A stretch of 64,000 nucleotides of DNA from contig CAVWGN010000001.1 in the NCBI GenBank assembly GCA_963754655.1, positions 2,048,001 through 2,112,000 of the forward strand. Reading direction: 5' to 3'. This DNA comes from an uncultured Chlamydiae bacterium. GTDB taxonomy: Bacteria > Chlamydiota > Chlamydiia > Chlamydiales > Parachlamydiaceae. The notes below the pieces were generated by a model. The model saw nothing but the letters and a program-made list of their open reading frames with translations, had not been told where the DNA came from and did not search any database. This document shows, piece by piece, positions 1 to 64,000 of the stretch. The number at the start of each line of letters is the position of its first letter. Position 1 is the stretch's first letter. A program made the translations under genes and the position numbers.

Positions 1-822
1 TTTAACCTTGACTACTCGGCAGGAGCACCTCCTGATCTATTTAGTGAAAGTGGACAAAATTGGGGATTTCCCATTTATCAATGGGAAACTCTAGCCAACC
101 AAGATTATCACTGGTGGATCCAACGTCTACGCTGGGCAAGCCGCTATTACCATATTTATCGCATTGATCATATTGTTGGATTTTTTCGCATTTGGTCTAT
201 CCCCTTAGGACTTACAGGAAAAGATGGGTATTTTCTTCCCAAAGATAAAACGATGTGGATTGACCATGGACAAAGGATAATGCTGATGATGTTAAAGGCA
301 TGCGATATGTTGCCAATCGGAGAAGATCTTGGCATCGTTCCCCTTGAAGTCAGAACTTGCCTCAAGGCGCTTGGAATTTGCGGAACAAAAGTCATGCGTT
401 GGGAGCGAAAGTGGGAAGAGAATGGAACGTTTATTTCGCTTCAAGATTATCCTGTAGATAGCATGACGACTGTCTCTACGCATGATACCGAAACTTTACA
501 ACAATGGTGGATAGATTTCCCCATCGAAGCTCAACTTTTTGCCCAATTTAAAGGTTGGTCTTATCAGCCTATTCTGAGTCGAGATCACTACCGAGAAATC
601 TTATGGGATAGCCATCACTCGGCAAGTTTATTTCATATCAATTTCTTACAGGAATATTTACCCCTCATTCCCGGACTAAGCTGGCCTAATCCAGATGATG
701 AGCGCATTAATATTCCAGGCCTTGTCACGGATCGCAATTGGCGCTATCGTTTACTTCCAAGCCTTGAAGATCTTGCTCAACAAAGCAGCTTAAAACACAT
801 CATGCAAGAGCTCATCAAATAA
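1..822 (+). CDS. malQ: 4-alpha-glucanotransferase (amylomaltase, GH77), 5'-truncated by window edge
   Basis: Frame 1 is open from base 1 (FNLDYSAGAPPDLFSESGQNWGFP...YRIDHIVGFFRIW) into the 253..822 ORF with GEDLG, STHDT and RINIPG...NWRYRL motifs typical of GH77. Confidence 0.93.
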   Translation, partial: FNLDYSAGAPPDLFSESGQNWGFPIYQWETLANQDYHWWIQRLRWASRYYHIYRIDHIVGFFRIWSIPLGLTGKDGYFLPKDKTMWIDHGQRIMLMMLKACDMLPIGEDLGIVPLEVRTCLKALGICGTKVMRWERKWEENGTFISLQDYPVDSMTTVSTHDTETLQQWWIDFPIEAQLFAQFKGWSYQPILSRDHYREILWDSHHSASLFHINFLQEYLPLIPGLSWPNPDDERINIPGLVTDRNWRYRLLPSLEDLAQQSSLKHIMQELIK

Positions 823-838
823 AACACGCTATTCGAAA

Positions 839-2470
839 ATGAATCAAGACGTTAAACTGTTCAAAATGGAAAACAAACACTATTTTAAAAAATTTAAAAG
901 AAGTAATTTTTATTCTACCCGGTTCTTAGCTCCTATTTTTTTGCTTCTCATCTTGAGCTTTGCCATGGGATGGAATAGGTGCTGTTTTAGTGTAGAATCA
1001 TCCGATGCAAAGCTCAAAACGCTTTATCAGAGCTTAGATCCGACTTCCGTCTCTCAACATTTGGCTTTTTATGAACTTTATGCTCATCACTCTTGGGGCC
1101 AACAAGCTTTAAAGGAAGCTTGGCAGCTTTTAGCTGGAACGCAGAATAATCCACTTCTCTCTTCCCATGCCCTTCCTCTTTCCACTACTGCCGTTAACTC
1201 TCTTGTGGCGCTAGTGAACAAACCCATGGATCAAGAAATCTCACTTTCTGATGAAGAAGCGTTAGGAACTTTAATTAAACTCTCTACCAGACTCTCTCAT
1301 TTTTCTTTCAAAGGCCATCATGTTTGGAGTGAGCAAGAGGTCCTAGCCCTTCGTTTAAATGAAATAGATCTCGCTCGCGGTCTTTTTTTAAGTCAATTTG
1401 GTTCTGACCGCCTGCGTATTCAATCTTATGAAGCCTTAATTGATTTGATGGCTTTGCAAATTCTTGCCCGTTTGCCAAAGGATGCTTCTCCTGAAGAAAA
1501 AATTATCGCCATCAATACTTTTATTTTCGATGAAATGGGTTTTCGTTTCCCTCCCCATTCTCTTTATGCCAAAGACATTGATCTCTACACCTTTCTTCCC
1601 TCAGTTTTAGACTCTCGCCGGGGCGTTTGCTTGGGAGTTTCTATTCTTTATCTCTGTCTAGCCCAACGCCTTGCATTACCTTTAGAAATGATTACTCCAC
1701 CCGGACACATTTATGTTCGCTATTGTATGGGCGACAAAGTCGTGAATATTGAAACCACAGCTAGGGGCATTCATATCGATTCTAAAGAATACTTAAGCAT
1801 CAACACTCGCTCTCTTCAAAAACGGACAATTCGAGAAGTGATTGGAATGGCGCATTTTAATCAAGCCTCTGTCCATTGGCAAAATGGGGAATATGCAAAG
1901 GCTTTAAAAGCCTACCAGAAAGCAGAACCTTATATGCCCGATGATCCTCTCTTAAAAGAGCTCATGGGCTATAGCCTCCTTTTAACAGGTCATCTTGAAA
2001 AAGGGAAAAAGCTCATTGAGGAGATTAAAGACATCATTCCTGACTATGCCATTGTCAAAAATACAATGGCCGAAGATTATTTGCAGGGAAAAGTTGATGC
2101 TAAAGGAATTGCAGTCATTTTTACAAAAGTGGATGAAGATCGCCAATCCATTTTAGTTAAAAAACAAGCTCTTGAACAAACCTTAGAACATTACCCCCTT
2201 TTTCGCCAAGGCCTATTAAACCTTGCTGTTACTTGGCTGCAGCTCCATCGAACAGGCGAAGCCTTAGATATCCTCAACCGTTATCAATCTATAGATCCAA
2301 GTGATCCTGAAGCCCACTATTACCTATCCATTCTTTATAATGAGCGGCGCGATTATCCCAAAGCTTGGTACCATCTTCAACAAGCCGAAGTCATTGTCAA
2401 AACCCATCAACATTATCCTAAAATTCTCAAAGAATTACGACGCGAACTTCTCAGTTGCTGTCCTGAATAG
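839..2470 (+). CDS. Transglutaminase-like (SirB1-type) domain plus TPR repeat protein
   Basis: FLPSVLDSRRGVCLGVSILYL...PPGHIYVRY transglutaminase-like core, C-terminal TPR-like helices, N-terminal hydrophobic segment. True start may be a later Met. Confidence 0.75.
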   Translation: MNQDVKLFKMENKHYFKKFKRSNFYSTRFLAPIFLLLILSFAMGWNRCCFSVESSDAKLKTLYQSLDPTSVSQHLAFYELYAHHSWGQQALKEAWQLLAGTQNNPLLSSHALPLSTTAVNSLVALVNKPMDQEISLSDEEALGTLIKLSTRLSHFSFKGHHVWSEQEVLALRLNEIDLARGLFLSQFGSDRLRIQSYEALIDLMALQILARLPKDASPEEKIIAINTFIFDEMGFRFPPHSLYAKDIDLYTFLPSVLDSRRGVCLGVSILYLCLAQRLALPLEMITPPGHIYVRYCMGDKVVNIETTARGIHIDSKEYLSINTRSLQKRTIREVIGMAHFNQASVHWQNGEYAKALKAYQKAEPYMPDDPLLKELMGYSLLLTGHLEKGKKLIEEIKDIIPDYAIVKNTMAEDYLQGKVDAKGIAVIFTKVDEDRQSILVKKQALEQTLEHYPLFRQGLLNLAVTWLQLHRTGEALDILNRYQSIDPSDPEAHYYLSILYNERRDYPKAWYHLQQAEVIVKTHQHYPKILKELRRELLSCCPE

Positions 2471-2551
2471 TCGCTTTTGCAGTATGATGGAGATTTTATA
2501 ATTTAAATTTTGTTTCAAAATGCAGAAAAATTCAATTTAAGGTGATAGGCT

Positions 2552-3127
2552 ATGAAAATCTATACGCGTACGGGTGATAAAGGCACGACTTCTTTGTTTT
2601 CAGGTGAAAGAGTACCCAAAGACAATCCTTTTATCGAAGCAGTGGGAACTGTTGATGAGGGAAATTCTGCTCTTGGTCTAGCCCTTTCCATGCTTCCCAA
2701 AGAAGAACAATTCCAATCTACCCTAGAACAGCTTGAAATGATTCAACATACTCTATTTGATGTTGGAGCTGCTTTAGCCACCCCTAGGACCTGCCATCAA
2801 AACCAAAAATTAGAAAAAACACGTTTTGATAACGAAGCCATTGAATTATTAGAAAAATGGATTGATGCCATGGATGCCCAATTGCCTATTTTAAAGACAT
2901 TTATTCTTCCCGGGGGACATCCTGCAGGAGCAGCTTTACATCTCTCGCGTAGTATCATTCGTCGAGCAGAGCGGCTGGTTATCCCTCTGTATGAACAAGC
3001 AGATGTGACTCAATCTGTTCTTGTCTATTTAAATCGTCTTTCTGATTATCTTTTTATGGCCTCTCGATTCGTCAACCATCAGCTTCAAGTTCCTGAAACA
3101 CAATGGCAACCTGTTAAAAAGATTTAG
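2552..3127 (+). CDS. pduO: ATP:cob(I)alamin adenosyltransferase, PduO type
   Basis: MKIYTRTGDKGTT, FILPGG, RRAER and YLNRLSDYLF signature motifs. Confidence 0.93.
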   Translation: MKIYTRTGDKGTTSLFSGERVPKDNPFIEAVGTVDEGNSALGLALSMLPKEEQFQSTLEQLEMIQHTLFDVGAALATPRTCHQNQKLEKTRFDNEAIELLEKWIDAMDAQLPILKTFILPGGHPAGAALHLSRSIIRRAERLVIPLYEQADVTQSVLVYLNRLSDYLFMASRFVNHQLQVPETQWQPVKKI

Positions 3128-3219
3128 AAAATCTAGATGCAGCTTTTGAAATTACTTGATATACGATGAGGGGCTTTTCAATCTAAAATTCTTTTCGACA
3201 GATCTTAATTTTTCAAAAG

Positions 3220-3724
3220 CTGGTACTCAACCACATTAGTTTTGTGTATTTAGACTGCTTCAAAGCCCCGGGGCTAGGGTGTTCATTTTGTGCAAAAAAT
3301 GAGCTTTATTTTTCACAATAATTGGCATAGTTGAATAGAAGGTCGCATGTTTATGCCGTCCTTTCAGGACTCGATGTCTTTTTGATAGAACCCAGGCCTC
3401 CGCTTCGCTGCGACCTGGGCTGTAACATGACGGCCCTTCAGGCCTTAACAAGAGATGTTTAAGTCTCTCTTCTATAGTCCCTAAATCATCTTTTTGTTAA
3501 GGCCTGAAGGGCCGTCATGTTACAGCCCAGGTCGCAGCGAAGCGGAGGCCTGGGTTCTATCAAAAAGACATCGAGTCCTGAAAGGACGGCATAAACATGC
3601 GACCTTCAATTTAACTATGCCAATTATTGTGAAAAATAAAGCTCATTTTTTGCACAAAATGAACACCCTAGCCCCGAGGCTTTGAAGAGTCTAAATACAC
3701 AAAACTAATGTGGTTGAGTACTAG
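3220..3724. mobile_element. Composite palindromic element copy 1: outer shell plus core A (3275-3670)
   Basis: C(T)GG-TACTCAACCACATTAGTTTT ... AAAACTAATGTGGTTGAGTA-CTAG termini; inner TAGGGTGTTC...GAACACCCTA flanked by GCCCCGGGGC/GCCCCGAGGC; ~505 bp near-perfect inverted repeat; core recurs five times in window. Confidence 0.9.
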
Positions 3725-3770
3725 GAACGAAATGCTTCTGGCAAACTCCAGAAGCTAAATTTGTCGCTCA

Positions 3771-4004
3771 AGCGGCGTTAGCCGCGCATGGATAGTAGCC
3801 GTGGGTGTAGGCGAAGCCGGAACCCACGGTGTATGGTAAAAAAAATGAAGCCACGTTAGTGGCGTAGGAAATGTGATGGTGGAGCAATGTTTATTTAAAC
3901 GAATGCTACGCCACTAACGTGGCTCAAATTTGTTTTTTGGGTAACCGTGGGTTTCGGCTTGCGCCTACACCCACGGCTACTATCCATGCGCGGCTAACGC
4001 CGCT
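3771..4004. repeat. REP-like inverted doublet (family C)
   Basis: AGCGGCGTTAGCCGCGCATGGATAGTAGCCGTGGGTGTAGGCG... and its reverse complement ending at 4004, plus inner inverted GCCACGTTAGTGGCGTAG hairpins. Confidence 0.85.
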
Positions 4005-4079
4005 CGTCGCTGAGGGAAAGGATATGGATCAAGCAACATTGCAAAAACAAAGATAAAGATTCCAATTACCTAGCCATAT

Positions 4080-4225
4080 GCCGGGACTTAATAAAGAACT
4101 GTTTTGGGGTTGATATTTTTCGCGTCATTTTCGGGAAATATCCCTCTAAAGTCTATTACAGGCGTGGTATTGTTAAATTGATGCGACGAATATCAAGTCC
4201 AAAACAGTTCTTTGTTAAGTCCGGC
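4080..4225. mobile_element. MITE-like element with ~27 bp terminal inverted repeats
   Basis: GCCGGGACTTAATAAAGAACTGTTTTGG ... CCAAAACAGTTCTTTGTTAAGTCCGGC; no clear target duplication. Confidence 0.6.
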
Positions 4226-4476
4226 CCAGAGCATCGCCCTGAGTTAGATTAGCCCTCGTCATGATGTAGTCTGAAGGACTACAAGAGAATCATCTCATCC
4301 CAAGCCCGGAGCTTTCAGCAATCCCAATAGGCAAAAACTAGTGGATCATTCGGCGTGGGCATAACAAAATAAGACTCTATATAAATGGCTTTAAGGATCA
4401 GTTTAGAAAATTTTTTTAGTCTTTCAGGCTGCGCAGAAGCGTGAAAAATAACCCACTAGTGTGGTTTGAGTACTAG
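4226..4476. repeat. Family B REP unit plus right shell arm, interrupted by a 114 bp CTAG-flanked insert (4342-4455)
   Basis: TTAGATTAGCCCTCGTC...GTAGTCTGAAGGACTACAAGAGAATCATCTCATCCCA matches 63214-63269. The shell arm AAAACTAG|TGTGGTTTGAGTACTAG is split, with CTAG at 4338-4341 and 4456-4459. Confidence 0.75.
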
Positions 4477-4565
4477 AAAAGGTTTCATTATTGGAATAGA
4501 TTTAAATCAGTAAATTTGATATAAGTTATGCCATTAACCTCAAAGCATTTAACTATTATTTTATT

Positions 4566-5327
4566 ATGCCTATACATTTCAGTTCTTTTTCTAATTATAT
4601 ACCCTCTCTATTCAAAGAAAGCCTCATCCCAGCTTTAACTGCTCAGCAGAAGAAGATTTTAACTATTGTTTCGATTGCTTTTGGATTCTTCGCAATATGC
4701 TATATTGCAAAACGTTGCTGCATGGCAAATAGTCAGGATGGGAAGGGAAAAACCTTTTCTCTTTCTGAACTTTGTATAAAAGAGGGGGAATTTGCAAATA
4801 ACAAATTAAATGGTCTGGCAAAGAAAAACTATTTATTTTTAGGAATTATACACGAAGGAAACTTCAAAGATGACTTACTCAATGGAACAGGCAAGAAGAA
4901 TGATTTTAATGGAACTCTATATGAAGGTGAATTCAGAAATGGTAATTTAAATGGACAAGTTAAGGTAACTAAGACCAATGGAGATGTCTATGAAGGCGAA
5001 TTTAAAGATGACAAATTCAATGGTCAAGGCAAGATAACTAAGGCCAATGGAGACGTCTATGAAGGTGAATTCAAAAAGGGCAAATTAAATGGCCAAGGTA
5101 AGATAACTTGGACCAATGGAGATGTCTATGAAGGCGAATTTAAAGATAACAAATTCAGTGGTCAAGGCAAGCTCTCTTTGCCCAATGGAGTTATCTATGA
5201 GGGTGAATTCACAAAGAACACATTAAATGGCCAAGGTAAGATCACTTGTGCTAATGGAGATGTCTATCAAGCCGAATTTAAAGAGGATAAATTAATAGCC
5301 AAGGAAAAATTAGTCTTGCCAATATAG
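4566..5327 (+). CDS. MORN-repeat protein with N-terminal transmembrane segment, putative secreted effector
   Basis: About seven 23-aa repeats (NGDVYEGEFKDDKFNGQGKIT); N-terminal LTAQQKKILTIVSIAFGFFAICY hydrophobic segment. Confidence 0.88.
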   Translation: MPIHFSSFSNYIPSLFKESLIPALTAQQKKILTIVSIAFGFFAICYIAKRCCMANSQDGKGKTFSLSELCIKEGEFANNKLNGLAKKNYLFLGIIHEGNFKDDLLNGTGKKNDFNGTLYEGEFRNGNLNGQVKVTKTNGDVYEGEFKDDKFNGQGKITKANGDVYEGEFKKGKLNGQGKITWTNGDVYEGEFKDNKFSGQGKLSLPNGVIYEGEFTKNTLNGQGKITCANGDVYQAEFKEDKLIAKEKLVLPI

Positions 5328-5578
5328 TCTATGAAGATGAAGTCAAAACATCCCAATTAAATGACCAAGTCCAAGTCAACATCACTTATTCTAATGTTGT
5401 CTATAAATTCGAACTTACAGACAACCTCAAACATTCTAGAAACTCGCATTCAACTAAAGAAGTTGTCTTAAAAGCTCACCTTACGCAAGTGAGATTAAAA
5501 ATCAGTGATATTCCTTAAATAACCAAATAGTTTAATTTATTTAATAGCCTGAAAGGCTCTATAGAAACCCAAATTAGG

Positions 5579-6604
5579 ATGATTACAAGGTTCAAAATGC
5601 ATCACTTAATCTTAAATGTCTTAATTCTAGGAGGTACCAATTTTTTAGGGCCTCATTTAGCTGAAGAGCTACACCAACGCGGACATGAAATCACACTCTT
5701 CCACCGCGGAACCCCCTCTTCTCATTCTCTTGAGTATGCCTCACATCTTTATGGAGATAGAGAGGGAAGCCTCAAAGCTTTAGAAGGCAAGCGTTGGGAT
5801 GCTGTCATAGATACATCAGGGCATCTCCCGCGAATTGTAGAATCTTCTTCGAAAATCCTTTCGCAAGCAACGGAGCACTACACCTTTATTTCAACAATAG
5901 GTGTTTATGAGGATTTTTTAACCTCTAATATTAATGAAAGCCATCCTGTTGCAAAGTTGGAAAATGAAAATGATGAAGAAATTACGGAAAAAAACTATGG
6001 GGCTTTGAAAGCGAAGTGTGAGCAAGTCATTCAAAGTTATTTTCCACACCATTCGCTAATTATACGTCCAGGACTTATCGTAGGACCCTATGATACAACA
6101 GGTCGTTTTACATATTGGCCTCGACGCATAATAAAGGGTGGAGAAATACTCGCTCCCGGTGATCCAAAACAACAAGTACAATTTATTGATGCGCGCGATC
6201 TTGCAAAATGGATTGTGGACATGATTGAGAAGAAGTCAACGGGAATTTATCAAGCAACCGGGCCCTCTACTCCCCTAACATTTGAGCAATTTCTCCAGAC
6301 CTGCATGAAGCATAGTCAAAAAGAAGCTCAGCTTTATTGGGTAGATGAAAAATTTCTCTTAGATCAACAGGTCCAAGATTGGACGGACCTTCCGCTGTGG
6401 CTTGCAAGCAAAAGAAACATGCCGGGATTCCAAAAGATGGATATCACAAAGGCTATTCAAGCAGGACTGACTTTTCGCCCTCTTTCTGAAACAATTGCAG
6501 ATACTCTTTCATGGGACCTTTCTCAGTCTAATGAAAAAAAGTTCACAGGTTTAGAACAGGAAAAGGAAAAAAAACTTTTGCAAATTTGGAAGGATCATAA
6601 ATAA
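5579..6604 (+). CDS. NAD-dependent epimerase/dehydratase (extended SDR family)
   Basis: LILGGTNFLG Rossmann motif, YGALK catalytic YxxxK, IRPGLIVGP. Start may be 5597. Confidence 0.88.
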   Translation: MITRFKMHHLILNVLILGGTNFLGPHLAEELHQRGHEITLFHRGTPSSHSLEYASHLYGDREGSLKALEGKRWDAVIDTSGHLPRIVESSSKILSQATEHYTFISTIGVYEDFLTSNINESHPVAKLENENDEEITEKNYGALKAKCEQVIQSYFPHHSLIIRPGLIVGPYDTTGRFTYWPRRIIKGGEILAPGDPKQQVQFIDARDLAKWIVDMIEKKSTGIYQATGPSTPLTFEQFLQTCMKHSQKEAQLYWVDEKFLLDQQVQDWTDLPLWLASKRNMPGFQKMDITKAIQAGLTFRPLSETIADTLSWDLSQSNEKKFTGLEQEKEKKLLQIWKDHK

Positions 6605-6646
6605 AAAGACTGTTTCCAGCCCACCGTGACAGAACTCCTTATGCGA

Positions 6647-6710
6647 TTAGTTTTTGCCTATTGGGGCTGCTTCAAGCCCCGGGATTGAATGGGCATAAGT
6701 GGGTCCAATA
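6647..6710. repeat. Degenerate half of the composite element (shell arm plus start of the 55 bp module)
   Basis: TTAGTTTTTGCCTATTGGGGCTGCTTCAAGCCCCGGGATTGAATGGGCATAAGTGGGTCC resembles 29914-29973. Confidence 0.65.
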
Positions 6711-6723
6711 TTATATACACCGC

Positions 6724-6762
6724 AATTTCTTGCTATATCGCTCCGCGATATAGCAAAAAATT
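6724..6762. terminator. Probable bidirectional intrinsic terminator between convergent genes
   Basis: TTGCTATATCGC-TCC-GCGATATAGCAA perfect stem with A/T-rich flanks, between the epimerase (+) and ispG (-). Confidence 0.7.
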
Positions 6763-6786
6763 AAAGCTGAGATGAAAAAATCTTGT

Positions 6787-8772
6787 CTATATTGTAAAGC
6801 TAGGCTCATTTTCTTCTTGAACAGGCTCAATCCACCGTCCCTGTGCTTGAATAAGCGCAACCAAACGATCATCTGCTTCTGAAAAATCAATATTGCGTTC
6901 TACACATGCTTTTCCCACATAGAGATCAATTTTTCCTGGTTTAGAGCCCACATAACCAAAATCAGCATCGGCCATTTCACCTGGCCCATTGACAATGCAT
7001 CCCATAATGGCAATCTTGACACCCGGAAGATGAGAGGTCCGTTTCTGAATGCGCTTGCTTACCTCTAATAAATCAAACAACGTGCGCCCACAGCTAGGAC
7101 AAGAAATAAAATCTGTTTTGGACATTCGCATACGAGCTGCTTGAAGAATAGAAAAGCTTAGCTGCCGAATAAAATCCAATGAGTAGGGTCCTTCTAACCA
7201 TATCCCTTCGCCTAGTCCATCGCAAAGAAGCGCACCATACTCCATGCTTGCTAATAAGGTGACATCTTCTTGAGCACATTGATAACTAAAATGAAGAATG
7301 ACAGGAATGGCTAACTTCTGCTTTTTCAACCATTCAAAAAATTGACGAGAATAATGCAAGCGATTTTCCGCTAGCGATAAAATAATCAAAGCAGGTTTGA
7401 GATCTATTAAAGCATTCCAACTATTAGGCGATTCTTTTTCAATTTTAATGATAAGCGGCATAGTCGTTGCCTGAAAGGGATGCAATGCAAATCGCTCCGT
7501 TCTTGCTTGCAGATGCTTAGCTCGCATAGCATCTGAAAGCGTGACAATAGGAATGCTAGGTACCCCAGGATTTTGTGAAAAAACTCCTACTCCAATCTCA
7601 CGCACCCGCTGCAAAACTTGAGTAGCCTCTTTGCCAATGTTAAATTCATTTAAGACAAGATTGTCAACTGTCATCGATTTTAATTTGGGAGAACCGAATG
7701 ATCCTTCGCATCCAATCTGCTTAAAAAAATCGGCATGCTTAACCGCTTGTTGCGGAATTGTTACAAATACCGTTCCATTGCGGTGTAGAGGCACTCGAGC
7801 ATCAAAATGGACAGAGCGTCTTTGCATTTCATCAATCGAACGCAGCTCTTCGTGAAAAGGCTCGATACCTTTTCCTTCTTGAGCTTGCGCTAAACGCATC
7901 AAACGCTGACAAGGATCAATTTCAAACCAAGGATCTTCTGTCAAGGAAACACGTATCGTATCGCCAATGCCATCCAACAGTAAGGTCCCAATTCCCATCG
8001 CTGATTTTATACGGCCATCTTCTCCCTCTCCAGCTTCCGTGACACCTAAATGTAAGGGATAGTCCCATCCCAATTTATACATGGCAGCTGTAAGCAGACG
8101 ATAGGCCTGAATCATGACTTGAGGATTGGAGGCCTTCATGGAAAAAATGATGTCATGATACTCCATTTTACGGCAAATACGGGCAAATTCAAGCGCCGAT
8201 TCAACCATGCCAGTGGGCGTGTCTCCATAACGATTCATAATGCGATCAGATAAAGATCCGTGATTTGTCCCAATGCGCATCGAGCGTTTGAGGCGCTTGC
8301 ATTTCTCAACGAGCGGACTAAATTTTTCCTCAATTTTGAGAAGTTCTTGTGCATATGATTCATCATCATATTCAATTTGTTTAAAAGTTGCCCGCTTATC
8401 AACAAAATTTCCTGGATTGATGCGCACTTTGTCCACAAAATCAACGACCCGCATGGCAGCTGGCGGATAAAAATGAATATCAGCTACTAAAGGAACTTGA
8501 TATCCGCGTTGCAAAAGACCATTTTTAATCCCCTCACAAGCCTCAGCCTCTTTCATTCCTTGCACTGTGACACGCACAATCTCACATCCCGCATCTGCTA
8601 AACGCATGACTTGAGTCATGGTTGCCTCTACATCGCGCGTGTTAGAAGTGGTCATCGATTGAATGCGAATAGGATGATGTCCTCCCACTCCTACATCTCC
8701 AACCATGACGACCCGCGTTGGGCGCCTTTTAGTTTGATAGATAGCTTCACAATATTTGATGCTCATTTTCAC
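6787..8772 (-). CDS. ispG: (E)-4-hydroxy-3-methylbut-2-enyl-diphosphate synthase, long chlamydial/plastid form
   Basis: IRIQSMTT, ADIHF, RINPGN, HLGVTEAG, ISCPSCGRT and MGCIVNGPGE motifs; 661 aa with internal insertion domain. Confidence 0.97.
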   Translation of the reverse strand: MKMSIKYCEAIYQTKRRPTRVVMVGDVGVGGHHPIRIQSMTTSNTRDVEATMTQVMRLADAGCEIVRVTVQGMKEAEACEGIKNGLLQRGYQVPLVADIHFYPPAAMRVVDFVDKVRINPGNFVDKRATFKQIEYDDESYAQELLKIEEKFSPLVEKCKRLKRSMRIGTNHGSLSDRIMNRYGDTPTGMVESALEFARICRKMEYHDIIFSMKASNPQVMIQAYRLLTAAMYKLGWDYPLHLGVTEAGEGEDGRIKSAMGIGTLLLDGIGDTIRVSLTEDPWFEIDPCQRLMRLAQAQEGKGIEPFHEELRSIDEMQRRSVHFDARVPLHRNGTVFVTIPQQAVKHADFFKQIGCEGSFGSPKLKSMTVDNLVLNEFNIGKEATQVLQRVREIGVGVFSQNPGVPSIPIVTLSDAMRAKHLQARTERFALHPFQATTMPLIIKIEKESPNSWNALIDLKPALIILSLAENRLHYSRQFFEWLKKQKLAIPVILHFSYQCAQEDVTLLASMEYGALLCDGLGEGIWLEGPYSLDFIRQLSFSILQAARMRMSKTDFISCPSCGRTLFDLLEVSKRIQKRTSHLPGVKIAIMGCIVNGPGEMADADFGYVGSKPGKIDLYVGKACVERNIDFSEADDRLVALIQAQGRWIEPVQEENEPSFTI

Positions 8773-8928
8773 TCTTTTGTCTTATATTAAACGTCTTTTA
8801 CAAACTCTATTTCTATTTTAAGTTTTTTTGCTTCAATTACAAGTACTTTTTTATTAAAAAATTGATTCACATTCGACTTTTTAAAAACTAGCAACTAAGA
8901 TTTAGATTTAAAAATTCTTCATTTCGCC

Positions 8929-8957
8929 TTGACAACCCTTCTTAAAAATCTTATTTT
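8929..8957 (+). promoter_or_regulatory. Sigma70/sigma66-type promoter for clpB
   Basis: TTGACA-N17-TATTTT about 75 bp upstream of the clpB ATG. Confidence 0.55.
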
Positions 8958-9032
8958 GAATGATGATTCTCTCTAAAAAATCAACAAGACCATAGAGACT
9001 TGTCAATGCATTTTAATCCATGAGGCACTCAA

Positions 9033-11663
9033 ATGGCTAACCAATTTACAGATAGTGTGACAGAAGCCTTACAAGCTGCTTTTGCTGAGGCTCAAAGGCG
9101 CAATCAAACCGAAGTGACAGAAAACCATCTTTTATGGGCTTTTTTACAAGATCCTCAAGGCTATTTTAATTCTATTTTATCTAATCTAGGGACAAAACCT
9201 CAAACACTTTTACGTGAGGTCGAGCACAGCCTGGAGCATTTACCGACATTTACAGGAACAACAGCTCAGCCACCCACAGCCTCTCGCAACCTTCAAAGTC
9301 GAATTGCTGATGCCCAAAATATAGCGCAAAACTGGAAAGATTCTTATACAAGTAGCGACCACTTTTTAATTTCCTATTGGAAAAACGGAGGCGAACCTTT
9401 TGCTTCTTGGAAAAAGGAAACGAAGCTTTCGCTTAATCAAGTTGAAGAGCAAATTAAAAAAATTCGAGGTGATCGATCTATGGACTCTCCCGGAGCAGAA
9501 TCAAATTTACAAGCGCTTGATAAATACTGCAAAAATTTAACAGAGCTTGCTCGCAAAGGGAAGCTTGATCCCGTTATTGGACGTGATGAAGAAATCCGGC
9601 GCACTATGCAAGTTTTAAGCCGTCGCACCAAAAACAATCCAATGTTAATTGGAGATCCAGGTGTAGGAAAAACAGCCATTGCCGAAGGGCTTGCCCAGCG
9701 CATTATCCAACAAGACGTGCCTGATTCTCTGAAAAATCGACAATTGCTCGCCTTGGATATGGGAAGTTTAATTGCAGGAACGAAATACCGGGGGGAATTT
9801 GAAGAACGCTTAAAAGGCATCTTGCAAGATATCGAGAAAAGCAATGGACAAATTCTTCTCTTTATTGATGAAGTCCATACTCTGATTGGAGCAGGGGCAA
9901 CAGAAGGAGCAATGGATGCCGCCAACTTACTCAAACCAGCTTTAGCAAGAGGAACTTTACACTGCATTGGTGCAACTACGCTCAATGAGTACCAAAAGTA
10001 CATTGAGAGAGATGCAGCGCTTGAACGCCGTTTTCAACCCATTATGATCAACGAACCTAGCGTAGAAGATTCCATTGCCATTCTGCGTGGATTGCGCGAG
10101 CGATACGAAATTTTCCATGGCGTTCACATTACAGAATCTGCCATTCATGCCGCGGTCCTTTTATCCTATCGCTACATTACTGATCGACGTTTGCCTGACA
10201 AAGCCATCGATCTGATTGACGAAGCGGCAAGCTTAATTCGCATGCAATTGGGTAGTCGTCCTCTTCCTATTGATAACAAAGAACGCGAACTCGCAACCCT
10301 AATTGTTGAACAAGAGGCAATGAAGCGTGAAAATACTCCTTTGGCTAAAAATGAAGTTGAAAAACTCGAGGGGCGCATTGCGAAGATCAAAGAAGAGTTA
10401 AGCATTCTGCGCCAACAATGGGAACAGGAAAAGAAGATCATTGAAGCTCTAAAGGAAAAAAAGGATCAATTAGAGAAACTTCGTTTTCAAGAAGAAGAAG
10501 CAGACCGCAAAGCCGATTACAATCGCGTGGCTGAATTACGCTATAATAGCATTCCCAAGCTGCAAAAGGACATTGAACAGCTTCAACAGCAATTGAATGA
10601 AAAACCCAATCGCCTTTTACAAGAAGAAGTAGATGAACACCTCATTGCCCAAATTGTTGCAAAATGGACTGGCATCCCTGTCCACAAGATGTTGGAAGGA
10701 GAAGCCGAACGGCTTTTGCATCTTGAAAAAGAAATTGAAAAGCGCGTAGTAGGACAAGACCTAGCTGTCAAGGCTGTTTGCGAAGCAATTAGACGCTCAA
10801 GATCAGGCTTGAGCGATCCTAATAGACCCATGGGAGCCTTTCTCTTTTTAGGTCCTACAGGCGTTGGAAAAACTGAATTAGCCAAAGCACTTGCTTTTCA
10901 ACTATTCAATCAAGAAGAAGCATTGATTCGGGTTGATATGTCTGAATACATGGAAAAGCACACTGTTTCCAAACTCATAGGCTCTCCTCCCGGATATATT
11001 GGCTATGAAGAAGGAGGACAGCTAACGGAAGCTTTGCGCCGTCGGGCCTATTCTGTTGTGTTGTTCGATGAAATTGAGAAGGCACATCATGATGTCTTTA
11101 ACATTCTGCTACAAGTCTTCGATGATGGTCGTTTAACTGATAGCAAGGGGCGAGTCGTTAACTGCAAAAATGCCTTGTTCATCATGACGTCGAATTTAGG
11201 ATCTGATCGCCTCTTAGAAGCCATAGAGCGCATTCATAAAAACTTGAATAAGGATGAAATTATGCTGATCCTAGACCCGGTGATTAAGAACCATTTTCGG
11301 CCTGAATTCATCAATCGCCTTGACGACATTTTACCGTTCTTGCCTCTACGCGAACAAGATATGGAAAAAATCGTCACGATTCAACTCCATCTCCTTGCCA
11401 AGCGATTGCATAGCCGGGATGTGGAATTGGGCTGGACACCTCAAGTTTTAGCCCATTTAGCCACAGAAGGATATGATCCTGCATTTGGCGCTCGTCCCCT
11501 CAAACGTTATATTCAGCAAGAAGTAGTGAATAAGCTTTCATCCGCCATTTTAGAAGGTAAAATTCCACCCAAGAGCAAGGTGAAGCTAGAATTAAGTCAA
11601 CAGGAAATAACCTTTAAAGTGACTCATGGAAAGGTTACAGATGACGAAATGAACGACGGATAA
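9033..11663 (+). CDS. clpB: ATP-dependent chaperone ClpB
   Basis: Two AAA+ modules (GDPGVGKT, GPTGVGKT), long coiled-coil middle domain, FRPEFINR, FGARPLKR. Confidence 0.97.
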   Translation: MANQFTDSVTEALQAAFAEAQRRNQTEVTENHLLWAFLQDPQGYFNSILSNLGTKPQTLLREVEHSLEHLPTFTGTTAQPPTASRNLQSRIADAQNIAQNWKDSYTSSDHFLISYWKNGGEPFASWKKETKLSLNQVEEQIKKIRGDRSMDSPGAESNLQALDKYCKNLTELARKGKLDPVIGRDEEIRRTMQVLSRRTKNNPMLIGDPGVGKTAIAEGLAQRIIQQDVPDSLKNRQLLALDMGSLIAGTKYRGEFEERLKGILQDIEKSNGQILLFIDEVHTLIGAGATEGAMDAANLLKPALARGTLHCIGATTLNEYQKYIERDAALERRFQPIMINEPSVEDSIAILRGLRERYEIFHGVHITESAIHAAVLLSYRYITDRRLPDKAIDLIDEAASLIRMQLGSRPLPIDNKERELATLIVEQEAMKRENTPLAKNEVEKLEGRIAKIKEELSILRQQWEQEKKIIEALKEKKDQLEKLRFQEEEADRKADYNRVAELRYNSIPKLQKDIEQLQQQLNEKPNRLLQEEVDEHLIAQIVAKWTGIPVHKMLEGEAERLLHLEKEIEKRVVGQDLAVKAVCEAIRRSRSGLSDPNRPMGAFLFLGPTGVGKTELAKALAFQLFNQEEALIRVDMSEYMEKHTVSKLIGSPPGYIGYEEGGQLTEALRRRAYSVVLFDEIEKAHHDVFNILLQVFDDGRLTDSKGRVVNCKNALFIMTSNLGSDRLLEAIERIHKNLNKDEIMLILDPVIKNHFRPEFINRLDDILPFLPLREQDMEKIVTIQLHLLAKRLHSRDVELGWTPQVLAHLATEGYDPAFGARPLKRYIQQEVVNKLSSAILEGKIPPKSKVKLELSQQEITFKVTHGKVTDDEMNDG

Positions 11664-12165
11664 CTTTGCGTAAAATGTCATCGTTAACCAATTCCCCTTT
11701 TAATGAAAAGTAAAGGGCAAGTAATCCAAGGCCTAAGGTAGGACTGATTAATCCAAGCATAAAACCAAATCCAGCAACAAAGGTATTTATGACAATCTTC
11801 CAAAAACTTCGTAAACCTTGATTAAGACCTCGATTTTGAAATAAAGACAAGGTTGCAAGAACGGTCAAAGCAATTGACCAAAGAAGCATTCCTAATCCAA
11901 ATACAAAGCAAAAAATGAGTCCTAACAAACAAATAAAACGCAATGAAACAGGCCCTTTTGAAGATTTCGTTTGTTCTTTTTTGGCCTGGGAGGAGCCATT
12001 AGGCTTGTTAGAAGAATCAGACTCAAAATGGGTATATTGAATTTTTCCGGGACGATCATCAATCAGAATAAATTCAGGACGCTTAAATTGAGGTTTTTCC
12101 TCTTCTGTATCACCACCCTGATGAGAAAAATCCTCTTCTTGGGGGAAAAGTGGAGTATTTGACAT
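11635..12165 (-). CDS. Hypothetical membrane protein
   Basis: 176 aa, hydrophilic N-terminus then two long hydrophobic stretches; 3' end overlaps clpB 3' end by 29 bp. Confidence 0.7.
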   Translation of the reverse strand: MSNTPLFPQEEDFSHQGGDTEEEKPQFKRPEFILIDDRPGKIQYTHFESDSSNKPNGSSQAKKEQTKSSKGPVSLRFICLLGLIFCFVFGLGMLLWSIALTVLATLSLFQNRGLNQGLRSFWKIVINTFVAGFGFMLGLISPTLGLGLLALYFSLKGELVNDDILRKVIRRSFRHL

Positions 12166-12271
12166 GAAATAATCCTAATAATTTCACTCTAAAGACTATA
12201 CAATTATATTAACATATTTAAAGATGAAATTCAATGAATTAAAATTTAAAATCTGAAGATGAATCTAGGCA

Positions 12272-13669
12272 TTATCTTTTAAATTTAATTTTATTAATGC
12301 CATTGAGCGCTGCAATACGATATCCCTCAGCATAAGTGGGATAATTGAATACATGATCAATAAAGTAATCGAGATGGGCTCGCAAACTAATGGCCATTTG
12401 CCCGATATGAACCACTTCGGTAGCATTACGGCCAATGACATGGATCCCTAAGATTTCAAGAGTTTCTGAATGAAAAAGAATTTTAAAAAGCCCTGAATTA
12501 CTTCCTGCGATATGACTTCTTGCAATTTCATAGAAATGTGCCCTTCCTACTTCATAGTGAAATCCCCAAGCCTTTAATTCTTCTTCCGTATAACCACAAG
12601 AGGAAATTTCGGGAATTGTATAAATTCCAATAGGATAAAAAGTGGGAAAATGGTGGGTTTGAACGCCACAGGCATGGCGTGCGGCCAATCGCCCTTGTTC
12701 CATACTTGTCGAGGCCAAGCACGGGCCCCCAATGACATCTCCGACCGCGTAAATAGAAGGCACCACTGTTTGAAATAGGGCGTTGACAGGAATGTATCCT
12801 TTAACATCTACTTTAATTCCTGTATTTTCAAGATGTAAAGCCTCAACATTTGCTGTGCGCCCTAGAGCATAAAGTAACACATCTGCCTCTAAAGTTGAGC
12901 CATCTTTAAAACGAACAAAAGCATGATTATCTTGGCGTAAAATTTGAATAGGTTCTTTTTTTCCTTTAAACTTAAGTCCAATATCAGTCAACGCTGTTTG
13001 CAGATGAATTCCAATTTCTGCATCTAACATAGGCAACATGTGTTCTTTGCGGTCAATGACAGTGACTTCTGTTCCCAATGCAGCAAAAAAACTGGCATAT
13101 TCAGATCCAATCACCCCTCCTCCTAAGACAATCATGCTTTTGGGAACTTTTCCAATTCCCAATAAAGTTGTTGAATCCAAAATGACCTCGCGGTCAAAAG
13201 GAACATCGGAAGGATTGCGAGGATTAGAGCCAGTCGCAATAACAAAAAACTCCGCCTTAATTTGGTATTTAAGACGAAAATCCCTATCCACCACAATGAG
13301 GGTATTTTGATTCTCAAAGCGAGCAGAGCCTTGAAGAAATTGAATATTATTCTTTTTGAATTGCCTTGAAATAATATTGCGCTCTTCTTGTATCACAGCA
13401 TGGAGACGGTAATTGAGGTCATCAATTGTCACTTCTGATCGAATCTGCTCACGTCCCTCAAAGTGACGATCATAAAACCGAGTTAAATCGACAACCGCTT
13501 CTCTAAATGTTTTAGAAGGCATCGTACCGGAATAGAGACAAGCTCCTCCTGGATCAGGATCTTTTTCAACGACAATGACCCGTTTCCCCAATTTTGCTGC
13601 TTGAATGGCAGCTTTTTGACCTGATGGACCCGATCCAATCACAACCATATCTACTTTAAAATGTTCCAT
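12272..13669 (-). CDS. sthA: Soluble pyridine nucleotide transhydrogenase
   Basis: GSGPSGQKAAIQAAKLGK, GGACLYSGTMPSKT (single Cys), GIYTIPEIS, VFNYPTYAEGYRIAALNG. Confidence 0.92.
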   Translation of the reverse strand: MEHFKVDMVVIGSGPSGQKAAIQAAKLGKRVIVVEKDPDPGGACLYSGTMPSKTFREAVVDLTRFYDRHFEGREQIRSEVTIDDLNYRLHAVIQEERNIISRQFKKNNIQFLQGSARFENQNTLIVVDRDFRLKYQIKAEFFVIATGSNPRNPSDVPFDREVILDSTTLLGIGKVPKSMIVLGGGVIGSEYASFFAALGTEVTVIDRKEHMLPMLDAEIGIHLQTALTDIGLKFKGKKEPIQILRQDNHAFVRFKDGSTLEADVLLYALGRTANVEALHLENTGIKVDVKGYIPVNALFQTVVPSIYAVGDVIGGPCLASTSMEQGRLAARHACGVQTHHFPTFYPIGIYTIPEISSCGYTEEELKAWGFHYEVGRAHFYEIARSHIAGSNSGLFKILFHSETLEILGIHVIGRNATEVVHIGQMAISLRAHLDYFIDHVFNYPTYAEGYRIAALNGINKIKFKR

Positions 13670-13901
13670 ATTCTATCCTAGAACTAAGGGCTTTATCGCT
13701 GAAGTTCGATCTATACATACACTCTACATACATAGAAAACGACTAATTTTCAACACAACTTATAAATAAAATATTTAGTTGAAAATTTCTATTAATTTCT
13801 TGATTTCTATTTTGATTAAACCTTTGTAATTTATCACTTACTCAGTAATTGCTAATTAATTCTTAAAAATTTATAATAAAGTTGTATTATTTGAAGGATT
13901 T

Positions 13902-14345
13902 ATGCCTAAAGTCAACTTTTCTAAAGTCGAAAAATCTTTTGATAGGGCTTTACAAAAGCTCGTCATTGATTATCTTTCCGAATTGGCAACGATTGCTGAC
14001 GTAATTCAAGATCCAAAAGCTAATATAACAAGCAAAGCAATTGGAGAAATTATTGAGCGTTTTCAGAAGGAATTAAAAAAACTCAAGAAACGAGATCCTA
14101 AATTGTTTGAAAGGTTAAATCTTTTACCTGAAGAAGAGCAGCGTTTTGACCTTTCAGCACATGAATATTTGCAAGAAGATTGGCTTCGTTTAAAGACATT
14201 AAAATTACGTATTGACGAATTAAAGCATGAATTATATGGACAAGAGCACCTAGATGCCAAAAATGAAGCTCAAGTTGTCAAAGAACGTCGGCGCCACATC
14301 AATAAGCGCTTCAATATTCGAGAAGGGTGGCTTCCGTTACATTGA
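13902..14345 (+). CDS. Hypothetical protein
   Basis: 147 aa ORF with RBS-like AAGGA upstream; C-terminal RRRHINKRFNIREGWLPLH. Confidence 0.7.
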   Translation: MPKVNFSKVEKSFDRALQKLVIDYLSELATIADVIQDPKANITSKAIGEIIERFQKELKKLKKRDPKLFERLNLLPEEEQRFDLSAHEYLQEDWLRLKTLKLRIDELKHELYGQEHLDAKNEAQVVKERRRHINKRFNIREGWLPLH

Positions 14346-14474
14346 ATTTAGGTCATTAGACCGTGGGATAGATCCATTCATTTCTCTTCAAATTACCTAT
14401 TTTTAAACTTGTCTTTTAAGTTTCTTTCTGCTACATTTCCTATTTTATTTGTTGATCGCTATTGGAGAAACATT

Positions 14475-14750
14475 ATGTCAAAAGTATGTCAAGTTACAGG
14501 CAAAAAGGCCTCTCGGGGTTATAAATATGCTATTCGCGGTATTGCCAAGAAGCAGAAAGGGATTGGTCTTAAGGTCACTGGTAAGACAAAGCGCCGCTTT
14601 CAACCTAACCTCTTCAAGAAGAGGATTTGGTTTGCTGATGAAAATCGGTTTGTTAGCCTTAAGCTATCTACAGCAGCTATGAGAACGATTGATCGTCGAG
14701 GCATAGCCACTGTTGTACGTGAAATGCGCGCAAGGGGCGAATCCGTCTAA
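14475..14750 (+). CDS. rpmB: 50S ribosomal protein L28
   Basis: MSKVCQVTGK...RGIAKKQKGIGLKVTGKTKRRFQPNL; start set to ATG 14475 behind GGAG. Confidence 0.96.
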   Translation: MSKVCQVTGKKASRGYKYAIRGIAKKQKGIGLKVTGKTKRRFQPNLFKKRIWFADENRFVSLKLSTAAMRTIDRRGIATVVREMRARGESV

Positions 14751-14775
14751 CTTATCGCAAACGCGAGCCTAATTT

Positions 14776-14814
14776 AAGCCTTTAGTTTTTGATTTAAGCT
14801 AAAGGCTTCTTTTT
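14776..14814 (+). terminator. Intrinsic terminator after rpmB
   Basis: AAGCCTTTAG...CTAAAGGCTT stem followed by CTTTTT. Confidence 0.7.
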
Positions 14815-14969
14815 CTTTATAGATTTTGTTGAAATAAACTAATAACGATTTTAAACGAAAAAACCTCTAAGTTTCCGCTCAGAATCAACGCACGACAATC
14901 CCATGCGGATTTGATGCCATGCAGTCCAATCATATGGGCTTAAAATATTTCGCCGCTTCGCTCTATCTC

Positions 14970-15774
14970 CTAGTAGGTTTAGCCTATTGGGAGTGCTTGA
15001 AAGCTCCGGGCTAGGGTGTTCATTTTGTGCAAAAAATGAGCTTTATTTTTCACAATAATTGGCATAATTAAATTGAAGGTCGCATGTTTATGCCGTCCTT
15101 TCAGGACTCGATGTCTTTTTGATAGAACCCAGGCCTCCGCTTCGCTGCGGCCTGGGTTGTAACATGACGGCCCTTCAGGCCTTAACAAAAAGATGATTTA
15201 GGGACTATAGAAGAGGGACTTAAACACCTCTTGTTAAGGCCTGAAGGGCCGTCATGTTACAGCCCAGGTCGCAGCGAAGCGGAGGCCTGGGTTCTATCAA
15301 AAAGACATCGAGTCCTGAAAGGACGGCCCTTCAGGCCTTAACAAAAAAGATGATTTAGGGACTATAGAAGAGGGACTTAAACATCTCTTGTTAAGGCCTG
15401 AAGGGCCGTCATGTTACAGCCCAGGTCGCAGCGAAGCGGAGGCCTGGGTTCTATCAAAAAGACATCGAGTCCTGAAAGGACGGCCCTTCAGGCCTTAACA
15501 AAAAGATGATTTAGGGACTATAGAAGAGGGACTTAAACATCTCTTGTTAAGGCCTGAAGGGCCGTCATGTTACAACCCAGGTCGCAGCGAAGCGGAGGCC
15601 TGGGTTCTATCAAAAAGACATCGAGTCCTGAAAGGACGGCATAAACATGCGACCTTCAATTTAACTATGCCAATTATTGTGAAAAATAAAGCTCATTTTT
15701 TGCACAAAATGAACACCCTAGTCCCGGGGCTTTGAAGAGTCTAAATACACAAAACTAGTGTGGTTGAGTACTAG
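14970..15774. mobile_element. Composite palindromic element copy 2, core A (15012-15720) with internal triplication
   Basis: Same core and right shell arm as copy 1; a ~156 bp internal unit is present three times; terminal CTAG overlaps the metG stop codon. Confidence 0.9.
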
Positions 15775-17840
15775 CTTACTTCGCTTCCAGGCGGGCAATG
15801 TTCCACCTGAACTAATTCAAAGCCTTCTGCATATTTCGCTGCAAGCAGCATCCCCTCACTTTGAACTCCCATTAAACTGGCAGGCTGCAAATTAGCTACA
15901 AGGACAATGCGGCGTCCAATTAAATTTTCTGGTCGATAACTTTCGCCAATTCCTGACACAATCGTCCGCTCTTCTAAACCAATGTCTACTGTTAGCTTAA
16001 GCAGTTTTTTGCTTTTTGGAACAGGCTCCGCCTGTCGAATGATGCCAATGCGCAAATCCAATTTGCGTACATCTTCAATGCTGATTGCAGATTTTAAGGG
16101 TGGGATAGAGAGAGCTAAGGGGGCCGCTGAAGGCTTCTGTTCCTTGGTTGCTTGCGCTGCAGAAAGTTGTTGTAGTTTTTGAATTTCTTCTTCAATTTGG
16201 CTATCTTCCACTTTTTGAAACAAAATCTTGGGAGCTAGAATAGCTTGTCCTTTTGGAAATTTCTCAGAAAGAATAAGCGACCAACCTCTTTTCTCCAATG
16301 AGTCTTGGTAACCCAGCATCTTCCAAACACGTTCGGCAGTCGCGGGAATAATAGGGAATGAAATGAGAGCTAATGTTTTTAAACACTCTAGGCAACAAGC
16401 CAGCGTCGTTTCCATGCGCATACGCGTCTCTTCTTGCTTTGCATCCTGCCAAGGACGTTTGCTATCAAAGTAGATATTTCCAAGTTGTGCCAATTCCATG
16501 ACAAACTGACTAGCTCTGCGCAACTTAAATTGTTCATAGCTTTCAGCTACCTGGCGAGCAATTCCTTGAATATTCTGAAGAAAGTCTTGATCGATCGACT
16601 CTAAAGATTGCGCAGTAGGAGTGATTCCTTGGCACTGATTTTGAATAAAAACTAAAACACGATTCACTAAATTGCCATATTTTCCTAGCAATTCCCCATT
16701 ACAACGATGCTGAAAATCTTTCCAAGTAAATTCGCTATCAGCTGTTTCAGGAGCGTTGGATGCAATGGTATAGCGAATTTGATCCGTTGTATAGCGCTTA
16801 AAGAAATCTTCCAAATCAATATACCAACCGTCTGATTTACTGAATTGCCTTCCTTCCAAGTTATAAAATTCATTTGCGGGCAATTCATCAACAAGCTTAT
16901 AAGGCAGATTTTGTCCCATTTCCATTGCAGGGAAAATAGAAGCATGAAAGGGAATGTTATCTTTTCCAATAAATTGAACTAATTTTGTATGGGGATCAAA
17001 CCAATAGTCCTTCCAACGATCTGGCTGCTGAATGTTTAGCGCCCATTCTTTAGTGGCGGAAATATAACCAATGGGAGCATCAAACCAAACATAGAGGACT
17101 TTACCTTCTGCATCAGGCAAAGGAACAGGAATTCCCCAAGTCATATCACGAGTAATAGCCCTTGGATGTAAGTTCTCGATATAATCCTTGATGAAATTAA
17201 TAACATTGGGTTTCCAATGTTTGCCCTCCAGCCAAGATTTTAGTCGGTCCTTAAACAGATCCAATCGCAAAAACCAATGCTTAGTAGGCTTAAGAACTAA
17301 GGGAGAGTTGGTAAGTTTAGAGCGTGGATTTTTTAACTCAGTTGCATCATAACTCGCTCCACAACGCGGACATTCATCTCCACGAGCATTCTCAAAACTA
17401 CAACGCGGACAGGTTCCCGCTACATAGCGATCTGCCAAGAACTTATGATCCCTCTCTGAATAGAGCTGACCAGTCGTACGCGGTTCGATATAACCATTGG
17501 CAAGCAAATCTAAAAAGAATTGATGAGTAGGTTCTATATGTCCTTCCCAAGAGGTGCGAGAATAATGATCAAACGAAATCTGCAATTTCTCAAAAAAGTT
17601 GCGATTCACTTGATGGAAAATATCGACATGTTCTTTAGGACTTCTTTTAGCCAAATCGGCACTAAGAGTAATGGCAATGCCATATTCATCCGAGCCGCAA
17701 ATGTATACAACATCTTGCTTCATGAGGCGCTGAAAACGAACATAGCAATCAGCAGGAAGATAAGCACCTGCAATATGGCCAAAATGTAGCGGACCATTCG
17801 CATAGGGAAGGGCGGATGTAACAAGAATTTTTTGTGTCAT
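15771..17840 (-). CDS. metG: Methionine--tRNA ligase with C-terminal tRNA-binding domain
   Basis: SALPYANGPLHFGH, Zn knuckle CPRC...CPRC, YVWFDA, IGKDN, FSKS, C-terminal OB domain. Confidence 0.97.
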   Translation of the reverse strand: MTQKILVTSALPYANGPLHFGHIAGAYLPADCYVRFQRLMKQDVVYICGSDEYGIAITLSADLAKRSPKEHVDIFHQVNRNFFEKLQISFDHYSRTSWEGHIEPTHQFFLDLLANGYIEPRTTGQLYSERDHKFLADRYVAGTCPRCSFENARGDECPRCGASYDATELKNPRSKLTNSPLVLKPTKHWFLRLDLFKDRLKSWLEGKHWKPNVINFIKDYIENLHPRAITRDMTWGIPVPLPDAEGKVLYVWFDAPIGYISATKEWALNIQQPDRWKDYWFDPHTKLVQFIGKDNIPFHASIFPAMEMGQNLPYKLVDELPANEFYNLEGRQFSKSDGWYIDLEDFFKRYTTDQIRYTIASNAPETADSEFTWKDFQHRCNGELLGKYGNLVNRVLVFIQNQCQGITPTAQSLESIDQDFLQNIQGIARQVAESYEQFKLRRASQFVMELAQLGNIYFDSKRPWQDAKQEETRMRMETTLACCLECLKTLALISFPIIPATAERVWKMLGYQDSLEKRGWSLILSEKFPKGQAILAPKILFQKVEDSQIEEEIQKLQQLSAAQATKEQKPSAAPLALSIPPLKSAISIEDVRKLDLRIGIIRQAEPVPKSKKLLKLTVDIGLEERTIVSGIGESYRPENLIGRRIVLVANLQPASLMGVQSEGMLLAAKYAEGFELVQVEHCPPGSEVS

Positions 17841-18427
17841 TTGATGGGTTTTTGTACGATTAATAATTCAAAATCAGTTCCTGGAACCACTTGCCAGCCT
17901 AACAAGATTTTTGTCTCCAAATCAACATATAAGGGTCCAGGTTTTGTATAGGCATACTCCGATTCAATCCCTCGCGGAGCAGGAGTAGGAGAACATTCTG
18001 CTATTTGGAACCTCTCTAAAGTCCCATGGACCTCTCGAACAGCATCTTGTTGATCTTTACTCAAGCTGCCCCAAGAAATCCAATTACCGGGATAGCGCTT
18101 TTGCAGGAAAGTCCAATCGAGTTTAATGGTATCAAACCACGTGACACAATCCTGGAAAATGCGACCTGTTTCTCGACAGAAAGCAGCTCGACTTAATTTA
18201 AAAATGCGATTGTCATACTGATGAAAATCATATAAATAGCGCAAAATGCGTTCAGCTGAATAATAAGAAATTTCCGTTGTACGTCGCAAAGGAACTCCTG
18301 TATAGGGACTAACAGATTGAGAGCGTTGCGTAATTCGCCACCCTATCCAAAATAATAAGGCAAGAAAAGCGAATGATAGCAAAATCAATACTGCAAACAG
18401 AATGACCCAAAGCCCCTCTTCTCCCAT
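17837..18427 (-). CDS. Hypothetical protein with N-terminal transmembrane helix
   Basis: 196 aa; stop overlaps metG start (ATGA); operonic position. Confidence 0.75.
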   Translation of the reverse strand: MGEEGLWVILFAVLILLSFAFLALLFWIGWRITQRSQSVSPYTGVPLRRTTEISYYSAERILRYLYDFHQYDNRIFKLSRAAFCRETGRIFQDCVTWFDTIKLDWTFLQKRYPGNWISWGSLSKDQQDAVREVHGTLERFQIAECSPTPAPRGIESEYAYTKPGPLYVDLETKILLGWQVVPGTDFELLIVQKPIK

Positions 18428-18441
18428 AAGAGTGTCGTCTC

Positions 18442-18777
18442 CTATTTTTCTCCCTCAAACGCCTCAGCTGCCCGATACTTACGTTTTTCTGCACGCTCTT
18501 CATAGATGCTGGGTTGTGAACTTACACCATTTAAACCAGGTTCAGAACCGGTAGAGGAAGTGGTGATTTTAATTTCATCGAACTGATCTTTTCCTTCATG
18601 AATTTCTTCCAAAATCAACATCGCGCGATTTTGAATTTCAGATTTAACACGCGCATCACGGCCGGTTTTAATCATATTTTCTGCCAAGCTAATAGCATAA
18701 CTCACAAGATCAAAACTACTCTTAAATTTTTTTATTATTTCTTCATTGGTTAAATGAACTTTACCTTTTTTTTCCAT
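18442..18777 (-). CDS. rpoZ: Probable RNA polymerase omega subunit
   Basis: Directly downstream of gmk (canonical gmk-rpoZ order); LTNEEIIKKFKSSFDLVSYAI resembles the omega N-terminal motif. Confidence 0.75.
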   Translation of the reverse strand: MEKKGKVHLTNEEIIKKFKSSFDLVSYAISLAENMIKTGRDARVKSEIQNRAMLILEEIHEGKDQFDEIKITTSSTGSEPGLNGVSSQPSIYEERAEKRKYRAAEAFEGEK

Positions 18778-18802
18778 TTTTTCTCCTTAATTATTCATTT
18801 AT

Positions 18803-19399
18803 TTATTTCTTATGGCGTATTCGATGACACTCGGCAATAAAAATACTTTTGAGGATTTGGTAAGCAATATCGAGATCATCATTAATCAATTGGTAATCAT
18901 ATTGCTGAACTGCTTCAAGTTCCCTTTTGGCCCATTCCAACCGTTTTTTCATCATTTCAGAGCTCTCCGATTGCCTTTGCGTTAAACGGGTTCGCAAGAC
19001 TTCAATAGAGGGAGGCCGGATAAAAATTAAGGTAGCTGGAATTTTTCCCTTCAGCTGTAAGGCTCCTTGCGTATCAATGACTAAAACAACATGCTTGCCT
19101 TTTTGTTGTTGCTCTTTAATCCATTGATGAGAGGTGCCATAATAAGTTCCATACAGTTTCACATGTTCCAGAAAATCATTCGCAGCAATTTTAGCTACGA
19201 ATTCTGAATCCGTGATAAAATGATAGTGTACTCCTTCAATTTCCCCTTCCCGAGGTAGACGCGTTGTATAAGAAATACTGGCTATAATTGAGGGAAATTC
19301 ATGCACTAATCTTTGCACAAGTGTCGTTTTTCCAGTTCCTGCAGGGGCGCTCACAATAAAGACTAAACCTTCATTTGTTTCACCCAGCAGCGATGTCAT
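18803..19399 (-). CDS. gmk: Guanylate kinase
   Basis: SAPAGTGKTT P-loop; SYTTRLPREGEIEGVHYHF signature. Confidence 0.97.
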   Translation of the reverse strand: MTSLLGETNEGLVFIVSAPAGTGKTTLVQRLVHEFPSIIASISYTTRLPREGEIEGVHYHFITDSEFVAKIAANDFLEHVKLYGTYYGTSHQWIKEQQQKGKHVVLVIDTQGALQLKGKIPATLIFIRPPSIEVLRTRLTQRQSESSEMMKKRLEWAKRELEAVQQYDYQLINDDLDIAYQILKSIFIAECHRIRHKK

Positions 19400-19408
19400 A
19401 GAAATGAA

Positions 19409-20293
19409 TTACTCAATATTTTGAATTTGTTCGCGAATGCGCTCCAGTTCACTTTTGATATCGATGACAGCGCGCGCAATATCGAGATCAGAAGATTTAC
19501 TGCCAATGGTGTTAATTTCTCGATTTAACTCTTGCAGCACAAATTCGAGTGTCTTTCCAACAGAAAGGGTGGTCGAGTGAATCAATTCCTCAAAATGAGT
19601 GAGATGACAATAAAAACGAGTTAGCTCTTCCGTAATGTCAATCTTTTCGGCAAACAGAGCGATTTCACGCAAAATACGCTCTTCATTTTCTATATGGCCA
19701 GGCACTAACTCATTCAATCGGGCAATCAATTTTTCCCGATATTTCTTTGTAGCAAAAGGCATTTTTTGTTCAATCATCTGCAAGAATTGACGCATTTTTT
19801 CCAAGCGCTGCGCAATGTCCGCTTGCAAAACCGACCCCTCTTGGGTTTTCATGTGCAGAAACCCCTTCAGCGCAACTTCCAATGCCTGTTTTAAATATGC
19901 TCGGTAATTCTCTTCTTCCTCTCGATTCTCTTCATAACTTAATAAGCCTTCTGTCTGCTGTAAAAGAGAGAGGCGGAATTCATCGACGTCGAGTTTCAAT
20001 TCTCTTGCAATTTCCTCCCAAGCTTCTTTAAGTTGACGCGCTAAGGGAAGATTGGGGCGAACAAGAAAAGGAACGGCCCCTTCAAAAGTGACATTGACTT
20101 TAATCGTTACTTGCCCCCTAGCAAGATAAGGTAACAACCACTTTTTCAACTCAATATCAAATTGACTCAATTCACGAGGAAGAAAAACATTGACTTCCAG
20201 AAATTTACGGTTGACAGATTGAATTTCAACGACGAAGTGGCCAACCTTTGTATTTAAGCTTGCTCGGCCATAAGCTGTCATACTCTTTAGCAT
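19409..20293 (-). CDS. yicC: YicC/YloC family endoribonuclease
   Basis: MLKSMTAYGRA, SVNRKFLE, GKTLEFVLQELNREINTIGSK, REQIQNIE. Confidence 0.94.
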   Translation of the reverse strand: MLKSMTAYGRASLNTKVGHFVVEIQSVNRKFLEVNVFLPRELSQFDIELKKWLLPYLARGQVTIKVNVTFEGAVPFLVRPNLPLARQLKEAWEEIARELKLDVDEFRLSLLQQTEGLLSYEENREEEENYRAYLKQALEVALKGFLHMKTQEGSVLQADIAQRLEKMRQFLQMIEQKMPFATKKYREKLIARLNELVPGHIENEERILREIALFAEKIDITEELTRFYCHLTHFEELIHSTTLSVGKTLEFVLQELNREINTIGSKSSDLDIARAVIDIKSELERIREQIQNIE

Positions 20294-20480
20294 AAAAATA
20301 GAGAATCGTCATTAGATTGAGAATGAGCTAATTATATTAAAAATTTCTTTTCTGTCAAGAAGCGTTAACTAGTACTGAGTTTATTAGGACTAGACTCACG
20401 TACAAGCCGCTTTCCAGCATTTCGTTGTGAATAAGCTATTCTAAAGTTCTCTATAAGCAGCTTTTTTTAAATCATTTAAG

Positions 20481-20519
20481 ATTTGACACTGACAGCCCTT
20501 CAGGCTGTCAGTGTCAAAT
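20481..20519. repeat. Perfect 17 bp-stem hairpin with REP-core loop
   Basis: ATTTGACACTGACAGCC-CTTCA-GGCTGTCAGTGTCAAAT in the divergent yicC/effector intergenic region. Confidence 0.75.
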
Positions 20520-20791
20520 ATTTTTAGTAAAAAATAATCTGAAGTGATTAAGGAAATAGTGAACAGCCATTTAAAAGCCTATTTCCAAAAATAAGGCGAA
20601 TAAATTTAGCCTAAATAGGCTAAATGTTAAATCTCCTATTATCTCAATTTCATTAATTTAAATTTTTAATTATATAATTAATAAATTATTTTAATTTAAT
20701 TAATATTTATTTAACAATCACTTTATCTAATTTTTTTAAAATTGTCATAAATTAATAAATCGAATAATTAATAATAAATCAAACTGGATGT

Positions 20792-22912
20792 ATGTATAAT
20801 TATATAAATCATATTATTTACGATAATAAATATTATCAAAGGCAATTTGAAAACGATTTGCCAAAAGCGAATGTTATAGTCGGGATGGAGACTGCTAAAA
20901 GAGTTACTCTTATTGTTTTACCCTTTATCAGTTTATATGGACCTGCTGGAAAAGGAATTTCGATCGCGATGGGATCTACGCGCTGTGTGACTCATCTTTT
21001 TGAAGGAGGATTGGCGCTGTATCACAAAGATGTTTGGGCTGTTGGCGGACACATGACTCAAGTGGCTTTAGCAGCCATGGCTGTTGCAGCAACAGTTTTT
21101 AGTTTTCAAGTTGGTTTGCTCATTACAACAGTTGCCGACATTGGGACTTCTTTAACAACTGTTATGAATCATCTAACGGAAGGTGAATACGAAAAAGCTC
21201 TAGCCGAGATGCTCCAAGCCGCTTCTTCTATGCTTTATCTTTCGATTATGCTGACTGGATCATTGGAATTAACCTTAGCCTCTTTTCTCCTCCAAGGAGC
21301 GATATCGCTTTATCAAGCTCAAGATGAATGGAAGGCTGGCAGATGGCCTGAATTTATCGCAAAATTGATCATGGGAAGCCTTCGATTCAATCAAGCACTT
21401 CAATATGTGGATCAGATCAAACAGCGGAATGCTTTTTTAGCCCTCGACAAATATGTCAAACTCATGGAACAGGTCAAGAAGGGGCGCGAAGCATCACATT
21501 TGATCAACTCTCCCTTGCAAAACCCTGGACAAGAAGTAGTCATGGTTGATGCGGATGGCAATGATTTTAACTTTGGCGAGAATATCAATGGATACGGCAA
21601 AGGCCTTATAAAAGGAATGAATTTACAGTTTCGCACCACTGTCATCAATGGAAAAAACATGAAGGAAATCGACTTTAAGGTTAATCATGTTTTTAGAGAT
21701 CAGCTACAGATGATTGTCGATGGGATGAATGATTTTAATCCTAGTGAAATGAAAAGCTTTTTGGAATTAACACAGTCGCATGCTCATGGCATAAAAATTG
21801 AAAAGGTACCGTTTGAATTGTGCGCTGAAACAAAAAGAATAATTGGAGATGCTTACCAAATTACCTTTGATGGGCTTGGTAAGGTTTTAATTGGTGCTTC
21901 TAAAGATATGCCTAATATGTACGACCGTATTCGATTTATTGTAGATTCAGACAAGTCCGTTTATGATGTGCATGAAATGATGTCTTTTTTAAACTTGAAT
22001 GATGCCTTTAAAACTTCTTCTGGAGATGATATTGAACGCTTAAAAATTGGACAGCTCTATCGAATTTTTTATCCCAAAGAAGCGACTTTTTTAGAGCGAA
22101 GTGAGGACTATTTTGAACTTCCAACCGATCAATTAAAGGGAAAAATCATCGCCCAAAATCCTAAAATGCGATCTATTTTAGAAAAAATGCTTCCGACAAT
22201 GACACCCGAGGAAATTCTGCCTGGACGCTTAAGATATGTGGTCCCCGAGATTTCTAAAATGATTTATGCTCAAGGAGGGCGAGCTCTTATTTCTACAATT
22301 ACAGGAACTCATCACTCATCTGAAGAAGGATATAAACGCTTCGCTTCAATATTAAAAATGGGAATGTTATCAAGCGATGTGCGTTATCGGAATGGAATGC
22401 AAGTAGGAGGGCTAAGTCCCAGTGCTGATTTCTATACAGGGGGTGCTGATAGTATTTTTACACAATTTCTAACTAAAAAAGAGTTTGCAGAAAAGATGAG
22501 CTTAGACAATCTGTATAGTGGAGATATTCGCATATTAATCTCACTAGACGCATTAAATACAGGAACCTATCAATATAATTTTGATGCGTATGGAACTAGA
22601 CAAGTCAATAATAGCACATTTAATTTCTTTGATTGGAACACCTACTTGAATCGCCCAAATATTTTTGACTTTAGTAAGAAAGAAAATCAATCCTTCAATT
22701 TTGGAAATGAAGTGATGATTAAGGAGCGCTTAGATTCTTCTTACATTACTGGCGTGATTGTTCCTTCAGTTAGCATGCGCAATGGATTATTGCATACATT
22801 AAGAAGCCAGGGATTAGTTGCCTCAACGAATGGGGTAGAAACAATCATGAACATCCCCGTCCATAAGTTTATTCGTGTGGCTGATCGATTATCTCATTCT
22901 ATGCTTACATGA
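20792..22912 (+). CDS. Hypothetical protein; hydrophobic N-terminal third and candidate ADP-ribosyltransferase-fold C-terminus
   Basis: 706 aa ORF. C-terminal SILKMGMLSS...GGADSIFT...GNEVMIK spacing resembles ART-fold toxin domains (inference from motif pattern only). Confidence 0.55.
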   Translation: MYNYINHIIYDNKYYQRQFENDLPKANVIVGMETAKRVTLIVLPFISLYGPAGKGISIAMGSTRCVTHLFEGGLALYHKDVWAVGGHMTQVALAAMAVAATVFSFQVGLLITTVADIGTSLTTVMNHLTEGEYEKALAEMLQAASSMLYLSIMLTGSLELTLASFLLQGAISLYQAQDEWKAGRWPEFIAKLIMGSLRFNQALQYVDQIKQRNAFLALDKYVKLMEQVKKGREASHLINSPLQNPGQEVVMVDADGNDFNFGENINGYGKGLIKGMNLQFRTTVINGKNMKEIDFKVNHVFRDQLQMIVDGMNDFNPSEMKSFLELTQSHAHGIKIEKVPFELCAETKRIIGDAYQITFDGLGKVLIGASKDMPNMYDRIRFIVDSDKSVYDVHEMMSFLNLNDAFKTSSGDDIERLKIGQLYRIFYPKEATFLERSEDYFELPTDQLKGKIIAQNPKMRSILEKMLPTMTPEEILPGRLRYVVPEISKMIYAQGGRALISTITGTHHSSEEGYKRFASILKMGMLSSDVRYRNGMQVGGLSPSADFYTGGADSIFTQFLTKKEFAEKMSLDNLYSGDIRILISLDALNTGTYQYNFDAYGTRQVNNSTFNFFDWNTYLNRPNIFDFSKKENQSFNFGNEVMIKERLDSSYITGVIVPSVSMRNGLLHTLRSQGLVASTNGVETIMNIPVHKFIRVADRLSHSMLT

Positions 22913-22918
22913 TTCAAT

Positions 22919-22997
22919 TTTTACGCCGTGTACTGAGGTGTTTGCAAAATGCTAGCATTTTGTAAACATGCTCCTATCCAAGCACACGGCGTAAAAG
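22919..22997. terminator. Nested palindrome, likely bidirectional terminator (family E repeat)
   Basis: TTTTACGCCGTGT...ACACGGCGTAAAA enclosing TGTTTGCAAAATGCTAGCATTTTGTAAACA; half copies near 30543, 32464 and 47933. Confidence 0.65.
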
Positions 22998-23065
22998 CTC
23001 GGTTTAAGAAAAGGAAATGAAAAAGCTTTTAGTGAATCTTATTCGTTGCAGTAATCAATTTTCCT

Positions 23066-24457
23066 TTAGTCGTTGGGAACATTTGGATAAGGTTTGTAAT
23101 GAACATATAGATCATTTAACCAGCTATTTATTTGGTTTCTAAAATGGTATTCCAAACTAATCATGTCAATTTTCTGGCATGTATCAATTACCAATAAGGT
23201 TAGATTTCTCATCTTTTCAAGATATTGAATTCCTCCATTGTCGATATTAGGAAGAGAAACTAACCGTAATGTTCTAAGACTCGGATAGGTAGCAATAATG
23301 TTCAAAGCTCCATTATGTAGGCCCACTAAATTTTCCAGGTGTAATTCTTTTAAATCATGCATGGCCAAAAGGTTCTTAAAACCCTCATCTTTTATTAACG
23401 GGCACCCTGCAAGGCGTAAACAACTTAAGCTTAATCCACTAATTTTTCTCAAAAACTCTCCCGTTATTCGAGGCGCAGAAAAAATCCCAAGTTTGTCCAG
23501 CTTCAGTTGACTTAAAGTAGAGGCACATTCATCGTCTGTGCAACCACGGAGATATAAGGAAGTTAAATTAGTCAAAGCCTTCAATCTTGCCAACCCTTGA
23601 TTAGGGACATTTTGACCAAAAATACTCAGGTGTTGTAATCCAGTCAACTGAACAATAGGCTGAAAGCTGTCTGGTGTTGACATTGTACAATTACCTAAGA
23701 TGAGATCCCGCAGTCCAGTTTGTCTGGGGAGGTGAGCAAAATCACTATCTGGAATTGGTCTATTTAGTGTCCAAAATTCTAGCCGCTTTAGAGAATTCGT
23801 ACCCACAGAAGATATCAACTGGTCGTTTTCTCCCATATTGATTCCACGTATACCTAGAGTTTGTAACTTGGTGAGTGAATGGAGCACAGGCGTCAAGGCC
23901 GAGCCGTCCAAGTTGCAGTAATCTATCTCGAAGTGCTCAAGCTTTTGCAAGGCAGTAAAGCGTAAGAAGCTCTCAGAACTCAAGTTTGTCACTTTTGCAC
24001 CCAAGAATAGTGTGTTGAGATTGGATAACTGAATCAGCGAGCTTAGAGTTTCGTCATTGAATGAATGGCGAGACTGGTCATCATCAGGGGGTTTAATCTC
24101 TACAACTCTCAGGTCTTTGCAAGAGTGCTTAGACATCTCATTAAGCATAGCTTGTAGATAAAACACCTCTCTTGATTTCTTGATGATAATCTTATCAGTA
24201 TATGTAAAGACTAGAGAATAGAACTTTTTGCTGGAACCCAAAAGGCCCTGCAACTGAATAAGGTCTGTTTGCTGGATGATAGTCATCAAGATATCGGTCG
24301 GTAAACTAGTAAAAGGTCCTTCTTCTTGAACGTCTGTTATTTGATTAGCCTCAGAGCTAACACCTTCTCTTCTTCTCTTTATGCCTCCTAATAATCTCTC
24401 TTCTAGAGGATCACCATAAGTCGTCATTGGTTGAATTGAACGGATGGATGTATTCAT
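23066..24457 (-). CDS. F-box/leucine-rich-repeat protein, array copy 1
   Basis: FTSLPTDILMTIIQQ F-box-like motif, ~12 LRRs, N-terminal IKRRRE. Confidence 0.85.
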   Translation of the reverse strand: MNTSIRSIQPMTTYGDPLEERLLGGIKRRREGVSSEANQITDVQEEGPFTSLPTDILMTIIQQTDLIQLQGLLGSSKKFYSLVFTYTDKIIIKKSREVFYLQAMLNEMSKHSCKDLRVVEIKPPDDDQSRHSFNDETLSSLIQLSNLNTLFLGAKVTNLSSESFLRFTALQKLEHFEIDYCNLDGSALTPVLHSLTKLQTLGIRGINMGENDQLISSVGTNSLKRLEFWTLNRPIPDSDFAHLPRQTGLRDLILGNCTMSTPDSFQPIVQLTGLQHLSIFGQNVPNQGLARLKALTNLTSLYLRGCTDDECASTLSQLKLDKLGIFSAPRITGEFLRKISGLSLSCLRLAGCPLIKDEGFKNLLAMHDLKELHLENLVGLHNGALNIIATYPSLRTLRLVSLPNIDNGGIQYLEKMRNLTLLVIDTCQKIDMISLEYHFRNQINSWLNDLYVHYKPYPNVPND

Positions 24458-24764
24458 AATAGTCTACTCCTAAAAATGCATTGAAATGGATTTTATAAAT
24501 TTTATTCGCCTTTAGATTGACGACATATCAATAATAAAAATTCTGTTAATATTTTTGAATTTCAAAAATTAATTAACTTTAAATCTTAGTTTATATAAAT
24601 TTATTCACTTTTTTGCAATGTTTAACTAAAAATCAATCAAAAAAAATTTATAAATTTCAAATTTTTTAAATCTATTTCAAGACATTTAGTTGAATTATAA
24701 ATGATTTTAGAACCTTTTAAACAAGAATAAGACCTAAAACAAACAATTTCTAGATATTCTTCCT

Positions 24765-26168
24765 TTACTCGTCGAGAACATGTAGATAAGGTTTGTAATT
24801 AATGCTTAGATTATTTAATCGGCTATTTAGGTGATTTTTGACAAGGTAATCTATACCCCGTGTGTCGATTTTCTGACATTGGTTAACTTCTAACGCTTGT
24901 AGATTTTGCATATTTTCAAGAGATTGAATTCCTTTGTTGTCAATATTAGGAAGGGAAACTAGGACTAAATTTTTAAGAGTAGGATGCAGAGCAATCACCT
25001 TCAAGGCTGTGTTACTTAGACCTTCTAATTTTTCTAGGGCTAACCTTCCTAAATTTAAATTGACCCAAAGGTTTATGAGATCTCGATCCATTATTAATGA
25101 ACATTTGTCAAGGCGTAAAGATATTAATTTCAGATGGCTTATTTTTTTTAAAAACATTCCCGTTATTCGGCTTTGTGGCCTGGAGATAATTGCAAGGTAC
25201 CGCAGCTTCGGTTGAGTTAAACTAGAGGCACATTCATCGTCTGTGCAACCAGCGAGATGTAAGGAGGTTAAATTAGTCAAAGTCGTCAATCTTGCCAACT
25301 CTTGGTTAGGGATATTTTGACTAAAAAGACCCAGGTGTTGTAATCCAGTTAACTGAGCAATAGACTGGAAGCTGTCTGGTGTTTGCGCTCTACAATTACC
25401 TAAGATGAGCTCCTGCAGTCCAGTTTGTCTGGATAGATAAGGAAAATCACTATCCGTAATGGGCCTGTTTGCCTCTTGTGTCCAAAGTCCTAGCTGCTTT
25501 AGAGAGGTCGTAGCCACAGAAGATATCAACTGGTCGTTTTCTTCCATATTGATGCCCCGTATGCGTAGAGTTTGTAACTTAGTGAGCGACTGGAGCACGG
25601 GCTTTAAGACCGAGCCGTCCACGTTGCAGTAAGATATCTCGAAGTGCTCAAGCTTTTGCAAGGCAGTAAAGCGTAAGAAGCTCTCAGCACTCAAGTTTGT
25701 CACTTTTGTACCCAAGAACAGCTTATTGAGATTGGATAACTGAATCAGCGAGCTTAGAGTTTCGTCATTGAATGAATGGCGAGACTTGTCATCATCAGGG
25801 GGTTTAATCTCTACAACTCTTAGGTCTTTGCAAGAGTGCTTAGACATCTCATTAAGCATAGCTTGTAGATAAAACACCTCTCTTGATTTCTTGATGATAA
25901 TCTTATCAGTATATGTAAAGACTAGAGAATAGAACTTTTTGCTGGAACCCAAAAGGCCCTGCAACTGAATAAGGTCTGTTTGCTGGATGATAGTCATCAA
26001 GATATCGGTCGGTAAACTAGTAAAAGGTCCTTCTTCTTGAACGTCTGTTATTTGATTAGCCTCAGAGCTAACACCTTCTCTTCTTCTCTTTATGCCTCCT
26101 AATAATCTCTCTTCTAGAGGATCACCATAAGTCGTCATTGGTTGAATTGAACGGATGGATGTATTCAT
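24765..26168 (-). CDS. F-box/LRR protein, array copy 2 (chimera of copies 1 and 3)
   Basis: N-terminus identical to copy 1, remainder identical to copy 3. Confidence 0.85.
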   Translation of the reverse strand: MNTSIRSIQPMTTYGDPLEERLLGGIKRRREGVSSEANQITDVQEEGPFTSLPTDILMTIIQQTDLIQLQGLLGSSKKFYSLVFTYTDKIIIKKSREVFYLQAMLNEMSKHSCKDLRVVEIKPPDDDKSRHSFNDETLSSLIQLSNLNKLFLGTKVTNLSAESFLRFTALQKLEHFEISYCNVDGSVLKPVLQSLTKLQTLRIRGINMEENDQLISSVATTSLKQLGLWTQEANRPITDSDFPYLSRQTGLQELILGNCRAQTPDSFQSIAQLTGLQHLGLFSQNIPNQELARLTTLTNLTSLHLAGCTDDECASSLTQPKLRYLAIISRPQSRITGMFLKKISHLKLISLRLDKCSLIMDRDLINLWVNLNLGRLALEKLEGLSNTALKVIALHPTLKNLVLVSLPNIDNKGIQSLENMQNLQALEVNQCQKIDTRGIDYLVKNHLNSRLNNLSINYKPYLHVLDE

Positions 26169-26474
26169 AATAGTCTACTCCTAAAAATGCATTGAAATGG
26201 ATTTTATAAATTTTATTCGCCTTTAGATTGACGACATATCAATAATAAAAATTCTGTTAATATTTTTGAATTTCAAAAATTAATTAACTTTAAATCTTAG
26301 TTTATATAAATTTATTCACTTTTTGCAATGTTTAACTAAAAATCAATCAAAAAAAATTTATAAATTTCAAATTTTTTACATCTATTTCAAGACATTTAGT
26401 TGAATTATAAATGATTTTAGAACCTTTTAAACAAGAATAAGACCTAAAACAAACAATTTCTAGATATTCTTCCT

Positions 26475-27878
26475 TTACTCGTCGAGAACATGTAGATAAG
26501 GTTTGTAATTAATGCTTAGATTATTTAATCGGCTATTTAGGTGATTTTTGACAAGGTAATCTATACCCCGTGTGTCGATTTTCTGACATTGGTTAACTTC
26601 TAACGCTTGTAGATTTTGCATATTTTCAAGAGATTGAATTCCTTTGTTGTCAATATTAGGAAGGGAAACTAGGACTAAATTTTTAAGAGTAGGATGCAGA
26701 GCAATCACCTTCAAGGCTGTGTTACTTAGACCTTCTAATTTTTCTAGGGCTAACCTTCCTAAATTTAAATTGACCCAAAGGTTTATGAGATCTCGATCCA
26801 TTATTAATGAACATTTGTCAAGGCGTAAAGATATTAATTTCAGATGGCTTATTTTTTTTAAAAACATTCCCGTTATTCGGCTTTGTGGCCTGGAGATAAT
26901 TGCAAGGTACCGCAGCTTCGGTTGAGTTAAACTAGAGGCACATTCATCGTCTGTGCAACCAGCGAGATGTAAGGAGGTTAAATTAGTCAAAGTCGTCAAT
27001 CTTGCCAACTCTTGGTTAGGGATATTTTGACTAAAAAGACCCAGGTGTTGTAATCCAGTTAACTGAGCAATAGACTGGAAGCTGTCTGGTGTTTGCGCTC
27101 TACAATTACCTAAGATGAGCTCCTGCAGTCCAGTTTGTCTGGATAGATAAGGAAAATCACTATCCGTAATGGGCCTGTTTGCCTCTTGTGTCCAAAGTCC
27201 TAGCTGCTTTAGAGAGGTCGTAGCCACAGAAGATATCAACTGGTCGTTTTCTTCCATATTGATGCCCCGTATGCGTAGAGTTTGTAACTTAGTGAGCGAC
27301 TGGAGCACGGGCTTTAAGACCGAGCCGTCCACGTTGCAGTAAGATATCTCGAAGTGCTCAAGCTTTTGCAAGGCAGTAAAGCGTAAGAAGCTCTCAGCAC
27401 TCAAGTTTGTCACTTTTGTACCCAAGAACAGCTTATTGAGATTGGATAACTGAATCAGCGAGCTTAGAGTTTCGTCATTGAATGAATGGCGAGACTTGTC
27501 ATCATCAGGGGGTTTAATCTCTACAACTCTCAGGTCTTTGCAAGAGTGCTTAGACATCTCATTAAGCATAGCTTGTAGATAAAACATCTCCCTTGATTTC
27601 TTGATGATAATTTTATCAGTATATGTAAAGACTAGAGAATAGAACTTTTTACTGGAACCCAAAAGGCCCTGCAACTGAACAAGGTCTGTTTGCTGGATGA
27701 TAGTCATCAAGATATCGGTCGGTAAACTAATAAAGAGTCCTTCTTCTTGAAGGCCTGTTATTTCATTAGTCTCAAAGCTAAGACTTTCTCTTTTTCTCTT
27801 TATGCCTCCTGATGATCTCTCTTCTAGAGAATCACCGTAAGTTGTCATTGGTTGAATTGAACTGATGGATGTATTCAT
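26475..27878 (-). CDS. F-box/LRR protein, array copy 3
   Basis: Paralog with the same architecture. Confidence 0.85.
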   Translation of the reverse strand: MNTSISSIQPMTTYGDSLEERSSGGIKRKRESLSFETNEITGLQEEGLFISLPTDILMTIIQQTDLVQLQGLLGSSKKFYSLVFTYTDKIIIKKSREMFYLQAMLNEMSKHSCKDLRVVEIKPPDDDKSRHSFNDETLSSLIQLSNLNKLFLGTKVTNLSAESFLRFTALQKLEHFEISYCNVDGSVLKPVLQSLTKLQTLRIRGINMEENDQLISSVATTSLKQLGLWTQEANRPITDSDFPYLSRQTGLQELILGNCRAQTPDSFQSIAQLTGLQHLGLFSQNIPNQELARLTTLTNLTSLHLAGCTDDECASSLTQPKLRYLAIISRPQSRITGMFLKKISHLKLISLRLDKCSLIMDRDLINLWVNLNLGRLALEKLEGLSNTALKVIALHPTLKNLVLVSLPNIDNKGIQSLENMQNLQALEVNQCQKIDTRGIDYLVKNHLNSRLNNLSINYKPYLHVLDE

Positions 27879-28176
27879 AATAGTCTGCTCCTAAAAATGT
27901 CTTGAAAGAGTTGTATTTATTTTCTTGGCTTTTGAATTGACAACATATCAATAAGAAAAAGTTTTTAAATATTTTTAAATTTTAAAATCAATTAATCCAA
28001 AAATTAATTTATATAGTTTTAGTCGTTTTTTTGCAATATTTAATTAAAAGATTAAACCAATAAAAATTTATAAAATTCAATTTTTATTGAAACCATTTAA
28101 AGAATTTTTATTTAACTATAAATAATTTTTAGGAATCTTTTACACAAAAATGAAGGCTGATATTCCTTATTAAAGT

Positions 28177-29556
28177 TTAGATAGGTCTGTAATGAATTTG
28201 TAAATTATTTAACCAGCTATTTATGTGATTTTTGATAAGGTAATCTATACCACTTATGTCGATTTTCTGACATTGTTGAACCAGCAACTCCTGTAGATTT
28301 GGCATTTTTTCAAGATATTGAATTCCTTCATTGTCAATATTAGGAAGAGAAGTTAGAGCTAATTCGCTAAGAGTAGGATGCTGAGCAATAATCTGCAAGG
28401 CTGTGTTATTTAGCCCTTCTAATCTGTCTAGATCTAACCTTTCTAAATGTAAATTGACCAAAAGGTTCCTGAGATCTACATCCGTTATTAACGGGCAATT
28501 AGTGAGGCGTAAATATGTTAATTTCAGATGACTCATTTTTTTTAAAAACTCTCCAGTTATTCGGCCTTGGGGCGTGGAGATAATCACAAGGCGCCGCAGC
28601 TTTGGTTGAGTTAAAGTAGAAGCACATTCATCGTCTAGGCAACCACCGAGAGATAAGGAGGTTAAATTAGTCAAAGTCTTCAATCTTGCCAACTCTTGAA
28701 CAGGGATATTTTGACTAAAAAGGCCCAGGTGTTGTAATCCAGTCAACTGAGCAATAGGCTGAAAGCTGTCTGGTGTTGGCGTTGTACAATTACCTAAGAT
28801 GAGATCCTGCAGTCCAGTTTGTCTGATTAGGTAAGCAAAATCACTATTCGGAATTGGCCTATTCGCTGTCCAAAGTCCTAGCCGTTTTAGAGAGGTTGTA
28901 GCCACAGAAGATATCAACTGGTCGTTTTCTTCCATATTGATGCCCCGTATGCGTAGAGTTTGTAACTTGGTAAGAGACTGGAACACGGGTTTTAAGGCCG
29001 AGCCACCTACGTTGCAGTAATCTATCTCGAAGTGCTCAAGCTTTTGCAAGGCAGTAAAGCGTAAGAAGCTCTCAGAACTCAAGTTTACAACTTGTGCACC
29101 CAATAACAGCTTATTGAGATTGGGTAACTGAATTAGCGAGCTTAGAGTTTCGTCATTGAATGAATAGCGAGACAGTTCATCATTAGGGGGGTTAATCTCT
29201 ACAACTCTCAGGTCTTTGCAAGAGTGCTTAGACATCTCATTAAGCATAGCTTGTAGATAAAACATCTCCCTTGATTTCTTGATGATAATTTTATCTGTAT
29301 ATGTAAAGACTAGAGAATACAACTTTTTGCTGGAACACAAAAGGCCCCGCAACTGAATAAGGTCTGTTTGCTGGATGATAGTCATCAAGATATCGGTCGG
29401 TAAACTAATAAAGAGTCCTTCTTCTTGAAGGCCTGTTATTTCATTAGTCTCAGGGCTAACACTTTCTCTTCTTCTCTTTATGCCTCCTGCTGATCTCTCT
29501 TCTAGAGGGTCAGCACAAGTCGCCATTGATTGAATTGAACTGACGGAGATATTCAC
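28177..29556 (-). CDS. F-box/LRR protein, array copy 4 (GTG start)
   Basis: Paralog; AGGAG RBS upstream. Confidence 0.85.
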   Translation of the reverse strand: MNISVSSIQSMATCADPLEERSAGGIKRRRESVSPETNEITGLQEEGLFISLPTDILMTIIQQTDLIQLRGLLCSSKKLYSLVFTYTDKIIIKKSREMFYLQAMLNEMSKHSCKDLRVVEINPPNDELSRYSFNDETLSSLIQLPNLNKLLLGAQVVNLSSESFLRFTALQKLEHFEIDYCNVGGSALKPVFQSLTKLQTLRIRGINMEENDQLISSVATTSLKRLGLWTANRPIPNSDFAYLIRQTGLQDLILGNCTTPTPDSFQPIAQLTGLQHLGLFSQNIPVQELARLKTLTNLTSLSLGGCLDDECASTLTQPKLRRLVIISTPQGRITGEFLKKMSHLKLTYLRLTNCPLITDVDLRNLLVNLHLERLDLDRLEGLNNTALQIIAQHPTLSELALTSLPNIDNEGIQYLEKMPNLQELLVQQCQKIDISGIDYLIKNHINSWLNNLQIHYRPI

Positions 29557-29897
29557 GATATTCTGCTCCTAAAATGTATTGAAAAAGGGTTTTATTTATT
29601 TTATTCGCTTTTGAATTGACGACATATCAATAAGATATTTTTTTAATATCTTTTAATTTTTGAAAATCAATTAATCTTAAACCTTAGTTTATATAAATTG
29701 AGTCGATTTTTGCAATATTTAATTAAAAGATTCAACCAAAAAAATTTTATAAAATTCAAATTTTAAAGAAATTTTATTCAAGTATGAATAATTTTTAATA
29801 ACTTTTAAAAAAATGGAGACTTGAAATAAACATTTCATTGATATAGATAATGGCAAAGCAAAAGACCTGAGTCCTCTTAGACACTAGCCTTTGCCTA

Positions 29898-30465
29898 CTA
29901 GTACTCAACCACACTAGTTTTGTGTATTTAGATTGCTTCAAAGCCCCGGGGTTGAATTGACGTAAGTGGGTCCATATTGCTAATATTGACCCACTTACGT
30001 CAATTCAACCCCGGGGTTAGGGTGTTCATTTTGTGCAAAAAATGAGCTTTATTTTTCACAATAATTGGCATAGTTAAATTGAAAGTCGCATGTTTATGCC
30101 GTCCTTTCAGGACTCGATGTCTTTTTGATAGAACCCAGGCCTCCGCTTCGCTGCGACCTGGGCTGTAACATGACGGCCCTTCAGGCCTTAACAAAAAGAT
30201 GATTTAGGGACTATAGAAGAGGGACTTAAACATCTCTTGTTAAGGCCTGAAGGGCCGTCATGTTACAGCCCAGGTCGCAGCGAAGCGGAGGCCTGGGTTC
30301 TATCAAAAAGACATCGAGTCCTGAAGGACGGCATAAACATGCGACTTTCAATTTAACTATGCCAATTATTGTGAAAAATAAAGCTCATTTTTTGCACAAA
30401 ATGAACACCCTACCCGGGCTTTGAAGCAGTCTAAATACATAAAAACTAGTGTGGTTGAGTACTAG
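29898..30465. mobile_element. Composite palindromic element copy 3: shell, 55 bp module (29953-30007) and core A (30018-30412), with CTAG target duplication
   Basis: CTAG at 29898-29901 and 30462-30465; the paralogous spacer near 32386 has a single TTAG with continuous flanks (empty site). Confidence 0.93.
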
Positions 30466-30647
30466 AATGGTTTTAAAATCCCTATGCGTTAATTTAAAAC
30501 CATCCTAATAGGCAAAAGCTAATGTAATCGAGTACACTAATCCTAGCATTTTGTAAACAGGCTCCCCGAGCACACGATGTAAAAACTCGGTTTAAGGAAA
30601 GAAAAGGCTTTGAGTCAATCTCATTCATTCCAATAATAAATTTTCCT

Positions 30648-32036
30648 TTAGCCGTTGTTAAAATTTAGATAAGGTTTGTAAGCAATGGTTAGACTATTTA
30701 ACCAGCTATTTATGTGATTTTTGATAAGATAATCTATACCACTTGTGTCAATTTTCTGACATTGTTTAACCAGCAACTCCTGTAGATTTGGCATCTTTTC
30801 AAGATATTGAATTCCTTGATTGTCAATATTAGGAAGAGAACTTAGAGCTAATTCCCTAAGAGTAGGATGCCGAGCAATAATCTGCAAGGCTGTGTTATTT
30901 ATCCTTTCTAATTCGTCTAGCTCTAACCTTTTTAAATTTAAATTGACCAAAACATTCTCGAGATCTACATTCGTTATTAATGGGCAATAACTGAGGCGTA
31001 AAGATATTAATTTCAGATGGCTCATTTTTTTAAAAAACTCTCCAGTTATTCGGCTTCGGGAAATCGCAAGGTGCCGTAGCTTTAGTTGATTTAAAGTAGA
31101 AGCACATTCATCGCCTATGACACCACCAAGATGTATGGAAGTTAAATTAGTCAAAGTCCTCAATCTTGCCACCTCTTGAACAGGAATATTTCGACCAAAA
31201 AGACCTAGGTGTTGTAATCCGGTCAACTGAGCAATAGGCTGAAAGCTGCCTAGTGTTGGCGTTGTACAATTACCCAAGATGAGCTCCTGCAGTCCAGTTT
31301 GTCTGGACAAGTAAGCAAAATCACTATTCGGAATTAGCCCACCTACCGTCCAAAGTCCTAGCCGTATTAGAGAAGTCGTAGCTACAGAAGATATCAACTG
31401 GTTGTTTTCTTCCATAGGGGTGCCCCGTATACGTAGAGTTTGTAACTTGGTAAGTGACTGGAGCACGGGCCTTAAGGCCGAGGCGTCTACGTTGCAGTAA
31501 GTTATCTCGAAGTGCTCAAGCTTTTGCAAAGCGGTAAAGCGTAAGAAGCCTTCAGAACTCAAGTTTGTAAATCTTCCGTTCAAGAGCAGCTTATTGAGAT
31601 TGGGTAACTGAATCAGTGAGCTCAGAGTTTCGTCATTAAATGAATAGCTACACTGGTCATTATTAGAGAGGTTAATTTCCAAAACTCTCAGGTCTTTGCA
31701 AGAGTGCTTAGACATCTCATTAAGCATAGCTTGTAGATAAAATGCTTCTCTTGATTTCTTGATGATAATTTTATCAGCATATGTAAAAACTAGAGAATAC
31801 AACTTTTTACTAGAACATAAAAGCCCCTGCAACTGAACAAGGTCTGTTTGCTGGATGATAGTCATCAAGACATCGGTGGGTAAACTAGTAAAAGGTCCTT
31901 CCTCTTGAATGCCTCTGATTTGATTAGCCTCAAAGCTAAGACTTTCTCTTCTTCTCTTTATGCCTCCTGATGGTCTCTCTTCTAGTGGATCACCATAAGG
32001 CATCATTGGTTGCATTGAACTGACGGCGGTATTCAT
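30648..32036 (-). CDS. F-box/LRR protein, array copy 5
   Basis: Paralog with the same architecture. Confidence 0.85.
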   Translation of the reverse strand: MNTAVSSMQPMMPYGDPLEERPSGGIKRRRESLSFEANQIRGIQEEGPFTSLPTDVLMTIIQQTDLVQLQGLLCSSKKLYSLVFTYADKIIIKKSREAFYLQAMLNEMSKHSCKDLRVLEINLSNNDQCSYSFNDETLSSLIQLPNLNKLLLNGRFTNLSSEGFLRFTALQKLEHFEITYCNVDASALRPVLQSLTKLQTLRIRGTPMEENNQLISSVATTSLIRLGLWTVGGLIPNSDFAYLSRQTGLQELILGNCTTPTLGSFQPIAQLTGLQHLGLFGRNIPVQEVARLRTLTNLTSIHLGGVIGDECASTLNQLKLRHLAISRSRITGEFFKKMSHLKLISLRLSYCPLITNVDLENVLVNLNLKRLELDELERINNTALQIIARHPTLRELALSSLPNIDNQGIQYLEKMPNLQELLVKQCQKIDTSGIDYLIKNHINSWLNSLTIAYKPYLNFNNG

Positions 32037-32371
32037 GATAGTCTGCTCCTAAAAATGTAGGGAAAGGGTTTTATTCATTTTATTCTTTTTGAATTGACGA
32101 CATATCAACAATAAAAATTATGTTAATATTTTTTTAATTTTTGAAAGTCAATTAGTTTTAAACCTTATATAATATGATTCGATTTTTTTTGCAATATTTA
32201 ATTAAATATTCACTAAAAAAGTTTATAAAATGCAAATTTTATTAAAAACATTTAAATAAATTTTATTCGAGCATGAATAATTTTTAATAATTTTCAAAAA
32301 AATGAGGGCTGAAATAAAGATTTCATAGATACAGATAATGGCAAAGCAAAAAACCTAAGTCCTCTTTGACA

Positions 32372-32458
32372 CTAACTTTTGCCTATTAGAACAGGTTTAA
32401 AATCCCTATGCGTTAAGTTAAAACCATCCTAATAGGCAAAAGCTAAAGTAATTGAGTA
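32372..32458. repeat. Older degenerate palindromic shell element (empty target of copy 3)
   Basis: CTTTTGCCTATTAG...CTAATAGGCAAAAG inverted repeat ending in GTAATTGAGTA, similar to shell end GTGGTTGAGTA. Confidence 0.65.
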
Positions 32459-32595
32459 ATCATGTTAGTATTTTGCAAACATGCTCCTATCCAAACACAC
32501 GGGCGTAAAAACTTGGTTTAAGGAAGGGAAATGAAAGAGCTTTTAGTCAATTTCATTCATGCAATAATAAATTCTCCTTTATTCCTTATTAAAGT

Positions 32596-33975
32596 TTAGA
32601 TAGGTCTGTAATAAATCTGTAAACTATTTAACCAGCTATTTATGTGATTTTTGATAAGGTAATCTATACCAATTGCGTCGATTTTCTGACATTTTTTAAC
32701 CAACAACCCCTGTAGATTTTGCATCTTTTCAAGATATTGAATGCCTTGATTGTCAATATTAGGAAGAGAACTTAGAGCTAATTCGCTAAGAGTAGGATGT
32801 TGAGCAATAATCTGCAAGGCTGTATTATTTAGCCTTTCTACTTTGTCTAGATCTAACCTTTCTAAATTTAAATTGACCAAAATGTTCCTGAGATCTACAT
32901 CGGTTATTAACGGGCAATTAGTGAGGCGTAAAGATGTTAATTTCAGATGGCTCATTTTTTTTAAAAACTCTCCAGTTATTCGGTCTCGAGGCGTGGAGGC
33001 AATCGCAAGGTGCCGCAGCTTTGGTTGAGTTAAAGTAGAGGCACATTCATCGTCTATGCAACCACTAAGATGTAAGGAAGTTAAATTAGTCAAAGTCTTC
33101 AATCTGGCCACCTCTTGAACAGGGATACTTTGACTAAAAATACCCAGGTGTTGTAATCCAGTCAATTGAGCAATAGGCTGAAAGCTATCTAGTGTTGGCG
33201 TTGTACAATTACCTAAGATGAGCTCCTGCAGTCCAGTTTGTTTGGATAGGTAAGCAAAATCAGTAGTCGGAATTGGCCTATCCGCTGTCCAAAGTCCTAG
33301 CCGTTTTAGAGAGGTTGTAGCCACAGAAGATATCAACTGGTCGTTTTCTCCCATATTGATGCCCCGTATGCGTAAAGTTTGCAACTTGGTAAGGGACTGG
33401 AGCACGGGTTTTAAGGCCGAGCCATCTACGTTGCAGTAAGCTATCTCAAAGTGCTCAAGCTTTTGCAAGGCAGTAAAGCGTAAGAAGCTGTCAGAACTCA
33501 AATTTGTCACTTGTTCACCCAATAAAAGCGTGTTGAGATTGGGTAACTGAATCAGTGAGCTCAGAGTTTCGTCATTAAATAAATTGCGAGACTGGTCACC
33601 ATTAGGGGGTTTAATCTCTACAACTCTCAGGTCTTTGCAAGAGTGCTTAGACATCTCATTAAGCATAGCTTGTAGATAAAACATCTCCCTTGATTTCTTG
33701 ATGATAATTTTATCAATATATGTAAAAACTAAAGAATACAACTTTTTGCTGGAACATAAAAGGCCCTGCAACTGAACAAGGTCTGTTTGCTGGATGATAG
33801 TCATCAAGATATCGGTCGGTAAACTAATAAAGAGTCCTTCTTCTTGAAGGTCTGTTATTTGATTAGCCTCAGAGCTAATACTTTCTCTCCTTCTTTTTAT
33901 GCCTCCTGATGATCTCTCTTCTAGAGAATTACTGTAAGTTATCATTGGTTGAATTGAGCTGATGGATGTATTCAT
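32596..33975 (-). CDS. F-box/LRR protein, array copy 6
   Basis: Paralog with the same architecture. Confidence 0.85.
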   Translation of the reverse strand: MNTSISSIQPMITYSNSLEERSSGGIKRRRESISSEANQITDLQEEGLFISLPTDILMTIIQQTDLVQLQGLLCSSKKLYSLVFTYIDKIIIKKSREMFYLQAMLNEMSKHSCKDLRVVEIKPPNGDQSRNLFNDETLSSLIQLPNLNTLLLGEQVTNLSSDSFLRFTALQKLEHFEIAYCNVDGSALKPVLQSLTKLQTLRIRGINMGENDQLISSVATTSLKRLGLWTADRPIPTTDFAYLSKQTGLQELILGNCTTPTLDSFQPIAQLTGLQHLGIFSQSIPVQEVARLKTLTNLTSLHLSGCIDDECASTLTQPKLRHLAIASTPRDRITGEFLKKMSHLKLTSLRLTNCPLITDVDLRNILVNLNLERLDLDKVERLNNTALQIIAQHPTLSELALSSLPNIDNQGIQYLEKMQNLQGLLVKKCQKIDAIGIDYLIKNHINSWLNSLQIYYRPI

Positions 33976-34425
33976 GATAGTCTGCTCCTAAAAATGTAGG
34001 AAAGGGTTTTATTTATTTTCTTGGCTTTTGAATTGACGACATATCAATAAGAAAAATTTTGTTAATATTTTTAAATTTTAAAATCAATTAATTCCAAAAA
34101 TTAATTTATATAAGTTTAGTCGATTTTTTGCAATATTTAATTAATTAAAAGATTCAAACAGCAAAAAAACTTATAAATTCAAGTTTTCTTAAAATTATTT
34201 AAATAAATTTTATTGAACTATAAATGATTTTTAGGAATTTTTTACACAAAAATGAAGGCTGAAATAAAGATTTTATAAATACAGATAATCTTAAAATAAA
34301 GAACCTAATTAGTTTTGCCACTTTGCACAGGCCGTAAAAACTTAGTTTAAGGAAGGGAAATAAAAGAACTTTGAGTCAATCTCATTCATTGCAATAATAA
34401 ATTTTTCTTTATTCCTTATTAAACT

Positions 34426-35805
34426 TTAGATAGGTCTGTAATAAATTTTTAAACTATTTAACCAGCTATTTATGTGATTTTTGATAAGGTAATCTATACC
34501 AATTGCGTCGATTTTCTGACATTGTTTAACCAGCAACCCCTTTAGATTTAGCATCTTTTCAAGATATTGAATTCCTTGATTGTCAATATTAGGAAGAGAA
34601 ATTAGAGCTAATTCGCTAAGAGTAGGATGCTGAGCAATAATCTGCAAGGCTGTGTTATTTAGCCCTTCTAATCTGTCTAGATCTAACCTTTCTAAATTTA
34701 AATTGACCAAAATGTTCCTGAGATCTACATCCGTTATTAACGGGCAATTAGTGAGGCGTAAAGATGTTAATTTCAGATGGCTCATTTTTTTTAAAAACTC
34801 TCCAGTTATTCGGCCTCGGGGCGTGGAGATAATCACAAGGTGCCGCAGCTTTGGTTGAGTTAAAGTAGAGGCACATTCATCGTCTAGGCAACCACCGAGA
34901 TGTAAGGAAGTTAAATTAGTCAAAGTCTTCAATCTTGCCACCTCTTGAACAGGAATATTTCGACTAAAAAGGCCCAGGTGTTGTAATCCAGTCAACTGAG
35001 CAATAGGCTGAAAGCTGTCTAGTGTTGGCGTTGTACAATTACCTAAGATGAGCTCCTGCAGTCCAGTTTGTCTGATTAGGTAAGCAAAATCACTAGTCGG
35101 AATTGGCCTATCCGCTGTCCAAAGTCCTAGCCGTTTTAGAGAGGTTGTAGCCACAGAAGATATCAACTGGTCGTTTTCTCCCATATTGATGCCCCGTATG
35201 CGTAAAGTTTGCAACTTGGTAAGGGACTGGAGCACGGGTTTTAAGGCCAAGCCACCTACCTTGCAGTAATCTATCTCGAAGTGCTCAAGCTTTTGCAAGG
35301 CAGTAAAGCGTAAGAAGCTCTCAGAACTTAAGTTTGTCACTTGTGCACCCAAGAATAGCGTGTTGAGATTGGGTAACTGAATCAGTGAGTTCAGAGTTTT
35401 GTCATTAAATAAATTGCGAGACTGGTCACCATTAGGGGGTTTAATCTCTACAACTCTTAGGTCTTTGCAAGAGTGCTTAGACATCTCATTAAGCATAGCT
35501 TGTAGATAAAACATCTCCCTTGATTTCTTGATGATAATTTTATCAGTATATGTAAAAACTAAAGAATACAACTTTTTGCTGGAACATAAAAGGCCCTGCA
35601 ACTGAACAAGGTCTGTTTGCTGGATGATAGTCATCAAGATATCGGTCGGTAAACTAATAAAGAGTCCTTCTTCTTGAAGGTCTGTTATTTGATTAGCCTC
35701 AGAGCTAACACTTTCTCTTCTTCTTTTTATGCCTCCTGATGATCTCTCTTCTAGAGAATTACTGTAAGTTATCATTGGTTGAATTGAGCTGATGGATGTA
35801 TTCAT
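34426..35805 (-). CDS. F-box/LRR protein, array copy 7
   Basis: Paralog, closest to copy 6. Confidence 0.85.
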   Translation of the reverse strand: MNTSISSIQPMITYSNSLEERSSGGIKRRRESVSSEANQITDLQEEGLFISLPTDILMTIIQQTDLVQLQGLLCSSKKLYSLVFTYTDKIIIKKSREMFYLQAMLNEMSKHSCKDLRVVEIKPPNGDQSRNLFNDKTLNSLIQLPNLNTLFLGAQVTNLSSESFLRFTALQKLEHFEIDYCKVGGLALKPVLQSLTKLQTLRIRGINMGENDQLISSVATTSLKRLGLWTADRPIPTSDFAYLIRQTGLQELILGNCTTPTLDSFQPIAQLTGLQHLGLFSRNIPVQEVARLKTLTNLTSLHLGGCLDDECASTLTQPKLRHLVIISTPRGRITGEFLKKMSHLKLTSLRLTNCPLITDVDLRNILVNLNLERLDLDRLEGLNNTALQIIAQHPTLSELALISLPNIDNQGIQYLEKMLNLKGLLVKQCQKIDAIGIDYLIKNHINSWLNSLKIYYRPI

Positions 35806-36141
35806 GATAGTTTGCTCCTAAAAATGTGTCAAAAATTTAAATTTATTTTACTTGCTGCTGGATTGAAAAAGTGTTAACAAGAAAAATTATATTAACATTT
35901 TTATTAAATTTAATAATAAATTAATCTAAACCCTCAATATACAAACAGATTCCATTTTTTTGCAATTGCTAATTAAAACAGCTAAGAAATACAAAAATAG
36001 CAAAGTTAATTTTTTAATTATTTATTAAATAAAATTTATTAAGTATGAATAACTTTTAGAGCTCTTTTAACAAGCAGAATGAAAATGGAATAAATCTCTC
36101 ATGAATAAGGTAAAGAAAATAAAAAGCTGATCTTAAGGGAT

Positions 36142-36834
36142 TTAGGAATTGGCTTCAATAAGAAAAAGAGTCGGATTTTCTTTAGACCAATGAGTTTTAA
36201 TTGGATCAAAAGAATGACGATGAATGGGACAGGGGCCATACCGTTCAAGTGCCTCCAAATGCTGGGCTGTCCCATATCCCTTATGCTTATCAAAGCCATA
36301 TAGAGGCCATTGGGCATGATAGGCATGCATCAAACGGTCGCGTGTCTCCTTAGCAATAATTGAAGCTGCTGCTATAGATTGCGAAAGCTGATCGCCTTTA
36401 ACAATTTTTTGACAGGGAAGAAGCGGATGGGGTAAACCTAATCCATCCACAAGCAAGCAATCCGGATAAACTGCAAGCTTATCAATCGCTTGCCACATTG
36501 CATGAATTGTTGCCTGATAAATATTTAAACGATCAATTTGTGCAGGTTCAATAATGCCAGTAGCATAGAAAATAGTCGGATCGGTAGTTAAACGCTCAAA
36601 TAGCCGCTTTCTGACTTTTGGTGTTAATTTTTTGCTGTCATTGACATCTGCGATGAGGAGCCCTCTGGGTAGAATGCAAACCGCTGCTACAACAGGACCC
36701 GCTAAAGGACCACGCCCTGCTTCATCCAGGCCTGCTGGGATTTTGTATCCCTGCTGATAAGCCTCTTCTTCATAAATGATCATTTGCTGTAGACGAAGTG
36801 TTTCTTCTTCATCTAATTCGGCTTCCTCCCTCAT
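36142..36834 (-). CDS. rnhB: Ribonuclease HII
   Basis: [39 protein letters not shown]; start set to ATG 36834 behind GGAGGG. Confidence 0.95.
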
Positions 36835-36993
36835 TCTCCCTCCATCAGTCAGGCGATCCAATTGCTGAGATCAGAAACAAAATATGTCATGCGGATGATG
36901 TCGCGTAGAAATCAACGTTGCATTCAGTCGCGCCACTAAGCCCAAAGGCAGGCACGGGCGACTGAACGCATCGCAGTTTAATTCGTAACATTG

Positions 36994-37428
36994 CTAGCTA
37001 TCAGCAACTTGCGATTCAACAGTTTCTTCTTGAGGCGCTACTTCATCTTTGACTGCCCCAAACCCGCTACGACGAGCACCATAACGACCCTTAACTTTTG
37101 CAGCTTTTCCAGAAGTTCCACGTAAATAGTAGAGCTTACTGCGGCGCACATGCCCTTCTTTAGCGACTTCAATTTTTGCAATGCGAGGACTATGCAACAT
37201 AAACACTCGCTCCATGCCTTCTCCATACGCCACGCGATGGACAGAAAATGTTTCAGAAAGTCCCGATCCCTTACGGGCAATGACAGTTCCTGTAAAAACT
37301 TGAAGTCTTTCCTTATCCCCTTCAATAATGCGCAGATGAACGCGAATGGTATCTCCAACCCGAAACGAAGGGATCGTCTTTTTCATTTGCTGGCTTGCCA
37401 GCTTTTCAATAACAGCCGATCGGCTCAT
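36994..37428 (-). CDS. rplS: 50S ribosomal protein L19
   Basis: [32 protein letters not shown]. Confidence 0.97.
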
Positions 37429-37517
37429 GATCTATTCTCCTAACAATTTAATCTTTTTCTGCTGAGCAGGAAAGCCAACTTTCCATGTCAAGCAATTCTT
37501 TTATTTTTATCACTCTA

Positions 37518-38183
37518 TCATAAAAGGTCTGGTCGAATGTCTTGTGTCTTTTTTAAAGCTTGTTCTCGACGCCATTTGGCAATTTCTTGGTGATTGCCAC
37601 TTAATAACACACAGGGAACAGCATGCCCTTCAAACATCTCTGGACGAGTATAATGGGGACAATCCAACAATCCTTTTTCAAAAGAGTCTTCCTCAGCAGC
37701 CAACGCATGTCCAAGGACACCCGGGATAAATCGAATGACACTATCTATAATGACAATGGCAGCGAGACATCCATTAGTGAGGACGTAATCCCCTATACTA
37801 ATTTCTTCATCCACTTCATGATCTAATACGCGTTGATCAATTCCTTCATAATGACCGCATAAAAGAATTAACTGAGTCTCGTTTGCCAGTTCTCGGCACT
37901 TGACTGCTGTTAATCGTCTTCCTTGCGGTGTCAAATAAATCACACGGCTTTGGGGAGTCTTCACATGGCGAATGGCTGCCGTCACTGGCTGCGGCATCAT
38001 CACCATTCCTGGTCCCCCGCCATAAGGCCGATCATCCACCCGACGATAGCGATTATCCGCAAAATCCCGAATATCCGTTAAACGAATATTGACTAATCCC
38101 TTTTCCCTAGCCCGTTTGATCATACTTTCATCAAACGGCCCTGTAAAATATCCCGGAAAAAGGGAAAGGATATCAATCAGCAC
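37518..38183 (-). CDS. trmD: tRNA (guanine37-N1)-methyltransferase
   Basis: VDDRPYGGGPGM, CGHYEGIDQR, SIGDYVL, LLSGNH. Confidence 0.97.
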   Translation of the reverse strand: MLIDILSLFPGYFTGPFDESMIKRAREKGLVNIRLTDIRDFADNRYRRVDDRPYGGGPGMVMMPQPVTAAIRHVKTPQSRVIYLTPQGRRLTAVKCRELANETQLILLCGHYEGIDQRVLDHEVDEEISIGDYVLTNGCLAAIVIIDSVIRFIPGVLGHALAAEEDSFEKGLLDCPHYTRPEMFEGHAVPCVLLSGNHQEIAKWRREQALKKTQDIRPDLL

Positions 38184-38184
38184 G

Positions 38185-38517
38185 TTAAGCTTGAACCTTT
38201 TTCTTAGCTTTGCGTTTCATCGCTATTTTAGTACGATGAGCGTGCTTTTTTTCTGTTTGCTCCTGAATAATATGTGGAGCACTCTTACGAATGAGATTCG
38301 CTGCATTGTCAGTTAATTGCGCTCCCACGTTCAGCCAATGCTGAATGCGGTCTGTTTTGATCGCTAATTTCTTGTCATCTGCTTCTTCGATTGGATTATA
38401 CCAACCAAGAGCTTCGACATACTTGCCATCTCTTGGCGAACGTGAATCTGTCACGACCAAGCGGTAGAAAGCTCGATTTGTGCGACCTTGTTGCCGCAAT
38501 CTAATTTTTAACGCCAT
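38185..38517 (-). CDS. rpsP: 30S ribosomal protein S16
   Basis: MALKIRL, FYRLVVTDSRSPRDGKYVEALGWYNP. Confidence 0.97.
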   Translation of the reverse strand: MALKIRLRQQGRTNRAFYRLVVTDSRSPRDGKYVEALGWYNPIEEADDKKLAIKTDRIQHWLNVGAQLTDNAANLIRKSAPHIIQEQTEKKHAHRTKIAMKRKAKKKVQA

Positions 38518-39836
38518 AGGGATCCTCCCAGCATCTTTTCTAATTGTTTCATATTTGGCATGTTTTTAAAAAATTGTTTGGCTTGTTTAAATGATTTAAC
38601 AAGCTTATTCACATCTTCAATTTTTGTTCCACTTCCCTGTGCAATCCGTTTACGCCTTGGTGTTGTGAGTTCACATTTTTCTGTTCGCTCAGCGCGCGTC
38701 ATGGAGAGAATCATGGCTTCAATTTTAAAGAATTCCTTCTCATCAAAATCCATCGTTGGCATTTGTCCCATTCCTGGTAACATTCCCAACAAGCTTTTGA
38801 TCGAACCCATTTTCTTGACCGTCTGAATCTGTTTGAGATAGTCATCATAGGTAAATGTCGCGGTGCGGATCTTTTGTTCTAGCTTTTGAGCTTCCGCCTC
38901 GTCAATATGCTCTTGCGCTTTTTTGACGAGGTTGATGGTATCTCCCATACCTAGAATACGATCTGCCATAGAATTAGGATTGAACATTTGGATATCATCT
39001 ACCCTCTCCCCTATTCCTTCAAACTTCAGCGGCTTGCCTGTCACTTCGCGAATGGAAATGGCTGCTCCCCCACGGGTATTTCCATCCAGCATGGTCAAAA
39101 TTGAACCTGTGACTGCCATGCGCTTATTAAATTCAGTCGCCACATTGACGGCATCTTGCCCCGTTGTTGCATTGGCAACAAATAAAATCTCTTGTGGCTG
39201 CAAGACCTCCTTCATCTTCTCTAATTGAGTCATCAATTCGTCATCAATGTGAAGACGTCCTGCTGTATCAACAATTAAGACATCGTGCTTGCCCTCTTTG
39301 GCCTGCCTGAGTGCTTCTTTGGCCACACGAATAGGATCTTTTTCTCCTAGCAAAGAAAAAACTGGAACTCCAATCTGCTGTCCCAATGTTTTCAATTGAT
39401 CTATCGCTGCTGGCCGCTGCAAATCACAAGCAACGAGCAAGGGATTTTTCGCTTCCCCTTTCTTCTTCAAATATTTGGCCAGTTTAGCACAATGAGTCGT
39501 TTTCCCCGATCCCTGCAAGCCACATAACATCACCACACCTGGTTGGCCTGATAACTGCAATCCCTCTTCGCTACCACCCATTAATGCAACTAATTCATCA
39601 TGCACAATTTTAATGAACTGCTGACCAGGTGTTACCGATTTGAGAACCTGTTCACCTAAAGCCTTTTCTCTTATCTGCTTAACAAGGGTCTTTGTTACAC
39701 TATAATTGACATCAGCTTCCAATAAAGCCAAACGCACATCATTGACAGCCTCAGAAATATTTTCCTCTGTTAACCGTTTTTTTCCTGTCAACGAAGAAAA
39801 GACATTTTGCAACTTTGTTGTCAATGCTCCTAGCAT
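38508..39836 (-). CDS. ffh: Signal recognition particle protein Ffh
   Basis: GLQGSGKTT, DTAGR, RILGMGD, Met-rich M domain. Confidence 0.97.
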   Translation of the reverse strand: MLGALTTKLQNVFSSLTGKKRLTEENISEAVNDVRLALLEADVNYSVTKTLVKQIREKALGEQVLKSVTPGQQFIKIVHDELVALMGGSEEGLQLSGQPGVVMLCGLQGSGKTTHCAKLAKYLKKKGEAKNPLLVACDLQRPAAIDQLKTLGQQIGVPVFSLLGEKDPIRVAKEALRQAKEGKHDVLIVDTAGRLHIDDELMTQLEKMKEVLQPQEILFVANATTGQDAVNVATEFNKRMAVTGSILTMLDGNTRGGAAISIREVTGKPLKFEGIGERVDDIQMFNPNSMADRILGMGDTINLVKKAQEHIDEAEAQKLEQKIRTATFTYDDYLKQIQTVKKMGSIKSLLGMLPGMGQMPTMDFDEKEFFKIEAMILSMTRAERTEKCELTTPRRKRIAQGSGTKIEDVNKLVKSFKQAKQFFKNMPNMKQLEKMLGGSLWR

Positions 39837-39897
39837 GTAACACCTTGCCTATCATTTTTTAAAACAATTCATAAATGAAAATAGAATACTTAAAAAA

Positions 39898-40746
39898 TCA
39901 TTCATTTTCAAGGAAAAAGAAGCGATTATGACCAGCCCAGTCATTTTCAATCCAACTCTTTTTCCAAGAAGAGCCTTGAAAAACTCTTTGCACTGCCTCG
40001 CCTTGTCGATAGCCAATCTCTAACCATACTTGTGCCTTAGGAAATAAATAATTGGGCAATTCATGTGCTAAGCGCTCATACATCTCTAATCCCGTCTCTC
40101 CTCCTACGAGGGCTAAACGTGGTTCATAGTCTTTTACCTCTTTATCTAGTATAGCATACTCACTTTCAGAAATATAGGGGGGATTGCATACCAGATAATG
40201 AGCTTTGCTTCCCTTAAAAGGAGCCAAAAGATCTCCTTTTAAACAGATAACATCGACTTCATTTTCTTTGGCATTGCGAGCAGTCAAAGCGATAGCTTCC
40301 TCTGAGCAGTCAGATAAATAAACCGACAGATCAGGAAATTTTTTTTTCAAAGCAATTCCTATACAACCCGATCCGCAGCAGACATCCCAAAGCAGTTTTC
40401 CCTGCAAATTTTGCTGTTTAAGAACCGTCGCTACTTTATCAACTAAAATTTCGGTTTCTGGACGAGGAATTAAAACGGCTGGGCTGACTTCAATTAAACA
40501 TCCATAAAACTGCACTTTACCCGCAAGATAGGCCAAAGGCTCACCTTGCAACCGCCGCTGCATCCAAAATTGAGCTTTCCTTTCCTCTTCTTCACTTAAT
40601 TGCTGTTGCCGGTCAAAATAAAGTTGCGCACGTGTGCAATCGAGCATCTCACAAAGAAGATCTTCTGCCTGGCGTTGGGAATGGGACAATTCATGATAAC
40701 GAAAGACGTTGGCAATCTCTGCCAACACTTCTTTGATTAACTTCAT
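39898..40746 (-). CDS. prmC: Release factor glutamine methyltransferase
   Basis: VLIPRPETE, DVCCGSGCI, NPPY; directly downstream of prfA. Confidence 0.95.
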   Translation of the reverse strand: MKLIKEVLAEIANVFRYHELSHSQRQAEDLLCEMLDCTRAQLYFDRQQQLSEEEERKAQFWMQRRLQGEPLAYLAGKVQFYGCLIEVSPAVLIPRPETEILVDKVATVLKQQNLQGKLLWDVCCGSGCIGIALKKKFPDLSVYLSDCSEEAIALTARNAKENEVDVICLKGDLLAPFKGSKAHYLVCNPPYISESEYAILDKEVKDYEPRLALVGGETGLEMYERLAHELPNYLFPKAQVWLEIGYRQGEAVQRVFQGSSWKKSWIENDWAGHNRFFFLENE

Positions 40747-41823
40747 TCATGCCCCTTCGCTTCCCTTTAACTTTTCTTGGTGATAATAAGCAACAAGAGC
40801 GGACGTGATATCATCTAAATCGCCTTCCATAATTTGATCCAAATTGTATTTGGTCAAATTAATACGATGATCAGTTAAGCGATTTTGCGGAAAATTATAA
40901 GTTCGGATGCGCTCTGAACGATCACCCGATCCTACCTGTAAGGCTCGCGTCGCAGCCAGTTCTTGATGCTGTTTTTGCTCCTCAATTTCTGCCATTTTCG
41001 CCTTCAACAAGCGCATCGCTTTGTCTTTATTCTTGTGCTGACTACGCTCCTCTTGGCAATAAACCACAATTCCAGATGGAAGATGCGTAATGCGGACTGC
41101 ACTATCAGTGGTATTCACATGCTGTCCACCTGCTCCCGATGAACGATAAGTGTCAATACGCAAGTCTTTATCATCCAACCGAATATCTTCATTTTCATCC
41201 GGCTCGGGCAACACGGCCACGGTAATGGCAGAAGTATGAACGCGCCCTTGCGCTTCTGTTTGGGGAATGCGCTGCACACGATGTGTTCCTGCTTCATATT
41301 GCAAGAAACGGTGCACATTGGGACCCGATAAAACCATCACATATTCTTTATAGCCGCCGATCTCTGAAGAAGTACAAGACAACAATTCATAGCGCCAGCC
41401 TTTGCGATCGGCGTAGAGCTTATACATGCGCACGCAGTCGCCCACAAACAAGGCAGCCTCATCTCCCCCCGTGCCCGCCCGCAATTCAATAATTGTGGCG
41501 CGATGGTCATGAGGATTGGGAGGAACAAGCAAATTTTCAACGATCAATTGTAAATCTTGAACGCGCTTCTCTAATTGAATCACATCATCGCGCAAAATTT
41601 CAGCAAATTCAGGATCTTTTTCAGCCTTTAACAGTTCTTGATTATCGGTAATCTGTCTCTCCAACTTTCTTTTTTCTTCCCAAGTTGACTTCAACTCTGT
41701 TAAATAAGAATGTTCTTGAGATAAAGCACGGTACTTTTTTTGATCTTCATAGACATGAGGCTGTCCTAAGACTTCTTCTACTTCTGCTAAACGCTCCAAT
41801 AATTGCTGGACTTTTTTTTCCAT
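40747..41823 (-). CDS. prfA: Peptide chain release factor 1
   Basis: [10 protein letters not shown] (PxT), [19 protein letters not shown]. Confidence 0.97.
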
Positions 41824-41947
41824 GGATTGACTTAATTCTCAATTGTATTAGATAGATACTCCATGGTCAAGTTAACCGAATTTTGGACTGCTAAAAGACG
41901 ATTAACTTGATCACGAAGTGTATAAAGATGGAATTTTTCAGCAACTT

Positions 41948-42364
41948 TTAAGCACGCTTTTTAGCAGTTGTTGCACCTTTTTTTTCGGGTGCTTTTTTTT
42001 CAGGTACCTTTTTTTCAGGCACTTTTTTTTCAGGGACCTTTTTTTCGGGTGCCTTTTTTTCTGCTAGCTGTGGTTGTTGTTGTTCCTTCTCTCCTTGAGA
42101 AGGTTCCTCTTTAGCAACTTCTTGCTTGCGTCCAAAACGCTTCTTAAATTTCTCCACTCTTCCTTCAGCGTCTACAAGCTGTTTACTGCCTGTAAAGAAA
42201 GGATGGGAAGAAGAAGAAATAGATAAATAGCTTACAGGGTAATCAACCCCTTCAAATGTTTCTCTGGCTTCAGGTTGCAAAGTAGATCCACAGATAAAGC
42301 GATGCCCAGAAGCAGAGTCAACAAATAGAACTTTTTGATAACTTGGATGAATATCTTTTTTCAT
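41948..42364 (-). CDS. rpmE2: 50S ribosomal protein L31 type B with repetitive C-terminal tail
   Basis: [27 protein letters not shown]; start set to ATG 42364. Confidence 0.93.
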
Positions 42365-42646
42365 ATAAAGGCTCCTCACAAAGAAAAGTTAAATCATTCT
42401 GGTCCTAAGAAAGACTGAAATAAGTTTAAGTCAATCATCAAAGGACCCTCTTAAATAAAAGAGGGAAACAGAAATCCTCTAGGTTAAGGATTTATCTAAA
42501 AAAAAACAACAAGTTTTTTCAAGAATTTCTTTCTTTACACATTCTTTATAATTAGACCGAACTTTATGTTTTCTTTTAAATAAAAATCGCATATAATAAT
42601 ACATAGTATAAAGAATAATTAAATTATATTTTAAAAACTAATTAAT

Positions 42647-44047
42647 ATGAATATATCAAAATCTGACCCTTTACAACCTTATTCTCCACCTGTTTTGTAT
42701 TTGACACAAAAAATTAGCTTGTGGATAGGGCATGTGTGGTCTATTTGTATTTTGCCTTATAAATGGATCAAGCATGTAGTCCAGACAGCTTTAGCATGTT
42801 TTTCAAAAATGCCAGAACAAGCTCCGCCTTTTACTCCACCTGCAACCCACAATTCTAAAATTCCACTAGATACTCCTATTGCTTCCGCCACACAATCTCC
42901 AAAAAAATTTACAAAGCAACAGTTACAGGAAAAGATGACGGAAAATAGAATGAACGCAACAGTCGATCAAGAGGAGCCAGTTCCGGATTTACACGACTTA
43001 TTTTATGGTGATCAAGAAGAAGTTTCAAAAACACCTTTACCTGCAAGTACTCAAAAGTCTGATTTAAAGCTCGAACCCACGAATCCAACAATTTCTTCTC
43101 CTGTCTCGCTACTGAATTCCCAGGCTGCGCCTATTCTTCAAGGAGAGACTCCTCATGATCAACCTGTGGATGCAAAAGTGAAAAATTTACAACTTGCAAA
43201 TGTAAAAGTGACAGAAGAGCCCTCTCTTAAATTTACGAGATCTAGGCGACAGGTTAAAAAACCAGTTCATTTAACACAGCCTGCCTTGCAACCAACTCCT
43301 ATCTCCGTTCATTCCACACTGCCTGCATTGAAGCCTGCTTCTCAGTCAATAGATTCTCAACTCAAGCCCTCTCAGTTGCAGCAAACAGCCCATAAGGCAG
43401 TTGAAGAAACGAAACCAAAATATATTGATGCTGGAGGAGGAGGAAATTGTCAGCTGCTTTCTATTTTGAAAGGCTTAGAGAAGCAATATCCTGAAATACT
43501 CAAACAATATAAAGACCTTCATAAGCAAACGTTAGATGCACAGGTCTTACGCAAAATGGGAGTCGTTTTTATTCGTGAGCAACTTGAAAAACGTGGGCCA
43601 TATGTTGAAGACCTAATAGGGTATTTGGATACTGATCGCAAAGAATATAATCAAGCTATGATTGAGCCAGTAGAACGAAGCCTGAATGAGGAAAAAAATA
43701 AAATAGAAGCAAAGTTTCAAAATAAAACAATTAGCCAAGCCATTTATATCAAAACCAAACAAGCTCATCGCGAAAAATTTATGACAAAAATCACACAATT
43801 GAAAAAAAAATACGTTCGGACTAACAATGATTTTCTTAATCTATTAGAAAAAAATGGTTTTCAATGCTCGACATTGCACTTATTTGCTTTAAGTATTAAA
43901 TTGGAATTACCTATTCACGTGCATGACCAATATGGCGTAGAAAATCACGACATTCAATATTTTAATCCAACAAATTCTACAAAAGACCCCATTCACTTAT
44001 ATCGCAAAGCAAACATGCATTATCAATATATGGAGTTTTCTAAATAG
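42647..44047 (+). CDS. Putative OTU-family deubiquitinase effector 1
   Basis: Long Pro/Ser/Gln-rich N-terminus; IDAGGGGNCQLLSI Cys box and C-terminal IHLY...MHYQY His box. Confidence 0.6.
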   Translation: MNISKSDPLQPYSPPVLYLTQKISLWIGHVWSICILPYKWIKHVVQTALACFSKMPEQAPPFTPPATHNSKIPLDTPIASATQSPKKFTKQQLQEKMTENRMNATVDQEEPVPDLHDLFYGDQEEVSKTPLPASTQKSDLKLEPTNPTISSPVSLLNSQAAPILQGETPHDQPVDAKVKNLQLANVKVTEEPSLKFTRSRRQVKKPVHLTQPALQPTPISVHSTLPALKPASQSIDSQLKPSQLQQTAHKAVEETKPKYIDAGGGGNCQLLSILKGLEKQYPEILKQYKDLHKQTLDAQVLRKMGVVFIREQLEKRGPYVEDLIGYLDTDRKEYNQAMIEPVERSLNEEKNKIEAKFQNKTISQAIYIKTKQAHREKFMTKITQLKKKYVRTNNDFLNLLEKNGFQCSTLHLFALSIKLELPIHVHDQYGVENHDIQYFNPTNSTKDPIHLYRKANMHYQYMEFSK

Positions 44048-44076
44048 TTAATAAGCAATAAATTAAAGGGATTATT

Positions 44077-45249
44077 ATGACCCATCCTTCTTTAGGTATT
44101 GGCTCTCCACAACAGGTGCCATCGCCAGATCCCACCCCTTCTAGATGGCAGAGCATAAGTGAAACATTAGGCCATGTTTTTAAAAAGATGACTTCGTTTC
44201 CGACTTTTCTCGTGCATTTAGTGGCTAGAATCAGAACCGTGGTAACAGAGTGGTTATTTCAAACACCTCCTTCTAATGCGCAACCTAAGCAAAATCCTCC
44301 TCAACTGTCGCAACTTCCCTCTTCTTCTGCAGCAAAAGAAGTGTTCATTCAAACTCTAGGAAACAAAGAAGAGGTCTTTGAAGAGGATGTTGAACAAGAT
44401 CTTGAACCCCAGCTTGTCCATTCACAGCCGAGCTCGCTTACTCCAACTCCTCAATCTTCTCCTCAACCAACGAAAGTCTCACCTGTGCAACCAGAAATTA
44501 ACGCAGCGAGGATCGAAACGTCTAATGCCACTACTCAGCCAGCTCCTCATGCCATCGACGTTCCGGATGATGGCAATTGTTTACTCTATGCGATTGGCGT
44601 CGGATTGCGTACAAAATATGCTGACTATCCTGAATATCAGAATAAACTCAATTGGAATATCTCCACAGAACAACTAGAAGAAGTATTTACGACCTCTAAG
44701 TTGACAGAGGAGGGAGATCCAAGTAGTAAATTAGAGCGAGAACAAGCGAAAAAGCATCTTGTTAAGTTATTAGAGGTGCCAGGAAAGCAGTTGCGACAGC
44801 AGGCTGCTGACTATCTCAAACAGCATTTAACAGATGATGATGTCTTGCTCGCTTTATTTGATGGTGTTAGAAGCCATATTGACATAACAAAGAAAAAATT
44901 AGATGAAGAAAGATCAATGACTTTGCTTTTAGAAGAGCAAGAGGATTTTGACAACTTAGCCTTAGCGATGCAGTCGATTGAACAGCAAGAGGCCAACATG
45001 CTTCAAGAAGACGATTTAGAAAGTTATATCAAGATGACCGAAAATGATCATGTCTATTGTGGCATTCCCCAACTTTTTGCGTTATGCAAATTCTATGATA
45101 TTCCCATCCGCGTGCTTTATAAGTATGGCAAAGCTGATCAATATGCTGAAACATATAACGAACAGGTCAATGAAGGCAGAGAATCTCGATTGCCCACTCT
45201 CACTGTTGCTCATGTAAACGACAATCACTTTAAGTTTATCAAGGACTAA
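44077..45249 (+). CDS. Putative OTU-family deubiquitinase effector 2
   Basis: IDVPDDGNCLLYAI Cys box, LRQQAADYL helix, YCGIPQLFAL, VNDNHF His box. Confidence 0.78.
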   Translation: MTHPSLGIGSPQQVPSPDPTPSRWQSISETLGHVFKKMTSFPTFLVHLVARIRTVVTEWLFQTPPSNAQPKQNPPQLSQLPSSSAAKEVFIQTLGNKEEVFEEDVEQDLEPQLVHSQPSSLTPTPQSSPQPTKVSPVQPEINAARIETSNATTQPAPHAIDVPDDGNCLLYAIGVGLRTKYADYPEYQNKLNWNISTEQLEEVFTTSKLTEEGDPSSKLEREQAKKHLVKLLEVPGKQLRQQAADYLKQHLTDDDVLLALFDGVRSHIDITKKKLDEERSMTLLLEEQEDFDNLALAMQSIEQQEANMLQEDDLESYIKMTENDHVYCGIPQLFALCKFYDIPIRVLYKYGKADQYAETYNEQVNEGRESRLPTLTVAHVNDNHFKFIKD

Positions 45250-45285
45250 CAATTTTCTGACTTATTACGATAAAGCTATAAAGTC

Positions 45286-45534
45286 TCAACATTGATCTTT
45301 TTTTAAGGCCCATAACGCCATTTGCACTGTTTGAATCCCTGCAAGAATGCCCTCTTCATATCGAAAATGAGGATTGAATTCTAGCTCCTGATAATCATTT
45401 GGCTGCAGCAAATCTTCTGGAGTTAAGTGAGGAATGATGCGCCGCCCGCATTTAAGCAATTGCGTTTGATAAAATTGGACCAACTTGTTCAGAAGTTGAT
45501 CAATCTCTTCCCACGAAGGATTCGTCTGAGTCAT
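45286..45534 (-). CDS. Small conserved chlamydial hypothetical protein
   Basis: 82 aa, DLLQPNDY...FRYEEG; overlaps tadA 3' end. Confidence 0.75.
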   Translation of the reverse strand: MTQTNPSWEEIDQLLNKLVQFYQTQLLKCGRRIIPHLTPEDLLQPNDYQELEFNPHFRYEEGILAGIQTVQMALWALKKDQC

Positions 45535-46039
45535 CGCCTTCTTGCCTTTTCCCTTTTTTTTGTCGTTGAATTTGAAAAAAATCCTTAAGAATTTGTGTAC
45601 AGTATTCTTGTAAAATTCCTTTTCTTACTTGGATGGTATGAGTAGGATGAACGAGTTGAAAAAGATCAACCCAACTTCCATTAGCTCCATGGCGTAAATC
45701 AGGAGCTCCCCACACAAGAAAAGGAACGCGGGTCAACAACAAGGCACCCGCACACATACTACAAGGTTCAATCGTACAATAAAGGGTCGTGTTGGTTAAT
45801 CTCCAATTATCAAGAGCTGACTCCCCTGCCGTCATGCAAAGCATTTCAGCATGGGCAGTCGCATCCTTTAACATTTCCACTTGGTTATGCCCTCTTGCAA
45901 TCACACGCTTATCTTTTACTAAGACTGCGCCAACCGGAACTTCATCTGCTTTAAATGCTTTCCAAGCCTCTTTTAAAGCTTCAAGCATAAATTGCTCATC
46001 CTCACTTTGAGGGGTAATTCTAAAGGGAAAAGACATCAA
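45500..46039 (-). CDS. tadA: tRNA adenosine(34) deaminase
   Basis: EVPVGAV, HAE, EPCSMCAGA. Confidence 0.92.
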   Translation of the reverse strand: MMSFPFRITPQSEDEQFMLEALKEAWKAFKADEVPVGAVLVKDKRVIARGHNQVEMLKDATAHAEMLCMTAGESALDNWRLTNTTLYCTIEPCSMCAGALLLTRVPFLVWGAPDLRHGANGSWVDLFQLVHPTHTIQVRKGILQEYCTQILKDFFQIQRQKKGKRQEGDDSDESFVGRD

Positions 46040-46719
46040 GCGTTTTTCCCTTGCATTTTGCGTTGCAATTGCGCCACTTGTTTTTTTAGATTTTCTACAT
46101 CATGAACATATTTTTTTTGCAATCCAGCCAATCTTTTCTCGTATTTGTCTGTCAAACGAACCATTTCCAACTCAAAATTTTTACGCATTTGATCCACTGT
46201 TAATTGTTCTGTTACCGTGCGTGATTCTTCTTCTTCCCTTTCCTGATGCTGCTGTGCTTGTGTTTTAAGATTGTGAAAGCTTTCTTTTGGAAAAACAACA
46301 GAATTGAGAACCGAAAAGAGATAAGTCTGAGGAGCCCCGAATTGGCGAATAGAGGCATCGATTAAAGCTTGCGCTTGTGCAGGCTGAATTTCCTCTAAAT
46401 TTGTAAAGTCAGGATCAATTTGACTCAATTGTGTTTCGAAAAATTCATAAAGTTCGCTGTTTTGGAGCAGCCAGCGCGTAGTAATAAATTCAGCAAGCTC
46501 TTCCCCTTGTTCTTCTTGTTGAATGGCTTTTCGATAAGCTTCAGCAAGCTCTTCTGTCGCAATTTTATGAATATTTTTGGAGGAAAGAAATTTTTTTACA
46601 AAATAAATATCTTTTTTAAGATGTTCATTGCGCAAATCTTTTTTTACTGAGTCAACAAGAAAGGGAATCCATTCCTGCAAATCAGCAAATTTCTCTTTAT
46701 AAGTGGCGTTTTTATACAT
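46036..46719 (-). CDS. Hypothetical protein with C-terminal coiled coil
   Basis: 227 aa, translationally coupled to tadA. Confidence 0.75.
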   Translation of the reverse strand: MYKNATYKEKFADLQEWIPFLVDSVKKDLRNEHLKKDIYFVKKFLSSKNIHKIATEELAEAYRKAIQQEEQGEELAEFITTRWLLQNSELYEFFETQLSQIDPDFTNLEEIQPAQAQALIDASIRQFGAPQTYLFSVLNSVVFPKESFHNLKTQAQQHQEREEEESRTVTEQLTVDQMRKNFELEMVRLTDKYEKRLAGLQKKYVHDVENLKKQVAQLQRKMQGKNA

Positions 46720-46860
46720 GCTTAATCCTCATTAAGGTTGAATGGAAAGAAGAAAATTAGCAGGTTTGCCAAGAAAAATCAAGAAAGACAAATTTCTTGT
46801 CAAACAAAAGAATTTGATTAAAAATTATTGTATTTCAAAGCGCGATCAATTTAGGCTTCA

Positions 46861-47121
46861 ATGGCACAACATTCAGAAGATGAACATCCATTTTATGGAA
46901 TTGACATTATTCGTCGTCGAGAACAGGACTATATTCAACACTTATTGAAAAAATACCGCTACGAACCTGTCAATGAGGATTTAAAGGCTAAGATCTGGGA
47001 GGAGCTTCAAATGGAAAAATATAAGGGGCATATCACCATCCCTTTTAAAGTCGTCATGCGCCGCGATGCTCTAAAAAAATATCCTCCTTACATTGAAGTG
47101 ATTCTAGATACAAAAGTTTAA
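46861..47121 (+). CDS. Small hypothetical protein
   Basis: 86 aa ORF, divergent from the tadA operon. Confidence 0.6.
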   Translation: MAQHSEDEHPFYGIDIIRRREQDYIQHLLKKYRYEPVNEDLKAKIWEELQMEKYKGHITIPFKVVMRRDALKKYPPYIEVILDTKV

Positions 47122-47279
47122 AACGCTTTTAACCTCTCTTAAAGAATTTTGTGCTGAGAATTTTATTCTTGATTTTAATCTTTTTTTATTACAAAATAAT
47201 TAAAATTTAAGTTAGCTAAACAAATTTTTTAAATTTTTATAGTATTAAATTTTTTATTAAATTTTAAATAGGTTTATTT

Positions 47280-47903
47280 ATGCAAATAATCAATCAAGAA
47301 ATTCCTTGTAGTAATATCGCTAATCTTAATCAAGATGCCTTGCATCTCATATTTAATCAGTTAGATTCTAAAGACTTCTGCAGGTTAACACAAGTCTCTC
47401 AATATTTTAAATCGATAATGAATACGATTTGGGGAAAGGAACAATATAATACAGTAAACAACCGTCAATTATTGGCGAAGGCTTATGTAAAACAATGTGT
47501 TCAAGTTCAAGAAACATCACTTATGATACAAAATACGATAAAGCATAGTTTTTTAGTGAACCTAAAAGCACAACGCTTAGATTTGAATGACGTAGATGAA
47601 CGCTTGCGTAATGGATTAGATCAAGTAATAAAAACAGCGGTAGATAATAAAATCACCTCAATCATATCTAAAATGAAAGTCTTGATGAATCAAAGAGTCG
47701 TAACGCTCTTTTCTTTGACAGAAATTAAGAGATTAATAGAAGTGTATCAAGATCCGGTAATGGTATCATTATTCAAAAAAATACCTCAAATGACACAATT
47801 ACAAGGAACCGAGGAGTTAGACGAAGAACTAGGTGAAGAATTAGCACATCAGATCACCTTACTCTTAAATCCAGAAAGGGATGCAGCAGCACCTAACCAA
47901 TAG
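47280..47903 (+). CDS. F-box-like domain protein
   Basis: NLNQDALHLIFNQLDSKDFCRLTQVSQYF matches the F-box pattern; very AT-rich upstream region. Confidence 0.7.
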   Translation: MQIINQEIPCSNIANLNQDALHLIFNQLDSKDFCRLTQVSQYFKSIMNTIWGKEQYNTVNNRQLLAKAYVKQCVQVQETSLMIQNTIKHSFLVNLKAQRLDLNDVDERLRNGLDQVIKTAVDNKITSIISKMKVLMNQRVVTLFSLTEIKRLIEVYQDPVMVSLFKKIPQMTQLQGTEELDEELGEELAHQITLLLNPERDAAAPNQ

Positions 47904-47962
47904 CATGAATAATCTTAACACGAATGCATGGGGCATGTTTGCAAAATGCTAACCTCCTATTC

Positions 47963-48657
47963 CTGTAGTCTGAAGGACTACAAGATTCTAAAAAACATGA
48001 AATTGCGTTCGATGAAAATATGTTTGGAATAGATGATTCTCTTGTAGTCCTTCAGACTACATGACAAGGGCTAATCTAACCCAAGGCTAGGGTGTTCATT
48101 TTGTGCAAAAAATGAGCTTTATTTTTCACAATAATTGGCATAGTTAAATTGAAGGTCAGATGTTTATGCCGTCCTTTCAGGACTCGATGTCTTTGATAGA
48201 AACCCAGGCCTCCGCTTCGCTGCGACCTGGGCTGTAACATGACGGCCCTTCAGGCCTTAACAAGATGTTTAAGTCCCTCTTCTATAGTCCCTAAATCATC
48301 TTTTTGTTAAGGCCTGAAGGGCCGTCATGTTACAGCCCAGGTCGCAGCGAAGCGGAGGCCTGGGTTTCTATCAAAGACATCGAGTCCTGAAAGGACGGCA
48401 TAAACATCTGACCTTCAATTTAACTATGCCAATTATTGTGAAAAATAAAGCTCATTTTTTGCACAAAATGAACACCCTAACCCAGGGCGATGCCATGGGC
48501 TATTTTATTTGAAGCCTTTCAGGCGCTGAACATTGGATATTTTTGTTAACCACCCCTAAAAGGATTGTGGAGCATGTACTATTTAATAGGAACAGCCCTA
48601 CAATCGTTATAGAAGGAGGCCTTCCAAAAATGTCCAATGTTCAGAGCCTTTCAGACT
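47963..48657. mobile_element. Family B REP doublet carrying core A copy 4 (48088-48479) and a 127 bp MITE (48522-48648)
   Basis: Core A is flanked by direct repeats ACCCAAGGC/ACCCAGGGC. The MITE has TIR GGC(G/T)CTGAACATTGGA and is flanked by TTTCA duplications. Confidence 0.85.
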
Positions 48658-48884
48658 ATTAAAAAAATCAAGTTATTTGGGAATGGTTCAAAAAGAGTAA
48701 ATTTTGGGTAACATGTTTATACCCAAAGCAAGGCTAAAGAGACAGTAATTCTTATATTTTTTTTAAATAAAAATTGTTAACAAAAATTAAATTAAATAAA
48801 TATTTTTATAAACTAAATTATATGTTATAATTTTAATTAATAAAAATTGTTAACAATAATTAAAACAAATGATTAAATTAAAGG

Positions 48885-49841
48885 ATGATTATGCAAATTA
48901 CTAACTTTCATTCACAAACAAGTCAAAGCACTTCAGAGGAATTCGAATTATTTTCAAATATAATACCTAATGATACATTGGAAATTATTTTTGATCAGAT
49001 TGTCAATCAACAAAGACAGCCTTTACGCGATATTTCTTCTATTTTACTTACCTGTAAAAAATGGGAAGAGGTTCTTAAAGCAAAGCCTTGCATCTCATTA
49101 TTGCAGACTTTTTTTAAAATGACACACAGTGATCGATTCACTATTACTCTTCCCCGGGAGTGTATTGTAATAGATGATCAAAAGAGGAATTTTACATCTA
49201 AAGAGCTTAATTTGATTGATGGAGCCGCCTATCAAGAAAGAACATTTGAAAAATTGTTGATGATGGATTCAGAATTATTTCAATCAAAGAGTTTATTTCT
49301 TTCTCTTTTGCATCGCTATCCATGGAACCCTGAAGTTTGCAAATACAGCGCCAATCAACACATCCAGATGATTGCTGAAAATCAATTGTCTATTTTAAAT
49401 TCTCTTATATCAGGAAGTGATGAAGAAAAATTAACCGTTATTAAAAATGACTTTTTCGAAAAATATTATTTTGGCGTGCAACATCAAAAATTAAAGAATG
49501 TACAAGGACCTATCATCTCTACTCTTAAAAAATTTCTCAACCTTAACGATAAAAAAATTTTTATTCAATTTGCTCACCGTTTTGGACCTACTGTTTTTGA
49601 TATAGATGAAAGCTTTAAAAAAGATCGAGAAATTGTCTTAGCTGCCGTTAAGCAAAATGGCTGGGCTCTTATGTATGTAGATGAAAGCTTTAAAAAAGAT
49701 CGAGAGATTGTCTTGGCTGCCGTTAAGCAAAACGGCTTTGCTATTATCTTTGCAGATGAAACCCTTAAAGCAGATAAAACCATTCAAGAGATTGTCTCGG
49801 CCTTCAGGGCAATACCGTGCCCCCTTCAGGGCAATAGCTAA
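48885..49841 (+). CDS. F-box-like plus DUF4116-type repeat protein
   Basis: IPNDTLEIIFDQI...LLTCKKW F-box-like motif; tandem 25-aa repeats DESFKKDREIVLAAVKQNG. Confidence 0.72.
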   Translation: MIMQITNFHSQTSQSTSEEFELFSNIIPNDTLEIIFDQIVNQQRQPLRDISSILLTCKKWEEVLKAKPCISLLQTFFKMTHSDRFTITLPRECIVIDDQKRNFTSKELNLIDGAAYQERTFEKLLMMDSELFQSKSLFLSLLHRYPWNPEVCKYSANQHIQMIAENQLSILNSLISGSDEEKLTVIKNDFFEKYYFGVQHQKLKNVQGPIISTLKKFLNLNDKKIFIQFAHRFGPTVFDIDESFKKDREIVLAAVKQNGWALMYVDESFKKDREIVLAAVKQNGFAIIFADETLKADKTIQEIVSAFRAIPCPLQGNS

Positions 49842-50062
49842 GCTTATGATTTTTTACTCCTTTCGGTCTACTGGACTGAAAGGAGAATAGCTCTAAAATC
49901 AACTTCCTAAATTTCTACTGAGTCTTGATTTTTAGCGTTTCTCTTCATGAAGCCTGATTTCTTATCAATCCCTCTCTCTTTGTATGTCGTTTTTTCTTTA
50001 AATTTTTTTATTATTCCAGGATTTAAATAATTAACGGAAATTGCGCTGAAGAGAACTTTTCC

Positions 50063-50091
50063 TTGTAATTAAAAGCGATTTTCAGTATGAT
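50063..50091 (+). promoter_or_regulatory. Sigma66-type promoter for rpsO
   Basis: TTGTAA-N17-TATGAT about 75 bp upstream of the ATG. Confidence 0.55.
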
Positions 50092-50166
50092 TATACCAGT
50101 CATTTATATTAATCAAGTTCCAACACCTAGCCACTCTTTCGGCTTATAACTTATGGGAGATTTCTG

Positions 50167-50436
50167 ATGTCTCTAGACAAAGGTACCAAAGAAGAAATTA
50201 CAAAAAAGTTTCAGCTTCATGAGAAAGATACCGGTTCAGCCGACGTTCAAATTGCCATTTTAACAGAGCGCATTACCGAGCTTACAGATCATTTGAAACG
50301 AGCACCTAAAGATCACGGTTCTCGCTTAGCTCTGCTCAAATTGGTTGGCCAACGCCGTCGTTTGCTCGATTATCTTAATTCAACAGATACTAAGCGTTAT
50401 CAAACGCTGATCAATAAACTAAAGCTCAGACGTTGA
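50167..50436 (+). CDS. rpsO: 30S ribosomal protein S15
   Basis: [25 protein letters not shown]. Confidence 0.97.
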
Positions 50437-50455
50437 TTCGACTTTAAAACAAACA

Positions 50456-50487
50456 AGAAAAGGGCAGCTAAGCTGCCCTTTTCTCTT
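50456..50487 (+). terminator. Intrinsic terminator after rpsO
   Basis: AGAAAAGGGCAGC-TAA-GCTGCCCTTTTCT. Confidence 0.75.
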
Positions 50488-50796
50488 AGACCAGAAGAAA
50501 TGATTCCAGACATGAAAGGATATAGAACTCAGAAAACTCCCTTTAAAAAAATTGAAGCGTGTTTTCTGATTTCTATTCGCCCCTTTCAAATTGGATAACT
50601 TTTCTCTTTTTTCCTTCAAAGTCAATGCATGGTCAGTCGCAGAGAAGGAAAAGAAAAGGCATAGCCTTATGCTATCTAAAGATTCTTCCACTCGCTTGCT
50701 TATAATCATTTAAAATTTAGGCATTCTTAAGCTAACAGCAGGGATCGAAGATAGAAATTATCAAGTCATATTTTTACTTTATGGAGAAATGAATTC

Positions 50797-52887
50797 ATGC
50801 AACGCGACATCCTTTCTGTCAACATCAATGGACAGGAAATTATTTTTGAAACAGGTAAAATTGCTCGTCAAGCTGGCGGAGCGGTTATCGTTCGCTGTGG
50901 GGAAACCATTGTGTTTTCGACGGCCTGCGCAGCCCCCAATCCAGATCCTAAAGCAGATTTTTTGCCTTTACGCATCGATTATCAGGAAAAATTTTCCTCT
51001 GCTGGCAAAACGGTCAGCGGTTTTATTAAAAGAGAAGGGCGCCCTGCTGAGCGCGAAATCCTTGTTTCACGTCTGATTGACCGTCCTCTCCGCCCTTTAT
51101 TTGAAAAAGGATACTATAACGAAGTTCAAGTCCTTTCTTATGTGTGGTCTTATGATGGCGTCCACTCGCCTGATCCTTTAGCTATTTGCAGCGCTTCGGC
51201 AGCTTTGGTCATTTCCGATATCCCTTTGAGCAAACCTGTGGGAGCCGTCAGAGTAGGCTATTTGAATGGACAATTTATCGTCAATCCCACAATCGAACAG
51301 CAACGCCAATCCAAGCTTGATTTGATGCTGGCTGGAACAGAAGATGCCGTTTTGATGATTGAAGGATTTTGCGATTTCTTGACAGAAGAGCAGGTGTTGG
51401 AGGCTATCGCCGTAGGCCATCAGAGTATTAAGATCATTTGTCAAGCTTTAATTCAATGGCAAGCACGCGTCGGAAAGCCTAAAAATCATGACAATTTGCG
51501 TCTTATTCCAAAGGAACTCTATCAAGAAGTGGAATCAATTGCCAATCCACTTTTAGAAAAAGCGCTGCGCATTAGCGAGAAGAAAAAGCGGGAATCGGAA
51601 TTGAGCACTGTCAATCAAACAGTCAATGAAGCCCTTTTTCCAAAGAATGCTGAACCGAAATATTCCGCACAAGATGTCAATTACGTCATTAAGGATGTTT
51701 CCTCTAAAATGATGCGTCGCATGATTTTAAATGAAAATCTACGCTCGGATGGACGTCAATCTACTGAGATTCGCCCTATTGACATTGAGCAAGGTATGCT
51801 TCCCCGCGCCCATGGAAGTTCTCTATTTACAAGAGGAGAGACGCAAGCCTTAGCAGTTTGTACACTGGGTGGTGAAGGAATGGCACAACGTTACGAAAAT
51901 TTAGAAGAAGAAGGCAGCCAACGTTTTTATCTTCAGTATTTTTTTCCTCCTTTTTCTGTTGGCGAAGTGGGTCGTATAGGTGCGCCAGGCAGAAGGGAAA
52001 TCGGACATGGAAAGTTAGCCGAGCGCGGACTACTGGCTTTACTTCCAACTAAAGAACAATTTCCTTATACGATTCGAGTCGAATCTAATATCACTGAATC
52101 CAATGGATCTTCCTCCATGGCAACTGTTTGCGGCGCCTGCTTAGCTCTCATGGATGCTGGAGTCCCCATCAAGCGTCCCATTGCGGGAATTGCCATGGGA
52201 CTCATTCTCGAAGACGAACGCTTCATGATTTTGTCAGACATTTTGGGAATTGAAGATGCTTTAGGCGATATGGACTTCAAAATAACTGGAGACCAAGAAG
52301 GCATTACCGCTTTCCAAATGGATATTAAAGTAGAGGGAATCACTTTTGAGATCATGCGCGCTGCCTTGCAACAAGCAAAAGCAGGACGCATTCACATTCT
52401 CAACAAGATGCTGGAAGTCAGTCCGACCTATAAAAAGCAAATGTCGCGTTATGCTCCACGCATTGAAACAATTCAAATTAAGCCCAGCAAAATTGCCACG
52501 GTCATTGGCCCAGGCGGCAAGCAAATTCGTGCCATTATTGAACAAACCGGTGTTCAAATTGACATTAACGATGATGGCTTAGTCAGTATTGCAGCTGCCG
52601 ACCTCGAAAGCATTGAAAAAGCGAAAGTCATCATTCAGGGTTTAACAGCTGAAGTTGAAATTGGCAGAATTTATGCAGGAAAAGCCACTTCCATTGCTCC
52701 TTTTGGAGTATTTGTCGAAATTCTTCCTGGTAAAGAAGGGCTTTGCCACATTTCTGAATTCGATACAAGCCGCATTGCCGATTTAGCTGATTTTGTCAAA
52801 GTAGGTGATAAATTGAGCGTGAAGGTCTTAGACATTAACGAAAGAGGACAAATCAAGTTGAGTCGTAAAGCGACTTTAACAGGATAA
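50797..52887 (+). CDS. pnp: Polyribonucleotide nucleotidyltransferase
   Basis: Two RNase PH domains (FTRGETQ, RREIGHG, ESNGSSSMA, GDMDFK), KH and S1 domains. Confidence 0.98.
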   Translation: MQRDILSVNINGQEIIFETGKIARQAGGAVIVRCGETIVFSTACAAPNPDPKADFLPLRIDYQEKFSSAGKTVSGFIKREGRPAEREILVSRLIDRPLRPLFEKGYYNEVQVLSYVWSYDGVHSPDPLAICSASAALVISDIPLSKPVGAVRVGYLNGQFIVNPTIEQQRQSKLDLMLAGTEDAVLMIEGFCDFLTEEQVLEAIAVGHQSIKIICQALIQWQARVGKPKNHDNLRLIPKELYQEVESIANPLLEKALRISEKKKRESELSTVNQTVNEALFPKNAEPKYSAQDVNYVIKDVSSKMMRRMILNENLRSDGRQSTEIRPIDIEQGMLPRAHGSSLFTRGETQALAVCTLGGEGMAQRYENLEEEGSQRFYLQYFFPPFSVGEVGRIGAPGRREIGHGKLAERGLLALLPTKEQFPYTIRVESNITESNGSSSMATVCGACLALMDAGVPIKRPIAGIAMGLILEDERFMILSDILGIEDALGDMDFKITGDQEGITAFQMDIKVEGITFEIMRAALQQAKAGRIHILNKMLEVSPTYKKQMSRYAPRIETIQIKPSKIATVIGPGGKQIRAIIEQTGVQIDINDDGLVSIAAADLESIEKAKVIIQGLTAEVEIGRIYAGKATSIAPFGVFVEILPGKEGLCHISEFDTSRIADLADFVKVGDKLSVKVLDINERGQIKLSRKATLTG

Positions 52888-52896
52888 CAAGAAAAA

Positions 52897-52936
52897 CAAA
52901 CTCAGCCGTATTGCATTCAATAGGGCTGAGTTTTTG
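52897..52936. terminator. Bidirectional terminator after pnp
   Basis: AAACTCAGCC...GGCTGAGTTTTT stem with A and T tracts between convergent genes. Confidence 0.7.
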
Positions 52937-52946
52937 CCTCTTTTTT

Positions 52947-53522
52947 TTATCTTTCTGCAAACCTTTTCAATGGATTGGATTGGACATGTTTAGCTTTGCT
53001 ATGAATCTGTTCCATGACTCTTTCTACTTCTCGTTCAATACCCCAATATTGCTCCGCCACCATTTCAACAGGCGCTCTGCTAGGCAATTTAGCAGGCAAT
53101 CTTCTTAATAAGTATTGTTCAGTCTGATTAATCAAACCTAATTGGTGTTGAAGGCCAGGCATAGCGCGAGCAGAAGCAGCGGCGCGCTTAATACGCTCCT
53201 TGGCCATTTTCCGAATAATTTGACTACTGAAAATATTCAACATCGTTGTCTCATATAGCAGCCAAACCACTAATTGATAATCATTTTTGATAGCCGGCTG
53301 GTCATGAATCACACTCGCCATTTTATTGATTTGTTTATTCACATCGATATTCATTTCATTCGCTTTTTGAATCCATTGGCGAAATGTGAGCGTTAGATCC
53401 TGTTGTTTCCACACTAAATCAGCAAAAGCTTCTTTTTGCAGATTTTGTTTAGAATGAGAAACATCTTGAGAGCTTGAAATCACTGGAATAGCACTAGATC
53501 CGAGGGAGGATTGAACAAACAT
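52947..53522 (-). CDS. Hypothetical protein, Ser-rich N-terminus
   Basis: Start set to ATG 53522 behind GGAGG; no recognised domain. Confidence 0.6.
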   Translation of the reverse strand: MFVQSSLGSSAIPVISSSQDVSHSKQNLQKEAFADLVWKQQDLTLTFRQWIQKANEMNIDVNKQINKMASVIHDQPAIKNDYQLVVWLLYETTMLNIFSSQIIRKMAKERIKRAAASARAMPGLQHQLGLINQTEQYLLRRLPAKLPSRAPVEMVAEQYWGIEREVERVMEQIHSKAKHVQSNPLKRFAER

Positions 53523-53730
53523 AAAGCCTCCTAAGTAGGGATGAAAAAGCAACCTCAACTTTACAAAAATCGGTTCTTAAACAAAAAAACCTTTTATAAA
53601 GTTGCGTTGCATTAATCTACACATAGCTCAAAGTTTCTTTTATGAAAATAAGCTCAGCAAAAAAATAAACAATTAATTTCTTGACTTCTTTAAAAAAAAA
53701 GCAAATTTGATTTTGATGAATAAAGACAAT

Positions 53731-53757
53731 CAAAAAAAATGGCTCTTAGGAGCCATT
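53731..53757 (-). terminator. Intrinsic terminator after ftsH
   Basis: Minus strand AATGGCTCCTAAGAGCCATT followed by a T tract. Confidence 0.7.
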
Positions 53758-53801
53758 CATTTTTCTATTCATCGCACCTGCAGTGCGATGAATAGGTGAC
53801 G

Positions 53802-56567
53802 TTAGGAAGAAAGTCCGAGAGAGCTAGATAAAGGACCTTGAGTCGATAATCCAACCTCTTTAGGAGGAGGGGGAGGCGGCGTTCCGGGCGGCTCTTTTTT
53901 ATAAAGATCGGCTGCACGTTTGAGTCTGTCTTTTTTGCGATTAATGTCCCAATTTTTCTTAATGACAATTTCTTGCACATCTTCGCTATCCAAAGTTTCA
54001 AATTCCATGAGCATTTGAGTCATGAGTTCGACTTGAATGCGATATTCAAGAATAATTGCACGTGCTGTTTCATGGGCGTCATCCAAAATTTTTCGTACTT
54101 CGACATCAATAGCTTTAGCCGTTTCATCCGAATAAGGTTTTTCATGATATTCTCCAAAGCTATATCCACCATAGCCCCCATTGTCAGATCGCTCATCGTA
54201 TGCAACAGCACCGAGCTTATCGCTCATCCCCCACTTACAAACCATATTACGAGCTAACTGCGTTGCACGTTCAATGTCTTGTTGAGCTCCACTTGAGACA
54301 TCTTGAACAAAAATCTCTTCAGCAACTCGTCCACCCATCAAGACGGCTAATTGATCATGCAGTTCGTGCTTCCAATAGCTCACGCGATTCTTTTTAGGCA
54401 AAAACATGGTTGCACCAAGTGAAATTCCTCGCGGAATAATGGTGACTTTGTCAATAGGATCCCCACTCTTGACGACAAGACCCACCACAGCATGACCGGA
54501 CTCATGATAAGCGGTTGTTCGCTTTTCATTTTCATCCATTTCCAAGCTGCGTCGCTCTTTTCCATAAAGCACTTTATCGCGTGCTTCAATTGTTTCTTGA
54601 GCTGTTACTGCACTTCTTCCCTTACGGGCTGCCAATAAAGCCGCCTCATTGAGAATATTGGCTAAATCAGCGCCTGATGAACCTGGCGTACTGCGAGCAA
54701 TTGTCATTAAATCAACAGAAGGATCCATTTTAATTTTTCTAGCATGGACTTTAAGAATATCGTAGCGCCCCTTGATATCAGGAAGGCCAATCACGACACG
54801 GCGATCAAAACGTCCAGGCCGCAATAAGGCTTTATCCAAAACATCCGGACGATTAGTGGCAGCCATCAAGATGACTCCCTCATTAGTATCAAATCCATCC
54901 ATTTCAACAAGAAGCTGATTGAGAGTTTGTTCGCGTTCATCATGTCCGCCTCCAATTCCTACACCGCGATGACGACCGACTGCATCGATTTCATCCATAA
55001 AGATAATGCAAGGTGCTGCCTTTTTGGCTTGATCGAATAAGTCGCGAATACGGCTTGCTCCGACACCAACAAACATTTCAACAAAATCTGAACCTGAAAT
55101 AGAGAAGAAAGGACGATCTGCTTCTCCTGCCACTGCTTTTGCAATGAGCGTTTTTCCTGTTCCTGGAGGTCCAATGCAAAGAACACCTTTGGGAATGCGA
55201 CCACCTAGAGTCGTGAATTTTTGAGGACTTTTTAAGAACTCCACAATCTCTTGTAACTCTTCTAAAGCCTCATCCACGCCAGCCACATCCTTGAACGTGA
55301 CTTTATTATCACCTTTATTGAGTAAACGAGCTGGCGACTTGCCAAAATTCATTGCTGTATTGCCCATCCCCTTCATCTGCCGTGCAAAAATGAGATAAAG
55401 AACAAGGATGACGAGCAAGACAGGTATCATCGTGAAAAGGTAGCTAAAATAGTTTGGCGACGTCTCTTCGCTCTTAAATGTCTTTTCTAAAACCTTATTG
55501 AGAGGTTGACCAGGAGCTCTAAAAATCCCGCCTCGGTTGTGATTAAAATTCGTCCACTCCTCTTTTGCTTTGGCAAACCACTGACCATAAACCTCAGGAT
55601 CTTGTTTTTCCAGGGCCCGCGTGGTCAGTTCTTGGTTGTTGAAATACCAAATGACATTGGCAACGGATTGACGGGCTTTATCCAACTGAATTTGATTGTC
55701 TTCAAGACGCGAATGAATTTGGCTATATTCATCTAATGTTTCTTTATAGCTACGAACACTGCGCAATTTACCTAAGCGTACGTGATCCTCTTCCTGATTC
55801 ACCTCTTCGACAACACCCTGAAGGGCATCTAATGCTTTGCCATAAGTGGATAAACGCTGACCTGAGGACACTTGTTGTACGTTGGCCTCTGAAACATCTT
55901 TATCGATAGTTTTTAAATTTTGTTTAATTGTTTCAGAGCCAATTCCTAATGCTGGAGAACGAAAATTCCTCAATAACTCACTTATTCCATTGCCTAAATT
56001 TTTCAAAGCGGTAGGGGAAGGCTCAAGCTGAGCTTGCGTATATTCACGTTGGAGATCAGTTAAACTCTCATGATTGCTTTTTGGAAGAGTTTTGATCACC
56101 ACACTGTTATCTTCATCTAGAGTATTGTAAAAATCATCGACAACAACATAGCCCCCTTTAGACAATTGAATGCCACTGAGCTGTAAAAAGAGCATAGCTG
56201 AATCATAAATTTTTGATTTAAGATTTTTCAATTCAGTCTTGACACGTGTCTGATCTGACTTAAGCTCATGATTCGTATTGAGAAGTTCGAGGTACTTATA
56301 ACGCGTTTTCCCTTCTTCAATGAGTCGATCTTTAAATTTTCCACTAAATGTCACTAAATTGTCATTTAAAGCAATTTTGTGGCTTTCCTCTGGCTGCAGA
56401 AGCTGCAAGTTGACAAGATGTTCCAATTGGTAACTAAATGAAACCTTGGCAAATTTTGTGTCGATAAAGTTTTGCACCATAAGGGCAAACAAAAAAGCGG
56501 CCATTAGGAACCAAACAAAGCTGTTTGACATTCCCTTCTTAAAGTCTTGTTTATTGTCGTCTGGCAT
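53802..56567 (-). CDS. ftsH: ATP-dependent zinc metalloprotease FtsH with large periplasmic domain
   Basis: [31 protein letters not shown]. Confidence 0.97.
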
Positions 56568-56896
56568 ATATTCCTAAAATTCGATTTAACAAATTTCTCT
56601 ATCCATTAAATATAAGACCATAGAGAAAGAAAGTCTCTTGTACTCTGTCAAATTAGTTTTTTGCCTATGAGACTGAATACTAGCGGAGAAAATAATCTCA
56701 AAGTTAGTCCATTAAAATAGTGGAATAGGTTCAATATTGATTGATTGATTCTATCACACAGAATATTCATTTTCAACTATTACTCCGCTTCATTCTTAAA
56801 TTTGAGCTTAAAATGATTGATAAGGTATAAAATCTTTAATTTAGCAAACTTTACATTCTTAGTAAAATATATTTTGATTTTTTTTAAATTTTTCCT

Positions 56897-58228
56897 TCAA
56901 AAATAAGTCAGCTCAATTTTCCAACATGGACTCCCTTCAGTCCAAGCAATTAAAGGCCTACCTGTCAAGAATTCATGATAAATTTTGTTTTCCTCTCTAA
57001 CCAAAGGAAAATGCTCATAGAGAAAAGCGGGCACTTTGGCTTGGCTCCAACGTTTTTTTATTCCAGCATTCAAAGCAGATGGATAGGAGAAATCGATGAA
57101 ATAATTTCCAATAGGTAAGTAAGCCGTTATCCTTCCTGTCCATCCTTCTTTCCAAGAAGTTGCACAACAGCTAGAATCATAAATATCTTGAGAGACATTG
57201 ATCTTCCAAGGGCCTAGTAACTCCCGACCTAAATCAATTTTCAAAGAATGTTTCTCTTTAACCTTAGAGGACAAATGAGTCATAAAAATGCGTTGCCGAT
57301 CAATCCAAACTTGATTGGATCCCATTGCAAACAATTGATTAGCTGTACCGGATTGTAAAGCTTCTGCTGCTTGCTCAATGATGGGACGTGAAAGGAACAA
57401 GCCTTGCTTTTGGCATAAAAGGCGGATCAGATATTTTACCTCCAACCGACTAGCAGGCATCAAATTTTGTAAATCGAGGCACATTCCCCAAGGACCTTGA
57501 ATGATACCTTCAAAAAGGTAAGAGAGCCTTGCTTCGAAGTAAGTGACTAATTCTTGCGCTTCTTTTCCCACTTCAATGAGACTTTTTTGTACCTGCTTGC
57601 CAAATTCTCGATTCAAACGGGGAAAGATTGTCTCACGCAAACGAGCGCGCAAAAATTGAACATTTTGATTGGTCGGATCTTCAAAAGCCTGGACACCTGC
57701 TTGGGTTAAGCTCTCTTGAATTTCCTTTTTAGCGACGCCTAGCAAGGGACGTAAAATACGTGTCTCTTCTATCAAGGTTTCTGCCTTGAGGCCTATCCAA
57801 CGAGACCAATGAGCACCTTCTAATAGGCGCTTGAAAATTGTTTCGGCTTGATCGTCTTGATGATGACCCGTCAAAACAGCTTGAAAAGAGAATTGTTGAC
57901 AAAGGAGAGCAAAAAAAGCATAACGTTCGTGCCGACATGCTTCTTCCAGATTACCTTTAAGATAAGTAGGATCTAAAATTTTTAAATGAAAAGAAACTTG
58001 ATGCTGCAAAGCGAGTTGCTGCAAAATTTGAGCCTCTAAATCACTCTCCGGTCTCCACCTATGATTGACATGTGCAACGTGAAATGGCGTTCCATGACGT
58101 TCTCGAAAGGCAAGAAGAGCATAAAATAAACATAATGAATCAGGCCCTCCTGATAAAGCTAATAAAAATGGAGAAGAGGTCGGGCAAAGTGTTAACAAAA
58201 AGGCTTCGACACGCTTAAAAATTGTCAT
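56897..58228 (-). CDS. tilS: tRNA(Ile)-lysidine synthetase
   Basis: LALSGGPDS PP-loop, GHHQDDQAET, RPLL; upstream of ftsH. Confidence 0.95.
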   Translation of the reverse strand: MTIFKRVEAFLLTLCPTSSPFLLALSGGPDSLCLFYALLAFRERHGTPFHVAHVNHRWRPESDLEAQILQQLALQHQVSFHLKILDPTYLKGNLEEACRHERYAFFALLCQQFSFQAVLTGHHQDDQAETIFKRLLEGAHWSRWIGLKAETLIEETRILRPLLGVAKKEIQESLTQAGVQAFEDPTNQNVQFLRARLRETIFPRLNREFGKQVQKSLIEVGKEAQELVTYFEARLSYLFEGIIQGPWGMCLDLQNLMPASRLEVKYLIRLLCQKQGLFLSRPIIEQAAEALQSGTANQLFAMGSNQVWIDRQRIFMTHLSSKVKEKHSLKIDLGRELLGPWKINVSQDIYDSSCCATSWKEGWTGRITAYLPIGNYFIDFSYPSALNAGIKKRWSQAKVPAFLYEHFPLVREENKIYHEFLTGRPLIAWTEGSPCWKIELTYF

Positions 58229-58230
58229 GA

Positions 58231-58626
58231 TTAAAAATTATAATAAAACTGATAAAATGTGTATAAAATGACAAATAATAATACCAAAAACCATAGGAGA
58301 AATTGATAAGGAAAAGGATCTTGCTGCAATGTCAATATTGCTTGAGTTGGCCGATTCACCTCACTTTCTAATTTTTTGCCTTTTTCTGGATCATGAAGAG
58401 CTTTTGGCTCTGGCTCATCTTTGAAAATGTCTTGCATTTCGGGCACAAAGCGAGCTTTTACCCATTCTTGGAAACCTTTTTTCCAAACAAGACTATCGGG
58501 ATTAAATTGCGGATTGCGTTTAAGTTCTGCTAAACTATAGGGACCTACTTGCTGATGCTCAACAATGATAAACCATTCCTGAACATTTTCCCTACCGATG
58601 TTTTTTTCCGTTTTGGATTGAGACAT
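58231..58626 (-). CDS. GYF_2 (DUF4339)-like domain membrane protein
   Basis: WFI...QVGPYSLAEL...LVWKKGFQEW pattern; C-terminal TM helix. Confidence 0.8.
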   Translation of the reverse strand: MSQSKTEKNIGRENVQEWFIIVEHQQVGPYSLAELKRNPQFNPDSLVWKKGFQEWVKARFVPEMQDIFKDEPEPKALHDPEKGKKLESEVNRPTQAILTLQQDPFPYQFLLWFLVLLFVILYTFYQFYYNF

Positions 58627-58769
58627 GCATGTATCCTGGTAGAAAGGTCATCTATCATTTTTCATTTAAAAAATTAATGTTGATTGTATCAAATTCAACC
58701 ATTATTTACTCTATATTATCCTACATTAAAGATTTTAATTTATCACTTCTCTTTTTAGATGCAGGTCAT

Positions 58770-59918
58770 ATGCCAATCTTATGGCGCTATCTCATGAACT
58801 ATTTTCTTAAAATTGTCATGGCCTGTGTGGTGGCTTTTGTAGCTATTTTGCTTACCATGCGTCTTGATGAAATTGCGCATTTTGCTACACTAGGAGCTCC
58901 CTTAACCTATCTTTTAATCTTTACGCTTCATCAGATTCCTTATATCCTGCCTATCGCTCTTCCCCTTTCCTGCTTAATAGCCTCAATGCTTCTTATTCAG
59001 CGTTTGTCGAATGCGCAGGAACTCACAGCATTGAGAGCGAGCGGATTTTCCCTTTTCAATATTTTGGCCCCTATTTGGATAACCGCTGCTTTCTTATCAG
59101 TTGGAAATTTTTTAATCACATCAGAAATTGCGACGCAATCTCATTTTCAAACCAACCTCTTGAAGAGCGAGCTTCGATCCATTAATCCTCTTTTGCTTCT
59201 TCATAATAAACACTTAATGCGTTTAAAGGGGTTTTACTTTGAAGCGTTAGGAGCTTCTCGCGTAGGTGAATCGGGCTCGGATGTCGTCTTAGCTCTTCCT
59301 AATCGGCATCATCAGAGACTGAATTTAATGATTGCACAACATTTGAAAGCAACTCCAACGCTTTTTATTGGAAATGGAGTCACGCTGGTGACAAGCTTGG
59401 CTAGCGAACAAGAAGAGGATTTTGATCAATTATTAATTGAGAATATGAAGCAATCTCTGACTGAAGTGAAAGATTTTTCTAATTTTTTACAAAAAAAAGT
59501 GTGGGTCATTAATAATGATTATCTCCAAATCCCTCTGCTGCTGGCTCGTATTCAAGAACAGCGTCAACTTTTACAACAGGCTGAGTTCAAAGAAGAAAAT
59601 AAAAGCGAAATCAAGTCCTTAAAAACCCAACTTAATCGCAGTTTATCGGAAATCACGAAGCGTTTTTCTATCGCTATTGCCGTTTTTAGTTTTACTTTAA
59701 TGGGAACAGCTTTTGGCATTAATATTAGTCGCAAGCGGCATTATTATTCCCTTTATTTAGCCATTGCTCTGACGACTGTTTATTTGATTGCATTTTTTGT
59801 CGCCCGAGGGATAGACCATCAATGGTGGCTTGCCGCCGCTCTCTATCTCACTCCGCACCTCTTTATCATGTGTGCTTCCATTATCGTTCTAGGACGTATT
59901 GCAAAAGGAATTGAATGA
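58770..59918 (+). CDS. lptF: LptF/LptG family permease (LptF-like)
   Basis: ILWRYL, LPIALP, ELTALRASGFS; 3+3 TM topology; start set to ATG 58770. Confidence 0.85.
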   Translation: MPILWRYLMNYFLKIVMACVVAFVAILLTMRLDEIAHFATLGAPLTYLLIFTLHQIPYILPIALPLSCLIASMLLIQRLSNAQELTALRASGFSLFNILAPIWITAAFLSVGNFLITSEIATQSHFQTNLLKSELRSINPLLLLHNKHLMRLKGFYFEALGASRVGESGSDVVLALPNRHHQRLNLMIAQHLKATPTLFIGNGVTLVTSLASEQEEDFDQLLIENMKQSLTEVKDFSNFLQKKVWVINNDYLQIPLLLARIQEQRQLLQQAEFKEENKSEIKSLKTQLNRSLSEITKRFSIAIAVFSFTLMGTAFGINISRKRHYYSLYLAIALTTVYLIAFFVARGIDHQWWLAAALYLTPHLFIMCASIIVLGRIAKGIE

Positions 59919-61006
59919 TGTTTATGACGATCTGGGAGCGTTATTTTTTGCGGCAATTTATTCGCATGTTTTTCCTTTTTCTTTTTGGTTTCTACGGCCT
60001 TTATGTGTTAATTGACTATGCTAGCCACACAAGCACTTTTGCCCACCACCACATTCAAATCCAATGGCAAGAAATGGCGCGTTATTATTTCTTTGTTTTT
60101 GCCAGCCGAGCAGAAATTTTGCTGCCGCTAGCCTTATTGATTGCATTTGTTCATACTTGTTGTACGCTTAATTCCCATCAAGAACTGGTGGCTTTTATGG
60201 CAAGCGGATTTTCGCTTAAAGTCTTGATGAGGCCCTTTATGATACTAGGATTGCTATGCGTATTGCTCATGTATGCAAATGAACAATTGATCTTACCCAA
60301 AGCCCTTCAAAAATTAAGGCATATGGAAGATGCCACTAAACATAAGAAAAACCGCAATACCTCTTTACTGACTGCTCATCATCTCATTTTAGAAGATCGT
60401 TCTTTATTGATTTTTCAAGATTATGATACAACCACAGAACGCTTTTTTGATGTCTATTGGATTCAATCCATTGATAGCATTTATCGCATTAAATATCTTT
60501 CCCCTGTTATCCCAAATCCCATTGGGTATTTTGTCGATCACATGGTGCGGCAAAAAAACGGGGAACTTTTGCAAGCCGCTGCCTATCCAGAATTAAGTTT
60601 TCCTAACATGGAATTTAATTCAGATCTTCTTCAATCTACCATTATGGATCCTGATATTTTTTCTTTATCAGAGCTCGCTGCTCAAGGGCTTGAAGTCTCA
60701 TCCAATTTAAGTGAGAAAGAGAGCAAAATCCTCACAGCGTTTTATTGGAAGCTCATGATGCCTTGGCTCTGCTTATTAGCCATTATTGCTCCTGCTCCAT
60801 TTTGTGTCAGATTCTCTAGGCAGCCTCCCCTTTTCCTTATTTACGTATGCAGTTTATTCGGATTAATTGCCTTTTATATGTTCATGGATGCCGCTCAAGT
60901 AGTGGCTAAACGACAAGTCATTCCTTCCCTTTGGGCGATTTGCGGCCCCTTTTTGATAACATTTGCCTATTTTGGCTGGCGTTTTAAAAGAATGAAATCT
61001 GCTTAA
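59915..61006 (+). CDS. lptG: LptF/LptG family permease (LptG-like)
   Basis: IWERYFL, ELVAFMASGFS; overlaps upstream paralog (ATGA). Confidence 0.85.
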   Translation: MMFMTIWERYFLRQFIRMFFLFLFGFYGLYVLIDYASHTSTFAHHHIQIQWQEMARYYFFVFASRAEILLPLALLIAFVHTCCTLNSHQELVAFMASGFSLKVLMRPFMILGLLCVLLMYANEQLILPKALQKLRHMEDATKHKKNRNTSLLTAHHLILEDRSLLIFQDYDTTTERFFDVYWIQSIDSIYRIKYLSPVIPNPIGYFVDHMVRQKNGELLQAAAYPELSFPNMEFNSDLLQSTIMDPDIFSLSELAAQGLEVSSNLSEKESKILTAFYWKLMMPWLCLLAIIAPAPFCVRFSRQPPLFLIYVCSLFGLIAFYMFMDAAQVVAKRQVIPSLWAICGPFLITFAYFGWRFKRMKSA

Positions 61007-61089
61007 TTTTTTAACTAATAAAAGCTGTCAATAGCCAAATGATTCATACCTGAAAAGCTTTAGCAACTCAAAATCAATCAAGTATTCCA

Positions 61090-61427
61090 GCGCCATTTAG
61101 GGTGATTAAATCTGGGAGTTTATATTTTTTAGCAGATCGATACGAAATGGTAGGGCGGCGGTAGCCGCTTTCAGTGGGAAGCCCCGTATGAAGCGAGCTT
61201 GCGAGTGGAATGCGGGATGAGCATCAATAAAATATAAACCGCGGAAGCGGTGTGAGTGATCTTACGCTGCTTCCGCAGCTCAATGCTATCTTGCCTACAC
61301 CCCGCATTCCACTCGCAAGCTCGCTTCATACGGGGCTTCCCACTGAAAGCGGCTACCGCCGCCCTACCATTTCGTATCGATCTGCTAAAAATATAAACTC
61401 CCAGAGTTAATTACACCCGCGCCATTT
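61090..61427. mobile_element. Palindromic element family D with 8-9 bp target duplication
   Basis: GCGCCATTT at 61090-61098 and 61419-61427 flank GGGTG...CACCC; ~115 bp near-perfect inverted arms containing REP-like hairpins. Confidence 0.88.
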
Positions 61428-61524
61428 TGCTACATCAGATTTAGGTAGACAAAATATAAAAATTACTTTAATTAAGACAACCAATGATTTGAATTCCTTA
61501 ATTTATAAGAGAGAGGACTAATTT

Positions 61525-62574
61525 ATGAGCAAAATGTTCTTCATGGGCAAAATGTTATTGTCATTGCATATTTTGATGCTGCCTATACTTCTAACAGCCG
61601 TTCCAGAAATGAATGGTAGTGAAGGCAAAGTTCATCCGGAGCTTTTAACAGAAAATGTGAAAATTAACAATAGAGACCCATTGTCTGATGCTTTGATAAC
61701 TGGCTGTAAAGCTCCAAAACTGTGTCGTCGCGGGGCAACAGGAGCCACAGGAGCTACAGGTGCAACAGGAGCTACAGGATCAACAGGATCAACAGGAGCT
61801 ACAGGATCAACAGGATCAACAGGAGCAACAGGTGCAACAGGATCAACAGGGCCAACAGGTAGTTGCAGTGGTTGCAATAGTGGATGCCTTGTAGGGGAAG
61901 TAACGACCTTTTTTAGCCCCTCTGGAGCTACTGGCTGCATTGGAACGACTGAAACTTTCGGAGTGTCCCCCTCCGTAGCAGTAACAGCCTATAACAAACC
62001 CAGTCTTAGTCAGCCTTCTGGTGGACTTTTGAATTTATATAACAAGAATGACATGTTTGGAGAACAAGGAGTTGGCATTTGTGGTAGTGGTCCTGACAAT
62101 GAGATTAGCGCATTTAATTTCATCCAAATCGATCTCTCAAACCTTCAGACAATGACACCTCCTCCCAGTATGATTGATCTCACGATCCAAAGTATTCAAA
62201 ATAATGAGGGATTTGCTGTCTATAGTACCAATACAGCAGGCCAGTTGGGTACAACGCTAGTTGCCCAAGGTGCGAATCCACCTGGCGCTGTCGTTCAAAC
62301 GGTTCCCATCTCATTTGTTAATGCATCAGGTAATATCGTGATTCCGAATTACCTCAGCGTTACTGCGAATGCGGGAGACGTTTTATTGAGCAGCGTATCA
62401 ATCCCTAAGTGCGATACAATCAATGCACCTCTTATACTTGTTGTCCCCAGTAATATCGGCATGACTTCTAATATTGCTGGTAGCTTTATCGGACAAATTG
62501 CCTTCTTCCAAAATCCTGGCCTAATAGGGTTATGGGTTTGGAATGGATCGCAATGGCTGCAGGCGACTCCTTAA
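61525..62574 (+). CDS. Secreted collagen-like (Gly-X-Thr) protein
   Basis: N-terminal signal-like segment, 14 G-X-T triplets (about 61732-61860) between Cys clusters, beta-rich C-terminal domain. Confidence 0.8.
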
Positions 62575-62654
62575 TGATGCTGTTTTCTGAGGATCTGCGA
62601 CAGCTTAATGGGACATTCGCTGTCTTTTCAAACTTTTGATGACGGATTGTCTCT

Positions 62655-62693
62655 CTAGTCCAAGATGTCAATTCAATTGATATCTTGGACTAG
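62655..62693. repeat. Mini CTAG-bounded palindrome
   Basis: CTAG-TCCAAGATGTCAATT-C-AATTGATATCTTGGA-CTAG; shares its right CTAG with element copy 5. Confidence 0.7.
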
Positions 62694-63322
62694 TACTCAA
62701 CCACATTAGTTTTGCGTATTGGGATTGCTTCAAAGCCCGAGGTTGGGATGAGATGATTCTCTTGTAGTCCTTCAGACTACATGACGAGGGCTAATCTAAC
62801 CCAGAGCTAGGGTGTTCATTTTGTGCAAAAAATGAGCTTTATTTTTCACAATAATTGGCATAGTTGAATTGAAGGTCGCATGTTTATGCCGTCCTTTCAG
62901 GACTCGATGTCTTTTTGATAGAACCCAGGCCTCCGCTTCGCTGCGACCTGGGCTGTAACATGACGGCCCTTCAGGCCTTAACAAAAAGATGATTTAGGGA
63001 GATTATAGAAGAGGGACTTAAACATCTCTTGTTAAGGCCTGAAGGGCCGTCATGTTACAGCCCAGGTCGCAGCGAAGCGGAGGCCTGGGTTCTATCAAAA
63101 AGACATCGAGTCCTGAAAAGACGGCATAAACATGCGACCTTCAATTCAACTATGCCAATTATTGTGAAAAATAAAGCTCATTTTTTGCACAAAATGAACA
63201 CCCTAGCTCTGGGTTAGATTAGCCCTCGTCATGTAGTCTGAAGGACTACAAGAGAATCATCTCATCCCAACCTCGGGCTTTAGCGGTTCCAATGGGCTAA
63301 AACTAATATGGTTGAGTACTAG
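62690..63322. mobile_element. Composite palindromic element copy 5: shell, two half-B arms and core A (62808-63205)
   Basis: 633 bp palindrome with CTAG at both ends and three nested layers. Confidence 0.92.
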
Positions 63323-63361
63323 GATAAAATCCATTAGGCAAGCGCAATGCCTGCCATAGAA

Positions 63362-64000
63362 TTAATGAAGCTCAACTAAAGAAGCATTTTTCTCCCAAGC
63401 CCTACTATAGAATCGCCAAGTATAAAGGACAGCAGCAAGTAAGGTATACAGGGAGCATATTCCAAGCGCCGTTTCAATTGAACCTTCTTGCCGTACAACA
63501 ACGATATAAACCGGAATAACCATAAACAACCAAATTGAGCAGCTGCCGCCAATTAAAAGAAAAAGGGTATCAGCTGCTGCATTTAAAGCTCCACTGATCA
63601 CAAGGCGAATTCCCTCAAAATATTTATAAATGACAGCATTTCCTAATCCAAAGATGAGAGAGGAAACGAGAAGAGCTTGCTCAGATGCGGTTGCAGAATC
63701 GAGAAACCAATCAATGATGAATTGATGCATCCCCCACAATAAAAGTGCGAAACAAACAGCAAAGCAAGTCATCAAAATAAAACCTGAACGGACCAATTTA
63801 AACAGAACGTCAGGACGTTTGCCTCCTAACGCATTGCCCGCAAGTGTTGCAATAGCCCGTGAAAGTCCCTCACCAAAAAAGTTGAATAAAATGAGAATAT
63901 TTTGAACAATTCCCGCAACCGTTAAATGATTTTTACCCAAGGTAGCCATCATTTTGTAGAAGATAGCCCAGCCTGCAACCTCTAAGAGACTAAAAAAGGC
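63362..64000 (-). CDS. MATE family efflux transporter, 5' part beyond window
   Basis: Multi-TM ORF open to window end; GEGLSRAIATLAGNALG and SGALNAAADT motifs of the MATE second repeat. Confidence 0.82.
   Translation of the reverse strand, partial: AFFSLLEVAGWAIFYKMMATLGKNHLTVAGIVQNILILFNFFGEGLSRAIATLAGNALGGKRPDVLFKLVRSGFILMTCFAVCFALLLWGMHQFIIDWFLDSATASEQALLVSSLIFGLGNAVIYKYFEGIRLVISGALNAAADTLFLLIGGSCSIWLFMVIPVYIVVVRQEGSIETALGICSLYTLLAAVLYTWRFYSRAWEKNASLVELH

Follow-up and report, generated by a model that had tools for sequence, protein, structure and literature searches.

Stacked gene-less palindromic elements in a Parachlamydiaceae genome and their candidate transposase partners

Insertion sequences (ISs) that target REP elements have been described, including ISPsy8, ISPa11, ISPpu9/10, and ISRm19/22 (Tobes and Pareja, 2006; PMC1525189), and the chlamydial genome studied here resembles the cases given in that account in that several IS types occupy fixed positions in palindromic repeats. 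Here, however, six DDE IS types land in the repeats of one genome, and some of the inserters are MITEs that contain REP doublets of their own. A tiered arrangement is reported for Coxiella burnetii, in which the MITE QMITE2 has direct repeats of 7-11 nt and an internal REP that serves as an IS target (PMC5896051). The three-tier nesting of MITE, REP, and IS is shared with the present system, whereas the latter has four tiers in addition to ISs, autonomous partners for three of these tiers, and inserting ISs of DDE types instead of the IS1111 described in QMITE2. As in REPINs and REPtrons (Bertels and Rainey, 2011, PMC3116915; Di Nocera, 2013, PMC3733652; Quentin, 2018, PMC6006769), each Y1 gene lies between copies of a palindromic family specific to it, and doublets occur genome-wide. 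Unlike the REPtrons in those accounts, the Y1 genes have the signature of subclass 1.2, which is entered without REPs in the classification of PMC6006769, and unlike the REPINs the repeats reach ~100 bp, a GTAG foot is missing from REP-A, and the doublets lie mostly inside DDE-type MITEs.

The outermost element, the "shell", shares with ERIC/IRU and RUP elements the form of a long hairpin with TA flanks and an unvarying length, and like RUP it also inserts into transposase genes (as described in Delihas, 2008, PMC2229807; Delihas, 2011, PMC3184786). An 11-nt word is common to the shell core and an E. coli ERIC-type copy, but it lies on the opposite side of the apex, and the shell measures ~160 bp rather than the 127 bp given for ERIC. 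Our literature search, which covered openly accessible papers, found nothing on these repeats in Chlamydiae. The system is an unusually complete case of a known nesting habit and not a new kind of system.

Core A and its hosts in the window

The window is a 64,000-nucleotide stretch of the genome of an uncultured Parachlamydiaceae bacterium. A sequence-only reading had placed five copies of a palindromic core, core A, at 3275-3670, 15012-15720, 30018-30412, 48088-48479, and 62808-63205, and all of these coordinates were verified. As that reading had claimed, a CCC(N)GGG-type site brackets all five copies and none lies in unique DNA. The pattern is beyond chance: the REP part of core A occurs at 154 loci genome-wide, and CCCNGGG (≤1 mismatch) lies within 12 nt of 165 of the 181 core-A ends, compared with 0.77% of random 12-mers. 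Core A is a real repeat, as proposed, but not the undivided unit it was taken for. It is itself layered, and the nesting is deeper than first described, with four layers of gene-less palindromic elements.

Copies 1, 2, 3, and 5 are hosted by the shell as had been read, but the CTAG boundary proposed for every shell end fails at the left flank of copy 1, which is CTGG. In copy 1 (3224-3720), shell arms surround core A and the native shell centre is lost. From left to right, core A consists of the layer 3 left end, a terminal repeat of a 9-bp-duplication MITE (3275-3321, forward strand), the layer 2 left end, the terminal part of an 8-bp-duplication MITE (3324-3349, forward), layer 1, a REP-A doublet with a ~42-bp asymmetric spacer (3350-3595), and the right ends of layers 2 and 3 (3596-3670, reverse). 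An adjoining stack at 3725-4225, composed of a G arm, a REP-D palindrome (3773-4006), an H arm, and an F MITE (4082-4225), is one half of an F-G-D-H-F composite and ends in a B half-arm and a variant shell arm (4226-4345, reverse). Copy 2 (14970-15774) has two additional internal units within its expanded core A, which is followed by a right shell arm; the left arm, noted earlier as divergent, is kept only as a truncated remainder. The CTAG of this copy shares bases with the stop codon of the gene for methionyl-tRNA synthetase.

Copy 3 is a full shell composite with CTAG on each side (29898-30465). Its shell left arm and native centre (29902-30017, forward) score 95.9 bits against the phylum-wide shell model, R1, with which homology was called only above ~80 bits because the core-A hairpin, although unrelated, reaches ~40 bits with R1. 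This native centre is the "55-bp module" (29950-30012), which had been considered shell cargo but is a conserved part of the shell itself. Core A (30018-30412) is inserted at the second CCCCGGGG of this centre. Copy 4 lies in family B, as claimed; its host is a Y1-B element with an internal deletion (47945-48087, forward), in which two B REPs flank a remnant resembling the 3' end of the Y1 gene. Core A (48088-48479) is bordered there by a 9-bp target repeat with one mismatch (48079-48087 and 48480-48488), and what is left of the B/X REP follows at 48480-48720, together with a remnant layer-2 end. Copy 5 (62690-63322) is bounded by CTAG on each side; within it, core A (62808-63205) is flanked by a B half (62744-62807) and its mirrored counterpart (63206-63269), and shell arms, the left one at 62694-62743, enclose these three parts.

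That such long palindromes are assembly artefacts is highly improbable, even though no sequencing run spans a whole copy and contig C2 duplicates part of the start of contig C1. Target repeats are specific to each copy, and a paralogous spacer (32020-32610) is an empty site with a single TTAG where copy 3 carries its composite. Moreover, other assemblies show the same modules and nestings, and in contigs of run X2 three IS ends fall at matching element positions.

The inner layers and their partners

Layer 1 is a REP doublet of a subclass-1.2 Y1 (HUH) transposase, sitting inside a small 8-bp-duplication MITE. The sequence-only reading had suggested looking for Y1 transposases bordered by the REP cores, and one such gene occurs at C1:395.8 kb between inverted halves of REP-A, the REP of layer 1. 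It is one of five subclass-1.2 Y1 genes, each with its own repeat family, REP-A to REP-E. Assignment to this subclass was made by reading motifs and is based on DH[IV]H, WQ, and a YIKNQKEHH-like motif in a low-copy protein of ~150 aa. The Y1 motif is Y---Q--HH and lacks the class-2 TnpA-REP signature (Y---NP) given in Table 1 of PMC6006769; the NCBIfam RAYT score of 22.6 bits is below the cut-off of 80. As for the 5' GT[AG]G foot, REP-B has GTAG and REP-A does not. The association of subclass-1.2 Y1 genes with repeat families is a new point relative to the classification of PMC6006769, which names none, though flanks of this kind might be found in supplements to PMC6006769 and PMC3733652. These genes are candidate REP-associated enzymes, contrary to the table of PMC6006769. 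Four IS types also have their fixed insertion points in layer 1.

The 300-bp layer-2 unit, made of the REP doublet and the 8-bp-duplication MITE, lies inside core-A ends in 85 pairs and inside a second shell, K, in seven. It also occurs alone, where 9 of 14 free pairs have an 8-9-bp repeat. The candidate autonomous partner in genome G009 is a 1793-bp element with the same end type and a 522-aa transposase-like ORF; the intact element there has no clear target repeat. Pfam returned no hit for the protein, which is similar to DUF6399/ISL3/Mutator clusters. The IS1595 family was rejected as a partner, as PF12762 was found in none of five genomes. A scan of viral contigs for the layer-2 pattern returned 15 stretches, comprising 14 apparent chance matches and one MITE.

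Layer 3, in which the layer-2 unit sits, is a 9-bp-duplication MITE with IS419-type terminal repeats. The junction of layers 2 and 3 is common to ~85 copies, which indicates that the three layers spread jointly as core A. As a MITE, core A has terminal inverted repeats, no coding capacity, and 181 ends forming 80 pairs; its ends are perfectly palindromic, and its hosts belong to at least five families. An 8-10-bp repeat (mode 9) flanks 32 of the 80 pairs, and its absence from the other 48 is attributed to putative later mirror-copying and deletion. Autonomous elements with the core-A terminal 16-mer occur in G020 (1 mismatch in 16) and G107 and encode IS419-family proteins, the G107 element having a target that differs from RCCCNGGGY. 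A second family member, in the present genome at C1:426.7 kb, has F MITE ends. Perfect 9-bp repeats of the same type flank 9 of 10 paired IS419 copies. IS419 represents an uncatalogued DDE family with a hAT/Mutator-like fold, and its structure model (pLDDT 87) has Hermes, the P element, and ISCth4 as top Foldseek hits. Like Hermes and ISCth4 of IS256, it has a helical insertion, and invariant D68, D142, and E340, a DxxH motif, and a 9-bp duplication are shared as well. It differs in having no Pfam or NCBIfam hit, only 11-13% identity to the structures, and a coiled-coil ORF preceding the transposase. The two uncatalogued families of layers 2 and 3 have no detectable likeness to each other (E 0.76), and neither autonomous partner was found in this assembly (G000). 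In all, three layers are linked to autonomous partners, two of which represent DDE families absent from Pfam.

The IS419-type family favours the palindromic 9-mer RCCCNGGGY, a preference that is open to assay. On C1, 220 of 236 such sites lie in non-coding repeats, 14 in coding sequence, and two in other non-coding DNA. Near-confinement of the 9-mer to REP stems and the shell centre in this AT-rich genome explains why core A lands there, and ordinary target preference accounts for the nesting; the special self-targeting mechanism proposed earlier therefore gains no support. Element ends touch 113 of 242 sites, so many sites were made by the duplications themselves. A possible, though rather doubtful, alternative is structure-specific homing, in which transposases would sense extruded hairpins or a bound protein beyond the short sequence. 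All eight IS481-type copies lie in one AACATG context that accounts for 233 of 2265 such 6-mers, a second context (170, same element) is used by none of them, and full-length IS5b occupies one CCTGGG context in five of six cases and never an equally common second one. Longer linear sequence preferences would yield an identical pattern, however, coding insertions are removed by purifying selection, and plain sequence counts come close to explaining the pattern of core A as well as that of the 375-aa IS. Separately, the first 10 nt of the B half equal the IS419 end and are also similar to the 3' end of the Y1-B gene; the B half as an IS419-moved MITE was rejected, as no target duplication was found in 28 B pairs.

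The shell hairpin

The shell, a hairpin of ~160 bp with TA flanks, inserts at YTAR sites and belongs to a family spread across the phylum Chlamydiota, in bursts of more than 100 copies per genome in some cases. It has the ERIC/IRU traits of TA termini, a long hairpin, fixed length, and a conserved centre, and the mismatches in its core persist from family to family, whereas the rest of it covaries. Among 53 paired shells, 36 have the uninformative flanks CTAG/CTAG, and the other 17 comprise six that fit TA, one with a 4-bp repeat, and ten that fit neither; in L253 a shell has entered a transposase gene, with the CTAG there duplicated. R1 had no match in E. coli K-12 (NC_000913.3) or in L373, and the 11-nt word is all that the shell has in common with E. 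coli ERIC. Two scans of viral contigs for the shell pattern gave none, and Rfam returned nothing above the gathering threshold, with only microRNA hairpin hits below it.

By analogy with RUP, the shell would most likely be moved by an IS630-type transposase. Unlike for RUP, however, no IS630 partner was found in the small sample covered: three of five shell-rich genomes had no DDE_3 match, shell halves flank no IS630-family gene in these five, and an IS630 adjoining a shell in L060 was rejected because its ends are not shared with the shell. Transposase searches and ORF clustering around 186 shell elements (184 loci) yielded none with shell-like ends, and 20 regions around unpaired half-cores held no mobiliser flanked by shell halves. 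The cognate transposases anticipated by the sequence-only reading were thus found for Y1/REP, core-A ends, and inner-MITE ends, but not for the shell.

Movement by a Y1-like HUH enzyme is an unlikely alternative to a DDE transposase. Such an enzyme would recognise the conserved, mismatched centre in its folded, single-stranded form and cleave at T|A ~40 nt from it, so that on a palindrome a TA duplication is mimicked. This mode of movement would fit the fixed length, the fixed TA-to-core distance with unrelated termini, the invariant internal mismatches, the heavy two-sided covariation with few G-U pairs, the different arm types carried by a single core within a genome, and the plentiful Y1 enzymes here. 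On the other hand, shell halves flank none of nine Y1 matches in G000 and none of eleven in four other shell-rich genomes, and G402 has shells and no Y1 match. Moreover, in G009 a shell core is carried inside core-A-type ends with 9-bp repeats, and the enzyme is therefore not fixed by the core. With the shell as a phylum-wide ERIC-like hairpin, genome comparison could test what moves such elements; for the shell itself, an IS630-type enzyme remains our preferred candidate.

Composites and their spread

The claim that several non-autonomous elements with different transposases serve each other as target sites is borne out, as is the independent occurrence of modules, such as free layer-2 units and the 10 of 53 paired shells that are 155-162-bp shell and module units without core A. 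We consider it likely that the stack was built by ordinary successive transpositions, each new layer taking the previous one as cargo, with all mobilisation predicted to occur in trans. Composites had been proposed to move as units, and this holds for the inner layers and for F-flanked units, which have outer 9-bp repeats (0-1 mismatch) in 13 of 19 cases, seven of them perfect. Cargo-bearing shells may likewise continue to move as composites. On the core-A tree, host types cluster (4 changes vs 14 when shuffled; 0/500), with support on 6 of 38 inner branches of this weakly resolved tree.

Alternatively, composite movement could be limited to the inner layers, with shells inserting empty and their cargo later spread by gene conversion. 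This would agree with a weak Mantel signal (shell-arm vs core-A distances, Spearman 0.27, p 0.08, 15 composites; not significant), with one identical core A in both a shell and a B host, and with a native centre left (8), right (4), or on both sides (2) of core A among 24 cases. We regard it as improbable, as the shell-B junction, which has no target repeat, nevertheless follows 45 of 198 shell ends and the shell-E junction 34, and derived junction variants on both arms are common to unrelated loci (e.g., C1:2078018 and C1:2229982).

MITE ends and cargoes are swapped between genera, which is a new point. More speculatively, and with the odds against it, they may be exchangeable parts of one kit throughout Chlamydiota. 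Palindromic cargo would then be captured for its usefulness, with REP doublets and the shell core, whose mismatches are retained, providing a protein-binding or processing signal and also the target 9-mer, each composite thereby seeding landing sites for the next. If so, the conserved core would be a handle for identifying whichever enzyme or host factor underlies ERIC-like elements.

Returning to successive transposition, the long palindromes may drive deletions between duplicated CCCCGGGG sites, producing shells with core A alone, and mirror-copying of one flank to the other side may produce the forms with half-B on both sides. Half-B arms, read earlier as independently docking cargo, instead go back to a single fusion that was amplified within the shell. 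Several core-A copies have mirrored flanks, 37-118 nt in length.

Core A copies and their genomic setting

The studied assembly (G000; 3.16 Mb, G+C 39%) has two contigs, C1 and C2, and the window is C1:2048001-2112000. Its genes, among them an F-box/LRR array and genes for OTU and DUF4116 proteins, suggest an environmental chlamydia. The five window copies of core A and the sites bracketing them were confirmed as the sequence-only reading had given them, and all five are intergenic. Genome-wide, core A gives 257 alignments and its REP part is present at 154 loci, with hosts that include the shell (a hairpin of about 160 bp), the repeat families B, X, and J, and the borders of the MITE F. The proposed docking of core A in other repeats at CCC(N)GGG holds for most copies, as CCCNGGG (≤1 mismatch) lies within 12 nt of 165 of the 181 outer ends (background 0.77%), but a few copies are in unique-looking DNA with a similar 9-mer. 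The palindromes are very unlikely to be assembly artefacts, as contigs from sequencing run X2 carry the ends of IS419, a 375-aa IS, and IS5b at the expected element positions, and the modules were found again in independent assemblies.

Nested mobile elements, REP-targeting ISs, and QMITE2, the REP-containing MITE of Coxiella burnetii, are known from earlier papers (PMC1525189; PMC5896051; PMC3852290), and a literature search found no report of nested repeats of this kind in Chlamydiae. The present analysis adds a resolved four-layer anatomy in which three layers have partners, describes two uncatalogued DDE families, and shows that subclass-1.2 Y1 genes are flanked by repeats and that modules are swapped.

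Several other features were observed. The end of C2 repeats the start of C1 (1-8.2 kb), with a shell, core A, and an IS in the repeated stretch; this is likely an assembly overlap. Core-A ends of 36 bp without an interior lie within shells at C1:1334333 and C1:1366229, and a single-copy, CTAG-bounded palindrome of 39 bp (window 62655-62693) adjoins copy 5. The LRR array (23066-35805) encodes seven tandem proteins of about 460 aa, some with a weak F-box match and two near-identical, and its spacers supplied the empty shell site; two neighboring genes (42647-45249) have weak OTU-like protease matches.

The three layers of core A

Core A consists of three layers. Layer 1 is a REP doublet (3350-3595 in copy 1), the sole part of that copy with a match in relatives among the matches listed, which cover 12 of the 41 genomes that had a match. 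A Y1 transposase gene flanked by the core REP, of the kind that the sequence-only reading proposed to look for, was found at C1:395.8 kb, where the REP faces the opposite way to that in the doublet, and about eight short copies retain the gene-flanking REP polarity but have lost the Y1 gene. PF01797 has nine matches in the genome. The motifs DH[IV]H, WQ, and Y---Q--HH, which mark subclass 1.2, are present in five distinct Y1 proteins; for this subclass, Table 1 of the source enters “no” under REP (PMC6006769). Next to each of these five genes lies a separate repeat family, with 154, 72, 31, 31, and 71 loci, the adjacency being clear only downstream for the genes of families D and E. Three subclass-1.2-type Y1 genes in two other genomes (G001 and G273) are likewise flanked by inverted repeats. 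TIRtrons, which are Y1 genes with long flanking repeats (PMC3733652), are mostly placed in subclass 2.1 (PMC6006769).

Layer 2 is a MITE of about 300 bp with the ends GGCATGGTTCAA. Of its 106 paired ends, core A accounts for 85 and another shell (K) for seven; the other 14 pairs are free, and nine of these show an 8-9-bp duplication. In other genera, layer-2 ends enclose different cargoes (among them a REP-A doublet in G417), and in G009 they bound an element of 1793 bp carrying an ORF of 522 aa. A Pfam search with this ORF gave no match. A fragment homologous to it is similar to DUF6399, ISL3, and Mutator clusters and was searched for in G000 without being found. Shell K, which holds the layer-2 unit between AT-rich flanking repeats of about 6 bp, occurs at C1:1081571, C1:1188505, C1:2178594, and four more sites. 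Layer-2-type MITEs are also present in five genomes (G319, G006, G414, G022, and G417), where their ends were matched 13 to 222 times; unrelated palindromic cargoes occupy one shared internal site in them. A layer-2-type transposase gene in G009 (L502, contig C34) is cut off by a sequence resembling a group II intron end.

Layer 3 has the ends TAGGGTGTT; 32 of its 80 pairs show a duplication of 8-10 bp, with 9 bp the commonest length. The DDE family IS419 comprises a 1846-bp element with about 10 near-identical G000 copies, a coiled-coil ORF, and a 419-439-aa ORF; nine of 10 paired copies are bordered by a 9-bp RCCCNG(G/A)GY-type site duplicated without mismatch. Searches against Pfam and NCBIfam gave no match, and 51 homologues are unnamed or “hypothetical.” The structure model (pLDDT 87) matches the transposases of Hermes, P element, and ISCth4, and 27 of 400 genomes contain an IS419 homologue. 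No gene-bearing element with the ends of core A was seen in G000, but two of the homologues, in G020 and G107, have these ends and are the autonomous elements sought; the G020 element shares 15 of 16 terminal bases with core A and has RCCCWGGGY-type flanking sites. Another member of the IS419 family, at C1:426.7-428.5 kb, shares its ends with the 144-bp F MITE and shows a 9-bp repeat. A 320-bp palindrome (window 61099-61418; 42 loci genome-wide) with GGGTG-type ends, a perfect 9-bp duplication, and an internal REP-C doublet is probably another IS419-family MITE with Y1 cargo.

The shell hairpin

The 55-bp module had been read as shell cargo; instead, it forms one hairpin of about 158 bp with the shell arms, and 10 of 53 paired shells consist of that unit alone. 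Next to 198 shell ends are the module (47), B (45), core A (44), E (34), F (2), or other sequence (26). In an alignment of 59 copies, drawn from a set of 81 non-redundant copies, neither length nor TA ends vary, two-sided changes occur in 41 of 53 pairs, and covariation is 0.54 (0.17 when shuffled, ≤0.15 when slid); the invariance of the shell core is partly a product of the search pattern.

A search for the shell centre across 400 genomes of the phylum gave matches in 86. A 12-mer from its right side has at least five copies in 45 of 401 genomes (maximum 127), whereas in the same count the reversed control never exceeded four. The two-sided pattern matched at least 124 stretches in a genome collection and at least 134 in a metagenome collection; among the matches listed, 61 of 80 genome records carry chlamydial labels, and four of the other 19 have neighbors 70-79% identical to G000 proteins. 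The claimed link to ERIC is partial in these tests: an E. coli ERIC copy has an 11-nt word in common with the shell, with the word lying on the opposite side of the apex, and the phylum-wide shell model (R1) had no match in E. coli K-12.

Shell insertion is shown by a paralogous spacer with a single TTAG at the empty site and by a transposase gene in L253 that is split by a shell with CTAG duplicated. Informative pairs lean towards a target duplication of TA over CTAG (6 vs. 1). Transposase searches in shell-rich genomes and around shell loci found no mobiliser. Copy 3 is nested in an older, degenerate shell-like element (29865-29897 and 30466-30560), which is also found, empty, in the spacer 32020-32610.

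Composite movement and target choice

Layer 1 is carried in layer 2 and both in layer 3, since the copies have the same junctions but different outer duplications. The proposal that composites move as units therefore stands for the inner layers, and also for F-cargo-F units, of which 13 of 19 chains have outer 9-bp repeats (seven perfect) and two have the off-consensus target GCCCACCGT; one-mismatch cases are weak because the targets resemble one another. For shell composites, we infer whole movement from the shell-B junction, found 45 times yet without duplication (0/28), from clustering by host type in the core-A tree, and from derived junction variants common to unrelated loci, although the Mantel test (p 0.08) and mixed orientations count against it. 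Mirrored flanks of 37-118 nt surround several core-A copies and would explain copy 5; they are consistent with template-switch copying in long palindromes.

Modules are also swapped between genera. In G009, a shell-type centre (R1 score 82-92 bits, vs. about 40 for unrelated hairpins) lies between core-A-type ends with perfect 9-bp duplications, and two of the three units sit in REP-like stems. In G256, a shell lies within a REP next to a Y1 gene.

A special self-targeting mechanism is not needed. RCCCNGGGY occurs at 236 sites on C1, of which non-coding repeats account for 220, coding sequence for 14, and other DNA for two, and this near-confinement to repeats means that sequence preference and selection suffice for docking. 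Genome-wide, 113 of 242 sites touch an element end, and thus many are duplications; the free sites are still mostly within repeats. Other G000 ISs target repeats as core A does, including the 375-aa IS5/IS1182-like type (11/11 at one REP-A site, with one C2 copy that may be an assembly duplicate), two IS481-like types (8/8 at a different REP-A site), IS5b (6/6 full copies inside REP stems), IS256 (8/8 in or next to repeats), and IS5a (about 16/23 at shell CTAG). The IS481 bias exceeds 6-mer counts (233/2265), leaving room for longer or structural recognition. Flanks of IS607 copies are mostly unique-looking, and an IS110-like element lies at a shell centre (C1:2760430).
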